From contig JAVZCB010000002.1 of the NCBI GenBank assembly GCA_038874595.1, positions 64,001 through 128,000 on the forward strand: a DNA stretch of 64,000 nucleotides, given 5' to 3'. The translations under genes and the position numbers were made by a program. The first letter of the stretch is position 1; each line of letters starts with the position of its first letter. Source of the stretch: Candidatus Micrarchaeia archaeon. Its GTDB lineage: Archaea > Micrarchaeota > Micrarchaeia > CAILAH01. Shown in pieces: positions 1 through 64,000 of this stretch. Below the pieces are notes generated by a model. That model ran no database searches, had not been told where the DNA came from, and saw nothing but the letters and a program-made list of their open reading frames with translations.

Positions 1-2
1 TA

Positions 3-746
3 CCTGAAATACAATTTGATGGGTTCTCTTTTCTCGCTTACAACCAGATCAATGCGCACATGGCAAGGATGAGGAACAGGACACGCGGCAGGTATCCAAT
101 GCCAATAATCCTCAGGCTACCGTACGGTGGTGGGGTACGGGCACTTGAGCTCCACTCTGAGCCTATTGAAGGGATGTTTGCAAACATACCTGGAATCACA
201 ATTGTTATGCCTTCCGGCCCGTACGAGGCAAAGGGGCTGCTTGCAGCTGCTGCTGAACTTAACGACCCTGTGCTGTTCCTGGAGCATAAGCGTCTTTACA
301 GGGCATTTAAGGAGGAGGTCCCTGAGAAGAGATACACGCTGCCGATAGGCAAATGCAAGATTGTACGGGAGGGTAGTGATGTTACCATAGTTGCATGGGG
401 TGCAATGGTCAAGATTGCCGAGAATACTGCAAAGGAGCTCAGCAATGAAGGGATAAGCTGTGAAATTATAGATGTGCGGACAATCAAGCCGCTTGATGAT
501 AAGATGATTATTGATTCTGTGAGAAAGACGGGAAGGCTCGTGATTGTGCAGGAAGCAATGCGCAGCTTCAGTGCAGCTTCGGAGATATCTGCACGTGTAG
601 CTGAAAAGGCGATTATGAGCTTGCGTGCACCTGTTGTAAGAGTTACTGGGTACGATGTGCCCGTGCCTCTGCCAAAGCTTGAGGAGTTCTTCCTGCCAAA
701 TGAGAGAAAAGTAAAAAGTGCTGTGCTTGATGTAATGAGGTATTAG
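3..746 (+). CDS. pdhB: 2-oxoacid (pyruvate/branched-chain) dehydrogenase E1 beta subunit, 5'-truncated by window edge
   Basis: Frame is open from base 3 (PEIQFDGFS...). Motifs ELHSE, DPVLFLEHKRLY, EIIDVRTIKPLD, VVRVTGYDVP are typical of E1-beta. Confidence 0.93.
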   Translation, partial: PEIQFDGFSFLAYNQINAHMARMRNRTRGRYPMPIILRLPYGGGVRALELHSEPIEGMFANIPGITIVMPSGPYEAKGLLAAAAELNDPVLFLEHKRLYRAFKEEVPEKRYTLPIGKCKIVREGSDVTIVAWGAMVKIAENTAKELSNEGISCEIIDVRTIKPLDDKMIIDSVRKTGRLVIVQEAMRSFSAASEISARVAEKAIMSLRAPVVRVTGYDVPVPLPKLEEFFLPNERKVKSAVLDVMRY

Positions 747-759
747 TGAGGGTAGTAAG

Positions 760-1314
760 GTGCTTATGATGAAACGGGTTGCCAGAAACAGCAGAGGAAT
801 TGCCATTGTGCAAAAGCGTGATGGTAATATCAAGCAGTCTTACAGGACAGGGCTTGGTTTCGGTACGGTATCCGGTGTCATAACAACGCTCGGCCTTATA
901 ATGGGGCTGGATGCGGGGACACATTCCACGGCAGCTGTGCTTGGTGGGATTATAACGATTGCAATCGCGGATGCGCTTTCTGATGCGCTTGGCATACATG
1001 TATCTGAGGAATCAAGCAAAGATACAACTGAAAGGAGTGTTTGGGAATCAACACTTGCAACGTTTGCAACTAAACTTATAATTGCACTCACGTTTGCCGT
1101 GCCGGTGCTGTTGCTCCCGTTGGATACGGCAGTGATTGCATCGGTAGCTTGGGGCATGCTTCTGCTTGGTGCGCTCAGCGTGTACATCGCAAGACTGAAA
1201 AAGGAAAATGCATACAATGTGCTTGCAGAGCATTGGGGGATTGCCGTGCTTGTGCTGCTCGTTACGTACCTTGTTGGCACGTATGTTGTAAGCCCCATGG
1301 TTGGTGCGGCTTAG
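760..1314 (+). CDS. VIT1/CCC1 family membrane protein (Fe/Mn transporter-like)
   Basis: FGTVSGVITTLGL...IAIADALSDALGIHVSEES motif; about 5 TM helices. Start codon uncertain. Confidence 0.75.
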   Translation: MLMMKRVARNSRGIAIVQKRDGNIKQSYRTGLGFGTVSGVITTLGLIMGLDAGTHSTAAVLGGIITIAIADALSDALGIHVSEESSKDTTERSVWESTLATFATKLIIALTFAVPVLLLPLDTAVIASVAWGMLLLGALSVYIARLKKENAYNVLAEHWGIAVLVLLVTYLVGTYVVSPMVGAA

Positions 1315-1323
1315 AAGAGGTGT

Positions 1324-2763
1324 ATGAAAATGGTGTTTGAATTTAGGCTTCCGGACCTCGGTGAAGGCATGGAAGAGGCCACGATAATAAAATGGCTTGT
1401 TAAACCTGGGGACATTGTCAAAAAGGACCAGAAAGTGGCGGAGGTAGAAACGGATAAGGCGGTGGTTGAGCTGCCTTCACCTTTTGAGGGAAAGGTGCTA
1501 GAGCTAAAATTCAGGCCTGGTGATACTGTTAAGGTTGGCAGTGTATTGTTAACGATAGGCCCTACAACTGCAAAGCTTGAGGTTGAAATGAAAGAGGATA
1601 ATGAAAAAGCAAATGCTGTTGAAGCACCGCGTGAAGTTCTTGCAACGCCACGTATCAGGGCACTTGCAAGAGAGCTTGGTGTAGATATCGCGCTTGTAAA
1701 GGGAAGTGGTGTGCACGGTGAAATCACGGAGGAGGATGTAAGAACAGCTGCGGCAAAGAAAAGGCCTATCCTGCGCGAGTTGGACCGTAATGAAAAGATG
1801 CGTATTGTTGAGAGGGTGCATGAGCACCCGCCGGCCGTTCAGGCAGTACCGCGTGCGCGCGACCTCGCAAAAAAGATGGGGATAGACTTGTCAAAGGTTG
1901 CAGGGACCGGGCCTGGCGGGGTAATACTTGAGCGTGATGTACAAAGCGCTGCTGAGAGGTTGGAGAGCATTGTCAAGGTTGATAAAATCAAGAAGGATGA
2001 GAAGGTTTCATCAATAGATGAGAAAATCACACATCCGCTTAAAGGTGAGCTGGCCAAATATGTGGAGGTGCGCATACCTATCAAAGGTGTAAGAAAGGCG
2101 ATCATGGCACGGTTGGGAAAATCAAACTGTGTTGCTGTGCAGGCCACTGCCATTGAAGATGCTGATGTGACTTCACTTGTGGAGATACGCGAGCGCGAGA
2201 AGATAAATGCTGCAAAGGATGGGATACATCTTACCTACCTGCCATTTGTGATAAAGGCCGCTGTGATTGCGCTTAAGAGGCATCCGTGGCTAAATTCAAC
2301 AATAGATGAGCACACAAACGAGTTTGTGATTAAGAAATACTACAACATTGGTATTGCTGTTGATACTGAGGATGGGTTAATAGTGCCTGTGGTGAAAGAT
2401 GTTGACCTAAAGAGCATTATGGATATTGCACGCGAAATAATGGTTCTTTCAGAAAAGGCACGAAAGAGGGAACTCTCGCCGGATGAGATTAGCGGCGGGA
2501 CTTTTACAATATCAAACTGGGGGTCGATAGGTGCAACGTATGGCGTGCCGGTGCTAAATTATCCTGAGTGTGCTATCCTGGGTGTGGGAAAAATACAAAA
2601 GAAGCCTGTTGTGGTAGGAAACAGTATTGTGATAAGGGATATTCTACCTCTATCGCTCACGTTCGACCACCGGATAACTGATGGCGCGGAGGCGGCAAGG
2701 TTCCTGCTCGAAGTGAAAAAGCACCTAGAGGACCCTGGCAAGCTGCTGGTTGATATAGTATAA
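1324..2763 (+). CDS. pdhC: Dihydrolipoamide acyltransferase E2
   Basis: Lipoyl domain (LPDLGEGM...VETDKA), two peripheral-subunit-binding repeats, catalytic FDHRITDG. Confidence 0.95.
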   Translation: MKMVFEFRLPDLGEGMEEATIIKWLVKPGDIVKKDQKVAEVETDKAVVELPSPFEGKVLELKFRPGDTVKVGSVLLTIGPTTAKLEVEMKEDNEKANAVEAPREVLATPRIRALARELGVDIALVKGSGVHGEITEEDVRTAAAKKRPILRELDRNEKMRIVERVHEHPPAVQAVPRARDLAKKMGIDLSKVAGTGPGGVILERDVQSAAERLESIVKVDKIKKDEKVSSIDEKITHPLKGELAKYVEVRIPIKGVRKAIMARLGKSNCVAVQATAIEDADVTSLVEIREREKINAAKDGIHLTYLPFVIKAAVIALKRHPWLNSTIDEHTNEFVIKKYYNIGIAVDTEDGLIVPVVKDVDLKSIMDIAREIMVLSEKARKRELSPDEISGGTFTISNWGSIGATYGVPVLNYPECAILGVGKIQKKPVVVGNSIVIRDILPLSLTFDHRITDGAEAARFLLEVKKHLEDPGKLLVDIV

Positions 2764-2764
2764 T

Positions 2765-3523
2765 TTAAGATGCCATCTGTGGCATGAAGGACATCCATAG
2801 GCCCAGCAGGGATGCCCAAAGTATTAATAGCAGGACTATTACTACCAATATAACAACTAATAGCGGTAGCACGATTATGATGATAGTCTTTAAGCTGCTC
2901 ACTTTATGGACTTCCCTTAGTGCCAAGAACTTCAGGTATATGCTGTAAACCCATACAAACAGTAATACTACCTCAAGAGGAAATAGAAGACAAGCACAAG
3001 CAGTCCCGACCGTCGGGATTGATGTAAGCGCGCTGGATAAGTTAATCAAGATGTATATTGGGAGCATGATGATGAACATGCCCAGATGTGGCATTACGCT
3101 TGCAAAAAGATGCCTGCTGAAATTTGCGGTTCCACCTAATAGCTTTGCAAGAATAAACTCAAAACCAGCATATAACAGACTCAATATGGGTGAAATGAGT
3201 GCTATAACAGAAGATAGTGCAAAGATTACAACAAGCAAGGAAATTAAAGCTATAAATGCCACTGGGTTTACCACATATTGTATAAGCAGTTGTGGCAGGT
3301 AGCTAAAAATTGCAGATATGACCAACCCTAACAGTGCCACCACATAAAGGTCGATGAGTATGCTGGGCACGGTTACATTTTTGGCTTCTGCCACTATTTT
3401 TAAGGGGTTAAGGAAGAAATTTTTCCATAGCTCCGCTTTTTTGTAGGGAATAAAAGATATCAGCAAATCAACTATGCCGAGGTATTTTTTTAGTATATCA
3501 TCAAGCTCATCAAGCTGTGTCAT
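2765..3523 (-). CDS. Yip1-like multi-pass membrane protein
   Basis: FLNP near N-terminus, AKLLGG...F and LREVHKVS pattern, 5 hydrophobic segments. ATG at 3523 has a GGTGA RBS. Confidence 0.65.
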   Translation of the reverse strand: MTQLDELDDILKKYLGIVDLLISFIPYKKAELWKNFFLNPLKIVAEAKNVTVPSILIDLYVVALLGLVISAIFSYLPQLLIQYVVNPVAFIALISLLVVIFALSSVIALISPILSLLYAGFEFILAKLLGGTANFSRHLFASVMPHLGMFIIMLPIYILINLSSALTSIPTVGTACACLLFPLEVVLLFVWVYSIYLKFLALREVHKVSSLKTIIIIVLPLLVVILVVIVLLLILWASLLGLWMSFMPQMAS

Positions 3524-3596
3524 AATATTCACCTGTGGTTATCTGGCTTTACATCTTATTGCTATATTTTATATATGTTTGATGAGAGCTTAAAAC

Positions 3597-5018
3597 ATGG
3601 TTATGGGGGAAATAGGAAAGGAACGCACACTCGTAATTATAGGTGGCGGCCCTGCTGGATATATGGCTGCAATACGTGCAGGCCAGCTTGGCATAGATAC
3701 TATACTCATTGAAAAGGAAGAAATTGGTGGTGAGTGTTTAAACAGGGGTTGCATTCCATCAAAAATGCTGTTGAACGCATCATCACTTGTACGTGATGCT
3801 AGTTATTTAAGGAGGATTGGGATTTCAGCAAAGATTGGGAATATTGATATGAAAAAGGTAAAAGCGGAAAACCTGAGGGTTATCGAAAAGTTAAGGAGAG
3901 GTGTTATGTTTTTATTAAACAGTTATGGCATAGAAATAATCGAAGGTGAGGCCCGTTTTGAGTCCTCTAATCACATACTCGTAAAGAGAACGGATGAAAG
4001 TGTAGAAAGCATAAGGTTCAAGAACGCCATAATTGCCACGGGCTCAATCCCGTATATTCCAAAAGAGGCAAAGCTGGGAAAAAATATTATTACATCACGC
4101 GAGGCACTATTCCTTGACAAGCTCCCAAAGAAAATTGTCATAATTGGGGCAGGATATATTGCGGCTGAGCTTGGGACATTTTTTGCTGAGATGGGATGCA
4201 ATGTTAGCCTGCTTGCACGGTCGAGATTCCTGTCAAGGTTTGACCCGGAACTGGTGTCTGAAGTGCTGAAATCAAAAAGCAATAAGATAAGCATATATGA
4301 TAAAAGCTCTGTGGTTTCAGTAAAAGAGGATGGGAAAGGTGTAGTTGTGGAATTTACGGCAGGTGATAAGGGAAAACTGCAAAAGCTCCGCGCAGATAAG
4401 GTTATAATAGCTATCGGGAGAGCACCTAACACGACCAGTCTTGGGCTGGAAAATACCAATGTAAAAACAGATAAGGATGGATTTATAATGGTAAATGAGA
4501 AACTGCAGACAAGCGACCCAAACATATATGCGGCAGGGGATTGTGTAAAAGGCCCGATGCTTGCACACAAGGCGTTTATGCAAGGGTTTGTTGCAGCTGA
4601 GGCCATCGCAGGAATTAAAAGCAGTGCGTTTGAGCCGCGCTGTATCCCTGAAATAGTGTTCACAAACCCAGAGATTGCAGTTGTGGGGCTTGATGAGGAA
4701 GAGGCAAGAAAAAGAGGATATGACTTAAAGATTGCAAGGTTTCCTTTCTCTGCACTTGGCAGGGCAGTTGCAGTATCCCGTGAGGACGGATTTGTAAAAT
4801 TAATCTGTGACAAGAGCAATAGAGTGCTCGGGGCGGGAATCGTTGGAAAGCATGCATCAGAGCTTGCAGGGGAGATTGGGATTGCAATTGAGATGAACGC
4901 ATACCTTGAGGATATGTTTGCAACCGTACACGCACATCCTACGTTTTATGAATCGATACACGAAGCTGCGGGGATATCTCTTGGCAGGCCGATGCACTAC
5001 CTACCCAAAAGAAAATAA
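3597..5018 (+). CDS. lpdA: Dihydrolipoamide dehydrogenase E3
   Basis: GGGPAG FAD motif, GGECLNRGCIPSK redox disulfide, HAHPTFYE. Confidence 0.95.
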   Translation: MVMGEIGKERTLVIIGGGPAGYMAAIRAGQLGIDTILIEKEEIGGECLNRGCIPSKMLLNASSLVRDASYLRRIGISAKIGNIDMKKVKAENLRVIEKLRRGVMFLLNSYGIEIIEGEARFESSNHILVKRTDESVESIRFKNAIIATGSIPYIPKEAKLGKNIITSREALFLDKLPKKIVIIGAGYIAAELGTFFAEMGCNVSLLARSRFLSRFDPELVSEVLKSKSNKISIYDKSSVVSVKEDGKGVVVEFTAGDKGKLQKLRADKVIIAIGRAPNTTSLGLENTNVKTDKDGFIMVNEKLQTSDPNIYAAGDCVKGPMLAHKAFMQGFVAAEAIAGIKSSAFEPRCIPEIVFTNPEIAVVGLDEEEARKRGYDLKIARFPFSALGRAVAVSREDGFVKLICDKSNRVLGAGIVGKHASELAGEIGIAIEMNAYLEDMFATVHAHPTFYESIHEAAGISLGRPMHYLPKRK

Positions 5019-5091
5019 ACTGCACTTGGTATTATTGGCCTTTTAAAGAGCTTCCAAAACCCTTGGGAAAATTCCGCTTTTGCTGTGCCAG

Positions 5092-5856
5092 TTATCTCCA
5101 GAAATTCCAATCACGTGAGGAATATTTTGATTTCGCGAGCCAGTACGCATCAGCCAGCTCTTCCTGCGTGAACGTGCCAAAGCTGAACTCCTTACCTGCG
5201 CAGAACGCATCAAGTACCGAAGCGTAAAGAGCATCAAAAGAAACTGAATCACCGGTAAGCTCCCTTATGCTTGTTACCCTCTCCTTTGCTGATTGTATCA
5301 TCTTATCACGAATTTTTGTATCTGGCACTTTGAGGCACCTGAACATAGTTTCAGCATCCAGGCCATACAAGATCGTCCCGTGCTGCTGCAGGATTCCGTC
5401 CCTGCGCGTCTGCGCGTTCCCGGATATTTTCCTGCCGCTTGTAACAATATCGTTGATGGGCTTGAACTCTGCATGTATACCAACACCTGCAAGCCCCTCA
5501 ATTATCCAGTTGCATATTATTTTGTAAGATGCTATAATATCTTTGGGAAACATATTCTCTGGTGCTAGCACACTATACGTGAGCTCGCCCTTTGAGTCGT
5601 GATATACTGCACCGCCCCCAGTCCGCCTTCTTACAAAATTTATGCCATTTTGGGTGCAGTAGTTTATATCAACTTCGCGCTCAATCTCCTGGAAATATCC
5701 TATGGATACGGCCGATGGTGACCATGTGTAAAAGCGTATTGTCGGTGGGGAGGCACCTCTTGAAATGGCACGGCATACTGCCTCATCAAGCGCCATGTTC
5801 AGGGCGGCATCATGTTCAGTTAGTTGTATAACCCGCCACTTCGTATCAGGCATCAT
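5092..5856 (-). CDS. lplA: Lipoate-protein ligase A, catalytic subunit
   Basis: NMALDEA, RRRTGGGAVYHD, GRKISGNAQ, QHGTIL motifs. Confidence 0.92.
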   Translation of the reverse strand: MMPDTKWRVIQLTEHDAALNMALDEAVCRAISRGASPPTIRFYTWSPSAVSIGYFQEIEREVDINYCTQNGINFVRRRTGGGAVYHDSKGELTYSVLAPENMFPKDIIASYKIICNWIIEGLAGVGIHAEFKPINDIVTSGRKISGNAQTRRDGILQQHGTILYGLDAETMFRCLKVPDTKIRDKMIQSAKERVTSIRELTGDSVSFDALYASVLDAFCAGKEFSFGTFTQEELADAYWLAKSKYSSRDWNFWR

Positions 5857-6121
5857 CAATCGCCTCACTTATCATATCTGAAATATCTGATGGAGTAAAA
5901 CCAACTATTTCTGCATTGACAGATGAAAAAACCTCTGCAACACCCTCCGCGATGTTATCCTTGTGCAAGCCAACCATCCTGCGCTCAATTTCAATGATTG
6001 CATCTTCAGGATGCATAAAAAAATCCCCTGTTATGCGTATGCTGGCAATCCTGCCTTCCATAAATTGCACATCAACCCTGACAAGCTTGCCGCCTCTTAC
6101 TTTACGCTCTATCTGGACCAT
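5846..6121 (-). CDS. Lipoate-protein ligase accessory (C-terminal domain, LplB-like) subunit
   Basis: KVRGGKLVRV...ITGDFFMHPE motif; overlaps the lplA start. Confidence 0.85.
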   Translation of the reverse strand: MVQIERKVRGGKLVRVDVQFMEGRIASIRITGDFFMHPEDAIIEIERRMVGLHKDNIAEGVAEVFSSVNAEIVGFTPSDISDMISEAIDDA

Positions 6122-6135
6122 ATGCAATCACGATA

Positions 6136-6522
6136 CTATCTTTTGTTTGTTTTATTATGTATCACCTTGCTGCACGCTATGCGGAACGCATCAAGGGAAA
6201 CCTTAACACAACCTACCCTGCCTATTGAAGGCGTAAAGCCAAGCAGGCGTATCATCGTGTTAAAATCGGATTTGCACACGTTGTTTATTTTCTTTCCTAT
6301 TATGTAGTCACAAAGCATATCCGCACTTACAGTTGCAAGTGCACAGCCGTGCCCATCGTGCCTTGCATCCTCTATAATCCCACCATTCCCAACAGAGACA
6401 TATATTGTTATGCTATCGCCGCACGGTGAGTTTGATGCACTGCCAGAAAACGAACCACGTATTTTTCCCTTGTGCTGCGGCTTCTTGTACCTTTCAGCAA
6501 GCGCTTCATAATCAATGTCCAT
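6136..6522 (-). CDS. sufU: SufU/IscU-family Fe-S scaffold or sulfur-transfer protein
   Basis: NSPCGD, GHGCALATVSA and RVGC: three conserved Cys; follows sufS. Confidence 0.85.
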   Translation of the reverse strand: MDIDYEALAERYKKPQHKGKIRGSFSGSASNSPCGDSITIYVSVGNGGIIEDARHDGHGCALATVSADMLCDYIIGKKINNVCKSDFNTMIRLLGFTPSIGRVGCVKVSLDAFRIACSKVIHNKTNKR

Positions 6523-6530
6523 TATAACAC

Positions 6531-7727
6531 CTACGCACCAAACACCCTCTTCACTTTTTCAAGGCCGGCAAACAGCGCATCTATGTCCTCTCTTGTATTA
6601 TAGAAGTAGAGGCTAGCACGTGCAGTATAATCAACACCCAACTGCTTGTGGAGCGGTTGTGCACAGTGATGCCCTGCTCGGATGCAGACGTTCACCTCAT
6701 CAAGAATTGCTGATACGTCATGCGGGTGTACACCCTTAATATTAAATGAAAGTATGCCTACTGCATTTTCAGTGTCCATGCTTGAATATACTTGGATGCC
6801 TTCTGTTTCGCCTGCGCGCTTGAGCATATATGCGAAGAGGCTTTTTTCTGTGCTCTCAATCCTATCAAAACCAACCTTATCCAAGTAATCCAATGCGGCT
6901 GAGAAGCCAATCACGCCTGCAATGTTTGGGGTTCCTGCCTCAAACTTCTGTGGAAGCTCTGCCGGCTCAAACCTCTGCCTATCAGCTTTTCTTATCATGC
7001 TGCCGCCGCCCATGTAGGGAGGGAGAGCGTCAAGGCTCTCTTCCCTGCCTACCAGCACACCCACACCTGTCGGCCCAAGAAGCTTATGTGCAGAAAACAC
7101 GATATAATCAGCTCCCAGCTGTGAGAAGTTAACTTTAAAGTGTGCAGCACTTTGTGCACAGTCCATAATAGTTGTTGCGCCGCACCGTTTAGCCAGCCGT
7201 ATGATTTTTACGGCATCGTTCACGGTGCCAAGCACGTTTGATACGTGCACAAACGAAACAACCTTTGGGCAGTGGGTTTCAATCTTGCTCTTAAGGTCAT
7301 CATAATCAAGGGATGTGCCATCCAGCTCAACATACTCTATGTTTATTCCTATCCTGCTTTTTAGCATAAGCCACGGGATAATGTTGCTGTGGTGCTCCAT
7401 TGCAGTCAGAAGCACCGTATCCCCTTTCTTAAGTGTTGAGCTCCCAAGCGTGGCCGCAAGCAGGTTAATTGATTCAGTAGCGTTTCTTGTGAATATCACT
7501 CCTGCTGGGGTAGCACCAAAAGCCTTGGCGGCTTTCTCGCGGGTACGCTCATACATTTCAGTAGCACGCTCGCTTATCCTGTAAACGCCCCTGTGGACAT
7601 TTGCAGGGTACTCCTTATAATACTCTGCCTCGGCCTCAATCACTTGCACAGGCTTGAGTGATGTTGCCGCATTGTCAAGGTAATGAAGCCTCCCAATTAT
7701 TGGAAAATCATTCCTGTAATCTATCAT
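6531..7727 (-). CDS. sufS: Cysteine desulfurase, group II
   Basis: YLDNAATSLKP, NVHRG, FSAHKLLGPTG, RAGHHCAQP. Confidence 0.95.
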   Translation of the reverse strand: MIDYRNDFPIIGRLHYLDNAATSLKPVQVIEAEAEYYKEYPANVHRGVYRISERATEMYERTREKAAKAFGATPAGVIFTRNATESINLLAATLGSSTLKKGDTVLLTAMEHHSNIIPWLMLKSRIGINIEYVELDGTSLDYDDLKSKIETHCPKVVSFVHVSNVLGTVNDAVKIIRLAKRCGATTIMDCAQSAAHFKVNFSQLGADYIVFSAHKLLGPTGVGVLVGREESLDALPPYMGGGSMIRKADRQRFEPAELPQKFEAGTPNIAGVIGFSAALDYLDKVGFDRIESTEKSLFAYMLKRAGETEGIQVYSSMDTENAVGILSFNIKGVHPHDVSAILDEVNVCIRAGHHCAQPLHKQLGVDYTARASLYFYNTREDIDALFAGLEKVKRVFGA

Positions 7728-7736
7728 AATAACACC

Positions 7737-8603
7737 TCATATTTCACTTTTTACGTGCATGCGCCCTAAAACGGTATCATAAGCAAGTACGTTATCTATT
7801 GTGGATGCCATCTTATTTATCATTTCCAAAACAAGGCCTTCCTCGGCAAGCGCAACTGCATCCTCAGGACTTATGCCCCTGCTGCACATATAATCGAGCT
7901 CCTGCCTGCCTAAATTCATTACAGATATGCCGTGCGATGCCTGGGAATCCCTGCTGTGTATTTTGAGTATCGGAAGTGCCTTTACGCTCGCGCCTGGCGC
8001 AACCATAAACCTGCCTTTCATACTCCCAACAACTTCATTTGTGCTTTTAGGAATGTATATCTCACCAGTGAAATTGCAATGTGACCCTGTGTGCAGCACG
8101 CCCGCGACATCAATTACACTTTGTGAATCCCTGCCAGCGTGCCTGACTGAGATGAATTGCTCTGTGCTTGTTTCTGGCCCAAACGGCCGTACAAGCGTGT
8201 TTGCACACACCTTTGATTTTTCATATGATACAAAAGTGGCCTTGCCTGCAAAATTTCCTTTGTGAGAGAGTATGTTATTTAATGTCAAACTGGAGTGCTC
8301 CTCAGCCGTCATCTTTGCGCCAAGTGTAGTATGTAAATTCTCCCCTTTAAAGTTGAGTGTTGTTGTACAGATTGCACTTTTGCCAATATCTGTGTAAAGG
8401 CAGAGGTTATGCTCTTTCTCGCGCGATTCGCTGATTATTGTGAGTGCTAGCCCTCCTTCATTGTTAACATTAATGTGTACATCACCTGAATAAAGAATAA
8501 CCAGTGTGGCAGATGCACGCACACCTGGCGGTATATCTATTGCTACTGAATGGTCCTTAAACGCGGCATACTGTGCATTCCCTACGAAATATCCCATCCT
8601 CAT
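7737..8603 (-). CDS. sufD: SufD-like Fe-S assembly protein
   Basis: C-terminal LPILKI...ASHG...LDYMCSRGI signature; position in the suf operon; divergent N-terminus. Confidence 0.8.
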   Translation of the reverse strand: MRMGYFVGNAQYAAFKDHSVAIDIPPGVRASATLVILYSGDVHINVNNEGGLALTIISESREKEHNLCLYTDIGKSAICTTTLNFKGENLHTTLGAKMTAEEHSSLTLNNILSHKGNFAGKATFVSYEKSKVCANTLVRPFGPETSTEQFISVRHAGRDSQSVIDVAGVLHTGSHCNFTGEIYIPKSTNEVVGSMKGRFMVAPGASVKALPILKIHSRDSQASHGISVMNLGRQELDYMCSRGISPEDAVALAEEGLVLEMINKMASTIDNVLAYDTVLGRMHVKSEI

Positions 8604-8647
8604 ATTGGTTACCTCCTATCGCCGGTGGCCGGCAGCATCATAACCAT

Positions 8648-9472
8648 CTACCTTGATTGCGCTTTCGGTACAGACCTCTGCGATTTTGCGTTTAAACGCC
8701 GCTTGCTTGCATGTGGTGCATTACTAGCATTTATGATAGAGAACCCTTGCTTTTCAAGGAGTGCTGCAAGCTCGGGGCCTCCCTCTTTTGCAATTTTACC
8801 ACCCGCCATCAGGTAAACGCGTGTCGGTTTTATGAACTTAAGTATGGTTGGGCTATGTGTTATTAGGATTATGCCTGTGCCGGCTTTTGTACATTCAAGT
8901 ATTATGTGTGCAGCACGCTTGGCAGCATCCACATCCAGGCCGGAGTCGACTTCATCAAGCACTGCAAACTTTGGCTTTAACATAAGCATCTGTGCAAGCT
9001 CATTTTTCTTCCGTTCACCACCCGAGAACCCGGAATTGACAGGCCTGCTGTAAAAGCTTGCATCAAGGCCGGAGCGCATAAGCGCATCCTCAAACTTCTT
9101 CTTAAACGTGGCGGCATCATCCCCGCTCCCGTGCGCAAGCAGCGCCTGCCTCATAAAGTTTGAGTTTTTTATGCTCTCAATCTCAGGAGGGTTTTGAAAT
9201 GCTAGAAACAGGCCGGCACGTGCGCGCTTGTGCATTTCAATCCTTGATAGATCTTTTCCTGAAAGTAGTATCTTGCCTGAAACTGCATACTGGGGCATTC
9301 CCATAATGGCGTTTGCAAGCGTTGTCTTCCCGGAACCGTTCTGCCCCATTATCACATGAATTTCACCTGCACGAACTAATATCGAAATGTTGCGCAAGAT
9401 TTCTTTTTTACCTATGGAAACGCATAATCCCCTTATCTCAAGCGCGTCTTTTTTTATGTTTTTATTTACCAT
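8648..9472 (-). CDS. sufC: Fe-S assembly ABC ATPase
   Basis: GQNGSGKTT, FLAFQNPPEI, GFSGGERKK, LDEVDSGLDVD. Confidence 0.95.
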   Translation of the reverse strand: MVNKNIKKDALEIRGLCVSIGKKEILRNISILVRAGEIHVIMGQNGSGKTTLANAIMGMPQYAVSGKILLSGKDLSRIEMHKRARAGLFLAFQNPPEIESIKNSNFMRQALLAHGSGDDAATFKKKFEDALMRSGLDASFYSRPVNSGFSGGERKKNELAQMLMLKPKFAVLDEVDSGLDVDAAKRAAHIILECTKAGTGIILITHSPTILKFIKPTRVYLMAGGKIAKEGGPELAALLEKQGFSIINASNAPHASKRRLNAKSQRSVPKAQSR

Positions 9473-9489
9473 GAGACCACCAATATATT

Positions 9490-10818
9490 TTATCCTGTGC
9501 TTCCCTCCATCTCTATCTGGATAAACCTGTTCAGCTCAATTGCATACTCAAGCGGGATTTCTGAGATTACTGGAGATATGAAACCACTAACGTAAAGCAT
9601 TATTGCATCCTGCCTCTTAATCCCCCTGCTTTCAAGATAATTGAGTTGCTCTTCTGAAATCCTACCGGCGCTTGCCTCGTGCACGTAAGATGTTCCTTTA
9701 GATTCAATTATATCAGAGTATGGAAATGTATCAGACTTTGCGCCGCGGCCAATCAGAAGTGAATCGCACTTCGTGGAGGATGTCGAGCCAACTGCACCCT
9801 TGCTCATCTTTACAAGCCCGCGGTATACTCCATAACCGCTGCCGATGCAGATGCCTTTTGATATCACGGTAGAATGGGTATTCGGTGCTGTGTGAATCAC
9901 CTTTGCACCACCTTCCTTAACAGTCCCGCTGCCTGCAAGCGTTATTGTAAGATGGCTTGCGCGCGCCCCCTCACCTAATAAAACGCTTGAAGGGTAAAGC
10001 ATTGATACTTTTGCACCGAGAGAACCGCCTATCCATTCCATAAGTGCATTCTTGCCTACAAACGCGCGTTTGGTATTGAGGTTGTAGATGTTTTTGCTCC
10101 AGTTTTGGACTGTTGAATACCTCACGTGGCTGTTCTCCTTTGCATAAACCTCAACAACTGCTGAGTGGAGCGCATTCTTATCATAAACTGGTGCTGAGCA
10201 CCCCTCAATATAGTGGACACTTGCACCTTTCTCTGCAATTATAATAGTATGCTCAAACTGCCCTTCGCGCTTTGCATTCATGAAAAAATACGCCTGCATC
10301 GGGACACCAATGCTGACACCGCGCGGCACATAAAGAAATGAGCCGCCGCTCCACACTGCGTAGTGGAGCATACTGAACTTGTTATCATTTACGGGGACTG
10401 CCTTGGCAAAGTACTGCCGTACAAGCCCTGGATGTTTCCTGACCGCCTCGTCAAGGCTTGAAAATATAACGCCCTTCCTTTCCCACTCCTCCCTAAGCCG
10501 CTCGTAAACACTTTCAGACTGGTATTGTGCAATTGAGCCGCCAAGAAGTGCCTTTTTTTCAATTTCCGGGAGACCCATCTTCTCGTACACCTTTCTTATG
10601 CTCTTCGGCACATCTTCCCACCTTGTGGCCCTGCCTGCATCAGGAGGGGTGTAATAATTTATTGAATTGAAATCCAGGGACTTTAGCGAAGGCACCTGCC
10701 ATTCCGGCATTCTTGCTTTGCTGAATTGCTCAAGTGCAGATAGGCGGATACGAAGCATCCACTCTGGCTCATTCTTAGCCTCTGATATCTCTTTTACGAG
10801 CGATTTGTTAAGCACCAA
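9490..10818 (-). CDS. sufB: Fe-S assembly protein SufB
   Basis: KNEPEWM, WSGGSF, GQFEHT, HYIEGCSAP, TVQNWS, PLEYAIELN. Confidence 0.95.
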   Translation of the reverse strand: MVLNKSLVKEISEAKNEPEWMLRIRLSALEQFSKARMPEWQVPSLKSLDFNSINYYTPPDAGRATRWEDVPKSIRKVYEKMGLPEIEKKALLGGSIAQYQSESVYERLREEWERKGVIFSSLDEAVRKHPGLVRQYFAKAVPVNDNKFSMLHYAVWSGGSFLYVPRGVSIGVPMQAYFFMNAKREGQFEHTIIIAEKGASVHYIEGCSAPVYDKNALHSAVVEVYAKENSHVRYSTVQNWSKNIYNLNTKRAFVGKNALMEWIGGSLGAKVSMLYPSSVLLGEGARASHLTITLAGSGTVKEGGAKVIHTAPNTHSTVISKGICIGSGYGVYRGLVKMSKGAVGSTSSTKCDSLLIGRGAKSDTFPYSDIIESKGTSYVHEASAGRISEEQLNYLESRGIKRQDAIMLYVSGFISPVISEIPLEYAIELNRFIQIEMEGSTG

Positions 10819-10834
10819 TTAAATCCCCTATGCT

Positions 10835-11059
10835 TTACTCAACCTCAACTATGAACTTCTTCCTGTCAACAGGCACTATCCTTACAGTTTTTCCCTTTGC
10901 AATGCCCATATACTTTGCAAGGTCTTCTGGGACAGATATTATGAGGGACCTGCCTGAATAACTCACTTTCCTCTCAAAGAAGAGGTTTTTCTTTTGTATA
11001 TTATCAACACACCTCTCGCATGTTGAGCATTTGCCTTGTAATGAGCGCTGCACGGCCAT
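10835..11059 (-). CDS. AbrB/SpoVT-type DNA-binding protein with N-terminal CxxCxxC
   Basis: RKVSYSGRSLIISVPEDLAKYMGIAKGKTV swapped-hairpin motif, preceded by CSTCERC; first gene of the suf operon. Confidence 0.75.
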   Translation of the reverse strand: MAVQRSLQGKCSTCERCVDNIQKKNLFFERKVSYSGRSLIISVPEDLAKYMGIAKGKTVRIVPVDRKKFIVEVE

Positions 11060-11063
11060 TATA

Positions 11064-11098
11064 TCACTGATTTAATTAGTGAAAGATAAGTATATAAA
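11064..11098 (-). promoter_or_regulatory. Putative suf-operon promoter (TATA box TTTATATA at 11091-11098, minus strand) and imperfect 19-bp palindrome 11064-11082
   Basis: TCACTgATtTAATtAGTGA lies between the TATA box and the ATG at 11059. Confidence 0.5.
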
Positions 11099-11142
11099 CA
11101 TGAATTACCCAGATATGTCTCTACTTATCCTTGCGAGCCTTG

Positions 11143-12792
11143 TTATGTTTCTTGACAAGCAGAATCAGAAGATGTTGGTGCTTGCCCTTCCTTACCCTGA
11201 CATATCCCTGCAAGCTTCTGGTCTTTCCTCTTCTCTGCTTCAAGCCGTTCAAGATCATATTCTTTCATGTCAACAAACTGCATCGTGTCAGCAAGCAGCG
11301 GGTGGACCTCCTTTATTTTCCTATACATATCCTGTGCAATCCTCCTGTAATCCCTATGCCCCTGCCTTCCGCTTCTCAGCTCAATTAAATGGAAAGCCTC
11401 ACGCAGGTTCATCCTGATATACCACCTAACCTTGTACGCGAAAGGCACAACGTACTGGGCGTGAATTGGGGATAAGGAATGCAGGCTCCAGAATACACGG
11501 GCCGCATTTTCAAGCGCCTCCCTAAACTCGCTTTCGTACCCCGCATCATCTATTTCATAAGGGATATCATATCCGTGAGCAACCGTAAGAAGCTGCCTCT
11601 CTTGCGTAAGTATCCTGTGCCTATGAAGGTCCCTGTAAGCACCAAAGTTTGCTGTGATATCAAAGAGGTAATAAGTGTTCTCAAATGCGCGCCCCGGCTT
11701 ATGCCGCCTGTTTGTGCGGTTCCCAACATAATCGCGCAACACCTTAATCTTTTCATCATCAGTCATTGAATTGGCTATCTCGATACACTTTTGCATGCTT
11801 ACACCAGCAGAGCCAGAATAGAGAATTGCCGCAATCACCTTCTCAGTGCCATCTTTATCATAATCAGCAAGAAAAACCGGCTCCTGGCCCCCAAAAGGCC
11901 TTAGCTCCTTAACAAAAGAAGGATAACTGCTGCTCCCAAAAAATTGCACTGCCTCATCACCGTGCTTTGAGTATGCCCTCTTCAGAAAAACAGGAAACAC
12001 TTTGCTGAGCTCATCGTGCATTTTTCTGCCGAGATGAGTTATCTCGCTGAGTTTTGACGCGCGAGATTTTGTGATGAGATACTCAAATGCACGGCCGTTC
12101 CCGAACAGGCCCACATTAGTAAGCGTAGATGCAGGAAGAAGCCCGCGCAGCGTGTCACACACCTTTGCACGTATTGCTGACTCGTATGCACGCCCGCTTG
12201 TGCTCTCATCACGCGGAAACCTTTCCTCAAAGTATTGCTGCATCTTCGGCATGAGCGCGCTGTACGTATCAAAAAGAAGGTTGCATGCAGATATGTACTC
12301 ATCTGCGTATTTGGTGCCCATTATATACTCATCACGATAGAACTTGTAGTTACCGTTCACTTTTTCATTGAAATATACATACCTGCTCGACTTCTCGAGT
12401 GGTGATATGCCTATCCGCGCATCCTCAATAAACTTGGTTGCAAGGTTGCTTATATTCTCAAGTGCAATGTGTGCGCCTGCAAGCTCGGCAACTGAGTCGT
12501 CTCCGTATTCAACCAGAACACGCTCATAAAAATTATCTGCCTTTGAGATTGCACCCTCAAGCCTGGTATCAGAGCTGGCCTGGGGATGGAGCTCTTCCAA
12601 GCGGATTTCAGAACCGCTTATGAACTCATCAAGCAGGAGGCGCTTCAGGCTCTTTGGTGAGCGGCTGTACCGTGAGAACAGCGTCCCTTTAACAACTTCT
12701 GGCATGTTTATGAGCACAAAAACGTCACCATCAACGTTTGTGCAATATCTTGAAAGCGCAGATTTCTCAAAATCCGTAAATTCTTCTGGCAT
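11143..12792 (-). CDS. thyX: Flavin-dependent thymidylate synthase, long tandem-domain type
   Basis: LFSRYSRS, YGDDSVAEL, SPLEKSSRY in the first half; RDLHRHR and ELRSGRQGH in the second. Probable start MPEEF at 12792. Confidence 0.88.
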   Translation of the reverse strand: MPEEFTDFEKSALSRYCTNVDGDVFVLINMPEVVKGTLFSRYSRSPKSLKRLLLDEFISGSEIRLEELHPQASSDTRLEGAISKADNFYERVLVEYGDDSVAELAGAHIALENISNLATKFIEDARIGISPLEKSSRYVYFNEKVNGNYKFYRDEYIMGTKYADEYISACNLLFDTYSALMPKMQQYFEERFPRDESTSGRAYESAIRAKVCDTLRGLLPASTLTNVGLFGNGRAFEYLITKSRASKLSEITHLGRKMHDELSKVFPVFLKRAYSKHGDEAVQFFGSSSYPSFVKELRPFGGQEPVFLADYDKDGTEKVIAAILYSGSAGVSMQKCIEIANSMTDDEKIKVLRDYVGNRTNRRHKPGRAFENTYYLFDITANFGAYRDLHRHRILTQERQLLTVAHGYDIPYEIDDAGYESEFREALENAARVFWSLHSLSPIHAQYVVPFAYKVRWYIRMNLREAFHLIELRSGRQGHRDYRRIAQDMYRKIKEVHPLLADTMQFVDMKEYDLERLEAEKRKDQKLAGICQGKEGQAPTSSDSACQET

Positions 12793-12876
12793 AATTCTTT
12801 TTGTACCTAAACTATTATATGTGAAAACATCCAAAAACCTATATAACGAAAAATGCAAAATAAGGAAAAATAGCTA

Positions 12877-15800
12877 TTAGTGGTTGCTGAGCCATTGCAA
12901 TATCCTTGTGTACACCACGTATACCTTATCATTGAAAGTACCAATGTTGCCCTGGTTATACACCTGCACTGTTGGACCGCTTGGTGTATATGAAAGCGAC
13001 CTTGAAGTAACGTTAAGAGGTGCATCTGCAACCAGTGTGCCGCCAACATAAACCTGCAGGCTCGCATTATACTGCTCAGGCAACGGGCTCGGCTCAAGGT
13101 TTGGGCTGCCTGTAGGCACGAATGATATCAGCGCCGAACCGCTCGCAGTCGTGTTTGAATATCCAATACCTATGTTGGAGACGTTAGTGTTCGTGTACTG
13201 CGGGAGTGCTAACGGGGGCAGGCCGTTCTGCTCAGTAACCTGGACACGTGCGTTTGGTATCGGTACAAGAGTAATATGGTTTAGCACCGTTACGTTAAGG
13301 CCGTATGGCTTGCCTGCCCTCAACGGGTAATTATTGCCCACAACCGTACCGTTGGTGTATACTATAATGTTGAGCTTCTCACCACCGCCACTTCCACCAA
13401 GCGTGAGCCATTCCTTAACCCTTGAGTATACCCTGTACACATCATCATTGAAATAGCCTACGTTGCCCCTGTTCGGCACTGAAACCGCTGATGAATTCGC
13501 ATAAGGCAGGTTCCTGCGCGATACAGTCATTGCAACCGTACCTTTGTGAATGCCATTCTTATACGCCCTTACTGTTATGTTGTATGCACCTACTTTCTCA
13601 GCAAGCACCTCTGCAGCGCCTGTAGGAACAACTGTCAATGAGATATTACCGTGTCCATCGGTGTGCGATTTAGCATAAACATAGTTGCTGACGTTTGAGA
13701 CGGTATACTGCGGAAGGGCAAACGGCAGGTAGCCGTTATATTCATAAATCCTTACCTCGCTGTTCGGCACACCTGTTCCATTAAAGTACTTCAAGCGTAC
13801 TGTAAGGTTATACGGCTCACCTGAATTATAGAAAGATGTTGTCTGCTTCCCATCAACGAGCGTGATTATTGTGTAGGACGGCGATTCTGTGTATCCTGAG
13901 AATGAGGTGACACTAAACCTCATTGTATTTGGTGTCAGGCATACTTGCGAGGCTGGTGAGTACTCGTAACCGGCTGCCAATATTTCAGCCTTGCTCTTTG
14001 GGAAACCTTCCGCCCTAAGCACGCCAACACCACTTTCTGGACCGCAATCGCTCACATTAATCGTTATTGTAGCGCTCTTGTTGAGCTGTGCTGCACCAGA
14101 GTGTGAGCTGTTTAATGAGACAAACTCCTTATCGACTATGATGTTTGTCCCGTTTGTTAGGTATGCGTATGTGATGTTAGCAAAGCCCCATTTCACACAG
14201 CCAGCTTCTGAGCTGTCCACGCATACTGATAGGTTCGTGAAATTGTTCGAGTTAGCGAATGTTGTTGAATAACCTATGTAGAAAGACGCGTTATATATAA
14301 GAACATCTGATAACCTGTTAAACTCTGGTTGGTTTGCACCTGCAGATGAAAATATAATCATTGGGAACACGCTTAGTGCGGGGTCATGCATTGAAACATC
14401 AGAAATATTATTCCAGTCAGAATCCTGGTTAAAGTATATTGAAGCCATTGACCCATAAACTTCCCCTATATGGATATTGTTTGCAATGGCATTCTCCATC
14501 ACAATCCCGTATAGGTTGTCTCCAAATGTATTATTGGTAAGGTTTGCATAATGCGTCCTATAAACATATGCCCCTAAGAAATTGCCTTCTGACCTTGAGG
14601 CGTTTATTCTTGAGTGGTTGCTGAATAGGATTATAAGACCGTTGTTTTGCAGCGTATCTGAGCCACGCAATGTTGTGTTTGTAACATTCGCCCTTATCGC
14701 ACCGCAAAGCACAAGCTCTGAGTACTGGCCGTTAGCAAGGTTTGTCGGGACGTTTACAAAAAGTATCGGCCTGTTGCCAGAGCCGGTTACATTCTGCAAT
14801 GTTGTGTTACATATGGCATAGTATGGAGAATCGATAACTTGAAGATCCATCATGCCGCTCTCCTGTATTATGTCGTGTGCAAGCCTTGTACCTGTAAAAA
14901 TACCACCTATGTAAACACCTATCACAGATGAGTTGTACACCCTATTATAAAGAAGGTTATTGTAGTTTCCTCCTATTACAATTCCTCTTGAGGCAAAAAC
15001 TACCCTGTTCCAGGAAACATTATTCAAGGAGCTCTGGTCCAAAGAGATGCCATCATAACATCTTGTAATATTGTTTGATGAAACGTTGGCATAGTGGCTA
15101 TTCCTTATGTAAATCCCATTCCCATCAGAAGAACTGCAATTTACAATCTTGTTGTATGCAACCAGTGTCCTGTTTGAGTTTTGGTCAACAAATATGCCTT
15201 TTGATGTATTGTAAACAAAATTCCTTACGTGGCGGTTGCCTATTGCGTTCTGAGACATTATCGCGGCCGCTGTAAATCCAATGCCCCCACTAATATTTTG
15301 TATGGAGTTATCAGTGTAATTATTGTTATATGAGCCCAGGATCAATATGCCACCGGCAACATCGCGCCCTAACAGGTTATAGATGTGGTTATCATATATC
15401 GTGCTGTTTGTTGTGCCAAAATCTACTATGCCTCCCACCATTACACCAGACGCTGTTGCCGAGAGGTCCTTTATAGTGTTGCCTCTTATTGTAACATTAG
15501 ATAGATTGCCGGCTGACGGGCCACTAATCATCAAAATCCCAAATACCTTGCTTGAGGCCGGACCTGGCACATCTAACGTTATATTCCTTATCGTGTTATT
15601 AGCAATCACAAAGCCGCTGGATTTGTTCATGCTGTCTCCCAGTATTATTCCGCTTACGGTTTCACCATCATCAAGCTCGCTCCTGAAGTTCTCGATTGTG
15701 TTGTTAACTATCCAAATGTTGTTGAAGTGGTTGTAATTGTTTGCATCCTCGCCAAAATTGATACCGTGTGGCTGCTTGCCGCTGTCTGCTGTGAAATTCC

Positions 15801-18800
15801 TGAAAATGTTATCTAATATTAGGATGTTGCGGGCTGGATAGGCTGCTTCAAAACCTGCCCTGTAGTTCATGAAAGTGCAGTTGCGTATTGTTATATTCTC
15901 TATGTAGGCTGGCACACCGCTGTAAACAAACATTGCTGTGCCATTTCTGTTACCGATGAGCGTGCTGCCGTTGCAGTCAAGGCCAGATTTTGTAGTAAAC
16001 AAGAATAAGTAACCATCATTTGTTGAGTTCCAGAACGCAGGAATGTGATAGGTATCCTTACAAAGGATAATTGGTGCGTTAACCATAAGCTGGATGGGGG
16101 AAACGCCTGATATGTTAGTAAGCCTGCCCTCCCACGTGCTATTATCAGAAAGATTTACACATTGCAAAGTTTCTGCAAGCGGCCCGAACGGGCTGCTAAA
16201 GTTAGTAATCTCATACGCTGTTATGGTATTTAAGATTGGGTTTAGTTCCTGCCGTGCAATAAACCCTTTCCTCTGCCAAGAACCTGCGCTACTGCTGTAT
16301 TTCCATATCCTGATATCAAACTCTGAATGGCCAGGTGGGACCATAGTATCCTCATAGTAAAATGTTAAGTTAAGCCGCGAGGTGGGTGATGTGTTCTGGA
16401 TTTCCAGGAATAACGGTGGGGTGGCCAGCAAATGGTCAACACCAAACGGCAAAAGTGCAGACGGCATCGTTGTATTGGAAATCACCACATCAATATCACT
16501 AAATGAAATGTGTGTATGGTTAAACCTCGAATTGTTGACTAATGTATGGGATCCTTGCAACGAGATATAATATACCCTGTTCGTGAGGTTTACCTGGGAA
16601 ATGTTCATGTTGTTAAATGTGTTATTCTTAGATTGGGCGATGACCACTACACCTTCAGGTATGCCCCATCCCTGGTATACATAAAGCGGGTATCTCCCCG
16701 TAAGGTTTTGCAGCCTGATATTATCAAATATATTGTTCCACGCCCCAAACATAACGATTGATGGCACAACAACGGAATTTATACAGGAAACGTTTGAAAC
16801 CTGTGTATTGTTGGTAAACATCATATAAAGGCACTGCAAATTCTTATCAGATGTGGAATTGCTTATGCTAATGTTTTTGGACCATATGAGGTTAATTGCG
16901 CGCATGTTACCTACATAATCTGGCGGTAGAATAGGCAGAAAGGGGTCTACGTTATTTAGACGCTTAAAAGTGTTGTTGTACGCACGGGAATTCTGCGTAA
17001 CAAAGAATTTTATACCTTGGAGGGTCTCACCTGTGACGTTCCTCACAGTTACATTATCTGAAAATCCAATATATACAACGTGAGATACCGAAGTTATACT
17101 AAGATTTTCAAATATGACATTTGAACAATCAATGCACGCATAGTAACCGCCGTTAGTGTTTGTTTCAACATAGTTGTGCTTGTCGTTCCCTGCCCAAGAA
17201 CAATAGTAGTATATGGGCTTTCCATTTATTGTATTTGAAGTGTCTATGTCATGCTCAAAATAGTCGTGTACGATAGGGCCCATTACCTCCCCATCATCAT
17301 ATGCAAGCCCGAAGTTCTCAAAATTATTCACAAATTTGTTATTGCGCATTATAAAATGCTTGAACCGTATTCCGCTGCCTCTAAAATTGTTTGTTATGTT
17401 GTTGTCCTGGAGTGTTGTGTTATGGGCGTGGACGTAAAGTGCATGGAAGAGATTATCAAAAGAGCAGTTAGTTACCTTAAACTTTTCTGCATAGCCAATA
17501 AAGTAGTTGCCATAGGGGTCACTGCCCGGTATCCTGCCTTCTATCCCGCCAGTCATATTATAGAAAACTGAGCGGTCAATCCACACATTAGAGACATTTC
17601 CGTGGTTATGGAAGCATATGCCCCCATATTCTATCCCACCATTTGAGCAATTCAAGTATGATATGTTTACATTGTAAACATTCGGGTAAAGATAGATGTG
17701 GGCGCGGTCGCCAAATGCCGCCACGCTCGCGTTTGAGTAGGTAATGTTTACGTGCCTCATCCGTATGTTGTATGTGCCCCAGAACAGAACCGAGGTGATA
17801 TTGTTTTTATGGAAGGATGAGTTCTCTATCCTGATGTTTGTTGAGTTTGCAATCCTTACAACTGCGAGCGGGTTGAAGACATTATTATCCGTACTCGCCC
17901 TGTGCAGCGTGAATTTGCTGTTAGAGATTGTTAAATCATCTGCAAAAACAGCCTGAACAGACTTATTGTTGTTTGTGCTTGTTAAGTTGTCAATGAGAAC
18001 TGATTGGGTTGCGTTTGAAAGGTTGAGTACCATATAAGAGTTGAACACACTTGTATCTCTTATGCGCAAATCACGTGATATGCTGGTTTTATTGCCATAA
18101 ATGTAGAAAGCAGTCGTGCTATTAACCACCCAGCTGCCTGTGAAATTGATGTGTGATGAAGCGTTTACGGCAAATCCCTGCGGCGTATTATATATGCTGG
18201 TGCCGATAAGCTCTGACTGGTTCGTATCTATCAGCCATATTCCATAGAGGCAATTGCTTACATTGCTGTTGCTTAAGGTCAGGTTGTTAATGTTCCATTC
18301 TGAAATAAAGGCTAAATCACACCTCGTGAAATTATTGCCTGATACTTGGTTATGGTCAGAGTTCTGGGTTATCTCAACACATATGTTTGGGATATTATAA
18401 AACCTGTTGTTATTGAAGGCAGAATAGTTTGTGCTTATTATTAAGGCGCCCCTGCTTCCAAAGGAATGAATCCTGTTTAAATTAACCAGCGCATGTGCTG
18501 AGTTCTCAATGCGTATACCTGCACCGTTTGTGAAGTTGTAGATATCGTTTAGTGTCACGCGGTCGCGGGTGCCGTACTCAATGTTGATGCCATAAGTGCA
18601 GTTATAGATTGTATTGTTGAGGAAAGTATTGTTTGAGCCGTCCTTTGAATATATCCCAGTGCCTGCAAGGATGCTGAATATAGTGTTATTAGCAACAGTA
18701 TTGTTATGGCTGTTATCCATCTCTATCCCGTACTGTGTCCCGTTAAATATCATGTTTCCTATGATTGTGTTGTTATATGAAGGGTCCAGATAAATGCCTG

Positions 18801-21333
18801 TAGAAATATTGTATATCACCACCCCCCTTATATGGGTGTTGTTTGATGAATTAACAACAATCGCCCTTGTTGTATTGAATATTGTACCGTTCATTATAGT
18901 AATGTTCTTCAGGCCGGGCACGACATATACACCGGTTGCCCCATCCCGAACATTATAACCATTCAAATCAAGTATGACGTTGCTTGAAGTTATTCCTATT
19001 ATTGCAAGTGTAGCACTGCCCTGCGAGTAATCCCTAGAAAGTCTAGTAACACCTGGCGAGGATATTGTCATATTGAAGCTGTTTTCATACTTGTTTACCG
19101 CAGCATAACCTGAGAATGAGGTTGCGTTGAACCTAAGTTTAGTGCTGGAGATACACTCCCTATAACCAGGTATAAATTCAATGCCTGTTGAGAGCACATC
19201 TGCTCTAGATAGCGGCAACGAAACTGGACTTCTATAAATTGTGAAGTCGTTGGGATTGGAGCATCCGCTCACTAATAATGTGACGTTTGCAGGGCCATCA
19301 AACTGTGATGCACCCCAGTGTGTACCATCCATAGATACAAAATCTGCCCCTATGAACAGGTTATCAATACCCCCGCCTCCTTGGTAGCCGAGGAATGCGT
19401 TTGTAATCTGCCTGAAGCTAAACATGATGCAGGTTGAAAGTGAATTATCATTACAAAGTGTAAGATTGGTAAAGTTCTGCGGGCGGTAGCCTGAAAAATC
19501 CCAACTGAATCCAACATACCTGGAAGTATTGTATAGGGTAATGTTATAAAACGCATTCGCATCTGGGAAAGTTGAGGGGGTTGTGTTTGAGAATTGTATT
19601 GCATACGTCCAGCTATAACCGTATGCAATGCTATGGAATATGGAGTTCGAAATAACGTTTTCTTTTGAATTGTCCTTCAATAAAATTGCGTTTACAGGGA
19701 AATATGAGATTGTATTGTTATCAAGCACACATTTGCTTGTGTTGTCAAGCATAATGCCTGTGCTGAACGGGCCGGTACTGCTAGATATTATATTATCCTT
19801 TGCAGTACTGCCATTTGATTCTACCAAGTGTATTGCATTAGTGCCTGATAGAAATATCGTGTTGTTAATGATTGTTATGTTAGGTGTTGGGGAATCACTT
19901 GGCCCTGGTGACCAAGCACGCTGTGAGCCGATAGCGTCGTACTGCGAGCCAGAGATGTAATTGCTTGAGATTAGGTTATGGCCAGAGCCATTCATTAGCA
20001 TGATACTATTGCTTCCACCAAGCAGATGGTTCCTTAAAATACGGGTGTAAATGCTGCTTGAGTCAAGCATAATATTCTGCCCGCCGTTGTTATACGCCGT
20101 GTTATTGGTAATGTTACAGTTCTTGGACCCTTTAAGATATATGCCAAACCCTGTGCTGCCTGATATGGTATTGTTTTCCAGCCGTGTGTAGTGTGATTTG
20201 AATATGCCTACACCAGTACCAAAGCCCAATATGTTGTTTATGTTGCTCACATTATTGCCTATAATTGAGTTAAGGCTGGAGGAATCCACATTTATTCCCA
20301 TACCATTTGTGCAGTGGCTGATGCTGTTATTATAGATTAGGTTATTAGATGAGCCAGAACCTATATCGATGCCGTGGCCACTGTTGTTGTATAGTGTGTT
20401 ATATGCAATGATGTTGCCAGTACTAGAGTCAAACAACCCTATGCCTTGGGCAAACCCTGAAACTGTATTGTTGTTTGAAAGGATGCGGTTGCTTGTTATG
20501 TTGCTGCTTAAAACCCCTGAGAAAATAATACCTGCATTGTTGTTGAAGCTTATAGTATTATTATGGAAAGAGCTGTAAGCGATTGTACCACCACCTATAC
20601 CATAGTTCCCGTTGTTGAATATTATGTTTTTTGAAATGTTCGCACTTGAAATTGTACCTATTTGAATACCAATATCATTATTGCCATAAATAGTATTGTT
20701 AAAAACTGTGAGGTTTATGCTGCTACCAAACGAAGCGCCTTTATCATTGTTATAAATAACATTACGAATAAGCCTGGTATTGTTTGCTGCAAAAACCTCA
20801 AACCCTGTCTCTTCATTATTGTGGATTTTGCTATCTGCAAGTGTAATGTTGTTTACAATATAGGCCATAATGCTTTTGTTGTTGCCGTATATGTCAACGT
20901 TCTGAACTGTTGTGTTGTTCAGCTTGTACATCCATATAGCAATTGGTGTTGAGGCGCCCGGTGCAGGTACGTAATTAAGGTAATCGTGTATGCTACAATT
21001 CTTGAAAGTTATATTAGTATTTATGACACTTGAACCGCCAAAAAAATCGTTCGGGTCACCTATGAAAACTGCAATTGCATCAAAAGCCCCAGTACCATCG
21101 ATTTCGTTTCCCTGGCAGTCTATTATTATATTTGAGGTATTAAAGAGCAGGCATACTGGCATTGAAGGGTGTATTATTCCATAAAGTGTGTCATTGATGC
21201 GATATTCAGTGTATGGGGTATCATATATACCGCAAGCAGATATGTTTGTGTATGCAAAAGAGACTGAGATGGCTAAAGATAAGACAGCAAAAGCTAATAC
21301 AAATAGTCTTAAGCACGTTGAGCATTCCCGCAT
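12877..21333 (-). CDS. Giant secreted right-handed beta-helix (NosD/CASH/PbH1-repeat) surface protein, 2818 aa, three modules plus two C-terminal 'GxPY' domains
   Basis: Signal peptide; hundreds of G(I)xL..S.NN.I.NN-type coils; DCxG capping motifs; HDIDTSNTINGKPIYY; duplicated C-terminal domain; no C-terminal TM. Confidence 0.85.
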   Translation of the reverse strand: MRECSTCLRLFVLAFAVLSLAISVSFAYTNISACGIYDTPYTEYRINDTLYGIIHPSMPVCLLFNTSNIIIDCQGNEIDGTGAFDAIAVFIGDPNDFFGGSSVINTNITFKNCSIHDYLNYVPAPGASTPIAIWMYKLNNTTVQNVDIYGNNKSIMAYIVNNITLADSKIHNNEETGFEVFAANNTRLIRNVIYNNDKGASFGSSINLTVFNNTIYGNNDIGIQIGTISSANISKNIIFNNGNYGIGGGTIAYSSFHNNTISFNNNAGIIFSGVLSSNITSNRILSNNNTVSGFAQGIGLFDSSTGNIIAYNTLYNNSGHGIDIGSGSSNNLIYNNSISHCTNGMGINVDSSSLNSIIGNNVSNINNILGFGTGVGIFKSHYTRLENNTISGSTGFGIYLKGSKNCNITNNTAYNNGGQNIMLDSSSIYTRILRNHLLGGSNSIMLMNGSGHNLISSNYISGSQYDAIGSQRAWSPGPSDSPTPNITIINNTIFLSGTNAIHLVESNGSTAKDNIISSSTGPFSTGIMLDNTSKCVLDNNTISYFPVNAILLKDNSKENVISNSIFHSIAYGYSWTYAIQFSNTTPSTFPDANAFYNITLYNTSRYVGFSWDFSGYRPQNFTNLTLCNDNSLSTCIMFSFRQITNAFLGYQGGGGIDNLFIGADFVSMDGTHWGASQFDGPANVTLLVSGCSNPNDFTIYRSPVSLPLSRADVLSTGIEFIPGYRECISSTKLRFNATSFSGYAAVNKYENSFNMTISSPGVTRLSRDYSQGSATLAIIGITSSNVILDLNGYNVRDGATGVYVVPGLKNITIMNGTIFNTTRAIVVNSSNNTHIRGVVIYNISTGIYLDPSYNNTIIGNMIFNGTQYGIEMDNSHNNTVANNTIFSILAGTGIYSKDGSNNTFLNNTIYNCTYGINIEYGTRDRVTLNDIYNFTNGAGIRIENSAHALVNLNRIHSFGSRGALIISTNYSAFNNNRFYNIPNICVEITQNSDHNQVSGNNFTRCDLAFISEWNINNLTLSNSNVSNCLYGIWLIDTNQSELIGTSIYNTPQGFAVNASSHINFTGSWVVNSTTAFYIYGNKTSISRDLRIRDTSVFNSYMVLNLSNATQSVLIDNLTSTNNNKSVQAVFADDLTISNSKFTLHRASTDNNVFNPLAVVRIANSTNIRIENSSFHKNNITSVLFWGTYNIRMRHVNITYSNASVAAFGDRAHIYLYPNVYNVNISYLNCSNGGIEYGGICFHNHGNVSNVWIDRSVFYNMTGGIEGRIPGSDPYGNYFIGYAEKFKVTNCSFDNLFHALYVHAHNTTLQDNNITNNFRGSGIRFKHFIMRNNKFVNNFENFGLAYDDGEVMGPIVHDYFEHDIDTSNTINGKPIYYYCSWAGNDKHNYVETNTNGGYYACIDCSNVIFENLSITSVSHVVYIGFSDNVTVRNVTGETLQGIKFFVTQNSRAYNNTFKRLNNVDPFLPILPPDYVGNMRAINLIWSKNISISNSTSDKNLQCLYMMFTNNTQVSNVSCINSVVVPSIVMFGAWNNIFDNIRLQNLTGRYPLYVYQGWGIPEGVVVIAQSKNNTFNNMNISQVNLTNRVYYISLQGSHTLVNNSRFNHTHISFSDIDVVISNTTMPSALLPFGVDHLLATPPLFLEIQNTSPTSRLNLTFYYEDTMVPPGHSEFDIRIWKYSSSAGSWQRKGFIARQELNPILNTITAYEITNFSSPFGPLAETLQCVNLSDNSTWEGRLTNISGVSPIQLMVNAPIILCKDTYHIPAFWNSTNDGYLFLFTTKSGLDCNGSTLIGNRNGTAMFVYSGVPAYIENITIRNCTFMNYRAGFEAAYPARNILILDNIFRNFTADSGKQPHGINFGEDANNYNHFNNIWIVNNTIENFRSELDDGETVSGIILGDSMNKSSGFVIANNTIRNITLDVPGPASSKVFGILMISGPSAGNLSNVTIRGNTIKDLSATASGVMVGGIVDFGTTNSTIYDNHIYNLLGRDVAGGILILGSYNNNYTDNSIQNISGGIGFTAAAIMSQNAIGNRHVRNFVYNTSKGIFVDQNSNRTLVAYNKIVNCSSSDGNGIYIRNSHYANVSSNNITRCYDGISLDQSSLNNVSWNRVVFASRGIVIGGNYNNLLYNRVYNSSVIGVYIGGIFTGTRLAHDIIQESGMMDLQVIDSPYYAICNTTLQNVTGSGNRPILFVNVPTNLANGQYSELVLCGAIRANVTNTTLRGSDTLQNNGLIILFSNHSRINASRSEGNFLGAYVYRTHYANLTNNTFGDNLYGIVMENAIANNIHIGEVYGSMASIYFNQDSDWNNISDVSMHDPALSVFPMIIFSSAGANQPEFNRLSDVLIYNASFYIGYSTTFANSNNFTNLSVCVDSSEAGCVKWGFANITYAYLTNGTNIIVDKEFVSLNSSHSGAAQLNKSATITINVSDCGPESGVGVLRAEGFPKSKAEILAAGYEYSPASQVCLTPNTMRFSVTSFSGYTESPSYTIITLVDGKQTTSFYNSGEPYNLTVRLKYFNGTGVPNSEVRIYEYNGYLPFALPQYTVSNVSNYVYAKSHTDGHGNISLTVVPTGAAEVLAEKVGAYNITVRAYKNGIHKGTVAMTVSRRNLPYANSSAVSVPNRGNVGYFNDDVYRVYSRVKEWLTLGGSGGGEKLNIIVYTNGTVVGNNYPLRAGKPYGLNVTVLNHITLVPIPNARVQVTEQNGLPPLALPQYTNTNVSNIGIGYSNTTASGSALISFVPTGSPNLEPSPLPEQYNASLQVYVGGTLVADAPLNVTSRSLSYTPSGPTVQVYNQGNIGTFNDKVYVVYTRILQWLSNH

Positions 21334-21446
21334 AATGCCTGCACCACCTTAATTATATATAATATAATTTAAATACCTGCCATATAATAAGGGCGGCTTT
21401 TAATAAGAGGATCAATACTAAAGACCAAGACGGCCAAGCATACTCA

Positions 21447-23369
21447 TTATTTAGAAATTATCCCTGCCAGTAGGTAGGACAAGGCTAATATTGCAAGAAA
21501 GGCGGCCAAGCCATAGAGTAATGGCAAATACCTGCTTTCATTGTGTTTAAGCCTTTTCTTCTTCCAGCGGTATGCCGCAAGTGCGCCAATAAGGCTCAAA
21601 AGCAAGGATAATAATAACAGGCACAGGGGCTCATAACCGTACTGAGGCTGCACCTCGGCAGGCCGCTTTGAAACGTATAATGTTATCTTGCCCGTGGATT
21701 GGAGGAGACCATACTCATAAACCTCTACTGGTATTTCATAAGAGCCAGGTGCCGTACCTTCGGGAACATATATTGTGTAATTGATGTTTGCAAACCCTCC
21801 AGCTTTTACTATCGAGGGGACCGCTGCAAGCCGGACCCAATCTTTATACGGGCCGAGCAGGACAACTGTTGCATCTGCGGAGTGCGCATTTCCAGTGTTT
21901 AATATTGTGAGCATGCTGCTGTGCGGCACGGAAGGATAGACTGACTCAACACTATCAACAACCTTCAGCACGGGTTTTCTTACTGTTAGGTATACGTTTG
22001 CTGAAAGCGGCACCCATATTGTTTTATTGTAGAGCCCTATGCATTCAAAAATCCCTTCCGTGGGCCCTTTGTAGGTTAGGGCCATCTGTGGGCTCATATC
22101 TAAGTATATCGTTGCATTTACAGGGGTGCGCGCAGAAACGTGAGATGAATTGAGAGCTACCCTTACATAGCCGGCAAGATCCGGCCCTAAATCAACACGG
22201 CAGCTCACATTATCCAGCGGAACATTTGAAAATAATGTTACGCTTGCACTGCCACCTTGGGGATAATTGTTTTCAAGGTATATATCCTCACGGGAAGGCT
22301 TAAAGAGAGGTGATGGGGGAGCAACTGGATGTGTCTTATTTGTAATGTTTATCAGACCGAACCAGCCACCACCGCCCCCCGTCACACTGAATGTTATGCT
22401 ATCATGGCCAACGTTGCCGAAGTAATCCTCCGCATAAAGAACAAGCGAATATGTGCCGGCTTTCAGAGAGGAGAGGATGTATGATGTGTCGCAGCTAGGG
22501 AGAGAATAACTTTTCCCGTTAAGTGTATACCAGCAAGATTTCACGCCATCATTATCTGTTATGAGGAAATTAAACGGAATCTGCTCACTTTGCCTGTATT
22601 TGCCGCCGTCCACTGGAGAGTATATCTTGACATATGGGGGGATTGAGTCATCCTTAACTGGGCCTATGCCATTTACAAGTATCGAGTAATTCCCGGTATA
22701 GCCGGCAAGTGTAAGCTGTGCGATTTCGCCAGGTTTTACTATTGCTGTGCTTGTTGTTGTCAAGCCATCCGATTTTACAAGGCCGACAACAAGGTAAGGA
22801 GTAACCGGGATGATTTTGTTACCGTTTATGTCTGTTGAGTTTATTACCGTCACATTAACCAGGTTGCCTGAACGGGTGACATTAACTGTGTAATTTCCGG
22901 TCAGCCAGCCCCTGTGGCGCACAAGCTTCCACCTGAAAGCAGATGAGAAATCTGAAGGCGTATCGCTGATAAGAACAAAGGGAATTGATGGGTACCACGC
23001 CTTAAAGCTTGATATCTCCAGCGGAAGGTTGACACAGAGTGTGGGCGGCACGGAAGTTACCTTAACTGAGTAATGAGTTATCTCAATATAGTGCCCATCA
23101 ATGTTTGTGCCATCAGCATATGCGAGCGTGATGTATTTGTTTTGCAGGTCAGATGCGGACGTGCTGCATACACGAAGCATCGCGTCTGGATTTGATATGC
23201 TGTTGTCCTTGTACGAAGTTGAGTTTACATCATACGTTAGGTTTAGGCTTTGCAGAGGATTATCTGCGCGCACTATAGATACTTGATAGTACTGTGCGAA
23301 TGTGCCCGCGGATAGGATTAACAAAGCGAGAACAACTATTTGCAATCCAACCCGTACGTTTGCTGACAT
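21447..23369 (-). CDS. Membrane-anchored surface protein (shared N-terminal 'B' domain, Ig-like domains, two C-terminal TM helices)
   Basis: Signal peptide; DSIPPYVKIYSP...GTYSLVLYAEDYFGN Ig-like domain; NTGN...PGSYEIPV domain; C-terminal hydrophobic pair with a KKKR stop-transfer. Confidence 0.75.
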   Translation of the reverse strand: MSANVRVGLQIVVLALLILSAGTFAQYYQVSIVRADNPLQSLNLTYDVNSTSYKDNSISNPDAMLRVCSTSASDLQNKYITLAYADGTNIDGHYIEITHYSVKVTSVPPTLCVNLPLEISSFKAWYPSIPFVLISDTPSDFSSAFRWKLVRHRGWLTGNYTVNVTRSGNLVNVTVINSTDINGNKIIPVTPYLVVGLVKSDGLTTTSTAIVKPGEIAQLTLAGYTGNYSILVNGIGPVKDDSIPPYVKIYSPVDGGKYRQSEQIPFNFLITDNDGVKSCWYTLNGKSYSLPSCDTSYILSSLKAGTYSLVLYAEDYFGNVGHDSITFSVTGGGGGWFGLINITNKTHPVAPPSPLFKPSREDIYLENNYPQGGSASVTLFSNVPLDNVSCRVDLGPDLAGYVRVALNSSHVSARTPVNATIYLDMSPQMALTYKGPTEGIFECIGLYNKTIWVPLSANVYLTVRKPVLKVVDSVESVYPSVPHSSMLTILNTGNAHSADATVVLLGPYKDWVRLAAVPSIVKAGGFANINYTIYVPEGTAPGSYEIPVEVYEYGLLQSTGKITLYVSKRPAEVQPQYGYEPLCLLLLSLLLSLIGALAAYRWKKKRLKHNESRYLPLLYGLAAFLAILALSYLLAGIISK

Positions 23370-23387
23370 CAGTACACCTTTTGCATC

Positions 23388-25091
23388 TTATGGAGCAACT
23401 AATTTTTTGGTTATGCTGAACATCTCGTACAACCAGTCAAAGACCGGCAAAACATAATCCTTAGACTGAATTTCCTTGCTGTTCACCCAGCCGGGGTCTG
23501 CGCATGATTTATCAGAGACAAGAAGAGGAACGGTTGTCGTGAACGAGCCATTGTAATATACAGTAACAGGGGTCGTAACATACATTGAGTAGTTGCCTAT
23601 CCTGGAAGATAGGATTGGGCCACGCACCGGGTCGTTGTATAGCTTGTTGCAGGTAGGTGCTATCACAAGCTTTGCATACCCGCTCGTGTTCCCAGTGATT
23701 GTGCCCCTTACAGTGCTTGAAACACCTATCAGGGTTCCTGAACTGTTCCAAATCTGTGTTGGTGTGAATGGATTAAGGCCATTGATTTCAGTTATAATAA
23801 GCACGGGGCTCGGATATATGTTGCCATCTGAGTCGTTTATATACATCGTAACATTATAAGGCCTGCCAGCATATGGGAATATGTTTGTCTTGTTGTTATC
23901 TATGAGTATGTAAAGCGTGCGCACCGGATTGACCACAAGAGTGCCTGAAACAATGTTATTCTCATCGCACTCAACAAGCACATTATTCCTGTCCGCATGC
24001 GCGGTAAAAATGTAAGAGCCGCTGCGTGCTGTGTTTGAAAAAGTGACTGAGCGGGTTGTTGAGCCGCCTGGCAGGAGGTTCTCTGTAATTATCCAGCTTG
24101 TACTGTTTACATAGCCACCAGGCCCTGTTATGTTGAGTGTCAAGTTGAAATCTGTAGTTATTGGGACATTCCCTGTGTTTGTAAGTGTGATTGTGGCAAC
24201 CGATGAGCTCCCTGAATAAATCGGGTTTGCACTGAACCCCAGCGTTGGAACGATGTTAGAACCTATGCATAGCGCAGTACCAATACCGTTAACGACGAAA
24301 TAGCGCGTGTATGCGCGCTGGTCGTTTACGGTCTCGTTGAAGCGCAGCTGGACTGGGAGTTGTGATGAGGAGTTGATTATTTTTGCATCACAGCAAGAGC
24401 TGCCATGGTCATCACTACATAACCCTACTATCAGTGCACGGCCTTTCGAAGAACTTATGCCCCAGTCAGGATCTGAAGGCGATTTAACTTGCGTGCCTGC
24501 ATCTGTCTGAAACGTAATTGCACTGATACTGCCAGTAACGTTGCCTGTTGTGTGCGAATATGTTGCTGTTGTAGAATACGTGCCGCGCAACGTGCCGTTT
24601 TTATAATCCAAGAATGCAAATGATGGGTTTGAGCCATCGATGCTGTTGGAATACAATATGTACGGCCTGCCGGGGAATGCTGAAACATATATTATAGGAG
24701 TCCTTGTGAAATCCTTGAACTGCGAGAATGCAAACTTGTCAACGGGCGTCATATAGCACGTGCCCCCAGCTGAGATTGATGCGTTTACGAGGGTTGCTGA
24801 TGACCCTGCTGTAAGGTCCTTGCTTATGGTGATATACGTGGCTGTCCCGGAAGTATTCATTGCATAAACTGCTGCAACGTACTTCTTACCTACGTCACAT
24901 ATTTTTATTGTAAAATCAGGGTTGGTTGCCGGGTCAGGCAACACATCAACATACACTTTCTGTGTGTATGATGCAGTAACGTTCCACACGTGGCCTGATG
25001 AATTTGTAATGTACGCTGCCTGTGGGAATGCCTGCGAAAGCAGCATAAAAAGGAACACTAAGACCTGCAATAAATGCAAACGACCTGACAT
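23388..25091 (-). CDS. Secreted protein: 'B' domain + CARDB-like Ig domain + 'GxPY' domain
   Basis: Signal peptide; TITLTNTGN...ADRNNVLVECDENN is CARDB-like; C-terminal AGRPYNVT...EINGLNP...IAPT. Confidence 0.75.
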   Translation of the reverse strand: MSGRLHLLQVLVFLFMLLSQAFPQAAYITNSSGHVWNVTASYTQKVYVDVLPDPATNPDFTIKICDVGKKYVAAVYAMNTSGTATYITISKDLTAGSSATLVNASISAGGTCYMTPVDKFAFSQFKDFTRTPIIYVSAFPGRPYILYSNSIDGSNPSFAFLDYKNGTLRGTYSTTATYSHTTGNVTGSISAITFQTDAGTQVKSPSDPDWGISSSKGRALIVGLCSDDHGSSCCDAKIINSSSQLPVQLRFNETVNDQRAYTRYFVVNGIGTALCIGSNIVPTLGFSANPIYSGSSSVATITLTNTGNVPITTDFNLTLNITGPGGYVNSTSWIITENLLPGGSTTRSVTFSNTARSGSYIFTAHADRNNVLVECDENNIVSGTLVVNPVRTLYILIDNNKTNIFPYAGRPYNVTMYINDSDGNIYPSPVLIITEINGLNPFTPTQIWNSSGTLIGVSSTVRGTITGNTSGYAKLVIAPTCNKLYNDPVRGPILSSRIGNYSMYVTTPVTVYYNGSFTTTVPLLVSDKSCADPGWVNSKEIQSKDYVLPVFDWLYEMFSITKKLVAP

Positions 25092-25160
25092 AACTACACC
25101 TGCTTCTACTGCACTTTTTTTGTATGTTGCACATTCTCACCAATACTTTATATTGCTTAA

Positions 25161-26747
25161 TCATATTGTTGAAATGGACGCCCCCATATTTGAAAGCACC
25201 ATATTGATGTTCTGCAGCGAAGATGCTATCAATGTTGCTGTTGCCTCATCCATATCCTCATCCATTGCCGCCGGCGGCTCAAGCTGCGTATCTACAGGAA
25301 AAGAAACCTCTGCAAACTGGACATTGCTTTTGTAAAGCCTTATTGTCAGGTTTGCGTTGTTATTATACTTTGTCGGGATTACCACGAGCAAACTTCTTGT
25401 GTCCAAAAGCTGTGCATTTGAGTAGTTCTTATCCGGCTGTTGCGGGACGACCATTATGAAGCCTGAATCCTCGCGGACAGTCATATCTGCAATAAATGGT
25501 GAACCAAGATTGTCAAGCGCTGTAACGTTGATTATATTTGGTGCGCCTGCCTTGAGTACCGGCACGGCTGTGTGAGTCCCATCCTCCGATATGTTTATTG
25601 CATGGCGTTTCATCTTACCTTCTGAAATCCACTTGGTTGCTGTCGCTGCAAGGGCGTTCATGTTCTGCACAGAGCTCTTTACCTGGCTGGAGTATTGGGG
25701 GCTTACAAGCGAGCTGCGATATGTGGGTGAAAGCGAGGCATAATCTGTTATGTTAAGCCGCTTAATGCAATAAATGGGGCTTGTAACTTCTACATATATC
25801 TCATAGCCATACGAGTCAGGTATGTTATAGCGTGTTGGTGAGACAGCATACATCGCCTGGCCGGTGCCATCTGCAACTGCATAGCCTCGCTGGATGTGTG
25901 TGTTTGCACCAAATAATGGAAGTAGAATATTACGGCCATTAACTTCAGAGAGCCGCAACTGTGCGTTTGGGATTACCGCACCGCTTCCTAAATCGCGCAC
26001 AACAACACGCAGCTCGTAAGGCACACCTGTTTTCGGGAAGTGTGTTGTATAAGTGCCGTCTATGTATGTGTCTATGACGCATTCAGGATAAACATAAAAG
26101 TAATAACTCTCGTTCCTGGGCATCATATATTGGAAATCAAAAACGGTTGTGTTGTAGCCTACCTGGGGGCCAAGCGTTACTATAAAGAGTGGCTCAACGC
26201 GCGTGCCGTTGTTGAATTTCAATATGCTCAAATTGATATTTGGGTTTAGTATTATGTAGGGGCACGGGATTACAAGGCCGCTAATATTGCAGGAGTGGTA
26301 AATGCATGCTGGGTTGCAGAAAGTATAGAGCGGGCTCTCAATGAACTTCATAAAATCTAGGCCTGCAAATGTCGTAAAGCCGGAAAACATCCCGCCATTG
26401 CCGAAATCTGCGGGTACTGGCGACTGAAAATGGCTTGGCGAGGGACGCACCGGCAAGCGGGTAAGTATTGCACTCTGGCCTGGGAAACTCCCATTGATAT
26501 ATGTTGTGTAAACTGTTGCATTTTTGGCATATACAAATCCGATCGGTTTTGAAACGTCCGGAGATACCGAAACGTTCATCCAGCCAACAACCGCTGCCCA
26601 ATGTGAAGTTGGCATATTAACTGATAGGTTTGAGCTGGAGATGTTACCGCCGCGCGTAACCATGCTGCCTGCGTGAGCCGCGTGCGCTGCAAGGATTATT
26701 AAAATGAATAAAAATAGAAAAGATGGGCACTGCGACGCAACCATCAT
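25161..26747 (-). CDS. Secreted adaptor-like protein: pilin-like 'A' domain + two 'GxPY' domains
   Basis: Start MMVASQ just after the upstream stop; signal peptide ending AHA; GGNISSSNLS...HWAAVVG...YYFYVYPE; then TGVPYEL...EVNG...VSPT and AGAPNII...EDSG...VIPT. Confidence 0.75.
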   Translation of the reverse strand: MMVASQCPSFLFLFILIILAAHAAHAGSMVTRGGNISSSNLSVNMPTSHWAAVVGWMNVSVSPDVSKPIGFVYAKNATVYTTYINGSFPGQSAILTRLPVRPSPSHFQSPVPADFGNGGMFSGFTTFAGLDFMKFIESPLYTFCNPACIYHSCNISGLVIPCPYIILNPNINLSILKFNNGTRVEPLFIVTLGPQVGYNTTVFDFQYMMPRNESYYFYVYPECVIDTYIDGTYTTHFPKTGVPYELRVVVRDLGSGAVIPNAQLRLSEVNGRNILLPLFGANTHIQRGYAVADGTGQAMYAVSPTRYNIPDSYGYEIYVEVTSPIYCIKRLNITDYASLSPTYRSSLVSPQYSSQVKSSVQNMNALAATATKWISEGKMKRHAINISEDGTHTAVPVLKAGAPNIINVTALDNLGSPFIADMTVREDSGFIMVVPQQPDKNYSNAQLLDTRSLLVVIPTKYNNNANLTIRLYKSNVQFAEVSFPVDTQLEPPAAMDEDMDEATATLIASSLQNINMVLSNMGASISTI

Positions 26748-26754
26748 CTTAGAA

Positions 26755-28494
26755 CTACCTCTTTCTCTTAGCAGTCTCGTGCTCCTCTGCCTGCCCGCCC
26801 CTCCTTGTAGCAAAATATATCACCACTATCAGGAGAATTATCACTAATATTATTAAGCCAATCATCAGCGGGTCTATGCCTTTATCACTTGCAATACGCT
26901 GGAGTGGTACTACTGACTCTTTTGTTTTTTGCAGGAACCCTTCCCTTGCACCATATTTGAGTGAGACCTTAACTTCTTTGTTCGCCTCCAAATCAGAAGG
27001 GGATAAGCTAGCTGGCAGTGTTACCACAGTAATTGAGCCTACTGGCACTTTGGTTGTGGCTCCACCCTTTAATGTTGTTAAGCTTCCGCCCATAACAAGA
27101 GATACTGATGCCTGCACGTACGCATCCTGCTCGCCTGTGTTCTTAATGCTTATTCTTAAATCGCCATCTTTATATGAGACACCTGCAACGTCAACATCTG
27201 AATTATCCATAAACGAATACGTTGCAATATCAATTGACTTTGCAGTAAACGCTGTAAGGGATTTTGGGGTTTCCCCATATCTTACTATAACATCACCGGT
27301 AATCTTACCCTCCTCAATAGATGGCAATTCATAATCATACTCAAGCCCTTTCGTCTCGCCGCGCTCTATGAGTAAGGGTTTCGTGTCTCCCAGCACTTTC
27401 AGCTCAGTATCGTCCTGTTTTATGTGTATTTCTGTCTGGTAATATTCCGGCCCTTCTGCCTTGCTTGTGATTTCAAGCTCGATTTTGCCAGTCGCCTTGT
27501 TGTATTTCAGGGAATCTATACTCATCCCAAGGACGTATGAGGGGACCGGGAAAATATCAAGAGGGAATGTGCCCTGGGTGCCAGGCACTGACTGCCCAAA
27601 CTTTACTATTACAGCAATTGATTTGTCGCTACCCTCGCTCTGCAGCTGGGCCTGCACTCTTTTCTTGAGATCATATGCCGGGTTTATGAGATTGCTGCCT
27701 ATAAGGATATATGAGCCCAGCTTGCCCGTGCGGGCATTTTCAAGCACAAAATCATAGGTAGAATCTGCAATTATAGGTGATATCAATACCACTGGAAGCG
27801 TGCCATCAACCATCCCCTCTTCTATAAACGTGCCATCGGACATTATCGCCTGCTTAACACCGTGCTCATTTACCATTTTTGAAACCAATTCAACGTTATC
27901 CTCATACTTGTCTTCCCCTTTGCCTATTACAGTTGGGGAGTACTTCTCTAGCTTCTTTCTTGTTGCTGAATCTACATATCCGAAAATTGTTACTTGCGGC
28001 GAATCCTTCCTATCAAGAAATTTGACAACATTATCAACGTTTCCACTATACGCAAATATGACGTAAGATTTTGTCATTTTTGCATATGAAATCACTGAGA
28101 TTGCATTCTGGCCAAAAGAAGGGTCTATTATTATGAATTTGTTTACTCCTGACTTCTCTGCAAGGTCCAGGTTTGTCTTAAACCCATCTGCGGATACACT
28201 GTATAAAGTTACCTTGTTTGATTTTCTCAGCTCATTTTCAAGGAATGTCGTAACTGGGGTGTTTGCGGATTGTATAAGCAAAATATCCCTGCCTGAACCT
28301 ACCTTGGCTGCTGTAAGCTGATAGTTACCATTAAACGGCATAAACCGTGCGCCTATACCTATTGCGTTTGCATAGTAAATGCCTGATAATACATCAAGGC
28401 CGCTTTTTGAGTTTATAACAACATAATTCTCTGCAAACGCGAGCGGAAATGCAAACAAGAGCAACATCAATACAGCATGCTTGCTTATCATCAT
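26755..28494 (-). CDS. Exported membrane-anchored protein with cell-wall-binding-2-like alpha/beta repeats and Ig-like domains
   Basis: Signal peptide; SADGFKTNLDLAE and GEDKYEDNVEL resemble the CWB2 GxDRYxT motif; C-terminal TM followed by RRGG. Confidence 0.6.
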   Translation of the reverse strand: MMISKHAVLMLLLFAFPLAFAENYVVINSKSGLDVLSGIYYANAIGIGARFMPFNGNYQLTAAKVGSGRDILLIQSANTPVTTFLENELRKSNKVTLYSVSADGFKTNLDLAEKSGVNKFIIIDPSFGQNAISVISYAKMTKSYVIFAYSGNVDNVVKFLDRKDSPQVTIFGYVDSATRKKLEKYSPTVIGKGEDKYEDNVELVSKMVNEHGVKQAIMSDGTFIEEGMVDGTLPVVLISPIIADSTYDFVLENARTGKLGSYILIGSNLINPAYDLKKRVQAQLQSEGSDKSIAVIVKFGQSVPGTQGTFPLDIFPVPSYVLGMSIDSLKYNKATGKIELEITSKAEGPEYYQTEIHIKQDDTELKVLGDTKPLLIERGETKGLEYDYELPSIEEGKITGDVIVRYGETPKSLTAFTAKSIDIATYSFMDNSDVDVAGVSYKDGDLRISIKNTGEQDAYVQASVSLVMGGSLTTLKGGATTKVPVGSITVVTLPASLSPSDLEANKEVKVSLKYGAREGFLQKTKESVVPLQRIASDKGIDPLMIGLIILVIILLIVVIYFATRRGGQAEEHETAKRKR

Positions 28495-28680
28495 AACACC
28501 CCTACACACTGTTTCTATTCCCTATTTTTATTACATTACTATAGCGTAATATTATATAAAGGAATCATACCTGCAGGAAATTGCCGTAGCAGGAATATAA
28601 TACCATAATACCGGCTTATTAATAGCACGCTCTTTCCAGGATACGTGCATCAGCGCATTAATGGATAATAAGAAGAAATG

Positions 28681-28700
28681 CAAAAAAGAAAGAAAAGAGG
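28681..28700 (-). terminator. Oligo-T archaeal terminator after the 224-aa gene
   Basis: Minus strand reads CCTCTTTTCTTTCTTTTTTG immediately after the stop codon. Confidence 0.55.
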
Positions 28701-28708
28701 TTTCCAGC

Positions 28709-29383
28709 TTATGCGAGCTCTGCGTAGAAGTAGTATGTGGTCAGGCCTGTATCTGGCGTTGTTGGAACCATCAGCTCATAGTGTGCTGGGTTGCCAAGGT
28801 AGTTGTTGCCTGTTGCGTTTGCTGCTACGCAGAATGCATAATTTGTTGTGTCTGTAATTGCACAGGTCCTGAATGTATCTGCTGCATTGTTGCCTGTGTC
28901 AACTGCTGGAGCACTGTTAATAGCACCCTGGCCTGCAAAGTTCAGTGTGCATGTCCCGGTAAGTGTGTTGGTTGCGTTGTCTGCCGCATTACCTAAGTTA
29001 TAGAATGAGTTGACGCCTGCAGCAGTTGCAGCAGCTGCACCAAGGAAATTGAATGCACCACTGTTTGATGCACATACATAACCACTGTTAATCGTGGTTA
29101 CAGACCACCTGTAAACATAGTTTGTTGTGCTGCCTGCAGCAGAGGTTAAGTAAATCGTACCTGTCAGGTTTCCAAAGAAGGCTGCCCACCTGTCAGTTAA
29201 TGATGTTGCTGAGAGGTTCAGGTCTGAGATGTTACCACCTTCAATGGATATCCCCTGTGCTATCGCACTGCCCTGCCACCTAGCATAATAGCTTTGGGTG
29301 GAGTTGGTTGCGTTGTATGGTGTTGCGAACGCGAGGCCGAACACCATCAATACTCCAAACATGGCCATGTATCGCCAATTCAT
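28709..29383 (-). CDS. Small secreted Ala/Thr/Asn-rich protein, candidate major filament subunit ('A' domain)
   Basis: Class I signal peptide (..GLAFA|T); EGGNISDLNLS...RWAAFFGN; 4 Cys; ends YYFYAELA. Has its own GGTGA RBS, upstream TTTAAA box and terminator. Confidence 0.7.
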   Translation of the reverse strand: MNWRYMAMFGVLMVFGLAFATPYNATNSTQSYYARWQGSAIAQGISIEGGNISDLNLSATSLTDRWAAFFGNLTGTIYLTSAAGSTTNYVYRWSVTTINSGYVCASNSGAFNFLGAAAATAAGVNSFYNLGNAADNATNTLTGTCTLNFAGQGAINSAPAVDTGNNAADTFRTCAITDTTNYAFCVAANATGNNYLGNPAHYELMVPTTPDTGLTTYYFYAELA

Positions 29384-29553
29384 ATTGTATCACCTGGAAC
29401 GTATTCTGCAGTAAGGTTTAAATATCTTATATGATATTCCTTCCCACAAAGAAGGATATCTATCTGGTAAGAGTTACTGGCGTGAAATGATTGGTATTAA
29501 TAAGTATTTTGGTTGTAGAAAACTATTTATTTTGGGCCTGAGTAAATTACCTC

Positions 29554-30918
29554 ATGAAAACGCTAAAACACTCTAAGATTAATGATATAAAAGAGAACGA
29601 GCTGAAACAGACCTCTAATAAAGTTGAGTTTGCGAGGCTCTTTAAAGATATGCTAAAAGATGAAAATAAAGAAAGCCTGCTCACCAAATTAAAGGAGAAA
29701 GGCAAAAAGGCAATGATCACGCTTATCGCCGTCTCAATGCTTTATACTACTAACATAAACTGCGGTGAGAGTGTTCCACAACCGCCTGTCGTTGAGGATG
29801 CGGTAATAGCAAAGGATGCGTCTCCAAAAGAGGATGCTACTGCTCCAGATGATGTTAGTGACGCTGGGAAGGATGTACTGGAAGATGCTAAAGGGGATGT
29901 AGATGTTGATAGCGGGGTGGGTGATGATACCGCTACGGACGCTAAAGAGGATGTAAATGACGACAGTGGGATTGATGCTGGGGAACAGGTTGATGATGTA
30001 GGGCTTGATGCAGATGATACTATTGATGTTAACTGGCCGGATGCGGGAGTGGATGCTCAGGATGTTCCTGATACGGGTGATACTGGCGAGGTAACAGATG
30101 TATGTACGCCAGGAGAGTGGGAAACAAAAGCTGAGGATAAGAGCAGGGATGATATTTTTATATCAAAAGAAGGTACAAGCATAGGTGTGAATACAACGTT
30201 TAACGTAGAATACGAAACTAACGGCTGTGAAATCAACAATGAACATATAACTCGCATAATATACAAATTTTCACCCTCTATAAACCTAGATAAAATGTCG
30301 CTTTCCCAGGTGCAACTAGGGCTGTGTACAACTATTGATAATTGCGATTTGCTGGAGCTTGAATATCCCGGAGAAACTTCTGCGATAAAGCTGGCACAAA
30401 CTTATGGGTTCGGGCTAGAGAAGGAAATAATATTCGGCATAAAAAGGATTGTTGATAAATCAAATGAGTTTACCGGGTGCCATCCAATCTCACCAAAATG
30501 CTACACAATGAAAGAAACAAATGGTACAACTGAGAGGGATGTTCAGGTATGCTGCTTTGGGAATGGCCAGCAGCCTATCGATTTGTACTATAATAAGGTA
30601 AGGTATAGCGTTGCAACCACAACAGGTGCCACTTGCTTAAGTGCAGATGACAGGTGCTTGGAGCTGCTTACATTTACACCTAATGAAGACATAAGCAAAA
30701 TAAAGTACAGATTTTCCGTTGCCATCGACCAGCCATATATGATGGTTCAAGGAAAAACAATATGCTACGGCGACTCTATGCAGGTACCGCTGGGTAACGT
30801 TACAAAAGAGTGTGTTCCTTTCGAAAAAGATGGTAAAGTTTTCTCTGTGGAATATGTAGAGAAAGATGCAAATGGGGATATCAATAAAATCGCAATGAAG
30901 GTAAACAACAAGGAATAG
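29554..30918 (+). CDS. Putative lipoprotein/membrane-anchored protein with Asp-rich DA(G) low-complexity linker and Cys-rich C-terminal domain
   Basis: ~50-aa charged leader, hydrophobic stretch ending NCG, then repeated DA/DAG/DSG/DTG units. Confidence 0.65.
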   Translation: MKTLKHSKINDIKENELKQTSNKVEFARLFKDMLKDENKESLLTKLKEKGKKAMITLIAVSMLYTTNINCGESVPQPPVVEDAVIAKDASPKEDATAPDDVSDAGKDVLEDAKGDVDVDSGVGDDTATDAKEDVNDDSGIDAGEQVDDVGLDADDTIDVNWPDAGVDAQDVPDTGDTGEVTDVCTPGEWETKAEDKSRDDIFISKEGTSIGVNTTFNVEYETNGCEINNEHITRIIYKFSPSINLDKMSLSQVQLGLCTTIDNCDLLELEYPGETSAIKLAQTYGFGLEKEIIFGIKRIVDKSNEFTGCHPISPKCYTMKETNGTTERDVQVCCFGNGQQPIDLYYNKVRYSVATTTGATCLSADDRCLELLTFTPNEDISKIKYRFSVAIDQPYMMVQGKTICYGDSMQVPLGNVTKECVPFEKDGKVFSVEYVEKDANGDINKIAMKVNNKE

Positions 30919-30944
30919 AAGATTTGCTTTTCACTTTTATTTGA

Positions 30945-33900
30945 TTACTCCAGTTCTATATATATAGTTATTGTGTTCCCTGCGCCTTCATATGTTGCGA
31001 GGGTATACGGAATCATTGCAGCGTACATATACTCACCGTACGTGTCAGGTTCTGGGGAAGGACTTGCCTTGACTGCCCATACCGTGGATTGTGTGCCTGA
31101 ATACTCACTACCACCATCTGATGTGTCCCATAATATACCTGTCTTGAATTGTGTTGGTCGTAGTGATGAGTTTGCAACGGGGACGTTTTCAACTGTCCTC
31201 TTGTAGATTGCATAACTGTCTGTCTCTTTTGGAATCGTCCCATCAATTGAATATGTCTTGTTTATATTATCTGGGAATGATGTACTTGAAAATGCCGTGT
31301 CAAGCTCAATGAAATCGTTAGAGCTCGCTCCACCGGAAGTATCCCTGCCTATTGCCTGAAGCGCTTGCCAATCAATTATCGAATCACCATCTGCAAAGTA
31401 CACGTTAACAGCCTTTGCATCATTCCACTTGTAGACATATCTTGAAAGCCCTCCTTCACTGTCTGTCAGATAAATGCTCCCATTAACATTTCCAAAAAAT
31501 CTCTGCCAGAGGCCTGAGCACGAGAATTCACAACCATAATGGTTATTCTCGGCCCACTGGTACCAGTAGTCACAGTAGTCTTTCTGGCCGCTGCTTGATA
31601 TCATTCCGTTAATATAGTTGTTTTCAATATCCATGTTATCATTAAAGCATATGTAGTTGCTTGAAAGTGTATAAGTGAGGCTGTTCTGGTCAAGATAGAT
31701 TCCCTTAACGGTGTTTCTTGATATATTATTACCACTTAGGAAAATGGTGTTGCTGTTCACTGAATTTATACCGTACGTGTTTGAAACTACTGTGTTGTTG
31801 TTTGCGTAAACACGTACTGAAGAGATAATATAGACACCCCCATACAATGCGCTCGGATTCCTGATGTAATTAAACTCAATGAAGTTATCCTCGCTTACTC
31901 CAAGGAAGTGCACTCCAGAATACTTGTTGTCAATAAAGGTGCTGTTTGCAATCAGGTTATATCCTGTACCATCAAGCATTACACCGTGTTGTGTATTATT
32001 ATATGAGCTTACATTAACCAACCTGTTATTAGTACCACCAATTAAAAGATATCCGGAATATGAGTTATTGTATGACTTGCCGCCGGTTACATTATTATAT
32101 ACGGCCCCATTCAGGATAAAACCATACTCACCGTTAAGGTAGGCGGTATTATTATTTAGAGCATTATAACTGCTCTCAAAAACATCAAATCCATTCTTGG
32201 TGTTTGAATACATCGTGTTGTTTATGATGTTTGATCTGGTTGACATATAAACAAGTACCCCATCAGGATTGTTGTTGTAGCCAATGTTATTTCTCATTGT
32301 ATTGTTATCAGACTGATAAATTACATAACCTGCGTATGCACCGCTACCACAGTTATATACCGTATTATTCTCAAAGATGCTATGGTTTGATGAGTTCGTT
32401 GCAATACCAAACGCAGAGTTGTTTATTACATTCCTGTATGCAACGCTGAGATTTCCAAGCTCATAGACTATTCCACCGCCGAACACCGCAAATGAAATCC
32501 TGTTGCTTGAAACATTGATACGGCTGCTGTTGTATACATTGGTTGCGTGAGAATAGCTCAAGGACATGTTGTTTTCAGAAATGTTTGAGGTGGCTGAATT
32601 CCTGAGCCGTATATGCTCATAATTCATCCTGAAAACGTTCTCCACCACTGTTATATTTGAAACAAATTCTGCAAGAATGCTTTTTCCATTGTTTGTTGTA
32701 TGGTTCTCAAATATGTTGTTTTTAATGAGATTGTTACCGCTTTCTACCATGTGTATGCCGTAATATGAATTGTTTGCAATTTTATTGGAACCAATGAAGT
32801 TATTCTGTGAATTGCTCTGGAAAAGCATCCCCTCCTGGTTTAAGCGCACTGTGTTGTTTGTGATAATCGTAGATTCTGTTCCGTATATGAGCATGCCTGC
32901 ATTTGAATTTTGCGTCACGTTATTCAGTATAATAGATGAATTCCCACAGTAGGATAATGTAATACCGTATGAGTTGTTATATACGCTGTTCCCGTATATC
33001 GTCTGATTCCTTGATGGGTAGAAGTAGAGGCCGTGGCCCTGGTTCCTGTACACCTTATTAAGCATTAATGTGTTGTTGCTTGAGGCAGTCAAAACACCGT
33101 CCCCATAATTGTGGTGGATTGAGTTGTTGTATATATAAGAGTATGGAGACCTGTCACCTATAAGTATCCCAAATTGCGAATTGTTGTATATGTCGTTTCC
33201 ACTCAAGTTTGTATACATAACAGATAGTACAAGGTTGTATGAGTGGATTATCATCCCTCCCTGGCCGTTAAACGAAACATTATTCTGTAGTATTTTGCTG
33301 TTGTGGCTATCCCTTATAATACTAATGCCTGCCGCTGTGTTCCTGGTAAATGTGCTATTCCTGATTACGTTATCTGTACTACCATCCCTAAGAACAATAC
33401 CATTTTGCGAGTTAAATGACGCTATGCTGCTATTTATAATATTCTGGACACTGCCTATAAGGTAGAACCCATCGTATGAATTGTTGGATGAATTATATAA
33501 CGTAAAGTTATTGTTGTTTGAGTATTCAATGCGCACGCCATATGAATTATTAGATGATTTACCTCTTATTATCTTGTTAGAGTTGCTCGCGTAAATATAG
33601 AAGCCATAAAGATTTGAATATGCGGTATTGTTTGTGAAATTATTATATTGTGAAGATATATATGCCCCTAATCCTGCAGCTGAGTTGTTGTAGAGAGTAT
33701 TATTCTCAACGTTATTGTAATTTGACATATAAGCTAGTAATATTCCAAACTGAGAGTTGTTGAATACTGTATTGTTATGTATGAAATTCCCAGATGCCAA
33801 GTAAGTCGTAACACCATGAGTGTAATTTTGCACCTTACAATTTCTCACCGTAACATTCTGCCGGTTTGCATCCACAAGCACACCTATTGAACCATCTATT

Positions 33901-36900
33901 GAATTTGTACCGTTATTCCTAACAGAATACCCCATACAATCAAACACAACGTTTGATGAGTTAATCTCAACACAGACCGCAATCTGTTTGTTAATGTCTG
34001 ATAGGTATACTGTATAAGGCGCCCCTGTGATGTTGTTATAAAGAACATAAGAGCCACTGCTGCTTATCTTAAAGCACTCACTATCGTTTCTCTGCAAAAT
34101 ACCGTACTCACTTAATGGAACCACATCCCTTAAGGATAGGAAATTTGACACTGTGTCTGGTGTGTTATTCAGCAAAACCCAGCCGTGGGTTGTATTATAT
34201 TTCCAAAGCTCAAGCTTCTGCTCCTTATAACCAACTGTCTCTGAATCAGCCCAGTGCCATTTTATGCTATCAATGGAAGGTGTCCCTTCAATGGGGGATA
34301 TCCTCAAATATTTGCCCCTGAAGGAAGACCTTTGTGTCGGCAAAGATGCTGGCTGTGACGTCCAATTAATTACGTAAGATGTGCCTGCATCTATAACATC
34401 ACTAAGGTATATTCGTGTATAGTTCACATAATTGCCGAGCGGGTTGTCTATTGATGTGTTGGTAATGTTTATTACAAACCCTGAAAATGTGCTATTAATG
34501 AAAATATCATAGCTGTTGTTGTATATGTGCTCATTTGAAACTATGGAGTTATTCTGATTCTCAAACACATACCCAACTATTGAGCTTGAATGTAACGTAT
34601 TATTGGCCAGGCTTGTGTTAACTGACCCGCTAATAGATGCTCCAACAGGATTTAGGTATATTGAGTTGTTTGCAGCATCGTTGTTGTTTGCCCTCAAAAA
34701 TAACATGCCTGCCATCCTATTGGCGTATAACCTATTGCCAAAGATGTTTGTATTGTTTACCCTGTCAAGGGATATTGCAACATAAGCATTTGTAATGTTA
34801 TTGAGCCAAATCGTGTTATTGAGGCTGCGTGTCAGGTCTATACCATTCACAGCCGTTCCTGAAATATTGTTTGCAATTATCGTTATGTTGTATGCATAAT
34901 AATTAACTTCTATCCCATGATAATTGCAGTTGTAGATTTGGTTATGTAATAAGAGATTGCCATTGCTGTTATACATGAATGCCACACAATCATAAGTTGA
35001 GTTATATATTGAGTTGTAAGAAATGTTATTGTAGTTAGACTCATTCACAAAGACTAAAAACGAGCTATTATAAAGAGAGCTATTTACAAGCGTGTTATTA
35101 TTTGACCTGATTAAAGCAAAGCTTACATTTACGTTGTGCCTTGCAGTATTATTCGCGAACTTGTTATTTGAGCTCCTATAAATAAAGAACCCGAACTGCC
35201 TGTTGCGCTCTGCGGTGTTGTTTACTAAAGTATTGTTATTGCTGCCTATCTGTATTGTGCTCTCATAATATACATTAAAGCCACCAATAGAATTGTTATA
35301 GGCTAGATTATTACTCACGCTGTTGTTCTGAGAAGACCCTATTGCAAACCCATACTGTGTGTTATTGTATGCTATGTTTGATGTGATGTTGTTGTATGAG
35401 CTCCAAGTGAAATCAAAACCATCTTTTGAGTTAGTATAAACTGTGTTGTTATGGATAGTATTATTCCTACCCTTATAAAACACACAACCCTCTTTTTTGT
35501 TGAGGTATATAACATTCTTTATAATACGGCTGTCATTAAGATTGCTCGAGTAGAAACCATCCTCAAAGTTGTCAAAGAATATGTTGCTATTAATCTCAAC
35601 ATTTCTTGAATCCAGAACTCTGGCACCGTATCCAAAATTCTGGCTGAAGGTGTTGTTTACTATTTTTGAGGATGTCACTTGCGATACATAAATCCCATCA
35701 TTGTTATTCTGCCCGCTGTTGTTTGTTATAATTATGCCATCTGCATTGTTAACGAAAATACCACCATATATTTGAGTGTTATAAACTTGGTTTTTAGTTA
35801 TGTTTATGCTGTTTGCCTCACTATATATACCTATTCCTGCATAAGACCAGTCAACCGTATTGTTTAAGATATTGCTGCTATTGACCCTGTAAACAAGAAT
35901 GCCGGCACCATCTGTAGAATAATTAATTGTATTGTTAGATATTAGAACATCTCTTGCCGTGCTTACAAATATTGAATGTGATTCCGAATTGTTTAACACA
36001 AGGCCTGAGAGGGTTATGTTCCTTCCAATATATACATATGCATTGAACTGAGAATCTTCTAATGTGGAATTTAACAGCTTAGTCAAATTTGAGTTGTAAG
36101 ATACATAGTTATAATCATAACCATCTACCTTACAGTTTGATACTGTAACATTCGTTACGGAGCCGTTTATAAGCATGCCGAACGAATCCTGCACACCGCT
36201 GTTTTTGATTGAATACCCTTCACAATCAAATATCACGTTTGATGCAGTAATCTTCACACATGCATAACCGCTGAATGGGTCTGCTGCGTTTGGAGCACCA
36301 GTATAATTTGAGTCCATCAGATACGCACCGCTCTCATTTATTATGGGGCAGTTTACGCTCTCAAGTATAGTATAATTGGAAAGCGGGATATGATTACTGA
36401 GAGAGAGTGTATTCTGCTGTATGTTGGGGGTGCTATTTAGCAGGTGCCAACCGGTTGAATTGCGCTTCCAAAGCTGCAGGCGGCCCTCATCATAGCCGGA
36501 TACTTCACTATCTTTCCATTGCCAGGAAATGCTATCTATAGATGGCGTTCCTGAAGCAATTTTAATATCAATAACCTTGTTCCTGAAAACCCTCTTCATC
36601 TTAGGTAGGGTTATTCCATTGAGAGAGCTCCAGTTTATGTAGTAAGATGCGCCTGCATCATAATTGTCAGTGAGGTTTAGTGTTGTGTAATTTACAAAAT
36701 TGCCGAGGGGGTTATCAATAGTAAGGTTATTTATGCGAATGTAGCTGCCTGAAGAGATGCTGCCAACATAGAAATCATATGAATTGTTGAAAAGATGGGT
36801 ATCGTTTGCTGTTAGTGCTGCTGGTGATTGCAGGAATAGCCCATAGCCAGAACCTGATATTTCATTATTCTTCATTGTTGAAGAGCTACCAGCAGTGAAA

Positions 36901-39900
36901 ATGCCATACAAGCAGTTATATACTGTGTTTCCCCTTACCTTATTGTTAAGGCCCCCTTCTATTATGCAATATTCGCTGTTTCCATAAACTGTGTTGTAAT
37001 CAATGAAGATATCTGAACAGGATGCACTCTCGAGGTGAATACCCCTCTTAAATTGTGTTATGATATTCCTTGTGATGTTAAAGCTCTCCCCACCCGTTTT
37101 CATATAGATGCCAACACCGTTTCCTCCTGGTCCAATCAACGTGTTGTTGAAATATTTGTTGTTTGTCCCACCCTCTGAATAAATGCCATGGTACTGCGAT
37201 TTTATTGTCGTGTTAATCACACTATTGTAATCGTTGTTGGTGCCTGCCAAATATATTGAATAATAGGCCTGTGTTATGTTTGAGCTGTTTATTATATTGT
37301 TATCTGCGTTGTAAATCAGGATACCTATCAAATCCGCATAAGAAGTGTAATTCTGCAAAATGTTATTACGCGAATTGAAAGCAATTGCTACTCCTGAAGA
37401 AATTTCACTACCTATATTTGTAGAAGTATATGAATCTGTAATATTATTGTAGTTAGAGTCGTTTATGGCAAAGCCAAACTGCGTGTTCTGATACGCACGC
37501 GAGTTCCGTATTAGAGTCCTATTTGACTTATGAAGCAGAATTCCATTCAATGTGTTGTAATATGCGCTAACGTTTGAAAGCAGATTGTTGTTTGATATCT
37601 CTAAATATATGCCGTCATTATTGTTGTGTGCAATTGAGTTTGTAATTAAGTTGCGCTGCCCGCCAATAATCCTAAATCCTGCAAGCGAATTATACCGAGC
37701 TGTTGAGAGATTTAATGATACATTTACATTATTGCCCAAATGTATGCCCACAAGATTTCTTTCTGCCGTAACGTTGCTAATAGATGAATTAAAGGAGGAA
37801 TGTATTATTATCCCGTAGTTAGTATTGTTTGCAAGCAAGCTGTTCCTGAACGTGTTGTTCTCTGAGTATCCTACATAGATGCCTGTGTTTGTGTTGTTAT
37901 GTATAGTGTTATACTGCGCAATAGAGTCGTTTCCATTATTTATTGAAAGCCCGATGGAATTCTTTCTGAGGATGTTCCCTGATATATAGTTGTTGTTTGC
38001 ATTCTGTATATAAATGCCGTTCTCGCTGTTGTAAACAACATTGTTTGTAAAGTTGTTGTAGCCAGAGAAGGTTGCTATGCCTCCATAAGGTGTACAGCTA
38101 TAAACGGTATTATTATCTATCAGGTTGTAAGGTGATGATGTGTATGGTACTATGCCTGCCGCGGCATTGTATACTTTGTTCCCCCTTATGATGTTGCGGT
38201 TCGAAACATCTATGAGAATACCAACACCGCCTGAATTGCTAACAGTATTGTTTTCAACAAGATTTCCATAAGATTCAAGGTACAGCTGAATACCGTGCTC
38301 CTCGCTTGAGTCTACAGTGTTGTTAATCAGCTTGCTGTCAAAGACACCCTGTAAGAATATGCCGTTTTTATATCCGGTTATTGAACAGTTCTTAACAGTT
38401 ACATTATCCCTGTATACAGACAACACACCTATAGCATTGCTCACACCATTATTGGATATAGAATAGCCGTTGCAATCAAATTCAACATTTGAAGTGTTAA
38501 CAAAAATGCATACATTCTTGTTTACATAGGGTAGCCCTGTGTTTGGCGCACCGTATATATCATTGCGTATAGTATATCTTCCTGGCTGGTTTATTACCAT
38601 ACATATTGATGTTGTATTCTCCAAAATCCCGTATATGCTGGCTGGATTATGATTGAATAAAGAGAGCGTATTAAAGTTCACATCGGGACTTTGGTTTACC
38701 TGCGACCACACCCCGCTGCTATATTTGAACAAGCTAAACCTGTTTTCATTATAACCGCTCGTTTCCTGGTCATCCCAATGCCATACTATCTTATCTATTG
38801 AAGGGGTCCCTGAAACCGTAGATATGTCTACAAATTTCCTTCTAAATGAAACTGCATCGGTAGGCAATGCACTCGAGTTTGTTGTCCATTTTATGTAATA
38901 TTGCTCAGAGGACGGGACAACATCGTTTAGAGATAATATAGTATAATTTTGCTTTATGCCGGCAGGGCTATCTATCATCACGTTTGAAAGATTGTATGTA
39001 AGAGGGCCATTTAAAACGCGAATATCATTAGTGTTGTTGTAATAATGATCCCTGTCTACAAAAACATTTGTCGCGTTATTTATCCATAATGAGTAATATT
39101 GGTTTGTGCCTATCGTATTGTTGTAGAGAGATATGGTATTTGCCTTTGTGTTAAGATAAATACCCACATAGTTCTGCCGGCCGGTATTGTTTGCCAGTGT
39201 TGTGTTGTATGCGCTCTGGTAAATCTCATAAGCATAGTATGAGCATTTGCTTGCATTGTTGAATGCAACTATGTTGTGGCTTGAACTGTACCCTATAGCA
39301 TAGCCGTCGCGCGTAAAGTTATATGCGCGGTTCCTGAATATCTTGTTATAATTGGACGACCCTACAACAACGTAGCCATATCTGCCATTGTAGATATTGT
39401 TAAGTGAAATGTTATTGTAATGGGAAGCTGTTAAATAGACAGTATAACCATAGTTGGTATTTGTATAATTATAGAGCGTATTGTTGATAACTTTGTTATA
39501 TGAGGAGCTTGCCAATGAGATGCCATAAACATTACCACTATGCACCGTGTTATCCTGTATTGTTGTGTTCTGTGAGCTGCCTAAAGCAATCCCGTTATTT
39601 GTGGTGTAATATATCCTGTTTGACGTGATTGTGTTGTTATGGCTTGTATCTATGTATACTCCATAACGGCCAACACGATAAATGGTGTTATTATGTATGA
39701 GGTTTTTGTTTGAGGTTAAGGATACATAAACGCCATCCTGTGCTGATTGGTAAATTATGTTGCGTGTGAGATTATTGCTGGGAGATAAATACCTCACTGC
39801 CAGCCCACCTAATGTATTATTATAGAGGGTATTGTTTGTCAGAAGGTTATTCTGGGAATTATAAAATATGATTGCACCATATTGTGAGTTGTTGTAGATT

Positions 39901-42900
39901 GTATTTTTGTATATCTTGTTATTCTGTGCATTATACGTTGCAATTCCTTGCGTATAGTTAAGTACTTTGCAGTTCCTTATCGTAACATTTGACCGTGTGG
40001 AATCTACAAGTATACCAACAGCACCATTCGGTCCGAGCGTGCCATCATTTTTCACTGCGTACCCCATACAATCAAGAATAACGTTTGATGCATTAACATC
40101 TATACACGCTCTGACCTGCATCCCGACTTCTGGCAGAGAAACGAGTACTGGCGCACCAGTAACATTGTTGAATAAGATATACGTGCCAGATGAAGATATT
40201 ACTCCACAAGATGAGCCTGTGAAACTGAATAAGCCATAAACCGCTGGGAAGTTAACATTTGACAGACGTATTTGGTTGTTTGCAGTGTCCGGAGTGTTAT
40301 TGAACAAAACCCAACTGCCACTTGTATAGTTGTACCCCCATAACTCGAACGTGCCCTCATCATACCCCGGCAGCTCACTATCACTCCACGTGAATACAAC
40401 ATTGTCTATGCTTGTTGTTGTGCTGTTTATCAAGACATATTTATCTTTGAAAGAGACCCTGCCGGCTGGAGGGGACGCCGGTGCAGATGACCATTTCATA
40501 TAATACGGGATAGAGGAGGTATCTGTGAAGGACAAATTAGTGAATTTGCTTAAACCGTTTGTGGGCGAATCAAATGTTATGCCTGCGGCGGTTATTGAAG
40601 ATGAAGTATCAGGATAAAATACAAAATCAGTACTGCTCCCATTGTATATTCTCATATTTGATAAAGTAACCTGCGAAGATGTAATGTATAAGTTATGCTG
40701 GCTTGAGTGGTAAGTTGAATTTGAAATCTGGATATTATCGTCTTTTATAACCCTTAGCCCATACGCTCCAAAAGAAGCTGTGTTGTTCTTGATTATGTTA
40801 TATGATGTAAAGTGCGCAAAGTTTTGTGATATGATGTTTGCACTTGATGAGTTATAAACCGTGTTGTTTACTACTGTTATATTATAGGTGTTGTGAAGGA
40901 GGTTTATACCAACCCAGTTATTGTGTACTTTGTTATTTGTAATAATCGAATTTGATGCATTATACACTGTTATCCCATACATGTATTTAGATACGTTACA
41001 GTTCTTTACGGTTACATTTGACCGCCGTGTATCAACAAATATGCCCCCTGTGGTGCCACCAACATCTGTGTTTCTTATGAAATGGCCATCACAATCAAAA
41101 ACAACGTTTGATGCGTTTATCTCCACACACACCTTGGCGTCCATACCTAAATCGGCCAGATGTACATCAATTGGTGCACCTTCAAGGTTATTCTTTATTT
41201 TGTAGTTGCCGCTCTCGTTTATTATTATACAGGAATAAATGTCTGATGAGGTGGTATAACCACTGAACGAGGTTACATTAAACAAGACGTAATCCCCTGT
41301 GCAGGAGAGCAGCCTGCAGTTTGGGCACAAAAGGCCATATGTCAAAATCTCATTTCGTGATGTCGGGAACCCCGGCTTTTTGTATATTTTGAGCTTATTG
41401 CATGATGATGTGTTAAGTGTTATATTGGCAGGGATGTTTGTAAGTGTCGGCGCGTTTAAAGACACAAAATCTGGGGCTGCACGATAGTTAGTGGTATTTA
41501 CATCTGTGTACTGGATGTAAAAATCACCCATCTTTATCTTTCCAATCGATGAGTTATACCCCATCACCAACCCAACAAAACGTGGATTCTTCAGATAATT
41601 TACGGACCGGTTAACGAATAATGGAGATGAGGTGTTGTAAATTTGGATGTTATTGAACACAATCGCATAATCTCCTGTACCAACAAGGTAGTTTATGGCA
41701 TATAATCCATAGTTTGTTGTATTTTGTATATATGCGTTTTCTATTTTTGCAAATGTCACATTGTTAAGATATAACCCATAGCCACCACAGTTAGAGAACG
41801 AGTTGTTAAGGAATTTGTTAACCCCTTCGTACATAAATTCCCTGATGATCATACAGCTGCTCCCACACCTGTTAATTGAGTTGTTTGCAATTAATATCTC
41901 CTTTCCATACGAGACATCTGCTCCATCAATTACATCTACAAGCTGATTATTCGTAATATTAGAATAAGCAATCTCGGATAAAACAATTCCGTTTGAGTTT
42001 GATGAGAAAGTATTATTATTAAATTTAAAAAAACTTAGGGTTGTACCTGTAAGTTTTCTTGTGTTCGTAAAAGTATTATTTTCGAATTTAGATATCAAAA
42101 CGTTTGATACTACGCTCTGGCCAGCATCTACAAAACGGTTATCATAAACATCAATAGAGATTAGATTCTTTATATGTAATGCGCCTTCCATCCCCTTTAT
42201 AGTGTTGTTATAAATTTCAGTGTAAGCTAAATTCATTTCATCAGAATATGCTGTAATGCCCCATGCACAACCTCCGCATTTTCCATCTATGTGGTTATTG
42301 AATATCTGAAGAGAGTTTGGGTTCGCAACGCTTTTTAGGTAATAAATAAATATTCCACCAAGGTCTGAAATCAAAAGTGATCCTCCAAATGGGCCCTCAA
42401 TGGTATTATTATATATCGAAGATGAATGTATTGAATTTGCTAAAATAGTAATTCCTCCATTTGTATCTTTAATCGTATTGTTATATACCTTGGCATTTTG
42501 CATATCAATCATAACTATAGCTGTAGGTACTCCAAATTCTTGAGTATCTATAAACTGCTCAAAATAATTTCCACTGATATTCAAACCATCTTTTGATGAG
42601 GCAAAATAAATACTTATGGCATTTTTATAAAACGTGTTATATACAAACGTGATGTTTTCAGCAACTCCGGTTATAAAAAAACCAACACCTGTATTTGTTA
42701 CGTTATTTTTAGCGATTGTCACATTCTTTAAGGTCGTGACACAAGAAAAACAGGACTTTAGTAAATAACAGGTGTTGTTATAAAATGAGATATTCTCTAT
42801 GAGCTTATTTGATATATCCATATCTTTCAGTAAGTATGTACCGTCTTTTGCAATGTTGTTAGATATATTTGAATTAATCATATTTCGCACATAGATATAT

Positions 42901-45533
42901 CCCTTGTTATCCTGAATCTCACAGCCACTTGAATTCATAAAACGGTTCCCAATTATACGACTTTCACTAATATTTAATGCGATAATACCACTGCAGAATT
43001 CAGATTTACCTATATTTTGCACATTATTGCGGTTGATTGATACATTATACAAGTTTGAATAATACGAGAAAACAACAGAGGTTATTGTTTGAGGGAGGCG
43101 AGATGTGTTAACTAAATCAAGCGTATTCCCTGATATCTCGGAATTTGCAAGGATTTCAACTAGATAATTAACATAAACACCTATTGACGTGTTGAATATC
43201 TTATTATTTGATATGTTTATGTCCCAGAGGGTTTTCTTAAAGCTAGGGGATAATGTTCCTTCAGAAAGAGATACGCCAAAAGTACAGCTGGAAATGTTGT
43301 TTGATGATATCTCAATGTTGCTTGCTTTTGATATTTCTACAAATGATTGATAAAGCGGATCGTTTGCCGGCTGGTTTGGAGGGGGGTTTATCTTGTTATG
43401 GCGGATTATATCCTTTGTTGAATCCTGTTTATTTTCAAAAATAATTGCAGGAACGTTTTCACTAAGTAATCTCCTATTGAATTTATTATACTGAATTGAG
43501 TTCCCGCCATAATAATTCTGTATATATATCTCTAAAACTAAACTATAAAATGAGTTATTGAAGATTGTTGCGTTGCTCTCGTTTAACCATATACCGGTAA
43601 TGATGCCGTTAATGCGGTTTGAGGCAACACTTATATTTCTTGATTTTATTACATGTAAGGCCAGAATATCAACAGTTGAAAAATTAAAGACGCTGTTTGC
43701 TATAATTGATGAGTTTGTATTAACAAATTTAACACTTTCATTATTGGTCTTAAAACCAAATTGTGTGGAATTTACTATTATATATTTTGAACCCTCAGTG
43801 TATATACCTGCATTTGTGTGGCCTTCAATCAGCCCTTTTTGAATGGTTGTGTACTCAGAATTTACACTACATACTCCTCTATAGCCATAGTATGTTTGTA
43901 TAGGGATACCTCCTGTATAAACAGTGAAGTTGCTCCTATCAATAAATGAGCCCGTGCTTGAGATGATGTTTACACCACAATACTCATTTGCGAGCAATTT
44001 TGAGGTTCTTATTAAGGTATTATTGCTACTCGTGACCAAAATCCCATCATACTTATTCCTCCTTGCAATTGAATTTGTTATATTCACATCTAGGGAATTA
44101 GAAAGTGATATCCCCACCCCTCCTATCTTTGTTCCGTAAACTATTGTTCCATAAGCATTGTATACATTTGTGTTAGTTATTTCTGAGTTGTTTACATTGT
44201 CAAAAAGTATATTCACACCATACCCAGTAACCGTACAAGATGTTATTAGAATATTGCGCCTGTTCTCAGCATAAATTCCTACTGAAGTGGCATCATTTGA
44301 TGAAGATGAAATCGTATACCCATTACAGCTTAAGATTACGTTGTTTGCGTTTATGTTTATGCAATGGTTATCTGACTGCACACCTGAGATAGACCTCATC
44401 AAAACATAGGTATTGCCTTCTGTGTCAAGGTTTCCACAAAATCCAATATATATTGTTGGGTCAAGCGTAACCCATCCTTCAGGTGTGTAAAACCTCATAG
44501 ACCACTCCACACTTTCACTTGCATTTACTCTGAGGAACACTGTTTTTGACTCACCCGGACCAAGTATTACAGCATCGTAGTCCCTGCCCGCGGCCTTGGG
44601 CTTCTTCTTACTTACCTTCTCATAAATCTTAAACCCTGCTTCTGTCTTTTTGCCTCTATGCAGAGAAACCGCTTTTACTGCTTTTGCATCTGAAAATTTT
44701 GCATCATCCATCAATATTTCTACAGTGTTCTGGCTATCCATATTTTCAATATCTATTGGTACATCACAGATGTTATCATATAGACAATATACCTCCTTAT
44801 CTGCTGATATCCTTATGCTACCTGATGAAACCACCTTTTTATTATCAGCCACACTCTCTTGATAGTTTGCTGTCCTTGATAAATCAATATCTTCTGTGAG
44901 TGTATAATCATCAATCGCTGTTTGGTTTAAACCAATACCTAGTTCACTGCTGGCATTACTTAACGGCTCTTCAGGTGCCAGCCCCCAATCAATTGCACTC
45001 TCATCAGCCGTCTCATCGCTAGGAGGTTCCATCGAATTTGCTTCAGAAAAGTTGCTCTCAGGGACAGGTGGCAAAGGCTCACTTGCTATGTCCACTATAT
45101 CCACGTATAGGCCTGTTGCGTTCTGGGTTTTATCCTCATCAACCTGGATCTTGCTTATATCTGCATATATCGCATTATTGGAGGAGATATCCATCTCATC
45201 AATATCCGATTTAATATTATCAGCGTTCCATTGCTGCATTTCCTGCTGCTCTGATAAGTCTTCATTATCTGGATTATTCGCTTGCAGCGGCAGGCCAACG
45301 CTTGGCAGCACACCTGCTTCGTTTTGGGTTGAGGAGGGAGGTTGTGCTGTATCTGTATTCCATTTCGTCTGCATTTCATCCTGAATAGCAAAAGATTCGT
45401 TAGAAACATTCCCAATCTGTTGTGTATAAATGCTAAACGTATCATTAGAAAACGTCGCAAATATGCTCAGCAATGCTAAGAACAATGTTATATCTAATAT
45501 AAAAACAAAGACTGCCAAACGCCCATGCATCAA
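30945..45533 (-). CDS. Giant beta-helix surface protein, 4862 aa: six tandem modules and a C-terminal pilin-like 'A' domain
   Basis: N-terminal hydrophobic segment, acidic linker, six C..I...G.Y.L.....G...C....(A)SNV..(D)C.GY modules, linker domains, C-terminal WQRFFGNVNGSIYL...TITIYIELE. Confidence 0.85.
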   Translation of the reverse strand: MMHGRLAVFVFILDITLFLALLSIFATFSNDTFSIYTQQIGNVSNESFAIQDEMQTKWNTDTAQPPSSTQNEAGVLPSVGLPLQANNPDNEDLSEQQEMQQWNADNIKSDIDEMDISSNNAIYADISKIQVDEDKTQNATGLYVDIVDIASEPLPPVPESNFSEANSMEPPSDETADESAIDWGLAPEEPLSNASSELGIGLNQTAIDDYTLTEDIDLSRTANYQESVADNKKVVSSGSIRISADKEVYCLYDNICDVPIDIENMDSQNTVEILMDDAKFSDAKAVKAVSLHRGKKTEAGFKIYEKVSKKKPKAAGRDYDAVILGPGESKTVFLRVNASESVEWSMRFYTPEGWVTLDPTIYIGFCGNLDTEGNTYVLMRSISGVQSDNHCININANNVILSCNGYTISSSSNDATSVGIYAENRRNILITSCTVTGYGVNILFDNVNNSEITNTNVYNAYGTIVYGTKIGGVGISLSNSLDVNITNSIARRNKYDGILVTSSNNTLIRTSKLLANEYCGVNIISSTGSFIDRSNFTVYTGGIPIQTYYGYRGVCSVNSEYTTIQKGLIEGHTNAGIYTEGSKYIIVNSTQFGFKTNNESVKFVNTNSSIIANSVFNFSTVDILALHVIKSRNISVASNRINGIITGIWLNESNATIFNNSFYSLVLEIYIQNYYGGNSIQYNKFNRRLLSENVPAIIFENKQDSTKDIIRHNKINPPPNQPANDPLYQSFVEISKASNIEISSNNISSCTFGVSLSEGTLSPSFKKTLWDINISNNKIFNTSIGVYVNYLVEILANSEISGNTLDLVNTSRLPQTITSVVFSYYSNLYNVSINRNNVQNIGKSEFCSGIIALNISESRIIGNRFMNSSGCEIQDNKGYIYVRNMINSNISNNIAKDGTYLLKDMDISNKLIENISFYNNTCYLLKSCFSCVTTLKNVTIAKNNVTNTGVGFFITGVAENITFVYNTFYKNAISIYFASSKDGLNISGNYFEQFIDTQEFGVPTAIVMIDMQNAKVYNNTIKDTNGGITILANSIHSSSIYNNTIEGPFGGSLLISDLGGIFIYYLKSVANPNSLQIFNNHIDGKCGGCAWGITAYSDEMNLAYTEIYNNTIKGMEGALHIKNLISIDVYDNRFVDAGQSVVSNVLISKFENNTFTNTRKLTGTTLSFFKFNNNTFSSNSNGIVLSEIAYSNITNNQLVDVIDGADVSYGKEILIANNSINRCGSSCMIIREFMYEGVNKFLNNSFSNCGGYGLYLNNVTFAKIENAYIQNTTNYGLYAINYLVGTGDYAIVFNNIQIYNTSSPLFVNRSVNYLKNPRFVGLVMGYNSSIGKIKMGDFYIQYTDVNTTNYRAAPDFVSLNAPTLTNIPANITLNTSSCNKLKIYKKPGFPTSRNEILTYGLLCPNCRLLSCTGDYVLFNVTSFSGYTTSSDIYSCIIINESGNYKIKNNLEGAPIDVHLADLGMDAKVCVEINASNVVFDCDGHFIRNTDVGGTTGGIFVDTRRSNVTVKNCNVSKYMYGITVYNASNSIITNNKVHNNWVGINLLHNTYNITVVNNTVYNSSSANIISQNFAHFTSYNIIKNNTASFGAYGLRVIKDDNIQISNSTYHSSQHNLYITSSQVTLSNMRIYNGSSTDFVFYPDTSSSITAAGITFDSPTNGLSKFTNLSFTDTSSIPYYMKWSSAPASPPAGRVSFKDKYVLINSTTTSIDNVVFTWSDSELPGYDEGTFELWGYNYTSGSWVLFNNTPDTANNQIRLSNVNFPAVYGLFSFTGSSCGVISSSGTYILFNNVTGAPVLVSLPEVGMQVRACIDVNASNVILDCMGYAVKNDGTLGPNGAVGILVDSTRSNVTIRNCKVLNYTQGIATYNAQNNKIYKNTIYNNSQYGAIIFYNSQNNLLTNNTLYNNTLGGLAVRYLSPSNNLTRNIIYQSAQDGVYVSLTSNKNLIHNNTIYRVGRYGVYIDTSHNNTITSNRIYYTTNNGIALGSSQNTTIQDNTVHSGNVYGISLASSSYNKVINNTLYNYTNTNYGYTVYLTASHYNNISLNNIYNGRYGYVVVGSSNYNKIFRNRAYNFTRDGYAIGYSSSHNIVAFNNASKCSYYAYEIYQSAYNTTLANNTGRQNYVGIYLNTKANTISLYNNTIGTNQYYSLWINNATNVFVDRDHYYNNTNDIRVLNGPLTYNLSNVMIDSPAGIKQNYTILSLNDVVPSSEQYYIKWTTNSSALPTDAVSFRRKFVDISTVSGTPSIDKIVWHWDDQETSGYNENRFSLFKYSSGVWSQVNQSPDVNFNTLSLFNHNPASIYGILENTTSICMVINQPGRYTIRNDIYGAPNTGLPYVNKNVCIFVNTSNVEFDCNGYSISNNGVSNAIGVLSVYRDNVTVKNCSITGYKNGIFLQGVFDSKLINNTVDSSEEHGIQLYLESYGNLVENNTVSNSGGVGILIDVSNRNIIRGNKVYNAAAGIVPYTSSPYNLIDNNTVYSCTPYGGIATFSGYNNFTNNVVYNSENGIYIQNANNNYISGNILRKNSIGLSINNGNDSIAQYNTIHNNTNTGIYVGYSENNTFRNSLLANNTNYGIIIHSSFNSSISNVTAERNLVGIHLGNNVNVSLNLSTARYNSLAGFRIIGGQRNLITNSIAHNNNDGIYLEISNNNLLSNVSAYYNTLNGILLHKSNRTLIRNSRAYQNTQFGFAINDSNYNNITDSYTSTNIGSEISSGVAIAFNSRNNILQNYTSYADLIGILIYNADNNIINSSNITQAYYSIYLAGTNNDYNSVINTTIKSQYHGIYSEGGTNNKYFNNTLIGPGGNGVGIYMKTGGESFNITRNIITQFKRGIHLESASCSDIFIDYNTVYGNSEYCIIEGGLNNKVRGNTVYNCLYGIFTAGSSSTMKNNEISGSGYGLFLQSPAALTANDTHLFNNSYDFYVGSISSGSYIRINNLTIDNPLGNFVNYTTLNLTDNYDAGASYYINWSSLNGITLPKMKRVFRNKVIDIKIASGTPSIDSISWQWKDSEVSGYDEGRLQLWKRNSTGWHLLNSTPNIQQNTLSLSNHIPLSNYTILESVNCPIINESGAYLMDSNYTGAPNAADPFSGYACVKITASNVIFDCEGYSIKNSGVQDSFGMLINGSVTNVTVSNCKVDGYDYNYVSYNSNLTKLLNSTLEDSQFNAYVYIGRNITLSGLVLNNSESHSIFVSTARDVLISNNTINYSTDGAGILVYRVNSSNILNNTVDWSYAGIGIYSEANSINITKNQVYNTQIYGGIFVNNADGIIITNNSGQNNNDGIYVSQVTSSKIVNNTFSQNFGYGARVLDSRNVEINSNIFFDNFEDGFYSSNLNDSRIIKNVIYLNKKEGCVFYKGRNNTIHNNTVYTNSKDGFDFTWSSYNNITSNIAYNNTQYGFAIGSSQNNSVSNNLAYNNSIGGFNVYYESTIQIGSNNNTLVNNTAERNRQFGFFIYRSSNNKFANNTARHNVNVSFALIRSNNNTLVNSSLYNSSFLVFVNESNYNNISYNSIYNSTYDCVAFMYNSNGNLLLHNQIYNCNYHGIEVNYYAYNITIIANNISGTAVNGIDLTRSLNNTIWLNNITNAYVAISLDRVNNTNIFGNRLYANRMAGMLFLRANNNDAANNSIYLNPVGASISGSVNTSLANNTLHSSSIVGYVFENQNNSIVSNEHIYNNSYDIFINSTFSGFVINITNTSIDNPLGNYVNYTRIYLSDVIDAGTSYVINWTSQPASLPTQRSSFRGKYLRISPIEGTPSIDSIKWHWADSETVGYKEQKLELWKYNTTHGWVLLNNTPDTVSNFLSLRDVVPLSEYGILQRNDSECFKISSSGSYVLYNNITGAPYTVYLSDINKQIAVCVEINSSNVVFDCMGYSVRNNGTNSIDGSIGVLVDANRQNVTVRNCKVQNYTHGVTTYLASGNFIHNNTVFNNSQFGILLAYMSNYNNVENNTLYNNSAAGLGAYISSQYNNFTNNTAYSNLYGFYIYASNSNKIIRGKSSNNSYGVRIEYSNNNNFTLYNSSNNSYDGFYLIGSVQNIINSSIASFNSQNGIVLRDGSTDNVIRNSTFTRNTAAGISIIRDSHNSKILQNNVSFNGQGGMIIHSYNLVLSVMYTNLSGNDIYNNSQFGILIGDRSPYSYIYNNSIHHNYGDGVLTASSNNTLMLNKVYRNQGHGLYFYPSRNQTIYGNSVYNNSYGITLSYCGNSSIILNNVTQNSNAGMLIYGTESTIITNNTVRLNQEGMLFQSNSQNNFIGSNKIANNSYYGIHMVESGNNLIKNNIFENHTTNNGKSILAEFVSNITVVENVFRMNYEHIRLRNSATSNISENNMSLSYSHATNVYNSSRINVSSNRISFAVFGGGIVYELGNLSVAYRNVINNSAFGIATNSSNHSIFENNTVYNCGSGAYAGYVIYQSDNNTMRNNIGYNNNPDGVLVYMSTRSNIINNTMYSNTKNGFDVFESSYNALNNNTAYLNGEYGFILNGAVYNNVTGGKSYNNSYSGYLLIGGTNNRLVNVSSYNNTQHGVMLDGTGYNLIANSTFIDNKYSGVHFLGVSEDNFIEFNYIRNPSALYGGVYIISSVRVYANNNTVVSNTYGINSVNSNTIFLSGNNISRNTVKGIYLDQNSLTYTLSSNYICFNDNMDIENNYINGMISSSGQKDYCDYWYQWAENNHYGCEFSCSGLWQRFFGNVNGSIYLTDSEGGLSRYVYKWNDAKAVNVYFADGDSIIDWQALQAIGRDTSGGASSNDFIELDTAFSSTSFPDNINKTYSIDGTIPKETDSYAIYKRTVENVPVANSSLRPTQFKTGILWDTSDGGSEYSGTQSTVWAVKASPSPEPDTYGEYMYAAMIPYTLATYEGAGNTITIYIELE

Positions 45534-45813
45534 TTCTTATGTAATGACAAAGTTTATAAAGAATAATTTAGGTTACGCATCTTTAGATTCTATTATGATA
45601 TTATTGCAATAGATTTAATACAGTATATAGAGTTTTTTAGTACAATGTATAACATAGGTTACGTATACAACAAACAGCATGTTGGGCGGTGTTGTATGTT
45701 ATAAAAAAGGATCTTTTTCTGAAAAGCAACAGCACATCTTCCGGCCTCTTTAAGTTTTACTTTTGTGATTGAAATTAGCAAATGCTTAAAAAAAGCCAAA
45801 CTATAATTTTAGC

Positions 45814-47082
45814 ATGCTAGACATTGATATGTTCAGAAAAAACGCTGACGCAATCAAGGACAGCGAGAGGAGAAGATTCAAGGACCCCACAAAGGTGGAT
45901 GAGGTCCTGCGTCTTGATTCTGAATGGAGGGATGCACTAAAGCAGCTGGAGCTGCTCAGGAACAAAAGGAACATTGTATCTGAGGAAATAAACAAGATGA
46001 AGAAGGAGGGAAAGGAGGGTATCCAGGGCAAAATTGAGGATATGAGAAATGTTAATAGGGAGATATTAGAGCTTGAAAAAAGGTGCGAAGAGCTGCTTGC
46101 ACAGAGGGATGCTGTCAGGTATGGAATAGGGAATATATTACATAAGGATGTCCCCGTGGCTAAGGATGAAAGCGGTGCAAAAACAGTAAGAGAATGGGGA
46201 AAAATCGAGGAAAAGCCATTCAAGCCAAAGAGCCACGTTGACCTGCTTTTGGAAAGGAAGCTCATTGATATTGACACGGCAGGTGAGATAAGCGGTGCAC
46301 GGTTTTACTTCCTTAAAGGAGAGCTGGTGCGCCTTAATTTTGCACTTATCAATTATGCAATGGATTTCCTAATAAATGAAGGGTATACTCCTATGCATAC
46401 GCCTTTCATAATGAGAAAAGAGTATATGAAAAGGGCGGCAGAACTCTCAGATTTTGAGAATACCTTGTACAAAATAGATGGGGAAGATGCGTTCCTGATT
46501 GCAACAGCCGAGCAGCCACTTGCGTCATACTACGCAGATAAGATCTTAAATGAGGAAGAGCTGCCCATAAAGCTTGCGGGGTTCTCAACCAATTTCAGGA
46601 AAGAGGCGGGTGCACACGGAAAAGATACGAAAGGGATATTTAGGGTACACCAATTTGAGAAGGTTGAGCAGTATATATATTGCTTGCCAGAAGAGAGCTG
46701 GGATTGGCACGAAAAACTTATTAGAACAAGCGAGCGCCTGATACAGGGCCTGGGGCTGCCGTACAGGGTTGTTGACATTGCGAGTGGTGATATGAACGAT
46801 AACGCGGCAAGAAAATATGATATTGAAGTGTGGATGCCTGTGCAAAATACATACAGGGAACTGGTATCCTGCTCAAATACCACCGATTACCAGGCGAGGA
46901 AGATGAACGTGCGTGTGCTCAGGAAAAGCGGTGAAAAGCAGGTAGTCCATACGCTCAATTCAACTGCGCTGGCAACTGAGAGGACAATTGTGGCAATAGT
47001 TGAAAACTTCCAAAACGAGGATGGGACTATAACAATCCCCCGGGCACTCAGGAAATATATGGATAGCAAGGACAGAATATAA
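45814..47082 (+). CDS. serS: Seryl-tRNA synthetase (bacterial/standard type)
   Basis: MLDI N-terminus, coiled-coil arm, LIATAEQP, FRKEAG, IFRVHQFEKVE, ELVSCSN, HTLNST. Confidence 0.96.
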   Translation: MLDIDMFRKNADAIKDSERRRFKDPTKVDEVLRLDSEWRDALKQLELLRNKRNIVSEEINKMKKEGKEGIQGKIEDMRNVNREILELEKRCEELLAQRDAVRYGIGNILHKDVPVAKDESGAKTVREWGKIEEKPFKPKSHVDLLLERKLIDIDTAGEISGARFYFLKGELVRLNFALINYAMDFLINEGYTPMHTPFIMRKEYMKRAAELSDFENTLYKIDGEDAFLIATAEQPLASYYADKILNEEELPIKLAGFSTNFRKEAGAHGKDTKGIFRVHQFEKVEQYIYCLPEESWDWHEKLIRTSERLIQGLGLPYRVVDIASGDMNDNAARKYDIEVWMPVQNTYRELVSCSNTTDYQARKMNVRVLRKSGEKQVVHTLNSTALATERTIVAIVENFQNEDGTITIPRALRKYMDSKDRI

Positions 47083-47191
47083 TGGGAGTTATTTGGGCTG
47101 AATAGCCTTAGGAGGTATTTCCGCACCGCTTCTCCTAACATCCAATCTGATTTATAAATGTTCCGCACAACACAATATTAGAGGTGTGCAT

Positions 47192-47587
47192 ATGGTAAAA
47201 TGGGAAACTATTGCAGAATTCTCCTTCCTGCTCGGTGTTTTGCTGGCGGTTTTCGTTGGCACGATGAATGCAGGAAATGATATGTCATACAACCTACTTA
47301 TGGCACTTGGTGTTATAGTCGGTCTCGTGAACATATTTGATTCGCAGCTGGAAAGGTTTCTGAAGGCGCTCACATATATGCTAATCTGCACAATAACATT
47401 CTATGTGCTTGCAACGCTCTCCGGTAATCCGATGCTGATGTTCTTTAAAGAGCTTTCAACCGCAATTGCGCTGTTTATAGCACCTATAGTATTTGTGCTC
47501 TCTGTGATAGATGTTTACCAGATAGCGATGGACTATAGAGAGAAAAAGGAAAGGGCTGCAAAAGCAGGTGCAAGAAAGAGAAGATAA
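47192..47587 (+). CDS. Small 4-TM hypothetical membrane protein
   Basis: FLLGVLLAV...LGVIVGLVNI...RFL pattern; basic C-terminal tail; GAGGTG RBS. Confidence 0.7.
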   Translation: MVKWETIAEFSFLLGVLLAVFVGTMNAGNDMSYNLLMALGVIVGLVNIFDSQLERFLKALTYMLICTITFYVLATLSGNPMLMFFKELSTAIALFIAPIVFVLSVIDVYQIAMDYREKKERAAKAGARKRR

Positions 47588-47610
47588 TTTTTTCCCATTT
47601 TTCATAATTT

Positions 47611-48417
47611 TTATTGTTGTGCCTTTGATATTATTCCAGCCAGTTCCGTGCCTATTTCAAGGATTTCATTATTGCTGAGCTCAAAGATGCGTTTTGAAAG
47701 GCCGTATTTATCAAACTGTTTTGGTATGGCGACGGGCTTTTTGCCTGCGACCTGCTTAAGTATTACCTTAAGTGAGGAGGCAAGCGTTTTCGGCCGATGC
47801 TGGAAAAGCATCGTTATTGCTGATGAAACTTCTTTGCTGAGTGGTGCAACCTTCTTAGGGACGAGCTCTATGAGCATTGAATCAACCTTTGGCACCGGCC
47901 TGAATGCTTGGCGCGGGACTGTAAATAGTGGCTCCATATCAAAGTAATACTGGCTGAAGAAAGACAGGCGCGATTTAACTTTGCCAGCCTCAAGCATTTT
48001 TAGGCAGAACTCTTTCTGGTACATCAGCACCGCACGCTTAAACCTCCAGTCAAGCAGGCGGAAAGTAATTTGCGAAGAAATATAATATGGGATATTACCG
48101 CAAACAATGTCTACTTTGAATGGAGCAATCCCAAGAAAATCCCCTTCTATCACTTCAACATTATATCCTTCAAATTTATTCCTGAGAATGGAGGCATATT
48201 CCGCATCTTTCTCGATTAGGAAAAGCTTTTTTGCACCAAGCGAGATGAGCCTTTCTGACAGCCTGCCATCTCCCGCACCTATCTCAACAATAGTCTTCTG
48301 GGAAGGGGCAACCAACTCCGCCTCAGCATCAAGATACTGTGCACTTGAAAGAAAACACTGGCCAAGTGATTTACTTCTTTTAAGGAAAAACTGCCGCCTC
48401 GATGTTTCACCTGACAT
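47611..48417 (-). CDS. ksgA: 16S rRNA m6,2A dimethyltransferase KsgA/Dim1
   Basis: SLGQCFL, VEIGAGDG, GNIPYYISS, FRPVPKVDS. Confidence 0.92.
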   Translation of the reverse strand: MSGETSRRQFFLKRSKSLGQCFLSSAQYLDAEAELVAPSQKTIVEIGAGDGRLSERLISLGAKKLFLIEKDAEYASILRNKFEGYNVEVIEGDFLGIAPFKVDIVCGNIPYYISSQITFRLLDWRFKRAVLMYQKEFCLKMLEAGKVKSRLSFFSQYYFDMEPLFTVPRQAFRPVPKVDSMLIELVPKKVAPLSKEVSSAITMLFQHRPKTLASSLKVILKQVAGKKPVAIPKQFDKYGLSKRIFELSNNEILEIGTELAGIISKAQQ

Positions 48418-48421
48418 GGTT

Positions 48422-48994
48422 TTACCTGTACCTTGCAGGCCTTACAAACAAGTAATACTTTGAGCCTTGGAGCTCTTCCTCAACCCTCTGCGCAAGGAAA
48501 TCTGGAAGCCTGTTTATGTGTATACGCTTTTCGATATCCATGAAACTCTCGAATGGCTTCTTTGAGCGCTCTTCAACAATCGATGTCATTATTTTCTTGC
48601 CTATGCCGGGGATAAGCTCAAGCTGGTGGACGCGAATATTTATCGGGCCGCTCCTGTTAAAGAAGTCAACAAATTCCTGCTCCCTCAACGAAATTATCTT
48701 TGTTATGACATCGTGCAGGCTGCTTCTTGACGCGGAAGTAAGGTCATTAAAAAACACGCGGCCTTTTATACTTGCAATCTTATCACGCTCGCCCTTCCCG
48801 ACGTAAACACGCTCGCCAACTGTGAATGTCACACCTACTTTTGGGTAGGCTTCGAGTATTGTGAAAAACTTCTCACCAATAAGCTGTACAACGGGCTGCC
48901 TACGCGGGTCATCTGACTTACCGTAGGGAAGAAAGTCCAGGACGTATGCATTCTCTTCCATCTGCTTCTCAAATGATGCGCGCTCTTGCTCCAT
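48422..48994 (-). CDS. DUF655 family putative RNA-binding protein
   Basis: EENAYVLDFLPYG, HQLELIPGIGKK, PFESF; conserved position after rpoF. Confidence 0.9.
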   Translation of the reverse strand: MEQERASFEKQMEENAYVLDFLPYGKSDDPRRQPVVQLIGEKFFTILEAYPKVGVTFTVGERVYVGKGERDKIASIKGRVFFNDLTSASRSSLHDVITKIISLREQEFVDFFNRSGPINIRVHQLELIPGIGKKIMTSIVEERSKKPFESFMDIEKRIHINRLPDFLAQRVEEELQGSKYYLFVRPARYR

Positions 48995-49003
48995 ACAAAC
49001 AAC

Positions 49004-49336
49004 CTACAACGCAGACAATATGTCAAGCACCTGCTTTGCCTGGGCGCTCGTTATATCGCGTTTCTCCTGCTGAAATATAAGCTTAACTTCCTCCTCGGTC
49101 TTTGGCATGAGATCAATCAGCTTGACTGCCATAGCTTCGGAAGCAAACTGTAAATCTGCTATCTTATGCATAAGCTCGTGCGCTTTCGCGACACTCACGT
49201 GGCTGTACTTCTGTGCATAGTCAAGCGTAGCCTTCTGCTCAAAGCCAAGCTCGCCTTCCTTCTGCCTTTCCTCAAGTATATTTGCAACTTCACAGAGCGG
49301 AACCGCCCTTGCACTCTTTATCTCCTTACCTATCAT
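49004..49336 (-). CDS. rpoF: DNA-directed RNA polymerase subunit F (Rpo4)
   Basis: MIGKEI...LGFEQKATLDYAQK...AVKLIDLMP; synteny with rpl21e. Confidence 0.9.
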   Translation of the reverse strand: MIGKEIKSARAVPLCEVANILEERQKEGELGFEQKATLDYAQKYSHVSVAKAHELMHKIADLQFASEAMAVKLIDLMPKTEEEVKLIFQQEKRDITSAQAKQVLDILSAL

Positions 49337-49354
49337 CGCCACACCATTTTTGCG

Positions 49355-49633
49355 TTATCGTGCCATCTCAAGATGGACTGGCTGGGAGATAAGCCTCTTC
49401 TTCATCCCACCGTCCTGTATCTCAACGATGTATGAGCTGCCTTGCTTGCCAACGATGGTGCCATGCTTGCCCCTATATCGAGGGTGAGGCATGCCGCCGT
49501 GGCCTGCCTTAATGCATATTGTTACCTTGTCGCCTTCCTTAAATACCTTGAACACCTTTGTTACGCCCAGCCTGCCCTGCGATTTGAGAGACCGCGTATA
49601 TGTAGATAATGTTCCTCTTGACCGCTTAACCAT
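49355..49633 (-). CDS. rpl21e: 50S ribosomal protein L21e
   Basis: MVKRSRG, FKEGDKV, GMPHPRYRGKHG, KRLISQPVHL. Confidence 0.95.
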   Translation of the reverse strand: MVKRSRGTLSTYTRSLKSQGRLGVTKVFKVFKEGDKVTICIKAGHGGMPHPRYRGKHGTIVGKQGSSYIVEIQDGGMKKRLISQPVHLEMAR

Positions 49634-49754
49634 TTTAAACAACCTTCCCCACACTGCTGATGGATGTGGTTTCTACCTGATGGGATATTTGGGTTTTAAT
49701 ACCTTTTTAAACTTAACTTGATAGTTATATATATGTATTTAAAAAGGTGGTTGT

Positions 49755-50045
49755 ATGCCTAAAAAACCAAAAAGAATTCCTCAACCAAAGTTCAGGATTG
49801 AAAACATCGTAGCATCAGCAGCGCTTAATGTTGAGCTTGACCTTTACTCAATTGCTATGGAAGTCGATGATGTGGAGTATGAGCCGGAGCAGTTTCCGGG
49901 TGCAATACTCAAGCTGAAAAACCCAAAGGCATCGCTCCTGCTTTTCAAGAACGGCAAAATCATATGTACAGGTGGGAAGAGCGAGGAAGAAGTTAAAAAC
50001 GCAATAATGCGCGCAATTAAAATCCTCACACCATACATAAAGTAA
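49755..50045 (+). CDS. Single-repeat (half) TATA-binding protein
   Basis: IENIVASA, YEPEQFPGAI, LLFKNGKIICTGGKS form one TBP repeat only. AAGGTGG RBS; TAA stop abuts the convergent dhs gene. Confidence 0.85.
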   Translation: MPKKPKRIPQPKFRIENIVASAALNVELDLYSIAMEVDDVEYEPEQFPGAILKLKNPKASLLLFKNGKIICTGGKSEEEVKNAIMRAIKILTPYIK

Positions 50046-50050
50046 CCTTA

Positions 50051-51004
50051 TTATCTTTTTGATTTTGTGTTTTTTGGTGCAACTTTTTCGTGTAATGACA
50101 ATGCTAGCAGCGGGAATGAGATTGACGCCTCGTCATTGACAAGGACGTGCTTTGCAGAAGGCCTTATCTTGCCCCAGCTTATGGCCTCGTGCGGGAACGC
50201 TCCGCTCAGTGAAGCATCAAACTCTTGCGCTGTTGAGATGTATACTGCCCGCTCTAGGCCTTCGCGCAGCAGGTTAACCCCTATCGTGTAGTGCTTAACT
50301 GCACCTCCACCTATTATGAATGCGCCTGTGCGTTTTGCATTCAGTGTTGTATTTGCAAGGTCACTCATATCTGCGAGCTGGTCAAGAACAAACCCGGGAT
50401 GCTTCTGCCTGTAAAAATAGAGCTGCAGGCCAAGCGCGCCATCTATTATTGATGGGCAGAACACCTTTGCACCCACATCGCGGGCTGCTTTAAGGATTGA
50501 GCCGTTATCGGTTATGCCCTCTGATAATGCATTTATAAGGCCGCGCACAGATACCGGCTTGCCGCCACTTTGCGAGTCCAGAGACTTAATTATGGGCTGT
50601 ACGTAAGATTCAAGTTCTTCGTACCTCTCATTGGGCACAAATATATTCCCTATGCGATTCAGCCCTTTTCTCCTAAGATCAGAATCGTCCGAGTTGAAAC
50701 TGCCAAGGAAAAAGCTACCTTTGCACTTCATTATGTCTTCCTCAATCGCACCTGCTGTCGTTATTATTACGCCTGGCCTGGCATCGCGGATAAACTGTGC
50801 TGCAACTTCGCGCAGCCCCGAGCTAGCTATGTTTGATGTAAAAGAGAAGAAGAGGAGGGTTTCATCATCGGAAACCATCTCATATAGTATCTCATCTGCA
50901 GCTGAAAGGTTGGTTGCCTGGATACCTATCGTTTTATATGCACGAAGCAGTTTCGAATAAGACCTAACATCCTCAAAATCAAAACCTTGTATTTTATCTT
51001 CCAT
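50051..51004 (-). CDS. dys: Deoxyhypusine synthase
   Basis: GIQATNL, FTSNIASSGLRE, TTAGAIEED, NRIGNI, GGGAVKH, SLSGAFPHEAISWGKI. Confidence 0.93.
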   Translation of the reverse strand: MEDKIQGFDFEDVRSYSKLLRAYKTIGIQATNLSAADEILYEMVSDDETLLFFSFTSNIASSGLREVAAQFIRDARPGVIITTAGAIEEDIMKCKGSFFLGSFNSDDSDLRRKGLNRIGNIFVPNERYEELESYVQPIIKSLDSQSGGKPVSVRGLINALSEGITDNGSILKAARDVGAKVFCPSIIDGALGLQLYFYRQKHPGFVLDQLADMSDLANTTLNAKRTGAFIIGGGAVKHYTIGVNLLREGLERAVYISTAQEFDASLSGAFPHEAISWGKIRPSAKHVLVNDEASISFPLLALSLHEKVAPKNTKSKR

Positions 51005-51084
51005 AAAAACCAATCCGCCGCTGAGCGGCCAATGAGATGTTACTCATAAAGAATAAAAAATAATACGCACTTAAAACTTTGCGT

Positions 51085-51207
51085 GCCCCAGTAACTCAGA
51101 CTGGTAGAGTGCGTCCTTGGTAGGGCTTTTTCTTTGGCAAGGAAAAACCATGGAAAAAGAGCAATCCGGAAAGGACGAAGTCGGGAGTTCAAATCTCCCC
51201 TGGGGCT
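51085..51207 (+). tRNA. tRNA-Thr(GGU) with 49-nt intron (51123-51171) at canonical 37/38
   Basis: Acceptor GCCCCAG/CTGGGGC with U73; D-arm ACTC/GAGT; anticodon stem CGTCC/GGACG; loop TT-GGT-A|A; T-arm GGGAG-TTCAAAT-CTCCC; BHB-like TTGG:CCGG central helix; CCA not encoded. Confidence 0.92.
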
Positions 51208-51233
51208 TTGTTTGCAAAATATAAGGTGGAGCT

Positions 51234-51812
51234 ATGGTAGGAATAGTTGAGCCATTTATACTTCTTCTCGTGATTATGGACCCTCTGGTTAGTATGAGTG
51301 CGTTGCTTTCGATTGTTGGGAACAAGGATGGGAATGAAATTAGAAATATTGCAGTAAAAGCTGTTTTTGTTGCAGCGCTTGTATTCTTCCTGTTTGTATT
51401 GGGCGGCGAGATGGTCCTTGATGTACTGGGAGTTAACATAAACAGCTTCAAGGCCGCTGGAGGAATCGTGCTTGTGCTTTTGGGAGTACAGATGGCGCTC
51501 GGCATCTCATTCCGCAAAGAAAAGAAGGACTTGAGCAGTGCGGCCGTTGTGATCGGCACACCGCTCATTACCGGGCCGGCAACAATAGCCACAACCATCA
51601 TACTTGTAAAGCAGGTTGGGGTTATTAACACGTCTGTTAGTGGTGCGCTTGCGCTTCTTGTTGTCCTTTTCTCATTGCTGCTGGTGCGCCCAATAAGCAA
51701 GTTTTTGGGAAAAAATGGTATGCAGGTCCTTTCCACAATGATGGGTATTGTAACTATTGCCTGGGGTGTCCAGTTTATGCTAAGTGGCGCATCCGCTTTC
51801 CTTGGCGTGTAG
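51234..51812 (+). CDS. MarC family membrane protein
   Basis: LLVIMDPL, SFKAAGGIVL, TPLITGPATI, MGIVTIAWGVQF. Confidence 0.9.
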   Translation: MVGIVEPFILLLVIMDPLVSMSALLSIVGNKDGNEIRNIAVKAVFVAALVFFLFVLGGEMVLDVLGVNINSFKAAGGIVLVLLGVQMALGISFRKEKKDLSSAAVVIGTPLITGPATIATTIILVKQVGVINTSVSGALALLVVLFSLLLVRPISKFLGKNGMQVLSTMMGIVTIAWGVQFMLSGASAFLGV

Positions 51813-51828
51813 GGATGGAGGTTGTATT

Positions 51829-52014
51829 ATGTGCAAAGATACTGTAAATGTTGAGTGCTGCTGCGGCTACAAATTGCCTTTGAAAAAACATTCTGGGGAA
51901 AATTATACCTTTTCTGCAAAATGCAGGTGCGGTCGGTACTGGATTCTTGAAGATATGAGTGAGGGGTTAAAGGAAAATATACGTGATGATGGCGAGCTTG
52001 AGGATATGTTCTAA
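51829..52014 (+). CDS. Small zinc-ribbon-like protein (CxCG...CxCG)
   Basis: GGAGG RBS before ATG at 51829; ECCCG and KCRCG pairs; acidic tail. Confidence 0.55.
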   Translation: MCKDTVNVECCCGYKLPLKKHSGENYTFSAKCRCGRYWILEDMSEGLKENIRDDGELEDMF

Positions 52015-52019
52015 TTTTA

Positions 52020-52634
52020 CTAGTACGGTACTATTTGTTTCAGCTGGTCAAGCCTTGAAATTGCAAAATCTGCGCCCAACTCATTAATTTTTTTAGGTTC
52101 GGTTATTTTCTGGGCAGTTATTCCAAACCCGTTCTCCTTTGCGGCAAGGAGTACGCTCTTCGTATCATCAACCACCACAGCATCCCCTGCAATATAGCCG
52201 TGCGCGTCAAGATAGCGTTTCACTATAGTGAACCCTTCCTCTTTTGTAGATGCCATAGCATCTGTGCAGAAGACGTGCCTGAAAACATAATCAATCTTTG
52301 ATTTCTGCAGGAACAGGTGCAGCGGCCTGCTGTAGAAATGCGTATACAAAAAAACATCGCCTATCTCATCAAGCGAGAATAGGGACTGGTCTATAAACTC
52401 TACCATTTTTGTGGTTGCATACTCAAGCCGGCTCTCGTAATCTACACGCTTGCTGGCTAATAAAGATGAGAAATCGCGCTCTGTTGCCCTGCCTTCACAA
52501 ATATCAAAATAGGCTTTTTTTATTTCGGCGTGCTCAGGCCTTCCCTTAAACTCCGGCACGAGAAAGTAAGAGAGAAAATGCGGGTTGTCAACAACAACCC
52601 CAAATAAGTCAAGTATGATTGCACGCCTCACCAT
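52020..52634 (-). CDS. HAD-superfamily hydrolase
   Basis: IILDLFGVV motif I, K in motif III, VVVDD...AAKENG motif IV. Confidence 0.7.
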   Translation of the reverse strand: MVRRAIILDLFGVVVDNPHFLSYFLVPEFKGRPEHAEIKKAYFDICEGRATERDFSSLLASKRVDYESRLEYATTKMVEFIDQSLFSLDEIGDVFLYTHFYSRPLHLFLQKSKIDYVFRHVFCTDAMASTKEEGFTIVKRYLDAHGYIAGDAVVVDDTKSVLLAAKENGFGITAQKITEPKKINELGADFAISRLDQLKQIVPY

Positions 52635-52729
52635 ATTATATTAAGAACGCATAAGTGTTAAAATAATACCAGCTGCCTGAACACTGCCCCCGCTGCTCCA
52701 GCGCTGAGTGAGAGGTTGGTGTGTCACAA

Positions 52730-55700
52730 TTACCTGAACACTACCCCTGGAGGGGATGAGTCATCGCCTGGAAGGTGCGGCTTATACCCAAGCGGTGGCT
52801 GGGTGGATATTTCATTGTTACTGCTTGAGATTTCTTTTGTGTCCTGCCCATGTTTAGCGTTCCTCTGGCTTTCCTCAGCTTTTCTCTGGAATTCCTTGTT
52901 TATTATTATCTTACCGCTGTCCTCTGAAAGGTAACCCTTCTCTATAAGCTCATCAACAGCTACGCCCACCCTGCCTTTAAATTTAGGTATCATTTTAGGT
53001 GCACCGAAGATTACCAATACTTCGCGTGGGATATCCTCACGCGCAATGCTTATCGCATTGCTTACCACAAGAAGCACTGCAAGCCGTATCTCTGGTGCTG
53101 GGATATAATTGAGCGGGCGGATTTCAGCATCACTTCTCCTTATGTTAAACATAAACCTGGGCTCGCCTGGCCAATACAACTCACCATCAATTTTTATGTC
53201 CTGGCACGGCAAGTGCAAGTTGAGAACTTCATCAAACCTGTTCCTTGCACGCACACCATCCTTGACACCGTAACACTCAAAAATGCGCTTCATCAGCAGG
53301 TCGCGATGTATCGGCCCTTCAGATTTTATGATATCGCGCACACTGTTAAAGAAGTCAGTCTTCATAAAATCGTCAGGTGAGCCGAGCATGGGGCACACGA
53401 TTGTAGGATATTCTTTTATTGCAAATGAGAGCTCGTTATCTGCAAGCAGTTGGCGCTGCCTGGTGCCTTCGTGGTTATCCTGCGCCCGGGTGATTTTCGC
53501 ATCAGGAATTTTAAGGTGCTCAAGTATGCGCTCGGCCTCCTTATCTGGGTTAAGCACCCAGTCATAAGACCATATACGGTGAACCTTCCAGCCAAGAGAT
53601 TCAAGAACCTCGCGCCTGAGCCTGTCGCGGTCACGTGTGCTTTTTGCGCTGCCATATGCCTTGCTATCAAGCTCAATAGCGAGCAGGTAACGGTTGCTAT
53701 CCTCGCTGCTCTTGACTGCAACATCTATGTTGAACCTTGAGCTGCCAACACTTTTATCAACCATAAGGCCATAGGAGAGCAGTTTCCTGTAAACCGCTTC
53801 TTGCAGCTCTGAGTCAAACTCGCTTTGCCTCTTAACCTGTGCTTCGCCTGCTCGCGCATACTGCAAGTATTTCTTGAGCAGGAGTATGCCTTCACTGCCA
53901 ACGCGCAATTCGTTGATATCTTCTGGTAATATTGAAGATACAACTTTGATGCGTTCTATTGCTCTGGATATTGCAACGTTAAGCCTCCGCACGCCGCCAT
54001 CACGGTTGAGTGGGCCAAAGTTGAGTGATAAGTTTCCCTCAGCGTCACGGCCGTAGCCTACGCTCAGTATTATTACATCGCGCTCGTCACCCTGTACTGT
54101 CTCAAGGTTTTTCACGAAAAACCCGCGCAGGTTGCTGCCGTTAAGGAATCTTTGGTATGACGGGTGCCATGTAATAAAGTGGTCAAGCTCTTCAAGTATC
54201 GCCTGCTGCTGTGCAATGCTAAATGCGATTACGCCGAGTGATTTCTCCGGCGTCGTATCATAATGCTGCTTAATGAGCTCAACCACCTTCTTTGCCTCAA
54301 CGCGGTTCTGGCGGCTGCCTCCACGCTCATACACGCCGTTGTGAACGTATACAAAGTCGATTGCAAAGCTATCAACCAGGTTGTTCGGGAAGGTTATAAG
54401 GTCCCCATTATAGAAATACTTGTTTGAGAAGTCTATCAGAGATTCATCCTTGCTCCGGTAATGCCAGCGAAGCATATGTGTTGGGAGGGCTGCAGACGCC
54501 TCATCGAGTATGCTTGCTGCCTCTTCCATTCCCTCTTCAATATCAAGGTCCTCATTAACTTTGAAGAACATCGTGGGAGGTAGCTGCTTTGAATCGCCAA
54601 CTATTATCACCTGCTTGCTGCGTATTATTGCGCTTATTGCATCCTCAACCATAACTTGAGATGCCTCATCAAATATTACTGTATCAAATTCGATTACATC
54701 TGGGTCAATGAACCTGGCGACCGAAAGCGGGCTCATCATAAAGCACGGCTTAAGGACGAATACAAGGTTCTTTATTTCTGAGAACAGCTTGCGCAGTGGC
54801 TTGTGCCTCCTGCTCTTGCTTATCTCCTTTGAGAGTATACCTACCTCTGAGCTGCGCGATGTCAAGCTTATCTTTGGCTTTTTTGCCTCAATCATCTCAA
54901 TGATGCGGTTGCGCGAATAGAACTTGTGCTCCCTATCACTTTCAATAAACTTGCTGTATACCGTGTCCAGGTACTCGCGGCTCTTCCTTGCAATCTCTAC
55001 ATCCATCTGTGAGAGGCACTCCTGCAAGAAGACCTTTTCGTAAAGCTCGCTTAACTTGTAGTTGCGCTCCTCGATTGAAATATATTTATCAAAAACTCTC
55101 CTCGGCTCTGGTGATAGCTTGTCCAGGGTTGCCTTAAACTCAACCCATTTTGATATCTCGCCGGCTTTATTAGAGATGTATTGGAGCCGCTCCTCGAGCC
55201 GCTCCCAGGACGCAGAGAGCAGGAGCCGTTCTGATGCCTCCGTCTCAAAGTATTCGCTTATTGCTAAGTAACTATCCGTAAGTGCGCTTGCATGCGCCGA
55301 AAACTTCTGCGCCAGTGATGCAAAGTCGGCGCCGTCACACACAGAGCGGATAAGCCGGCCGTTGCACATACCTTCAATTGATTTGAGACCCCGTATCCAG
55401 GAGAATATTGCCTGCAGCTCGGCTGGTTCCAGCCGCTCCTCCTTTAGGATACTTTTTATCTCACGCTCCTGTTCTGAAATTTCATTCCAGATGCCTTTGC
55501 ATAACATTGCCTTGCGTATATCGTTCGCCATCTCCTCGTGTGTCAAGTTGGCCTTCTCAAGAAGCAACGCGTGCATATGGTTAGAAATCTTCTTGTACCG
55601 CGGGTCCACCCACCGAACCACCTTAACGGAATACAATCCATCTAATTTTGATACCATATCCTCAAGCTCGTGGTATGAGTGGTTCAGCAGGTTTTCCTTA

Positions 55701-57508
55701 TACTTTGAGAGGAGATATTTGCGCAGTGCTGTATATTCCCCAACCTTGACAATATACTTGTTGAGGCGCATCTCAATATCATCAATATCAATACCAAACC
55801 ATTCCTCATGTATGCGGTAGGATGTTTTTGGCTGCCTTGCCAAGAGAGATATCTTGCCTTCCATCAGCCTGAAATCAAGCAACCTCTTAAAATATAGACC
55901 TGCCTTTTCTTCAAGCTGCCTGCTCTCCTCTTTTATATACTGTATAACCTCAATAGCATTGCCTATGTGCTCCTTTAAAGACTCCTGCTTGAAATCCGTG
56001 AACGCCCTGAAATTCTTATGGTTGACATAGCGAAGGATGCTTGTGTTAAACTCACGCAGCTGGTCTTCGTAGAGGTCAATCTCTTCCATAATGCGCATAT
56101 TATGCTGGAACTCACTGAAATCTGGATGCACACTAAGCCCCACATCTGAGATTTTGACGTGCTCAAGCCGCGCCAGGCGCCCAAGTATCCTGTATAAAGG
56201 CATCTGCACGCTGCCGCTACTCATCAGCTCATCACCGTATGCCTTTAGCACGTTGCGGACATCCTTAAGCTGGTCTATGAGTTGCTCATTGCTTGCATAA
56301 AGCCTGTTCTCTACTAGTGCCTTCTCAAACTGCTCAAGCACCCATTTCTTACCTGCTGTGTCTGCGTTGTGCATCTCAAGCAGGTAAGTGCCTATGCCTG
56401 TGGAATCAAGCCGTTTCTTAACAACTTCAAGTGCGGCCATCTTCTCACTGACAAACAACACCTTTTTGCCATCAGCGAGCTGCTGCGCAATTATGTTTGC
56501 AATCGTCTGGGATTTGCCGGTGCCTGGCGGCCCTTGCAGCACGAAGCTCAGGCCTTTTCGTGCAGCTATTATGGCCTCCTGCTGGCTTGAGTCAGCATCA
56601 AGTACAAAAAATGACTCTTTTGGGTCCAGCGTGTCCACATCTATACTCTCGGGCGGTTGGTAGTGGAGCGCACTCGTATCTCCTGCCAGTGCACGCACAA
56701 CAGGGTGTTTAAGTATGCGCTCCCTGTTTAATTCAAGGTCCCTGTAAAGTGAAAGCTTCTGGAATGAGAATATTCCAAGGTATACTTCATCTGAAGTTAC
56801 TCTCCAACCATATTTTTTCACTTCGGTGGACAATTTGTTAAGGTATTCGTCTAGCGTCTCAAACGGGAAATCAATATCAATACCATTCTGCAGGAGCAGT
56901 TTCTGTCTAAGTGCCGGGTTGATGTGTATATCATCGTCAAGAAATGTGATTGAAAAGGGGTGCTTATCACGTGCTGCCTCTTTCCTGCGCTCAATTTTTA
57001 CCGGGACGAGGATGAGTGGTGCGCGTATTGAACTGCCCACAGCTGAGTTGTCAAGCTGTAGTTGGCCTGGTTGGTGTGATGCGCCCGCCCTGCCCTTCCC
57101 CTTTCTTCTTGTTGAATCGCCAGCCGAATCTATGCTTTCATACTCGAGACAGCCAAATGCCAAGTAAAGTGTGTTGACACCTTGCTCAGAGAGGCTCTCG
57201 CTTGATGCCAGGTAAATGCTGTAAAGCCGGCGGTATGTATCCGCATCGCTATGCTGTGTGCGTAGCACACCTGGCTTTTGGTCGGCTGAGCTGCTCTTTG
57301 CAAAATAGAACCTGCCTGTGCCTGAGATAAAATCATCATAAAACGCCTTCGGGTCTTTAAGGGACAGCTTTAGAGAAGATGCGCCGCCGTCCTTAAAATT
57401 AATGAGCCTGTTGCGCAGGGAGATGTCAAGCAGCTTGCCTTTCCATAACTCTATCTTCTTCTCAATCTTCTGCTCAATAGAAGTAGCCACTCCCTCCGGT
57501 TCGCCCAT
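52730..57508 (-). CDS. DUF4011 - SF1 (DNA2/NAM7-like) helicase - Vsr/MTES_1575-like nuclease - DUF3320 protein (Hhe-like)
   Basis: WKGKLLDISLRNRLINF; QGPPGTGKSQT; FDEASQ; GDSKQLPP; WHYRS; VQGDERD; RLNVAISRA; IDVAV...AIELD...RDRDRLR...LGWKVHRIWS. Confidence 0.88.
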   Translation of the reverse strand: MGEPEGVATSIEQKIEKKIELWKGKLLDISLRNRLINFKDGGASSLKLSLKDPKAFYDDFISGTGRFYFAKSSSADQKPGVLRTQHSDADTYRRLYSIYLASSESLSEQGVNTLYLAFGCLEYESIDSAGDSTRRKGKGRAGASHQPGQLQLDNSAVGSSIRAPLILVPVKIERRKEAARDKHPFSITFLDDDIHINPALRQKLLLQNGIDIDFPFETLDEYLNKLSTEVKKYGWRVTSDEVYLGIFSFQKLSLYRDLELNRERILKHPVVRALAGDTSALHYQPPESIDVDTLDPKESFFVLDADSSQQEAIIAARKGLSFVLQGPPGTGKSQTIANIIAQQLADGKKVLFVSEKMAALEVVKKRLDSTGIGTYLLEMHNADTAGKKWVLEQFEKALVENRLYASNEQLIDQLKDVRNVLKAYGDELMSSGSVQMPLYRILGRLARLEHVKISDVGLSVHPDFSEFQHNMRIMEEIDLYEDQLREFNTSILRYVNHKNFRAFTDFKQESLKEHIGNAIEVIQYIKEESRQLEEKAGLYFKRLLDFRLMEGKISLLARQPKTSYRIHEEWFGIDIDDIEMRLNKYIVKVGEYTALRKYLLSKYKENLLNHSYHELEDMVSKLDGLYSVKVVRWVDPRYKKISNHMHALLLEKANLTHEEMANDIRKAMLCKGIWNEISEQEREIKSILKEERLEPAELQAIFSWIRGLKSIEGMCNGRLIRSVCDGADFASLAQKFSAHASALTDSYLAISEYFETEASERLLLSASWERLEERLQYISNKAGEISKWVEFKATLDKLSPEPRRVFDKYISIEERNYKLSELYEKVFLQECLSQMDVEIARKSREYLDTVYSKFIESDREHKFYSRNRIIEMIEAKKPKISLTSRSSEVGILSKEISKSRRHKPLRKLFSEIKNLVFVLKPCFMMSPLSVARFIDPDVIEFDTVIFDEASQVMVEDAISAIIRSKQVIIVGDSKQLPPTMFFKVNEDLDIEEGMEEAASILDEASAALPTHMLRWHYRSKDESLIDFSNKYFYNGDLITFPNNLVDSFAIDFVYVHNGVYERGGSRQNRVEAKKVVELIKQHYDTTPEKSLGVIAFSIAQQQAILEELDHFITWHPSYQRFLNGSNLRGFFVKNLETVQGDERDVIILSVGYGRDAEGNLSLNFGPLNRDGGVRRLNVAISRAIERIKVVSSILPEDINELRVGSEGILLLKKYLQYARAGEAQVKRQSEFDSELQEAVYRKLLSYGLMVDKSVGSSRFNIDVAVKSSEDSNRYLLAIELDSKAYGSAKSTRDRDRLRREVLESLGWKVHRIWSYDWVLNPDKEAERILEHLKIPDAKITRAQDNHEGTRQRQLLADNELSFAIKEYPTIVCPMLGSPDDFMKTDFFNSVRDIIKSEGPIHRDLLMKRIFECYGVKDGVRARNRFDEVLNLHLPCQDIKIDGELYWPGEPRFMFNIRRSDAEIRPLNYIPAPEIRLAVLLVVSNAISIAREDIPREVLVIFGAPKMIPKFKGRVGVAVDELIEKGYLSEDSGKIIINKEFQRKAEESQRNAKHGQDTKEISSSNNEISTQPPLGYKPHLPGDDSSPPGVVFR

Positions 57509-57619
57509 GAGATAATTATGCCTTATAATTATATAAAATTAGGATATCATAGGGGTTAAAAAGCGAAAGGTTTTAGATTGTGCTAAGCTGTTAAAAGAAA
57601 AAATGTGGCAATATCATGC

Positions 57620-58867
57620 TTATTTCCAGCTGTGCACATACTTCTCCTGCTCTGCCGTCATGCTATCGTGCTTCACACCGAACGCTTCAAGCTGGAGGCG
57701 TGCAATCTCCTGGTCGTACTCTTCCGGCAGGCGGAGCACTTTTGGCGGCAGCTTGCCCATATTCTTGAGCAAGTACTCAATTGCAAAACACTGCCCAAGG
57801 AAGCTTGTCGCCATAACTTCAGATGGATGGCCCTCTGCAGCTGCAAGGTTGACAAGCCTGCCTTCACCGCATACATAAACGCGCCTGCCGTTGGAGAGCA
57901 GGTACTCATCAAGATGCTGGCGCACCCGCCTTTTTGATTTTGCCTTCTTGTTAAGAGTTGCCACGTCCACCTCAACATCAAAATGACCGCTGTTTGCAAG
58001 TATTGCGCCATCTTTCATTGTAAGCATGTGCGCATAAGTTATAACACCTGTGTTGCCTGTGACGGTAACAAAAATATCACCTATGCGGGCCGCCTCGGCG
58101 ATTGGCATTACCCGGAAGCCGTCAAGGTGCGCCTGCAATGCATTGAACGGGTTCACTTCGCACACAATAACGTTTGCACCCATCCCCTTTGCGCGCTGTG
58201 ATAATCCCTTGCCGCACGGCCCGTAGCCGCACACCACAAAACTCTTGCCTGCAAGCAGGATGTTGGTGGCGCGCAGGATACCATCTATAGTGGATTGGCC
58301 TGTGCCATAATAATTATCAATGAGGCGTTTTGTGTTGTTATCATTGACTGCAACAACTGGGTATTTCAGGACACCGTCACGCTCCATCGCCTTAAGCCTT
58401 ATTACACCTGTTGTTGTCTCCTCACAACCGCCAATCACCAAGCCAAGCTTGTCCTTATGGTTCTGCAGCATCTCAACTGTAAGGTCCCCGCCATCATCAA
58501 GCACTATGTTTGGCTTGTGCATTGCAACTGCGCGCAGGTGCTCCTTGTACTTTCCAGTACTCTCCCCTTTCCTGCCATAAACAAAAATTCCCTCCTTAAC
58601 GAGCGCAGCAGCAACATCATCCTGTGTTGAGAGCGGGTTTGATGCACAAAGTGCCACCTTCGCACCTGCTGCTTTAAGTGTCTTGCACAGCACTGCCGTC
58701 TCTTTAGTTATGTGCATGCACATGCCAATTGTAAGGCCTTTCAGGTGGCTGGATTTGGCATATCTGGCCCGGAGTGCAACTAGTACAGGCATTTGCCGTT
58801 CGGCAAGATAAATCTTATCTGCACCTTCACCAGCAAGCTTCATGCTTGCAACATCTGATTTCTGCAT
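57620..58867 (-). CDS. ahcY: S-adenosylhomocysteine hydrolase
   Basis: CMHITKETA, SNPLSTQD, EETTTG, DNYYGTGQS, GYGPCGKG, GRLVNLAAAEGHP. Confidence 0.96.
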   Translation of the reverse strand: MQKSDVASMKLAGEGADKIYLAERQMPVLVALRARYAKSSHLKGLTIGMCMHITKETAVLCKTLKAAGAKVALCASNPLSTQDDVAAALVKEGIFVYGRKGESTGKYKEHLRAVAMHKPNIVLDDGGDLTVEMLQNHKDKLGLVIGGCEETTTGVIRLKAMERDGVLKYPVVAVNDNNTKRLIDNYYGTGQSTIDGILRATNILLAGKSFVVCGYGPCGKGLSQRAKGMGANVIVCEVNPFNALQAHLDGFRVMPIAEAARIGDIFVTVTGNTGVITYAHMLTMKDGAILANSGHFDVEVDVATLNKKAKSKRRVRQHLDEYLLSNGRRVYVCGEGRLVNLAAAEGHPSEVMATSFLGQCFAIEYLLKNMGKLPPKVLRLPEEYDQEIARLQLEAFGVKHDSMTAEQEKYVHSWK

Positions 58868-58906
58868 AAGGATTAGTTTATATAAAAAATTTTTAATGAT
58901 GATTTT

Positions 58907-59473
58907 TCATTCGCTGAACTTTTCAACTGTATAGGTGTAATATTTCATCCCTGGCTTCTTCCATTCATCAGGCCCAAGCCCTGCCTTTAAGCAGAGGTTT
59001 GATAAGAATTCCTCGTGTGTTGGCAGCTCTTCCCATACCTGCGGTAGAAATGTTGCACCTGCCCATCCCTTTCGTATTATAAGGCCGTCAATACCTGGCC
59101 TAAGCTGCTTCAGTAGCTCCTGTGGACCATTAACTTTAAGCTCTTTGAGCGGCGAAAGTATTGATATCTCTATTTTTATGTTGTCCAACTCACCTGCATT
59201 TAATGGCTGAAACCGCGGGTCTTCAAATGCTGCGCTCTGCGCGTTGTCAGCAACCGCCTGCACGATTGTCTTGATTGGCTCAAGATACCCAATACACCCG
59301 CGCAGCTCCCCACCCTTCGTAATAGTAACAAAAACACCGCGCTTCTCAAGCAGCGAAGGCGAAGGTGGTTTAGGAATTGTTGGCTCTTCACCGGCAAGGC
59401 GTGCCGCAATTGCGGAGCGGGCAATTTTCAGCAGGTATCTTTTTTCAGTATCGTTGAGCATATGACCACTCAC
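58907..59473 (-). CDS. AmmeMemoRadiSam system protein A (AMMECR1 family)
   Basis: GVFVT...LRGCIG, AAFEDPRF, ATFLPQVWE, LCLKAG. Confidence 0.92.
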   Translation of the reverse strand: MSGHMLNDTEKRYLLKIARSAIAARLAGEEPTIPKPPSPSLLEKRGVFVTITKGGELRGCIGYLEPIKTIVQAVADNAQSAAFEDPRFQPLNAGELDNIKIEISILSPLKELKVNGPQELLKQLRPGIDGLIIRKGWAGATFLPQVWEELPTHEEFLSNLCLKAGLGPDEWKKPGMKYYTYTVEKFSE

Positions 59474-60250
59474 TTATTCCTCAAAAAAGCCATAGCATCC
59501 GTAACCGACAACACTATCCTTGTCACCTGCCGTATCCCCGGAGTTGCGGTAATCAAGAACCACACCTTTCCAGTGGAAATGCTGTGCCAGGTACATTACT
59601 GAAAGAATTGCTGACTTGCCACACGCCTCAACATCGCGCTTCACGCGCTGTATGTCCAGTGAGGGTATCGCCGAGTTTGCAATCGAATCAATCCGCACCG
59701 CCTCAGCATATGGATGGTAATGGCTCAGGTCTGAGCTTGCAATCACTAATGTGCGGTCTGTAAGGCGGTTGTATATGTCATTGGCCATCTCCTCAGGGGT
59801 TATACTACCGCCCATAAGAAGTGGGAATATCTTTGCATTGGGTGCGCACACCTGCAGGAAAGGCACCTGGACTTCAAGCGAGTGCTCGGGAATATGCGGC
59901 TCGCGCAGCGGGACAATCTGCTTGCCTGCCATTGGCTGCATTACAACCTGGCCGAGCGGCGTCTCCCAGACATCTGATACAACAGATGCAGCACCGTAAA
60001 ACGTCATGTAATGGGAAGGGCCTATAAGTATTATATCATCATACTCATCCTTGTGCTCCTTCAGGATTTTGTACCCTGCAGCGGCAACTATCCCTGAATA
60101 TATGTAGCCCGCGTGCGGTACTATGAGGCCGCGAAGCTTCCCGCGTACTGGCGGGCTCTTCGCATTCTTCAGGAATCCTTCAATCATCCTGAGCAACTCC
60201 TGGCCGTCAGCCGGGTAGAAAGTTCCTGCAACTGCTGGTGATCTCATCAC
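59474..60250 (-). CDS. AmmeMemoRadiSam system protein B (MEMO1 family)
   Basis: RSPAVAGTFYP, PHAGYIYSG, GPSH, EHSLEVQVPF, SSDLSHY, ACG, SGD...VVGY. Confidence 0.93.
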   Translation of the reverse strand: MMRSPAVAGTFYPADGQELLRMIEGFLKNAKSPPVRGKLRGLIVPHAGYIYSGIVAAAGYKILKEHKDEYDDIILIGPSHYMTFYGAASVVSDVWETPLGQVVMQPMAGKQIVPLREPHIPEHSLEVQVPFLQVCAPNAKIFPLLMGGSITPEEMANDIYNRLTDRTLVIASSDLSHYHPYAEAVRIDSIANSAIPSLDIQRVKRDVEACGKSAILSVMYLAQHFHWKGVVLDYRNSGDTAGDKDSVVGYGCYGFFEE

Positions 60251-60268
60251 ATCACTTCCTTGCTGTTA

Positions 60269-61333
60269 TCATCTTCCTGGACGCTTGAGCGCGTTTGCCT
60301 GCTCGCGCGTCCATACACCTGCTATGTGCTGGCCGCATCTCCTGCATCTTGAGTTTGCAGTGTCAAACTCATCTGTAATGCGGGAGGAAAACCACTGCCT
60401 CTCAACGAGCAGTGCGCCGCATTTCGGGCAAAACGTGCTCTCTGCACGTGAGCGAACATTACCTACATAAACATACTTGAGTCCTGCTTCGATTGCAACA
60501 TCGCGAAGAGGAAGTATCTGCTGCTCGGTTGCCGACGGTACATCGAGCATCTTATAACTTGGATGGAATGCTATTAAATGAAGTGGCATCTCAGCGTCTA
60601 TCGCTGCTAGCCATTCAGCTTCCTGCCGAGCCTCCTCCCTGCTATCTGTTTTGCCTGGGATTACCAGGGAAGTCACTTCAACCCATATGTTCTTGTATTT
60701 CTTTGCTTCCTTTATAGAATCAAGGACGTGGTCGAGCTGTGCACCTGTATACTCAAGGTAGAATTTTTTGTTAAATCCTTTCAGGTCTATGCTCGCTGCG
60801 TGTATATACTTTGATGCTTCCTTCCAGAATTCCGGTGTGCCGTAGCCATCTGTTACGAGCACGTTGAACAGGCCTTCCCCTAGCGCTATGCTGCCTATAT
60901 CCCTGTGGTATTCGAACCATATTGCCGGCTCGTTGTATGTATATGCAATAGAATCACAGTTGTATGATTTTGCATTTTCAACTGCTTTCGCGGGCGGCAG
61001 GTCTATCCAGTTATCTAATGGGAGGTGCTCACGTATCGCCTGTGCAAGCTCCCAGTTACAGCAGAATTTGCACATAAAAGTGCAGCCGTACGTGCCAAGC
61101 GAGTATGCGCCTGTCCCTGGAAGAAAATGGAACTGCGGCTTCTTCTCTATAGGGTCTATACCGAATGCTGATGGTCTACCGTAAACAACCAGGTCGAGCT
61201 TGCCGCTGGTGTTTTTGCGTATCCCGCAAAAGCCTGTTTCGCCTTCACGTATGAGACATCTTCTTGCACATGCCTTGCACTGTATTGTGCCGTCATCCTT
61301 GTAATCAACAAGTGGGTTATTAACAATCATCAA
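60269..61333 (-). CDS. AmmeMemoRadiSam system radical SAM enzyme
   Basis: N-terminal CxxCxxxC (CKACARRC...GFCG), DPIEKKP, GCTFMCKFC, AYTYNEP, C-terminal CPKCG...CRRCG. Confidence 0.93.
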   Translation of the reverse strand: MMIVNNPLVDYKDDGTIQCKACARRCLIREGETGFCGIRKNTSGKLDLVVYGRPSAFGIDPIEKKPQFHFLPGTGAYSLGTYGCTFMCKFCCNWELAQAIREHLPLDNWIDLPPAKAVENAKSYNCDSIAYTYNEPAIWFEYHRDIGSIALGEGLFNVLVTDGYGTPEFWKEASKYIHAASIDLKGFNKKFYLEYTGAQLDHVLDSIKEAKKYKNIWVEVTSLVIPGKTDSREEARQEAEWLAAIDAEMPLHLIAFHPSYKMLDVPSATEQQILPLRDVAIEAGLKYVYVGNVRSRAESTFCPKCGALLVERQWFSSRITDEFDTANSRCRRCGQHIAGVWTREQANALKRPGR

Positions 61334-61366
61334 ATTATATTATGCGTTCTGATTTATATGATTAAC

Positions 61367-61756
61367 ATGGCGAGATTTCTTGTACTAGGTAATGAGAGCG
61401 TATTTGAAGATGGGACAGCTGTAAGGCTGATGCCCTTACTTAAAAAAGAGTTTCCCATGCACGAGTTCGTTGTGTTTGACCCTAACGAGAGCCTGCCCGT
61501 AGAAAACAAGGACCTCTTATTGATTGATGTCGTAAGAGGGATTAAAAGGGTTGAAATATTCACGGAAGAAGATATAGACCGCTTCAGCGATTTTCCAAAG
61601 GTCGGGGTGCACGATTTTGACCTTACGTTCCAGCTTAAGCTGCTGCTCCGCCTTGGTAAAATAAAAAACGTAAGAATTATAGGGATACCTCACGGAATGG
61701 ATGATAAAACTGCCCTGGCGCAGGCTGTCAACGCACTCCGAGCACTTCGGCTTTGA
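61367..61756 (+). CDS. Hydrogenase maturation protease-like (HycI/HybD fold) protein
   Basis: VLGN...EDG, LLLID, GVHD, VRIIGIP pattern. Confidence 0.6.
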   Translation: MARFLVLGNESVFEDGTAVRLMPLLKKEFPMHEFVVFDPNESLPVENKDLLLIDVVRGIKRVEIFTEEDIDRFSDFPKVGVHDFDLTFQLKLLLRLGKIKNVRIIGIPHGMDDKTALAQAVNALRALRL

Positions 61757-62273
61757 GGATTTGGAGCAGCTCGCGCAGCCAGCGTACCAGCAGTGTTATG
61801 CTTAAGGGATACGGTGAGCCAAATAGCATAACGGATAATGGTGAAAGCTGTTTCCTAAACAGCATGCCTGCCCGTAACGTATGATAATTAGATGTAACAA
61901 CAGCTATACTGTTGATGTGCAGCTGTTTTGCTATCTTACGCACCTCAACCGCATTTTCGTATGTGTTTGTTGAGTGCTCTTCTAATATAATATTCCGCTT
62001 TTTTATACCAAGCCCCAACGCTATGCGCTTCATATAAGACGCCTCGGAAATTTTGTTGCTGAATGTGTATCCACCACTCAAAATGAGGTAGCGTGCTGCT
62101 GATTTCCTGAAAATGGATACTGCAAGCTCAACGCGTGCCGCTATATCCATACGGGCTTCCTCGGTTGTGGGTTTCCTGCCAAGGCATACCACTGCATCAA
62201 ATCTTTTGCGTGGGATATATATTTTAAACCGAGAATCTCTGCGGCCTTTCATACCAAAACCAAACACTTGCAC
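61728..62273 (-). CDS. YdcF/DUF218 (SanA/ElyC-like) protein
   Basis: DAVVCLG, LILSGG, SEASYM, EEHSTNTYENA, VTSNYHTLRA. Start uncertain. Confidence 0.88.
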   Translation of the reverse strand: MQVFGFGMKGRRDSRFKIYIPRKRFDAVVCLGRKPTTEEARMDIAARVELAVSIFRKSAARYLILSGGYTFSNKISEASYMKRIALGLGIKKRNIILEEHSTNTYENAVEVRKIAKQLHINSIAVVTSNYHTLRAGMLFRKQLSPLSVMLFGSPYPLSITLLVRWLRELLQILKAEVLGVR

Positions 62274-62279
62274 TAGAAA

Positions 62280-62621
62280 TTATTTTGGTTTGTTAAGGTT
62301 CTGTGCTGGCTGTGCTGCCTTTTCAACAAGGCTTACTTCAAGCCCTCCGGTATAGTCTGAGATGAGGTTATATATGAAAGCGACTACTGCACCTATGATT
62401 GCACCATATATTGCACCTACCAGTGGGGATATGATGAAAGAAGTTATGCAAGATGTGGCACCACCAACCACGCTCATCCCTAAACCGGCCCCAATTACAG
62501 ATATAATGACAGATACGCCGCCGTAGACCGCACCTGCGATCAGGAATAGCAGTGCATGCAACAGAGCAGATACCTTCACAGCAGAAATTATGCTGATGCG
62601 CCTTACGATGAATAATCCCAT
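62280..62621 (-). CDS. DUF3566-like 2-TM membrane protein
   Basis: VRRISIISAVKVS N-terminus and AFIYNLIS..TGGLEV C-terminus. Confidence 0.6.
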   Translation of the reverse strand: MGLFIVRRISIISAVKVSALLHALLFLIAGAVYGGVSVIISVIGAGLGMSVVGGATSCITSFIISPLVGAIYGAIIGAVVAFIYNLISDYTGGLEVSLVEKAAQPAQNLNKPK

Positions 62622-62686
62622 AAAAGAGATTCTCTCAAAATGCTTAAATATTATTGGTGGCGTATATATGCTGGAGAAGTGATACT

Positions 62687-63457
62687 ATGAAGGCAATCTA
62701 TGCTCTATCTATACTGGTGCTGCTGGCGGTTATGATGGGTTGCATTTCGCAGCCAGAGACACAGCAACCGCAAGGTACACAGCAGCCTGAGAATATAGCA
62801 CCCGAGCTGCCCACAACCACTGTTGTGAAGGAAAAGCCAAAAATTGTGCTTGAAGAATATCCAACACAGATAAAGGCGGGTGAGACGGCAAGCTTTAAGT
62901 GGTCTGTAAGTGGTGCAAAAGGCACTGTTGCCTACACATCCGTACGTATCGGCAAGGAGAGTAATGTTGTTAGTGACAGCATATCACCTGACAGGACCTC
63001 ATACACATTAAGCACGCCCGGCTATCCTGCAGGAAGCTATAATGTACCTGGGAAATTTACTGACTCAATAATGATAAGTGAGCCGGGCACCTACTATGCG
63101 CGTGCACACACTGTTGTGGATGGGAAACATGTATGGAGTGAGGAGATATCGTTTACTGTGCTGGGTGCGATGGGCCAGCCGGTAAAGGAGTTCAATGTCA
63201 AAGTGACTGACAGCGGGTTTGAACCTAATACATTCACCGTACGCAAGGGAGACCTTGTAAAAATGCACTTTGAAGTTGATAAGGGAGTTAACCCATCTGG
63301 TGTGCGTATAGTAAGCCCGGGCTGGAAAAATGCACCTGCACTCAAACCTGGAGAGATGCAGGATGTTGAGTTTACTGCTGATTCCAGCTTTGAGTTTAAC
63401 CTCTACTGGCTTGCTGGTAACCTGTTAAGAGGCAAGGCAAAGATTACCGTAGAGTAA
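62687..63457 (+). CDS. Lipoprotein with Ig-like and C-terminal cupredoxin-like domain
   Basis: Archaeal lipobox MMGC; GFEPNTFTVRKGDLV...LKPGE...FTAD. Lacks obvious Cys/His Cu ligands. Confidence 0.7.
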   Translation: MKAIYALSILVLLAVMMGCISQPETQQPQGTQQPENIAPELPTTTVVKEKPKIVLEEYPTQIKAGETASFKWSVSGAKGTVAYTSVRIGKESNVVSDSISPDRTSYTLSTPGYPAGSYNVPGKFTDSIMISEPGTYYARAHTVVDGKHVWSEEISFTVLGAMGQPVKEFNVKVTDSGFEPNTFTVRKGDLVKMHFEVDKGVNPSGVRIVSPGWKNAPALKPGEMQDVEFTADSSFEFNLYWLAGNLLRGKAKITVE

Positions 63458-63530
63458 AAAAGCACCTTTTCATTTTTTTATTTGCTTCCTATTCCTGCAC
63501 ATATTTAATTATTGCTACTGATAGATTAGC

Positions 63531-63767
63531 ATGAGCAAACAACTATTGGTTATTCTGGCTGTGCTTATGGCGCTTAGCGGTGTTGCTTTTGCGGCAAACC
63601 AGTGGTGCTATGATGATAGCGACTGTGATTATGACGAGTATTGCGGCTCAAACAACAAGTGCGTTTCATACTCTGGTGGTGGAAGCAGCAACTGTTGCAG
63701 CACATATGCAATCCTGCTTGGTATTATAGGCCTGGGCGCATTTGCAAAGTATAAGCACATTATTTAA
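63531..63767 (+). CDS. Small secreted Cys-rich protein with C-terminal CC + TM anchor
   Basis: Signal peptide AFA|A; CYDDSDCDYDEYCGSNNKC; GGGSSNCC followed by a hydrophobic helix and KYKH. Confidence 0.7.
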   Translation: MSKQLLVILAVLMALSGVAFAANQWCYDDSDCDYDEYCGSNNKCVSYSGGGSSNCCSTYAILLGIIGLGAFAKYKHII

Positions 63768-63835
63768 AGTGTGCCAACCTTTTGGTGGCAGTTACTGCCT
63801 ATTTTATTTTAGGCAAAAATTTGGATTTGGTGCAA

Positions 63836-64000
63836 ATGATTTCTGCAATTTTGTTTGATATGGATGGTGTTGTCTCAAACACCGAGCCGGCACACGAGAA
63901 AGCGGATTCGATGATACTGAGCGAGTATGGTGTCCGGCTTGACAGTAGGTGGAAGCAAATTAAGGGGATGAAAGAGCTTGATGTGTACAAAAAGGCAATT
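63836..64000 (+). CDS. HAD-family phosphatase (beta-PGM-like), 3'-truncated by window edge
   Basis: Read directly from DNA: MISAILFDMDGVVSNTEPAHEKAD. Not in the ORF track because it runs off the end. Confidence 0.85.
   Translation, partial: MISAILFDMDGVVSNTEPAHEKADSMILSEYGVRLDSRWKQIKGMKELDVYKKAI

Follow-up and report, generated by a model that had tools for sequence, protein, structure and literature searches.

A candidate membrane-anchored surface assembly for giant beta-helix proteins in a clade of Micrarchaeota

Giant surface proteins are suspected of helping DPANN archaea to attach to their hosts, but neither the attachment nor the mounting of such proteins on the cell is understood. Several described systems resemble parts of the locus analysed here. 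The subunits of chaperone-usher pili of Gram-negative bacteria (type 1 and P pili; FimA/FimH, PapA/PapG) are exported via Sec and joined head to tail through an N-terminal extension, all without an ATPase; their tip adhesin carries the binding part N-terminally, while its C-terminal subunit-like domain accepts and cannot donate, and a special subunit forms the base. In Firmicutes, SLH and CWB2 domains fix many cargo proteins, with one module recurring on many surface proteins, as CWB2 does on the Cwp proteins of Clostridioides difficile. Donor-strand filaments of archaea comprise the Sulfolobus threads (Saci_0406 with the cap Saci_0405; polarity and anchoring still unknown; PMC9715654), the AbpA/TasA-like bundling pili (PMC9245690), the cannulae (PMC12518558) and the tafi (PMC11821415). 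They do not depend on type IV pilus machinery; their subunits are glycosylated beta-sandwiches that donate a strand from the N-terminus, and at the thread locus it is a subunit-like protein that was proposed as the cap. Finally, large secreted beta-helix proteins of the host-dependent Nanobdella were proposed to mediate host contact (bioRxiv 10.1101/2023.10.27.564410).

The window analysed here comprised 64,000 nucleotides of a Micrarchaeota genome. According to the ORF list and its translations, positions 12877-45533 encode seven Sec-type exported proteins in one orientation, all on the minus strand. A hydrophobic Sec-type N-terminus was found on each of the seven, with A-x-A-like cuts and no class III signal peptide, in line with the co-oriented exported proteins free of such peptides in the original prediction. 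The features are:

12877-21333, minus strand: 2818-aa beta-helix giant with two C domains at its end (Pfam Beta_helix, E 2.4e-74)
21447-23369, minus strand: 640-aa membrane anchor with domain B (1 to about 240), Ig domain (245-330), CARDB-like region and two C-terminal TM helices (hhalign)
23388-25091, minus strand: 567-aa adaptor with B (about 8-280), CARDB (287-379) and C (386-567) (Pfam and hhalign)
25161-26747, minus strand: 528-aa adaptor with A' (25-217) and two C domains (222-376, 377-528) (hhalign with the A family)
26755-28509, minus strand: 584-aa membrane protein (579 aa more probable), encoded by the leading gene of the operon, with signal peptide, CWB2-fold triple repeat (26-294), beta-sandwich region and C-terminal TM helix
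28709-29383, minus strand: 224-aa free A subunit, a Sec signal peptide plus one beta-sandwich domain, apparently its own transcription unit
29192-29260, minus strand: N-terminal arm of A (residues 42-64) with the EGGN[IV][ST] motif, predicted donor segment
29554-30918, plus strand: acidic, Cys-rich 454-aa ORF inside the cluster
30945-45533, minus strand: 4862-aa giant that starts with a hydrophobic signal or anchor, followed by an acidic low-complexity region and serial right-handed beta-helix modules (Pfam)
30948-31514, minus strand: A_T, the C-terminal A domain of the 4862-aa giant, with acceptor-side strands, no EGGN and a Cys-rich linker before it (hhalign)

The small proteins of the cluster matched no Pfam or NCBIfam family even at E 10, and no description of these families was found in the literature searched; five uncharacterised protein families make up the arrangement proposed below. 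The 454-aa ORF, on which the original prediction was silent, is likewise without a Pfam or NCBIfam family and was absent from the related loci examined; its membership in the system is doubtful. Housekeeping genes (ThyX, SufBD, SerRS, KsgA) flank the cluster and, together with its conservation across genomes, left no sign of an origin from a mobile element or virus. The 1592-aa ORF at 52730-57508 encodes a cytoplasmic helicase-nuclease and lies outside the system. As had been claimed, Pfam detected no T2SSE ATPase (PF00437) or prepilin peptidase (PF01478) in the window, and it detected no T2SSF (PF00482) there either; the matches of this genome to the three families sit elsewhere. A type IV pilus or archaellum locus was ruled out by these locations and by the Sec-type N-termini.

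Three recurring domains had been proposed to link the proteins pairwise, and profile comparisons recovered all three. Domain A was shared by the 224- and 528-aa families (hhalign probability 97.6%, E 2.7e-12) and by the 224-aa family and the C-terminus of the 4862-aa giant (94.4%, E 9e-8), the latter match beginning at residue 63 of the 224-aa protein. Domain B joined the 567- and 640-aa families over 240 columns (96.9%, E 1.8e-10); family profiles were required for this link, the single sequences giving a weak signal (BLAST 4e-5 only without composition correction, hhalign 36%). Domain C was common to the 567- and 528-aa families (97.7%, E 1.5e-12) and was found twice in the 2818-aa giant by HMM (residues 2484-2601 and 2655-2762, about nt 12880-13884; i-E 5.8e-15 and 1.5e-5), which also gave BLAST matches to the 528- and 567-aa proteins. 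Genome-wide, the C-domain HMMs matched only the 528-aa protein (twice), the 2818-aa giant (twice), the 567-aa protein (once) and one paralogue of the latter.

For the 528-aa protein, whose ORF extends to 550 aa if started at an upstream TTG, 44 homologues with a mean column identity of 59% were collected; its A' domain carries the donor motif at the mature N-terminus, and each C domain ends in a long helix (350-375 and 501-524 in the AF2 model, pLDDT 78.4, with values below 50 for residues 24-45, the EGGN stretch). The 40 homologues of the 567-aa protein are annotated as CARDB; in their alignment eight Cys are invariant and the mean column identity is 61%. The protein itself scored 27.3 bits against PF07705 at a cut-off of 22.7. 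The 640-aa protein, with TM helices at 582-600 and 620-638 and a weak Big_7/PKD match in Pfam, has full-length relatives at 38-58% identity.

Absence of co-occurrence in other genomes had been named as the outcome that would speak against a common system; the opposite was observed. Using the 528 alignment to gather related loci, as the A alignment had no stretch conserved enough, the 528-567-640 trio was found syntenic in 16 of 16 distinct loci of sufficient length, with a 584 homologue within 10 kb in 11 of them. Among 201 sampled Micrarchaeota genomes, which belong to one phylum and hence are not independent samples, 43 contained free A and 41 the 584-aa protein (39 had both, 6 one alone, 156 neither). 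Both were distributed over the same families and not found in two other, large Micrarchaeota families (0/56 and 0/36 genomes). The two genes are nearly always neighbours; about 39 pairs at most 500 bp apart were counted in 33 genomes. In addition, there are natural fusions. In nine of them the mature protein left by the signal-peptide cut has TEGGN at its N-terminus and consists of a 528-type A' and a 640-type body with two TM helices; further ones combine B + C + C. These fusions independently support a chain of the order A'-C...C-B...B-anchor. The genes of the cluster form a conserved, co-inherited and syntenic system.

The gene of the free A subunit has the features of a separate transcription unit, namely a TTTAAA box, a GGTGA ribosome-binding site and a T-rich tract past the stop codon. 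Its 46 homologues (192-244 aa, most of them 220-241 aa) come from Micrarchaeota wherever a lineage is named, and free A is often duplicated in tandem. The N-terminal EGGN segment, in which G49, G50 and N51 are invariant among homologues, is the most conserved stretch of A, yet it was disordered in the monomer models; the AF2 monomer reached a pLDDT of 73.5 overall and stayed below 50 at residues 19-55.

The multimer check proposed for A was run, and a head-to-tail arrangement was predicted. In the model of three copies the N-terminal arm docks on the next copy with an ipSAE of 0.71 (0.01, 0.71 and 0.72 in the three runs), the best of three control runs being 0.00; in the calibration of the tool, the ipSAE mark was reached by 20 of 30 same-chain pairs and 1 of 23 single-chain proteins. 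Agreement between runs was modest: one of three showed no interface, one of the two possible interfaces of the trimer was confident, and the runs shared at least 23% of contacts at a partner pLDDT of at least 69. The predicted interface is asymmetric, an arm lying against a sheet edge. Interface positions were more conserved than the rest (2.77 versus 2.29 bits, Mann-Whitney p 4e-4), and 13 of 19 invariant mature residues fell within it, a contrast limited by the partial overlap of conserved positions with the fold core. In this model A would self-associate head to tail via its conserved N-terminal segment.

Similarity of A to known archaeal filament or pilin subunits, looked for at the suggestion of the original prediction, did not emerge for any solved fold: Foldseek against the PDB gave nothing at E <= 0.001, the A profile against all PDB chains gave nothing under E 0.24, with no thread, TasA-AbpA or cannula subunit among the matches, and a wide VIA-align search with a second look reached a best Z of only 4.7. 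With neither a solved pilin nor any other family matched by the A fold, the donor-strand mechanism would have its basis in the docking model. For an incomplete Ig-fold pilin completed by the N-terminal strand of a neighbour, the observations were a predicted docking of the arm on the next A and no fold match to a pilin.

The copies of A differ in a way that bears on polarity. The version on the giants keeps the acceptor side and lacks the EGGN segment, and this arm-less A_T with its conserved Cys-rich linker is common to giants in at least four other genomes; other cargo proteins, unlike these giants, bear a full A. The membrane-anchored forms, in turn, start their mature N-terminus with the segment. 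Polarity, which had been called undeterminable from sequence, can be inferred because the giants are acceptor-only and the anchors carry the donor segment first; the order suggested is anchor, A chain and giant at the tip. In this point the earlier interpretation was amended; overall it was supported in part, with a conserved system distinct from type IV pili and from the S-layer, and with predicted self-docking of A.

The most probable product of the cluster is a tether or fibre, anchored in the membrane, on which giant beta-helix adhesins are displayed. We see an even chance that the whole is a Sec-exported surface assembly of one Micrarchaeota clade in which three private coupling domains tether giant beta-helix proteins to the membrane. 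As read from the sequences, Sec would export all parts and the signal peptides would be removed. The arm of A (42-64) would then pack on the neighbouring A, against the beta-hairpin 66-80, strand 89-95 and the final strand (213-224). Giants such as the 4862-aa protein, having at their C-terminus an A with the acceptor side and no arm, would therefore sit only at the distal end of the chain. In membrane-proximal proteins the arm comes first after the signal-peptide cut, so the opposite end would be closed by them, here by the 528-aa protein, which C domains would connect with the 567-aa protein and with the 2818-aa giant, and B domains with the 640-aa two-TM anchor; elsewhere, a single A'-plus-anchor fusion would serve in place of 528-567-640. 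A shared domain need not mean that its copies bind each other. The chain may be a genuine fibre or no more than a short tether.

The 584-aa protein had been introduced as a membrane-anchored, CWB2-like head of the operon. Its single TM helix (548-566) and a TTTATATA box upstream of the gene agree with anchoring and first position, and the CWB2 likeness was seen at the level of the fold only: each of the ten nearest structures in the ESM Atlas was a CW_binding_2 cluster (TM 0.39-0.43 when taken by query and as high as 0.51 when taken by target; alignments of 257-304 residues, covering residues 26-294). At the sequence level there was no match to Pfam PF04122 even at E 10. The role of the protein had been underrated: in the genomes surveyed, no other gene accompanies free A as strictly. 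It is the obligate gene partner of free A and would probably act as platform, holder or glycan-binding anchor of the A chain.

The same pairing can be read differently. Instead of forming a polymer, the proteins may be surface glycoproteins that have one anchoring tag in common, A fixing cargos to one receptor (the 584-aa protein, the S-layer or an N-glycan), free A being a competitor, filler or lectin, and B and C ordinary duplicated beta-sandwich spacers. We regard this as unlikely, although it has several observations in its favour. In this genome A occurs on several unrelated cargos, of which three (711, 772 and 4862 aa) are beta-helix proteins and one, of 938 aa, has a Mal s 1-like domain; the pairing of free A with a CWB2-fold protein is strict; the weak fold neighbours of A in VIA-align are carbohydrate-binding modules and FN3 domains (Z 3.3-4.7); and the 528-aa protein with its C domains resembled generic macroglobulin, Ig or cupredoxin-like sandwiches only (Z up to 7.7). 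Moreover, EGGN[IV][ST] doubles as an N-glycosylation sequon, and the motif may be conserved for the sake of glycosylation, or because the 584-aa protein recognises it, instead of for subunit docking. However, a mere tag leaves unexplained why the free form is conserved, duplicated in tandem and equipped with its own promoter, why the motif stands at the very N-terminus of the anchors and is missing from the giants, and why an asymmetric self-interface was predicted when controls gave 0.00.

Within the tether or fibre reading, the giants would likely serve for attachment to a host or substrate. Both are right-handed parallel beta-helix proteins (PF13229, or NosD PF05048), scoring 248.7 bits (2818 aa) and 676.3 bits (4862 aa) at a cut-off of 25.9; in the larger one, which has its hydrophobic segment at residues 6-24, Beta_helix was found in 23 stretches (E 6e-206) and NosD with E 5.6e-168 by Pfam. 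Compatible with the tether models, and differing in the job of the giants, is a role as pectin-lyase-fold glycan degraders that open the host envelope, the small proteins being accessory carriers. The Beta_helix/NosD fold is common to polysaccharide lyases and tailspikes, and pectin-lyase-like extracellular proteins of Nanobdella were proposed for degradation of the host wall (bioRxiv 10.1101/2023.10.27.564410). Nevertheless, no catalytic family or motif was identified in the giants and pure adhesins commonly have the same fold, which makes enzymatic attack improbable.

An ordinary S-layer was rejected as the main reading. NCBIfam S-layer models gave no match on the cluster proteins, and TIGR01564, the S_layer_MJ type of model that SLP_Mh of Ca. 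Micrarchaeum harzensis represents, had its only match in the genome in a 915-aa frame of another contig (C4); the system is separate from this S-layer candidate. Improbable as well is a two-dimensional coat in which A tiles a second S-layer-like sheet on the 584-aa anchor with giants inserted via A, for although the head-to-tail interface fits sheets as well as fibres and a small, apparently separately transcribed subunit with a TM partner recalls the two-component SlaA/SlaB layers described for the host (PMC11329633), a lattice needs at least two interface types where one was predicted, the genome has the S-layer candidate just mentioned, and the A/584 pair was not found in two large families of the phylum.

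We classed the membrane-anchored tether or fibre as a variant akin to known donor-strand-type, ATPase-independent appendages. With chaperone-usher pili it would share Sec export, head-to-tail joining, an acceptor-only C-terminal domain on the tip adhesin and a special base. Unlike these, the cluster proteins have no sequence or detectable fold relation to them and include no PapD-like chaperone or usher (Pfam scan), there is no outer membrane, the tip would be a 4862-aa beta-helix, and the base a three-protein chain or TM fusion. For the archaeal donor-strand filaments, the solved chains searched gave no profile or fold match to A, a weak or missing fold match leaving a relation possible, and they are not reported to display giant adhesins built with the domain of their subunit or to have a TM anchor chain of their own. 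In contrast to the CWB2 modules of Firmicutes, the CWB2-fold protein of this system has its own TM anchor and occurs as one copy per module, and the recurring tag is A; we know of no cell-wall polymer in Micrarchaeota. Reports on giant DPANN surface proteins describe no common coupling domain, small free subunit or anchor chain.

The locus provides a testable wiring diagram of a self-docking small subunit, its acceptor-only version on the giants, donor-first anchors and a strictly co-inherited CWB2-fold membrane partner. If correct, the A domain would mark surface-displayed cargo in these genomes, and donor-strand-type assembly would have a further independent origin with a polarity readable from sequences. 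A bolder and rather doubtful version would make it an undescribed DPANN-only class of appendage, a fibre joined by arms without chaperone, usher or ATPase, whose tip is capped by giants via an acceptor-only copy, whose base is a donor-first adaptor with two private domains, and whose assembly platform is the CWB2-fold protein; from the A tag one could then foretell which adhesins each genome displays. The nearest look-alikes of the A fold were unnamed Woesearchaeota clusters (TM 0.64), and 584-type proteins likewise had look-alikes in Woesearchaeota/Nanobdellota, so the principle may reach beyond Micrarchaeota.

The cluster proteins are named by their length in amino acids, and three domains shared among them are called A, B and C. 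ORF calls gave the following arrangement in the window:

12877-45533, minus strand: seven ORFs of 4862, 224, 584, 528, 567, 640 and 2818 aa
29554-30918, plus strand: ORF of 454 aa, between the 4862- and 224-aa genes

As originally predicted for seven co-oriented exported proteins, all seven ORFs lay on the minus strand and 7/7 carried a hydrophobic Sec-type N-terminus. Two C-terminal TM helices were found in the 640-aa protein and one in the 584-aa protein. Separate signals mark the 224-aa gene (TTTAAA box, GGTGA ribosome-binding site, T-rich tract past the stop) and the 584-aa gene (TTTATATA box); the genes for 528, 567, 640 and 2818 come after the latter at short spacing. The 454-aa ORF is very acidic and D/E/V-rich in its N-terminal half and rich in Cys in its C-terminal half; no family match was obtained for it and no counterpart was seen in related loci.

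Only beta-helix repeats (both giants, 4862 and 2818) and CARDB (567-aa protein) were named by Pfam in the cluster, and an NCBIfam scan of its proteins yielded nothing further. BLAST among the seven proteins linked them modestly through A and C, with a single marginal link through B. Using family alignments (A1-A4) for profile comparison, the links became clear: A joined the 224 and 528 families (97.6%, E 2.7e-12) and the 224 family with the end of 4862 (94.4%), C joined the 567 and 528 families (97.7%, E 1.5e-12), and B the 567 and 640 families (96.9%, E 1.8e-10, 240 columns). At this level the proposed linkage of the cluster proteins by three recurring domains proved real. HMMs for C, a generic sandwich with a long helix after each copy, detected exactly five copies within the window and a sixth, outside it, in a paralogue from the same genome. 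We are aware that a common B or C domain means homology, which does not amount to binding.

The 528- and 567-aa proteins showed 45-55% identity across the clade at near-constant length, with a mean column identity of 59 and 61% for their families, respectively, which is unusually high for surface proteins. The original prediction had also named synteny and co-occurrence as checks. Of the distinct related loci of sufficient length, 16/16 had the order 528, 567, 640, and a 584 homologue lay at most 10 kb away in 11 of these 16. In a few related loci a DUF2207 gene was inserted within the trio; in L004/L051, L054 and L061 this membrane protein gene (581 aa) stood with a 123-aa ORF between the 528- and 567-type genes. 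Of 201 genomes sampled from the phylum, 43 had free A and 41 had the 584-aa protein (both in 39, neither in 156); as the sampled genomes are related, these counts are descriptive and do not amount to a statistical test. The positives for both fell in the same families, with 0/56 and 0/36 genomes in two other large families of the phylum, and about 39 gene pairs from 33 genomes were at most 500 bp apart. The full 528-type protein had a narrower range (~16 genomes), and A was also present in 14 of the 15 genomes carrying it when our own was not counted. Two 584-type homologues (G065:C56:1141-2832 and G105:C2:73745-75409) each contain one in-frame TAG, which could reflect a pseudogene, a sequencing error or read-through.

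The A monomer was modelled as a beta-sandwich (pLDDT 73.5), with residues 19-55 below 50 despite the invariance of R35, W36, G49, G50 and N51 in this stretch; residues 24-45 of the 528-aa protein likewise stayed below 50. Modelled as three copies, mature A showed a confident asymmetric interface in 2 of 3 runs (ipSAE 0.71 versus 0.00 for the best of 3 controls), with a contact agreement between runs of at least 23% and a partner pLDDT of at least 69. In calibration, the ipSAE mark was reached by 20/30 proteins solved as same-chain pairs and by 1/23 solved as single chains. In this single confident interface, residues 42-64 of one copy, the N-terminal EGGN arm, contacted residues 62-81, 86-95 and 213-224 of the next. 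Interface positions were more conserved than the remaining ones and included 13 of the 19 invariant mature residues. As the interface is asymmetric, open-ended chains would be allowed, and A may form chains through predicted head-to-tail docking of its arm. EGGN[IV][ST] doubles as an N-glycosylation sequon, and the motif might instead be conserved for glycosylation or for recognition by the 584-aa protein. The latter had been called CWB2-like, a likeness that stood at the fold level only. Structure searches and profiles versus PDB chains found no solved structure resembling A; its sole look-alikes were unnamed Woesearchaeota proteins of 255-272 aa (TM 0.64).

An exhaustive search with the 640-aa protein returned two kinds of fusions. 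The first comprised nine proteins (513-728 aa) that combine a signal peptide, a 528-type A (A'; E 1e-73 to 1e-86) and a 640-type Ig/CARDB-like body; TEGGN lay a few residues from the predicted signal cut, and most had one or two predicted C-terminal TM helices. The second had the architecture B + C + C. Because such fusions exist, the chain split here into 528, 567 and 640 is a single polypeptide in other genomes, which speaks for the separate parts acting as a single unit and is no proof of B:B or C:C contacts.

Our own genome (918 kb, completeness 93.5%; window, C2 64001-128000) carries a further version:

C5:2387-14213, C5:46863-48998 and C2:134649-140536, outside the window: second, diverged set

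Contig C5 encodes a 224-aa paralogue and a 584 paralogue (31% identity) in divergent arrangement, and an A'-headed 692-aa protein (A' + CARDB + DUF7107 + CarboxypepD_reg + TM helices). A 567/640 paralogue pair, preceded by a Kazal-domain protein, lies at C2:134-139 kb. The cargo comprises a 938-aa (Mal s 1-like) and a 711-aa (beta-helix) protein, each ending in a full A domain.

A exists in three forms. Whole A, arm included, occurs as free A and on some cargo, here the 711- and 938-aa proteins. Arm-less A (A_T) follows a conserved Cys-rich linker and runs from the first acceptor strand to the conserved last strand without the EGGN arm; it ends the 4862-aa protein here and, in other genomes, proteins whose open frames reach 7664 aa (G068:C21:34617-35129), so that such giants can far exceed 4862 aa. 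The third form is arm-first and membrane-proximal: the mature N-terminus of 528 and of the A'-anchor fusions presents the arm. Should docking of the arm follow the model, a giant could serve only as the last acceptor and an anchor could be the last donor, from which we infer a distal giant and a proximal anchor, the same logic as for FimH of type 1 pili.

Bacteria have established examples of donor-strand filaments that depend on Sec and use no ATPase (chaperone-usher pili, TasA). Archaeal ones have been established since 2022 with threads, bundling pili, cannulae and tafi (PMC9715654, PMC9245690, PMC12518558, PMC11821415), and DPANN beta-helix proteins were proposed as host-contact factors (bioRxiv 10.1101/2023.10.27.564410). 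The principle would be common to these filaments and the cluster, in which none of their families was found. Three features of the cluster are unreported for known donor-strand filaments: its giants bear an acceptor-only subunit copy, it has a dedicated anchor (chain or fusion), and a CWB2-fold membrane protein is its strictly linked partner. The S-layer protein of Ca. Micrarchaeum harzensis (101 kDa) differs from the cluster proteins, and a candidate of its type was found elsewhere in our own genome. This S_layer_MJ-type candidate (915 aa, C4:~90900-95219) adjoins a frame of 559 aa that contains two T2SSF (PilC/ArlJ-like) domains.

Named relatives of the window's proteins belonged to Candidatus Micrarchaeota, Bilamarchaeaceae, Anstonellaceae and Anstonellales; the current NCBI phylum name is Microcaldota. 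The cluster is bordered by the housekeeping genes ThyX, SufBD, SerRS and KsgA. The ThyX (Thy1) domain covers just residues 333-520 of a 571-aa ORF (11143-12858, minus strand) in two matched stretches; either the N-terminal part is a long extension or a duplication, or the start was called too far upstream. A 1592-aa cytoplasmic protein (52730-57508, minus strand) with DUF4011, AAA_11/AAA_12 helicase and MTES_1575 restriction-endonuclease-like domains is a large helicase-nuclease that has no relation to the surface cluster and might serve in defence or repair.

Follow-up and report, generated by a model that had tools for sequence, protein, structure and literature searches.

A conserved, unannotated surface domain of Micrarchaeota and its predicted head-to-tail assembly

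Structure prediction makes the stand-alone A-domain protein P0001 a credible candidate for the subunit of a surface fibre, one to which giant adhesins could be attached. The A domain marks a genuine and conserved family of surface proteins that has gone unannotated; stand-alone P0001 is predicted to self-associate head-to-tail via its conserved N-terminal segment; and, by sequence comparison, each of the three N-terminal classes of A-domain proteins is a conserved subfamily, and in several genomes the classes are encoded near one another. The gene lies in a 64,000-nucleotide stretch of DNA (the window) from a tiny symbiotic archaeon of hot springs, of which a first-pass annotation had been made from the letters alone.

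The stand-alone gene, its product and its family

The features to which we refer all lie on the minus strand of the window:

29417..29422 (-): TATA-like box TTTAAA, about 34 nt 5' of the ATG, read from the sequence at motif level
29390..29394 (-): Shine-Dalgarno-like GGTGA, 6 nt before the ATG
28709..29383 (-): P0001 open reading frame, 224 aa
29324..29383 (-): Sec-type signal peptide, aa 1-20, from the sequence, its cleavage presumed
29240..29323 (-): mature N-terminal extension, aa 21-48, with sequon N24 and invariant R35-W36; unplaced by AF2
29186..29239 (-): GGNISDLNLS strand and linker, aa 49-66, the predicted donated segment
28712..29185 (-): all-beta A-domain core, aa 67-224, from the AF2 model, with Cys104, Cys145, Cys174 and Cys185
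28682..28698 (-): oligo-T tract directly 3' of the P0001 stop, a likely archaeal terminator at motif level
26755..28494 (-): P0003, 579-584 aa, with signal peptide, CWB2-like head, CARDB, C-terminal transmembrane helix and basic tail
25161..26747 (-): 528-aa protein P0002, with signal peptide, six residues, then GGNISSSNLS
30948..31508 (-): strandless A core at the extreme C-terminus of a 4862-aa beta-helix giant
about 31509-31643 (-): Cys-rich junction before the giant's A core

The first-pass annotation had presented P0001 as a monocistronic and highly expressed gene. The TTTAAA box, the GGTGA and the T-tract are all present, similar T-tracts lie 3' of the orthologous gene in two other contigs (L001 and L002), and the downstream gene P0003 has its own TTTATATA at 28553-28560 (-); because of these T-tracts and the separate TTTATATA, a transcription unit of its own is plausible at motif level. 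The argument for high expression from GCA- and ACA-biased codons did not hold, as both are preferred codons genome-wide (49% and 42%). P0001 lies at the genome's 81st and 57th percentiles for their use and at the 66th on the main codon-usage axis, on which thermosome, RNA polymerase and the S-layer gene reach about the 99th; codon bias that is not distinctive against the genome was rejected as an expression proxy. DNA of the source stretch is represented in hot-spring metagenome DNA runs.

P0001 begins with a Sec-type signal peptide that had been missed in the earlier reading. It consists of an MNWRY leader, a 14-aa h-region and A-F-A before T21, and AF2 models a helix over residues 3-18 within it. 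Alanine at -1 is retained across P0001 homologues and follows the h-region, as read from the sequence, rather than preceding it, and we rejected a type IV pilin-like (class III) leader. The signal peptide is followed by a 28-aa mature extension and then by GGNISDLNLS. The mature protein has four cysteines and no lysine, and P0001 carries seven N-glycosylation sequons (3.1 per 100 aa, the genome's 99th percentile), with the sequon at N51 present in all 46 of the 46 sequences compared; signal-peptide cleavage and N-glycosylation are predicted from sequence features. Across these 46 homologues the invariant residues are R35, W36, G49, G50, N51, L62, T63, W66, A67 and G71, followed by L79, W93, C104, D135, T140, C185, G192, P207 and Y217.

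The domain is widespread and modular. The host genome (0.92 Mb, 93.5% complete, seven contigs) encodes eight copies, and close homologues are labelled Micrarchaeota, Bilamarchaeaceae and Anstonellaceae. A profile built from the 46 homologues (A1) matched 1173 cluster representatives at E<=1e-3 and 865 at E<=1e-10. Among 301 genomes sampled across the phylum, 65 contain the family, concentrated in a few families of organisms, with none in 75 and none in 54 genomes from two large families of the sample. P0001 matched no family in Pfam (E<=0.01) or NCBIfam, and the 46 homologues had no Pfam family in common even at E<=1. The literature on Micrarchaeota pili or adhesins held no mention of the A-domain family, and no fibres on these organisms were reported in the literature searched.

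AF2 with an alignment gave a confident all-beta core at residues 63-224 (mean pLDDT 75.5, pTM 0.67). This core has no significant counterpart among solved structures: Foldseek of the P0001 core against the PDB returned nothing at E<=0.001; the best VIA-align hit among 48,161 chains had Z 3.2 for P0001 (rmsd 3.1, 69 residues aligned) and Z 2.8 for the giant's A domain, with pilins in insignificant rows only; and the A1 profile against PDB sequences at E<=10 gave three chance rows, among them no thread entry. A shape search of the ESM Atlas returned only three unnamed archaeal clusters (TM 0.72), and in its feature search the nearest named cluster, WxL, scored 0.75, which is chance level.

Graded N-termini and the predicted interface

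The N-termini of A-domain proteins had been described as graded between P0001, the 528-aa protein and the giant. That gradation was borne out, from the full P0001 through a strand-first protein to a strandless giant, and it recurs across genomes. The host genome's eight copies make up four classes. Class i, the full stand-alone copies, comprises P0001 and, on contig 5, a paralogue that is likewise 224 aa long. Two proteins of 711 and 938 aa (class ii) carry a passenger and a complete C-terminal A domain, whose strand, IEGGNISDLNLS, is identical to that of P0001. Strandless C-terminal copies (class iii) end the 4862-aa giant and a 772-aa protein; here a Cys-rich junction (C..W.W..GC..C before W.RFFGN) stands in place of extension and strand, and the giant's A domain aligns to P0001 from residue 61 onward only. 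In strand-first proteins (class iv), the cleavage site is followed after 3-8 residues by the strand; they are the 528-aa P0002 and, on contig 5, a protein of 692 aa. The 692-aa protein continues beyond its strand with CARDB, DUF7107 and CarboxypepD_reg-like domains and then C-terminal transmembrane helices. In P0002, A-domain similarity is detectable over only about 31 residues, and orthologous P0002-like N-termini occur in L012, L014 and L016; we regard P0002 as a candidate strand-only terminator or linker, judging by its sequence.

Profile comparisons drew these boundaries sharply. Matches of the A1 profile were either full (1-227), strandless from positions 62-67 (in open reading frames of 1300-4700 aa) or strand-first, starting at 41-43 directly behind the signal peptide, and an alignment of 20 class iii domains matched A1 with 98% probability (E 1.8e-13), only from position 61. 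The same sharp boundaries mark classes iii and iv in other genomes, where their members often lie within a few kb of a stand-alone copy; in at least seven genomes, a strandless giant and a stand-alone copy are no more than 10 kb apart. The suggestion that a fused copy is a strandless cap captures this subclass of giants and fails as a general rule: among the best 150 of the 1173 representatives, 59 (about 40%) are long proteins with the A domain at their extreme C-terminus, and since about 50 of these 59 retain the R[WFY] extension and GGN strand, the strandless fused copy is the exception.

In the AF2 monomer of P0001, residues 20-61 are unplaced (pLDDT <50, no secondary structure), although invariant residues lie there. 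The first-pass annotation had proposed to model a homo-oligomer and to look for a monomer closed by its own N-terminal strand; the monomer model does not place that strand, and a three-copy model of residues 21-224 gives a head-to-tail interface. The interface scored, as model confidence, an ipSAE of 0.69, whereas the best of three controls reached 0.08; the mark was attained by 20 of 30 homo-pairs of known structure and by 1 of 23 proteins solved as single chains. The score is to be read knowing that structure predictors may render a cis strand as a swapped one. Contacts agreed by at least 73% between the three-copy runs, with partner pLDDT of at least 72.

The best run brings a copy's residues 42-64, 66 and 68 into contact with residues 62-81, 86-99 and 202-224 of the next, which form the predicted acceptor surface of the core. 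Pairs at constant offset between copies join 52-57 with 68-73, in parallel register, and 61-66 with 77-79 and 91. The donated segment is thus aligned in parallel with each arm of the first hairpin in the neighbour and must therefore fold back around that hairpin. L57 of the donor contacts acceptor residues 103, 202 and 219, and the donor's invariant D135 contacts acceptor residue 77 and W93. Full confidence is confined to one of the trimer's two interfaces; in the other, which is partly confident, copy-1 residues 79-81 and 90 alone appear.

For the giant, AF2 of the C-terminal 232 residues recovered the same core strand order from W46, left the Cys-rich junction unplaced and never confidently placed an upstream cis strand. 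With the junction unplaced, replacement of the missing strand in cis is not predicted. We had considered the junction as a self-complementing cis hairpin; AF2 leaves it without a position.

Several comparative patterns are consistent with the modelled contacts. The predicted interface contains 13 of the 19 invariant residues (Fisher p 0.02); its positions overlap the family's most conserved part anyway. Between P0001 and the class ii copies, identity is 55-58% at interface positions and 31% elsewhere. Between P0001 and the contig-5 stand-alone paralogue, the strand is strongly divergent (25% identity over residues 41-60). By locus, two sets of strands can be told apart in the genome, GGNIS..NLS in P0001, the 528-aa protein and both class ii copies, and GGNVTN..LS in the contig-5 stand-alone copy and the 692-aa stalk. 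Across 13 loci in 12 genomes, strand-first proteins match the stand-alone strand of their own genome at 51 of 117 positions, against 35.2 +/- 3.7 when permuted (p 4e-5, or p 0.008 without two near-constant positions); the remaining A-domain sequence shows 25-40% identity only, over short local alignments. Paralogy or gene conversion within a genome could also be the source of this co-variation.

A strand-donating fibre and its alternatives

P0003, encoded directly downstream of P0001, belongs to a large family in Micrarchaeota, with PF04122 (CWB2) in at least 25 of 68 listed homologues and CARDB in some, and a CWB2/CARDB membrane-anchored protein adjoins the stand-alone gene at all loci examined. 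Within the host genome, a P0003 paralogue (31% identity, E 4e-76) lies beside the second stand-alone A copy; elsewhere, P0003 homologues adjoin the stand-alone gene in two further contigs and in five of five other genomes, in four of which the homologue sits exactly between the stand-alone and strand-first genes. The conserved order is stand-alone A, CWB2-transmembrane protein, strand-first protein. From its sequence and position, P0003 could be an anchor, an assembly factor or a true A-domain binding partner. Searching the host genome with PF05123 and PF04122 gave no direct match; PF05124 (E 3e-14) identified a 912-aa S-layer family protein on another contig. P0001 was rejected as an S-layer protein itself, having no S-layer domain in a genome that encodes this separate 912-aa PF05124 protein.

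We consider a donor-strand or strand-exchange fibre subunit the best-supported explanation of P0001, one that the models and comparative patterns together bring to about an even chance. P0001 would be exported via Sec, cleaved and N-glycosylated, and its copies would bind head-to-tail outside the cell, the GGN strand and linker of one subunit (about 42-66) wrapping the first beta-hairpin and C-terminal strands of the next and extending its sheet. Because it is the only form that consists of the strand and acceptor core alone, P0001 would be the form best suited to repeat along a fibre or short chain. The giants, whose C-terminal A core is strandless and could only accept, would then occupy the distal end, and the strand-first proteins (the 528-aa protein and, at the second locus, the membrane-anchored 692-aa protein), which donate a strand, the proximal or terminating end. 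Passengers with a complete A domain could join at any position, and the membrane-anchored neighbour P0003 is proposed as an anchor or assembly factor. That P0001 is the 'major polymerising subunit', as it was first called, we infer from the models, and we treat polymer length, polarity and the neighbour's role in the same way.

More tentatively, the system may be a plug-in fibre found across DPANN archaea and built on a fold without a solved relative. It would be a chaperone-free polymer in which an N-terminal hairpin wraps the next subunit, giants cap the distal end and strand-first stalks close and anchor the proximal one; two orthogonal, matched sets of strand and groove would be possible per genome (here GGNIS-DLNLS and GGNVT-NMDLS).

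P0001 may instead form a short adaptor chain or serve as a tether, rather than be a major polymerising subunit. In a version of this that is the main rival, though we consider it unlikely, the A domain is self-contained, with its strand in cis, and holds proteins at the surface via the CWB2-like head of P0003 and possibly N-glycans, the stand-alone copy being a small partner, filler or regulator. Like sorting or anchoring modules, the A domain terminates long proteins of very diverse kinds, at their extreme C-terminus, and retention of the N-terminal segment in most fused copies fits a complete closed domain equally well. The one-to-one pairing of the CWB2/CARDB/transmembrane protein with the stand-alone gene, in two pairs in the host genome and in all five further genomes, would suit such a role too, as would the frequency of PF04122 among the homologues of P0003. 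However, the AF2 monomer does not put the strand in cis, the homo-oligomer interface scores well above its controls, and a tether would not require strandless and strand-first classes with genome-matched strands.

Two further readings concern the form of the assembly and whether there is one. It is improbable, in our view, that P0001 assembles into a two-dimensional sheet or sheath, as an accessory to the S-layer or a second surface layer, in which the head-to-tail contact is one lattice contact rather than the axis of a one-dimensional fibre. A small, sequon-rich, lysine-free secreted protein with a membrane-anchored stalk partner does recall the two-component SlaA/SlaB S-layers, and the weak VIA matches include the S-layer chains 7ptp and 8qox (Z 2.8-3.1, not significant); but the host already has its 912-aa PF05124 S-layer protein with top-percentile codon usage, the codons of P0001 are ordinary, and the existence of strand-only and acceptor-only classes points to a linear assembly with polarity. 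It is very improbable that P0001 is a soluble secreted protein that binds glycans or a host and that the predicted oligomer is an artefact. Although a fold unfamiliar among solved structures and the weakness of one trimer interface would be compatible with this, the monomer model leaves the invariant N-terminal segment without a function, and modular reuse of the domain together with the conserved three-gene module favours assembly.

Known fibres and the meaning of the A domain

The expectation that P0001 and its relatives follow a donor-strand pattern is sustained in part, by the predicted head-to-tail linkage and by the acceptor-only and donor-first relatives; the comparison with chaperone-usher pili that came with it serves as an analogy. 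In chaperone-usher pili, the repeating subunit of the rod (FimA or PapA) has an N-terminal donor strand and an acceptor groove, the two-part tip adhesin (FimH or PapG) has a pilin-like domain without a donor strand, and PapH is a terminator. The likeness would lie in this logic of parts: a repeating subunit, a strandless tip adhesin and a terminator. The host, in contrast, has no outer membrane and would have archaeal N-glycosylation, and the PapD-type chaperone family PF00345 had no match in its 93.5%-complete genome, in a search to which control genomes responded. Neither P0001 nor, as a shared family, the 46 homologues matched the chaperone-usher pilin families (Pfam Fimbrial, SCPU). The geometry differs as well, in that the predicted segment of P0001 runs parallel to the first core strand and wraps a hairpin, whereas the chaperone-usher strand enters an Ig-fold groove antiparallel to strand F.

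None of the tests for membership of named families placed P0001 in one; its likeness to known systems is functional, and the closest working analogue would be the thread of Sulfolobus acidocaldarius, with its subunit Saci_0406 and putative cap Saci_0405 (PMC9715654). The thread subunit has a Sec/SPI signal peptide, a conserved N-terminal tail after the cleavage site that is donated to neighbours, heavy N-glycosylation, no type IV pilin signal and no Pfam family; the protein of a neighbouring gene has an N-terminal strand but lacks an acceptor site, and the machinery that assembles threads has yet to be identified (PMC9715654). P0001 shares the Sec leader, a predicted donated N-terminal segment, many sequons, the lack of a Pfam family and a strand-first protein encoded nearby. 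The two have no sequence relation by the A1 profile against PDB sequences, and their fold matches are insignificant; the thread belongs to Crenarchaea and the A-domain family to Micrarchaeota/DPANN. Unlike the thread subunit, the A domain is also fused to beta-helix giants and membrane stalks, and a CWB2-type protein is always adjacent.

Fibres of the TasA superfamily in archaea, namely bundling pili, Pyrodictium cannulae (10.1101/2024.12.30.630787) and a Tat-dependent bundling pilus (PMC12337348), are likewise extracellular and chaperone-free, use strand donation and have a role in biofilm or matrix (10.1101/2024.12.30.630787; PMC12337348). Membership of P0001 among bundling pili or cannulae, or in TasA generally, was rejected: neither P0001 nor the genome contains Peptidase_M73 (PF12389), and the A1 profile has no PDB sequence match. 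Its signal peptide is Sec-type, in contrast to the Tat signal of the Tat-dependent bundling pilus (PMC12337348), and modular tip and anchor classes like those of the A-domain system are not described for TasA-type fibres. The Mth60 fimbriae of Methanothermobacter thermautotrophicus consist of a small secreted glycoprotein that self-assembles without type IV machinery, and its gene shares a small operon with others of unassigned function, the product of one having been suggested as a chaperone (PMC10370314). The likeness of Mth60 to P0001 is by description only, as a small secreted glycoprotein subunit from a small gene cluster.

The CWB2 proteins of Clostridioides difficile and the WxL/Csc clusters of Lactobacillales offer a different parallel, a shared module that occurs alone and also ends large surface proteins, with an anchoring partner nearby. 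The A domain is neither CWB2 nor WxL, having no Pfam match, and a head-to-tail self-interface is predicted for it. To our knowledge, Micrarchaeota are without a cell-wall polymer, which sets them apart from the organisms in this comparison.

Micrarchaeota and other DPANN archaea live attached to hosts, and the means of attachment are largely unknown. The A domain defines a large, unannotated family that links these cells' largest surface proteins. If the strand-donation polymer is correct, it would be a fourth, structurally unrelated archaeal donor-strand lineage beside threads, bundling pili with cannulae, and tafi; it would explain how anchorless adhesins of several thousand residues are displayed; and it would provide candidates for the tip, base and anchor, parts that have yet to be identified in known archaeal fibres. 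As a plug-in fibre, it would act as a programmable rail on which organisms with genomes under 1 Mb display their host-attachment proteins. Even if the A domain is a tether, the domain and its CWB2-type partner would amount to a general surface-display system that merits a family name.

Composition of the stand-alone A-domain protein and a second module copy

Mature P0001, the secreted stand-alone A-domain protein and candidate strand-donating fibre subunit (window 28712-29323, minus strand), contains no lysine among its 204 residues and is rich in alanine (34), threonine (30) and asparagine (23); the lack of lysine may be linked to protease resistance, or to hot or acidic conditions outside the cell. 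In a different genome, a stand-alone A homologue (G259:C6:5358-6020) has a single in-frame TGA.

Beyond the window, a divergent second copy of the module lies on contig C5 of the same genome (locus L071, C5:2387-7027), and encodes:

692-aa strand-first stalk protein (A-domain strand just after the signal peptide) with CARDB, DUF7107 and CarboxypepD_reg-like domains and C-terminal transmembrane helices
568-aa paralogue of the CWB2-type membrane-anchored protein encoded beside P0001
second 224-aa stand-alone A protein, whose strand, GGNVTNMDLS, differs from that of P0001

In the giant proteins, represented by window 30948-31643 (minus strand) and 19 further loci (L050-L069), a conserved Cys-rich junction with the consensus C.NG.D...CDS[FW]..W.ENGH.GC[ET][YF].C[ST]..WHRFFGN bridges the final coil of the beta-helix and the A core that lacks the strand; AF2 modelling of this junction cut from the beta-helix left it unplaced.

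S-layer gene and codon-usage extremes

The main codon-usage axis of the genome has at its top the gene of an S-layer family protein:

C4:90915-93653 (locus L070), 912-aa protein matching PF05124 (E 3e-14)

PF05123 (S_layer_N) had no match in this genome. The opposite extreme of the axis is occupied by AGA/TTA/AAA-rich gene clusters (C1:218600-224700 and C3:59500-70800), which may be acquired islands; judged by their N-terminal sequences, some of their genes may be of glycosyltransferase or sugar-modifying type.

Other genes in the window

Two further window genes are of note:

11143-12858, minus strand, 571-aa ORF with ThyX (Thy1, E 3e-40) confined to residues ~333-520
29554-30918, plus strand, 454-aa gene between those of P0001 and the giant, on the strand opposite to both

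A ~330-aa N-terminal extension without assignment precedes ThyX in the 571-aa ORF, which may be a fusion or have an over-extended start. The 454-aa gene gave no match in Pfam and NCBIfam searches and has no paralogue within its own genome.

The C-terminal part (residues ~243-466) of the 528-aa strand-first protein P0002 (25161-26747, minus strand) resembles the C-terminus of a 2818-aa beta-helix protein (12877-21333, minus strand) with 27% identity (E 1.5e-5), a likeness through which the A module is connected with another group of surface proteins whose genes lie in the same row.

Follow-up and report, generated by a model that had tools for sequence, protein, structure and literature searches.

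The locus considered here lies in a stretch of 64,000 nucleotides (hereafter the window) from the genome of a Candidatus Micrarchaeia archaeon. An uninterrupted open reading frame of 96 amino acids, running from ATG to TAA on the forward strand (49755-50045), encodes one repeat of the TATA-binding protein (TBP), hence half-TBP. Its product consists of a basic N-terminal leader (residues 1-11) and a TBP repeat (residues 12-92), the latter matching profile positions 1-83 of 85 of the Pfam family PF00352 at 101.5 bits (E 2.3e-29; cut-off 22.9 bits). A ribosome-binding site, AGGTGG (49745-49750, forward strand), stands 4 nucleotides upstream of the ATG, with a similar motif in family relatives, and exactly 5 nucleotides (50046-50050) separate the stop codon from that of the convergent deoxyhypusine synthase gene (dhs, PF01916; 50051-51013, reverse strand). 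The reading frame and its one near-complete profile match bear out the original prediction of a single intact repeat, and the ribosome-binding site and narrow gap were likewise found as described there.

On the other side of the gene, the divergent rpl21e, rpoF (Rpb4), DUF655 and rsmA genes (47611-49654, reverse strand) are conserved neighbours which mark the tbp locus in Micrarchaeia and Iainarchaeota, whereas dhs is the downstream neighbour within the family only. Single- and two-repeat TBP genes alike stand divergently beside rpl21e-rpoF-DUF655. In a set of 80 loci from GTDB, this gene group adjoins 58 of the 69 that have a single repeat and 8 of the 11 that have two; the half-TBP occupies the site where relatives hold a two-repeat TBP. 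Six related loci (L206-L211) have T-rich tbp-dhs spacers of 350-530 nucleotides made up of variable internal repeats, which the strain of the window lacks; no Rfam match was found in the three spacers scanned. Further away in the window are a giant 4862-residue, Asn-rich repetitive reading frame (30945-45533, reverse strand), whose N-terminus is signal-like and which resembles surface proteins of the parallel beta-helix type, and a 1592-residue reading frame (52730-57508, reverse strand) that, by eye, shows motifs like those of superfamily 1 helicases and ends in a nuclease-like C-terminal region.

The probable tbp promoter (49701-49711, forward strand), with the TATA box TTTTTAAA at 49704-49711, is conserved in family relatives. 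An inverted copy of this 11-mer (49738-49748, reverse strand) probably serves the divergent rpl21e operon as its promoter. The inverted 11-bp pair, ACCTTTTTAAA / TTTAAAAAGGT (49701-49748, spacing 26 nucleotides), is itself conserved in family relatives and probably represents a pair of divergent promoters that overlap, one of them driving tbp and the other the rpl21e-rpoF operon. As read, each divergent transcript would cross the TATA box of the other promoter, and the second copy overlaps the tbp ribosome-binding site.

Residues and fold of the single repeat

TBP is described as a pseudo-dimer of two repeats, derived from one domain by duplication. As predicted, the half-TBP retains the NIVAS strand, both intercalating Phe positions and the YEPE motif, all of which could be located. 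In an alignment of 93 homologues, the strand 1 motif NIVAS (residues 17-21; 49803-49817, forward strand), where an antiparallel dimer interface is predicted with I18 at its centre, is invariant from I18 to S21 and nearly so at N17, which we take to be the dyad Asn of TBP. The segment YEPEQFPG (49878-49901, forward strand), invariant in the alignment, combines an acidic stirrup (YEPEQ, residues 42-46, 49878-49892; E43 and E45 invariant), which scores as C-repeat type, with the first intercalating Phe (F47, 49893-49895). The second (F64, 49944-49946) opens the segment F64-G73 (49944-49973, forward strand), which holds DNA-facing strands. Together with the stirrup residues E43 and E45, positions N17, V19, F47, P48, I51, L62, F64, K68 and T72 are invariant or nearly so; the roles of F47, F64 and the DNA-facing Val, Leu, Thr and Lys residues are presumed from established TBP-DNA structures. 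In known TBPs the acidic stirrup contacts TFB. Judged by these residues, the half-TBP presumably binds DNA and its stirrup would contact TFB.

An AlphaFold2 monomer model (mean pLDDT 80) superposes on a single lobe of solved TBPs from archaea and eukaryotes, with an rmsd of about 1-1.7 Å over about 76-80 residues and a TM score by target of about 0.4; every TBP entry matched in PDB searches has two repeats. The half-TBP thus shares the one-lobe fold of canonical archaeal TBPs (Methanocaldococcus jannaschii 2Z8U, Sulfolobus acidocaldarius 1MP9, Pyrococcus woesei 1AIS/1PCZ), as well as the dyad Asn, both Phe residues, the stirrup, about 42% identity to either repeat, and a genomic setting with TFB and TATA boxes. 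In contrast to canonical TBP, with two tandem repeats in about 180 residues, it has one repeat per chain and bears a lineage signature, FPGAILK and FKNGK, in which Ala50 and Asn66 replace the canonical Leu and Ser. It is a real, conserved and lineage-wide protein, TBP-like but with one repeat where TBP has two. Its named homologues are from Micrarchaeota, and the near-identical ones from Micrarchaeia.

The only detectable TBP, and its distribution

The half-TBP is the only detectable TBP of its genome (918 kb, assembled into 7 contigs and 93.5% complete). The original prediction called for a search for a full-length tbp or a second half, and neither was found with Pfam, tblastn or a profile built from 93 half-TBPs; the profile matched nothing besides the half-TBP at E values up to 10, and the next-best PF00352 match, on contig C1, lies under the cut-off (11.8 bits, E 0.15). 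The genome does encode two complete TFBs (C2:46200-46745 and C1:196462-197010), each of which has the TEVTIRNR helix as well as a zinc ribbon. Relative to the start codons of rough gene calls made within the analysis, TATA-like 8-mers are most frequent between -33 and -28 (56, the null mean being 19.5; a count reached in 0 of 500 permutations), and an A-rich signal upstream appeared in a TATA-seeded motif fit. With ordinary TATA promoters present, a TBP is needed. The half-TBP is presumably essential. The symmetry of these TATA boxes was considered as evidence for a homodimer and dropped, because the search pattern is itself symmetric and exact palindromes make up only 10 of 45 peak sites. A near-symmetric TATA consensus is common to many archaea and does not discriminate.

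A TBP match was found in 295 of 301 genomes of the class with a completeness of at least 85%; as these genomes are related and incomplete, the counts are descriptive. By hand count, 80 of the 301 hold exactly one repeat genome-wide (one being a weak partial match), including the single-contig genomes G101 and G113. Other arrangements occur as well. All nine genomes checked in family f5, part of family f9 and some Iainarchaeota have two separate halves, and two-repeat proteins are found in families f3, f8, f12, f13, f15, f18 and f29-f32. In 20 genomes around an Iainarchaeum record, the main copy is single-repeat in 15, two-repeat in 4 and fragmented in 1. The second, diverged single-repeat gene of f5 and f9 (L183-L191) lies away from the rpl21e locus and forms its own clade (100/98). 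Proteins with more repeats were also seen: L196 (G312:C8:9538-10695), from a genome of the Iainarchaeota survey, has four divergent TBP repeats in a 726-residue open frame, and three- and four-repeat proteins occur elsewhere too (P0128, P0394).

To our knowledge, the single-domain forms of TBP described so far are accessory. The original prediction had considered an alternative or dominant-negative factor, which would have its model in halobacterial TbpA, a non-essential single TBP domain found alongside full-length TBPs in the same species (PMC3597702), and would leave a full TBP in the unassembled part of a 93.5%-complete genome. We consider this very unlikely, since no full TBP was found in this genome or in 79 other single-repeat genomes of the class, single-contig ones included. 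Furthermore, the half-TBP sits at the two-repeat TBP locus of relatives, and the canonical TBP checked in a bin of the class (L149, G211:C43), one of the f5 genomes with two halves, matches a Nitrososphaerota protein at 100% identity, which marks it as bin contamination; L201 (G073:C77) resembles this case. Like TbpA, the half-TBP stands alone as one repeat and groups among true TBP domains, but it is the only TBP found, at a locus conserved across two phyla. The monopartite TBP-domain proteins of Thermococcales (P. furiosus NP_578195) are similar in length, at about 96 residues with a single TBP-fold domain, but are highly diverged and coexist with canonical TBP (PMC3597702), whereas the half-TBP scores 101.5 bits on PF00352 and keeps its functional residues. 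The TBP domain of RNase HIII and DNA glycosylase is also single-copy, but is fused to an enzyme and has no role in initiation; PDB searches with the half-TBP returned no match to these domains.

The half-TBP is under strong purifying selection. The conservation check suggested at the outset gave dN/dS values of 0.010-0.029 in comparisons with four members of the family (two others were saturated), and the identical 96-residue protein is encoded on 17 contigs (ENA, JGI, NCBI); in 5 of the 6 contigs shown, 49-51 of the 291 nucleotides differ from the window, all silently. These observations bear on whether a two-repeat gene was recently truncated or collapsed during assembly; two repeats at this locus in close relatives had been named as the sign of such an event. 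Such relatives do exist, namely the same-family genome G004 and the metagenome contigs L179 and L180. However, the half-TBP is present in seven family genomes from four genera and on those 17 independent contigs, and the 350-530 nucleotides 3′ of the stop codon in close relatives hold no remnant of a second repeat. At silent sites, the two repeats of G004 also differ less from each other (pS 0.44) than either does from any of the halves (pS 0.76-1.0). Both repeats of G004, as well as those of P0121, nest within the half-TBP clade of the family (99/89), and the linkers of both proteins look like the C-terminal end of a half joined to its own leader. The two-repeat genes of G004, L179 and L180 are therefore read as re-duplications and not as the source of a truncation. 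A recent truncation or collapse is largely refuted, and we find it hardly credible.

Repeat phylogeny and the question of ancestry

Inter-repeat identity is 85-92% in G004, L179 and L180, 48-92% in the two-repeat TBPs of the two phyla and 31-51% in canonical TBPs. In a mixture-model tree, which is unrooted, built on only 80 alignment columns and has bootstraps that are not fully settled, the halves and the N and C repeats of both phyla form one branch (100/99), apart from the canonical N (95/81) and C (88/88) groups. Approximately unbiased (AU) tests reject monophyly of the ingroup N repeats (p 0.0005) and of all N repeats (p 3e-5). They also reject histories in which re-duplication took place only once (p 5e-5) or in which one late halving occurred (p 0.001). 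Repeated gene conversion combined with repeated halving could yield a similar tree, and the linkers favour duplication for G004 and P0121 only. The best reading of these sequences is that the half form is old in the lineage of Micrarchaeota and Iainarchaeota and has been tandemly re-duplicated several times. Similarity between repeats has been proposed as an indicator of closeness to the ancestor (PMC4910066), but it would be unsafe as such because re-duplication resets the clock.

Compared with 114 canonical N and C repeats, the half-TBP is equidistant (41.6% and 41.4% identity) and intermediate in most segments. An assignment as an N repeat, a C repeat or a chimera of the two with one crossover gave no clear signal, the stirrup alone being C-type. 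Equidistance fits a relic that predates the founding duplication, and also fits a homogenised repeat collapsed to one. The canonical two-repeat protein P0416, whose nearest Atlas cluster is mostly Nanobdellota (a lead only), and the similar P0395, which groups with canonical N and C repeats, bear on this choice: P0416 suggests that other DPANN keep a two-repeat TBP, in which case, if DPANN are one clade, the half would be derived. The ancestral state raised in the original prediction is therefore compatible with equidistance and not established, equidistance being ambiguous and the tree unrootable. We think it rather unlikely that the half-TBP descends directly from the pre-duplication ancestor, with a homodimeric TBP predating the two-repeat protein of other archaea and eukaryotes and the founding duplication replayed independently many times in these phyla.

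A predicted symmetric homodimer

When two copies of the half-TBP alone were folded together, the ipSAE was 0.60, against 0.01 for the best of 3 controls; in calibration, 20 of the 30 solved homodimers scored this high, as did 1 of the 23 single chains. Runs share at least 85% of their contacts, with pLDDT of at least 86. In the model, strand 1 pairs antiparallel with strand 1′ (closest pairs 18-18′, 19-16′ and 17-19′) with helix 2 on top. Strand 1 paired with strand 1′, together with helix 2, is also where the two lobes of canonical TBP meet, and the prediction may have been carried over from solved two-repeat TBPs. The expectation that the half-TBP homodimerises into a symmetric TBP is supported by its status as sole TBP, by purifying selection and by this model, the dimer itself being a modelled one.

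We therefore favour, as the likely reading, a working TBP in the form of a symmetric homodimer oriented by TFB. Two half-TBPs would pair through strand 1 and strand 1′ to give an exactly two-fold symmetric saddle, in which the Phe pair of each subunit (F47, F64) would kink one end of an 8-bp TATA box and each subunit would present one acidic stirrup. As both ends of such a saddle are equal, the direction of transcription would have to be set by TFB through the BRE, as it is elsewhere among archaea. Archaeal directionality indeed rests on the reading of the BRE by TFB's second cyclin fold (PMC7289017), so that a symmetric saddle is viable in principle.

The half-TBP might instead act with a divergent TBP-fold partner missed by PF00352, or as a TFB-stabilised monomer on DNA. 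The two distinct single-repeat genes of f5 and part of f9 make heterodimers plausible in the lineage, the second half being a candidate partner that may pair with the first, and such pairs may likewise form in those Iainarchaeota that have two different halves; the weak match on contig C1 points the same way. On the other hand, the lineage profile finds nothing else in the genome, second halves elsewhere score 80-90 bits and would be detected, and the strand that would pair with itself is wholly or almost wholly invariant; we regard a different mode of action as quite improbable here.

A homodimeric reading would allow the homodimer TBP, long a hypothesis, to be put directly to the test with a single small protein. 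Where the sole TBP has one repeat, nature also offers a way to ask whether TFB and the BRE, as the only asymmetry, suffice for a symmetric TBP to initiate transcription in one direction. A core factor halved across much of two phyla would surprise the specialist, and within these phyla homodimer candidates exist alongside pairs of separate genes and re-fused tandems, a graded series for lobe specialisation. TBP has been listed as present in DPANN, its size not being remarked on (PMC8407392), and the account of single-domain forms predates these genomes (PMC3597702). Our literature search, which reached few subscription journals, found no report of a sole single-repeat TBP in Micrarchaeota or Iainarchaeota. 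Finally, the two TFB paralogues that accompany the one TBP may supply promoter selectivity.
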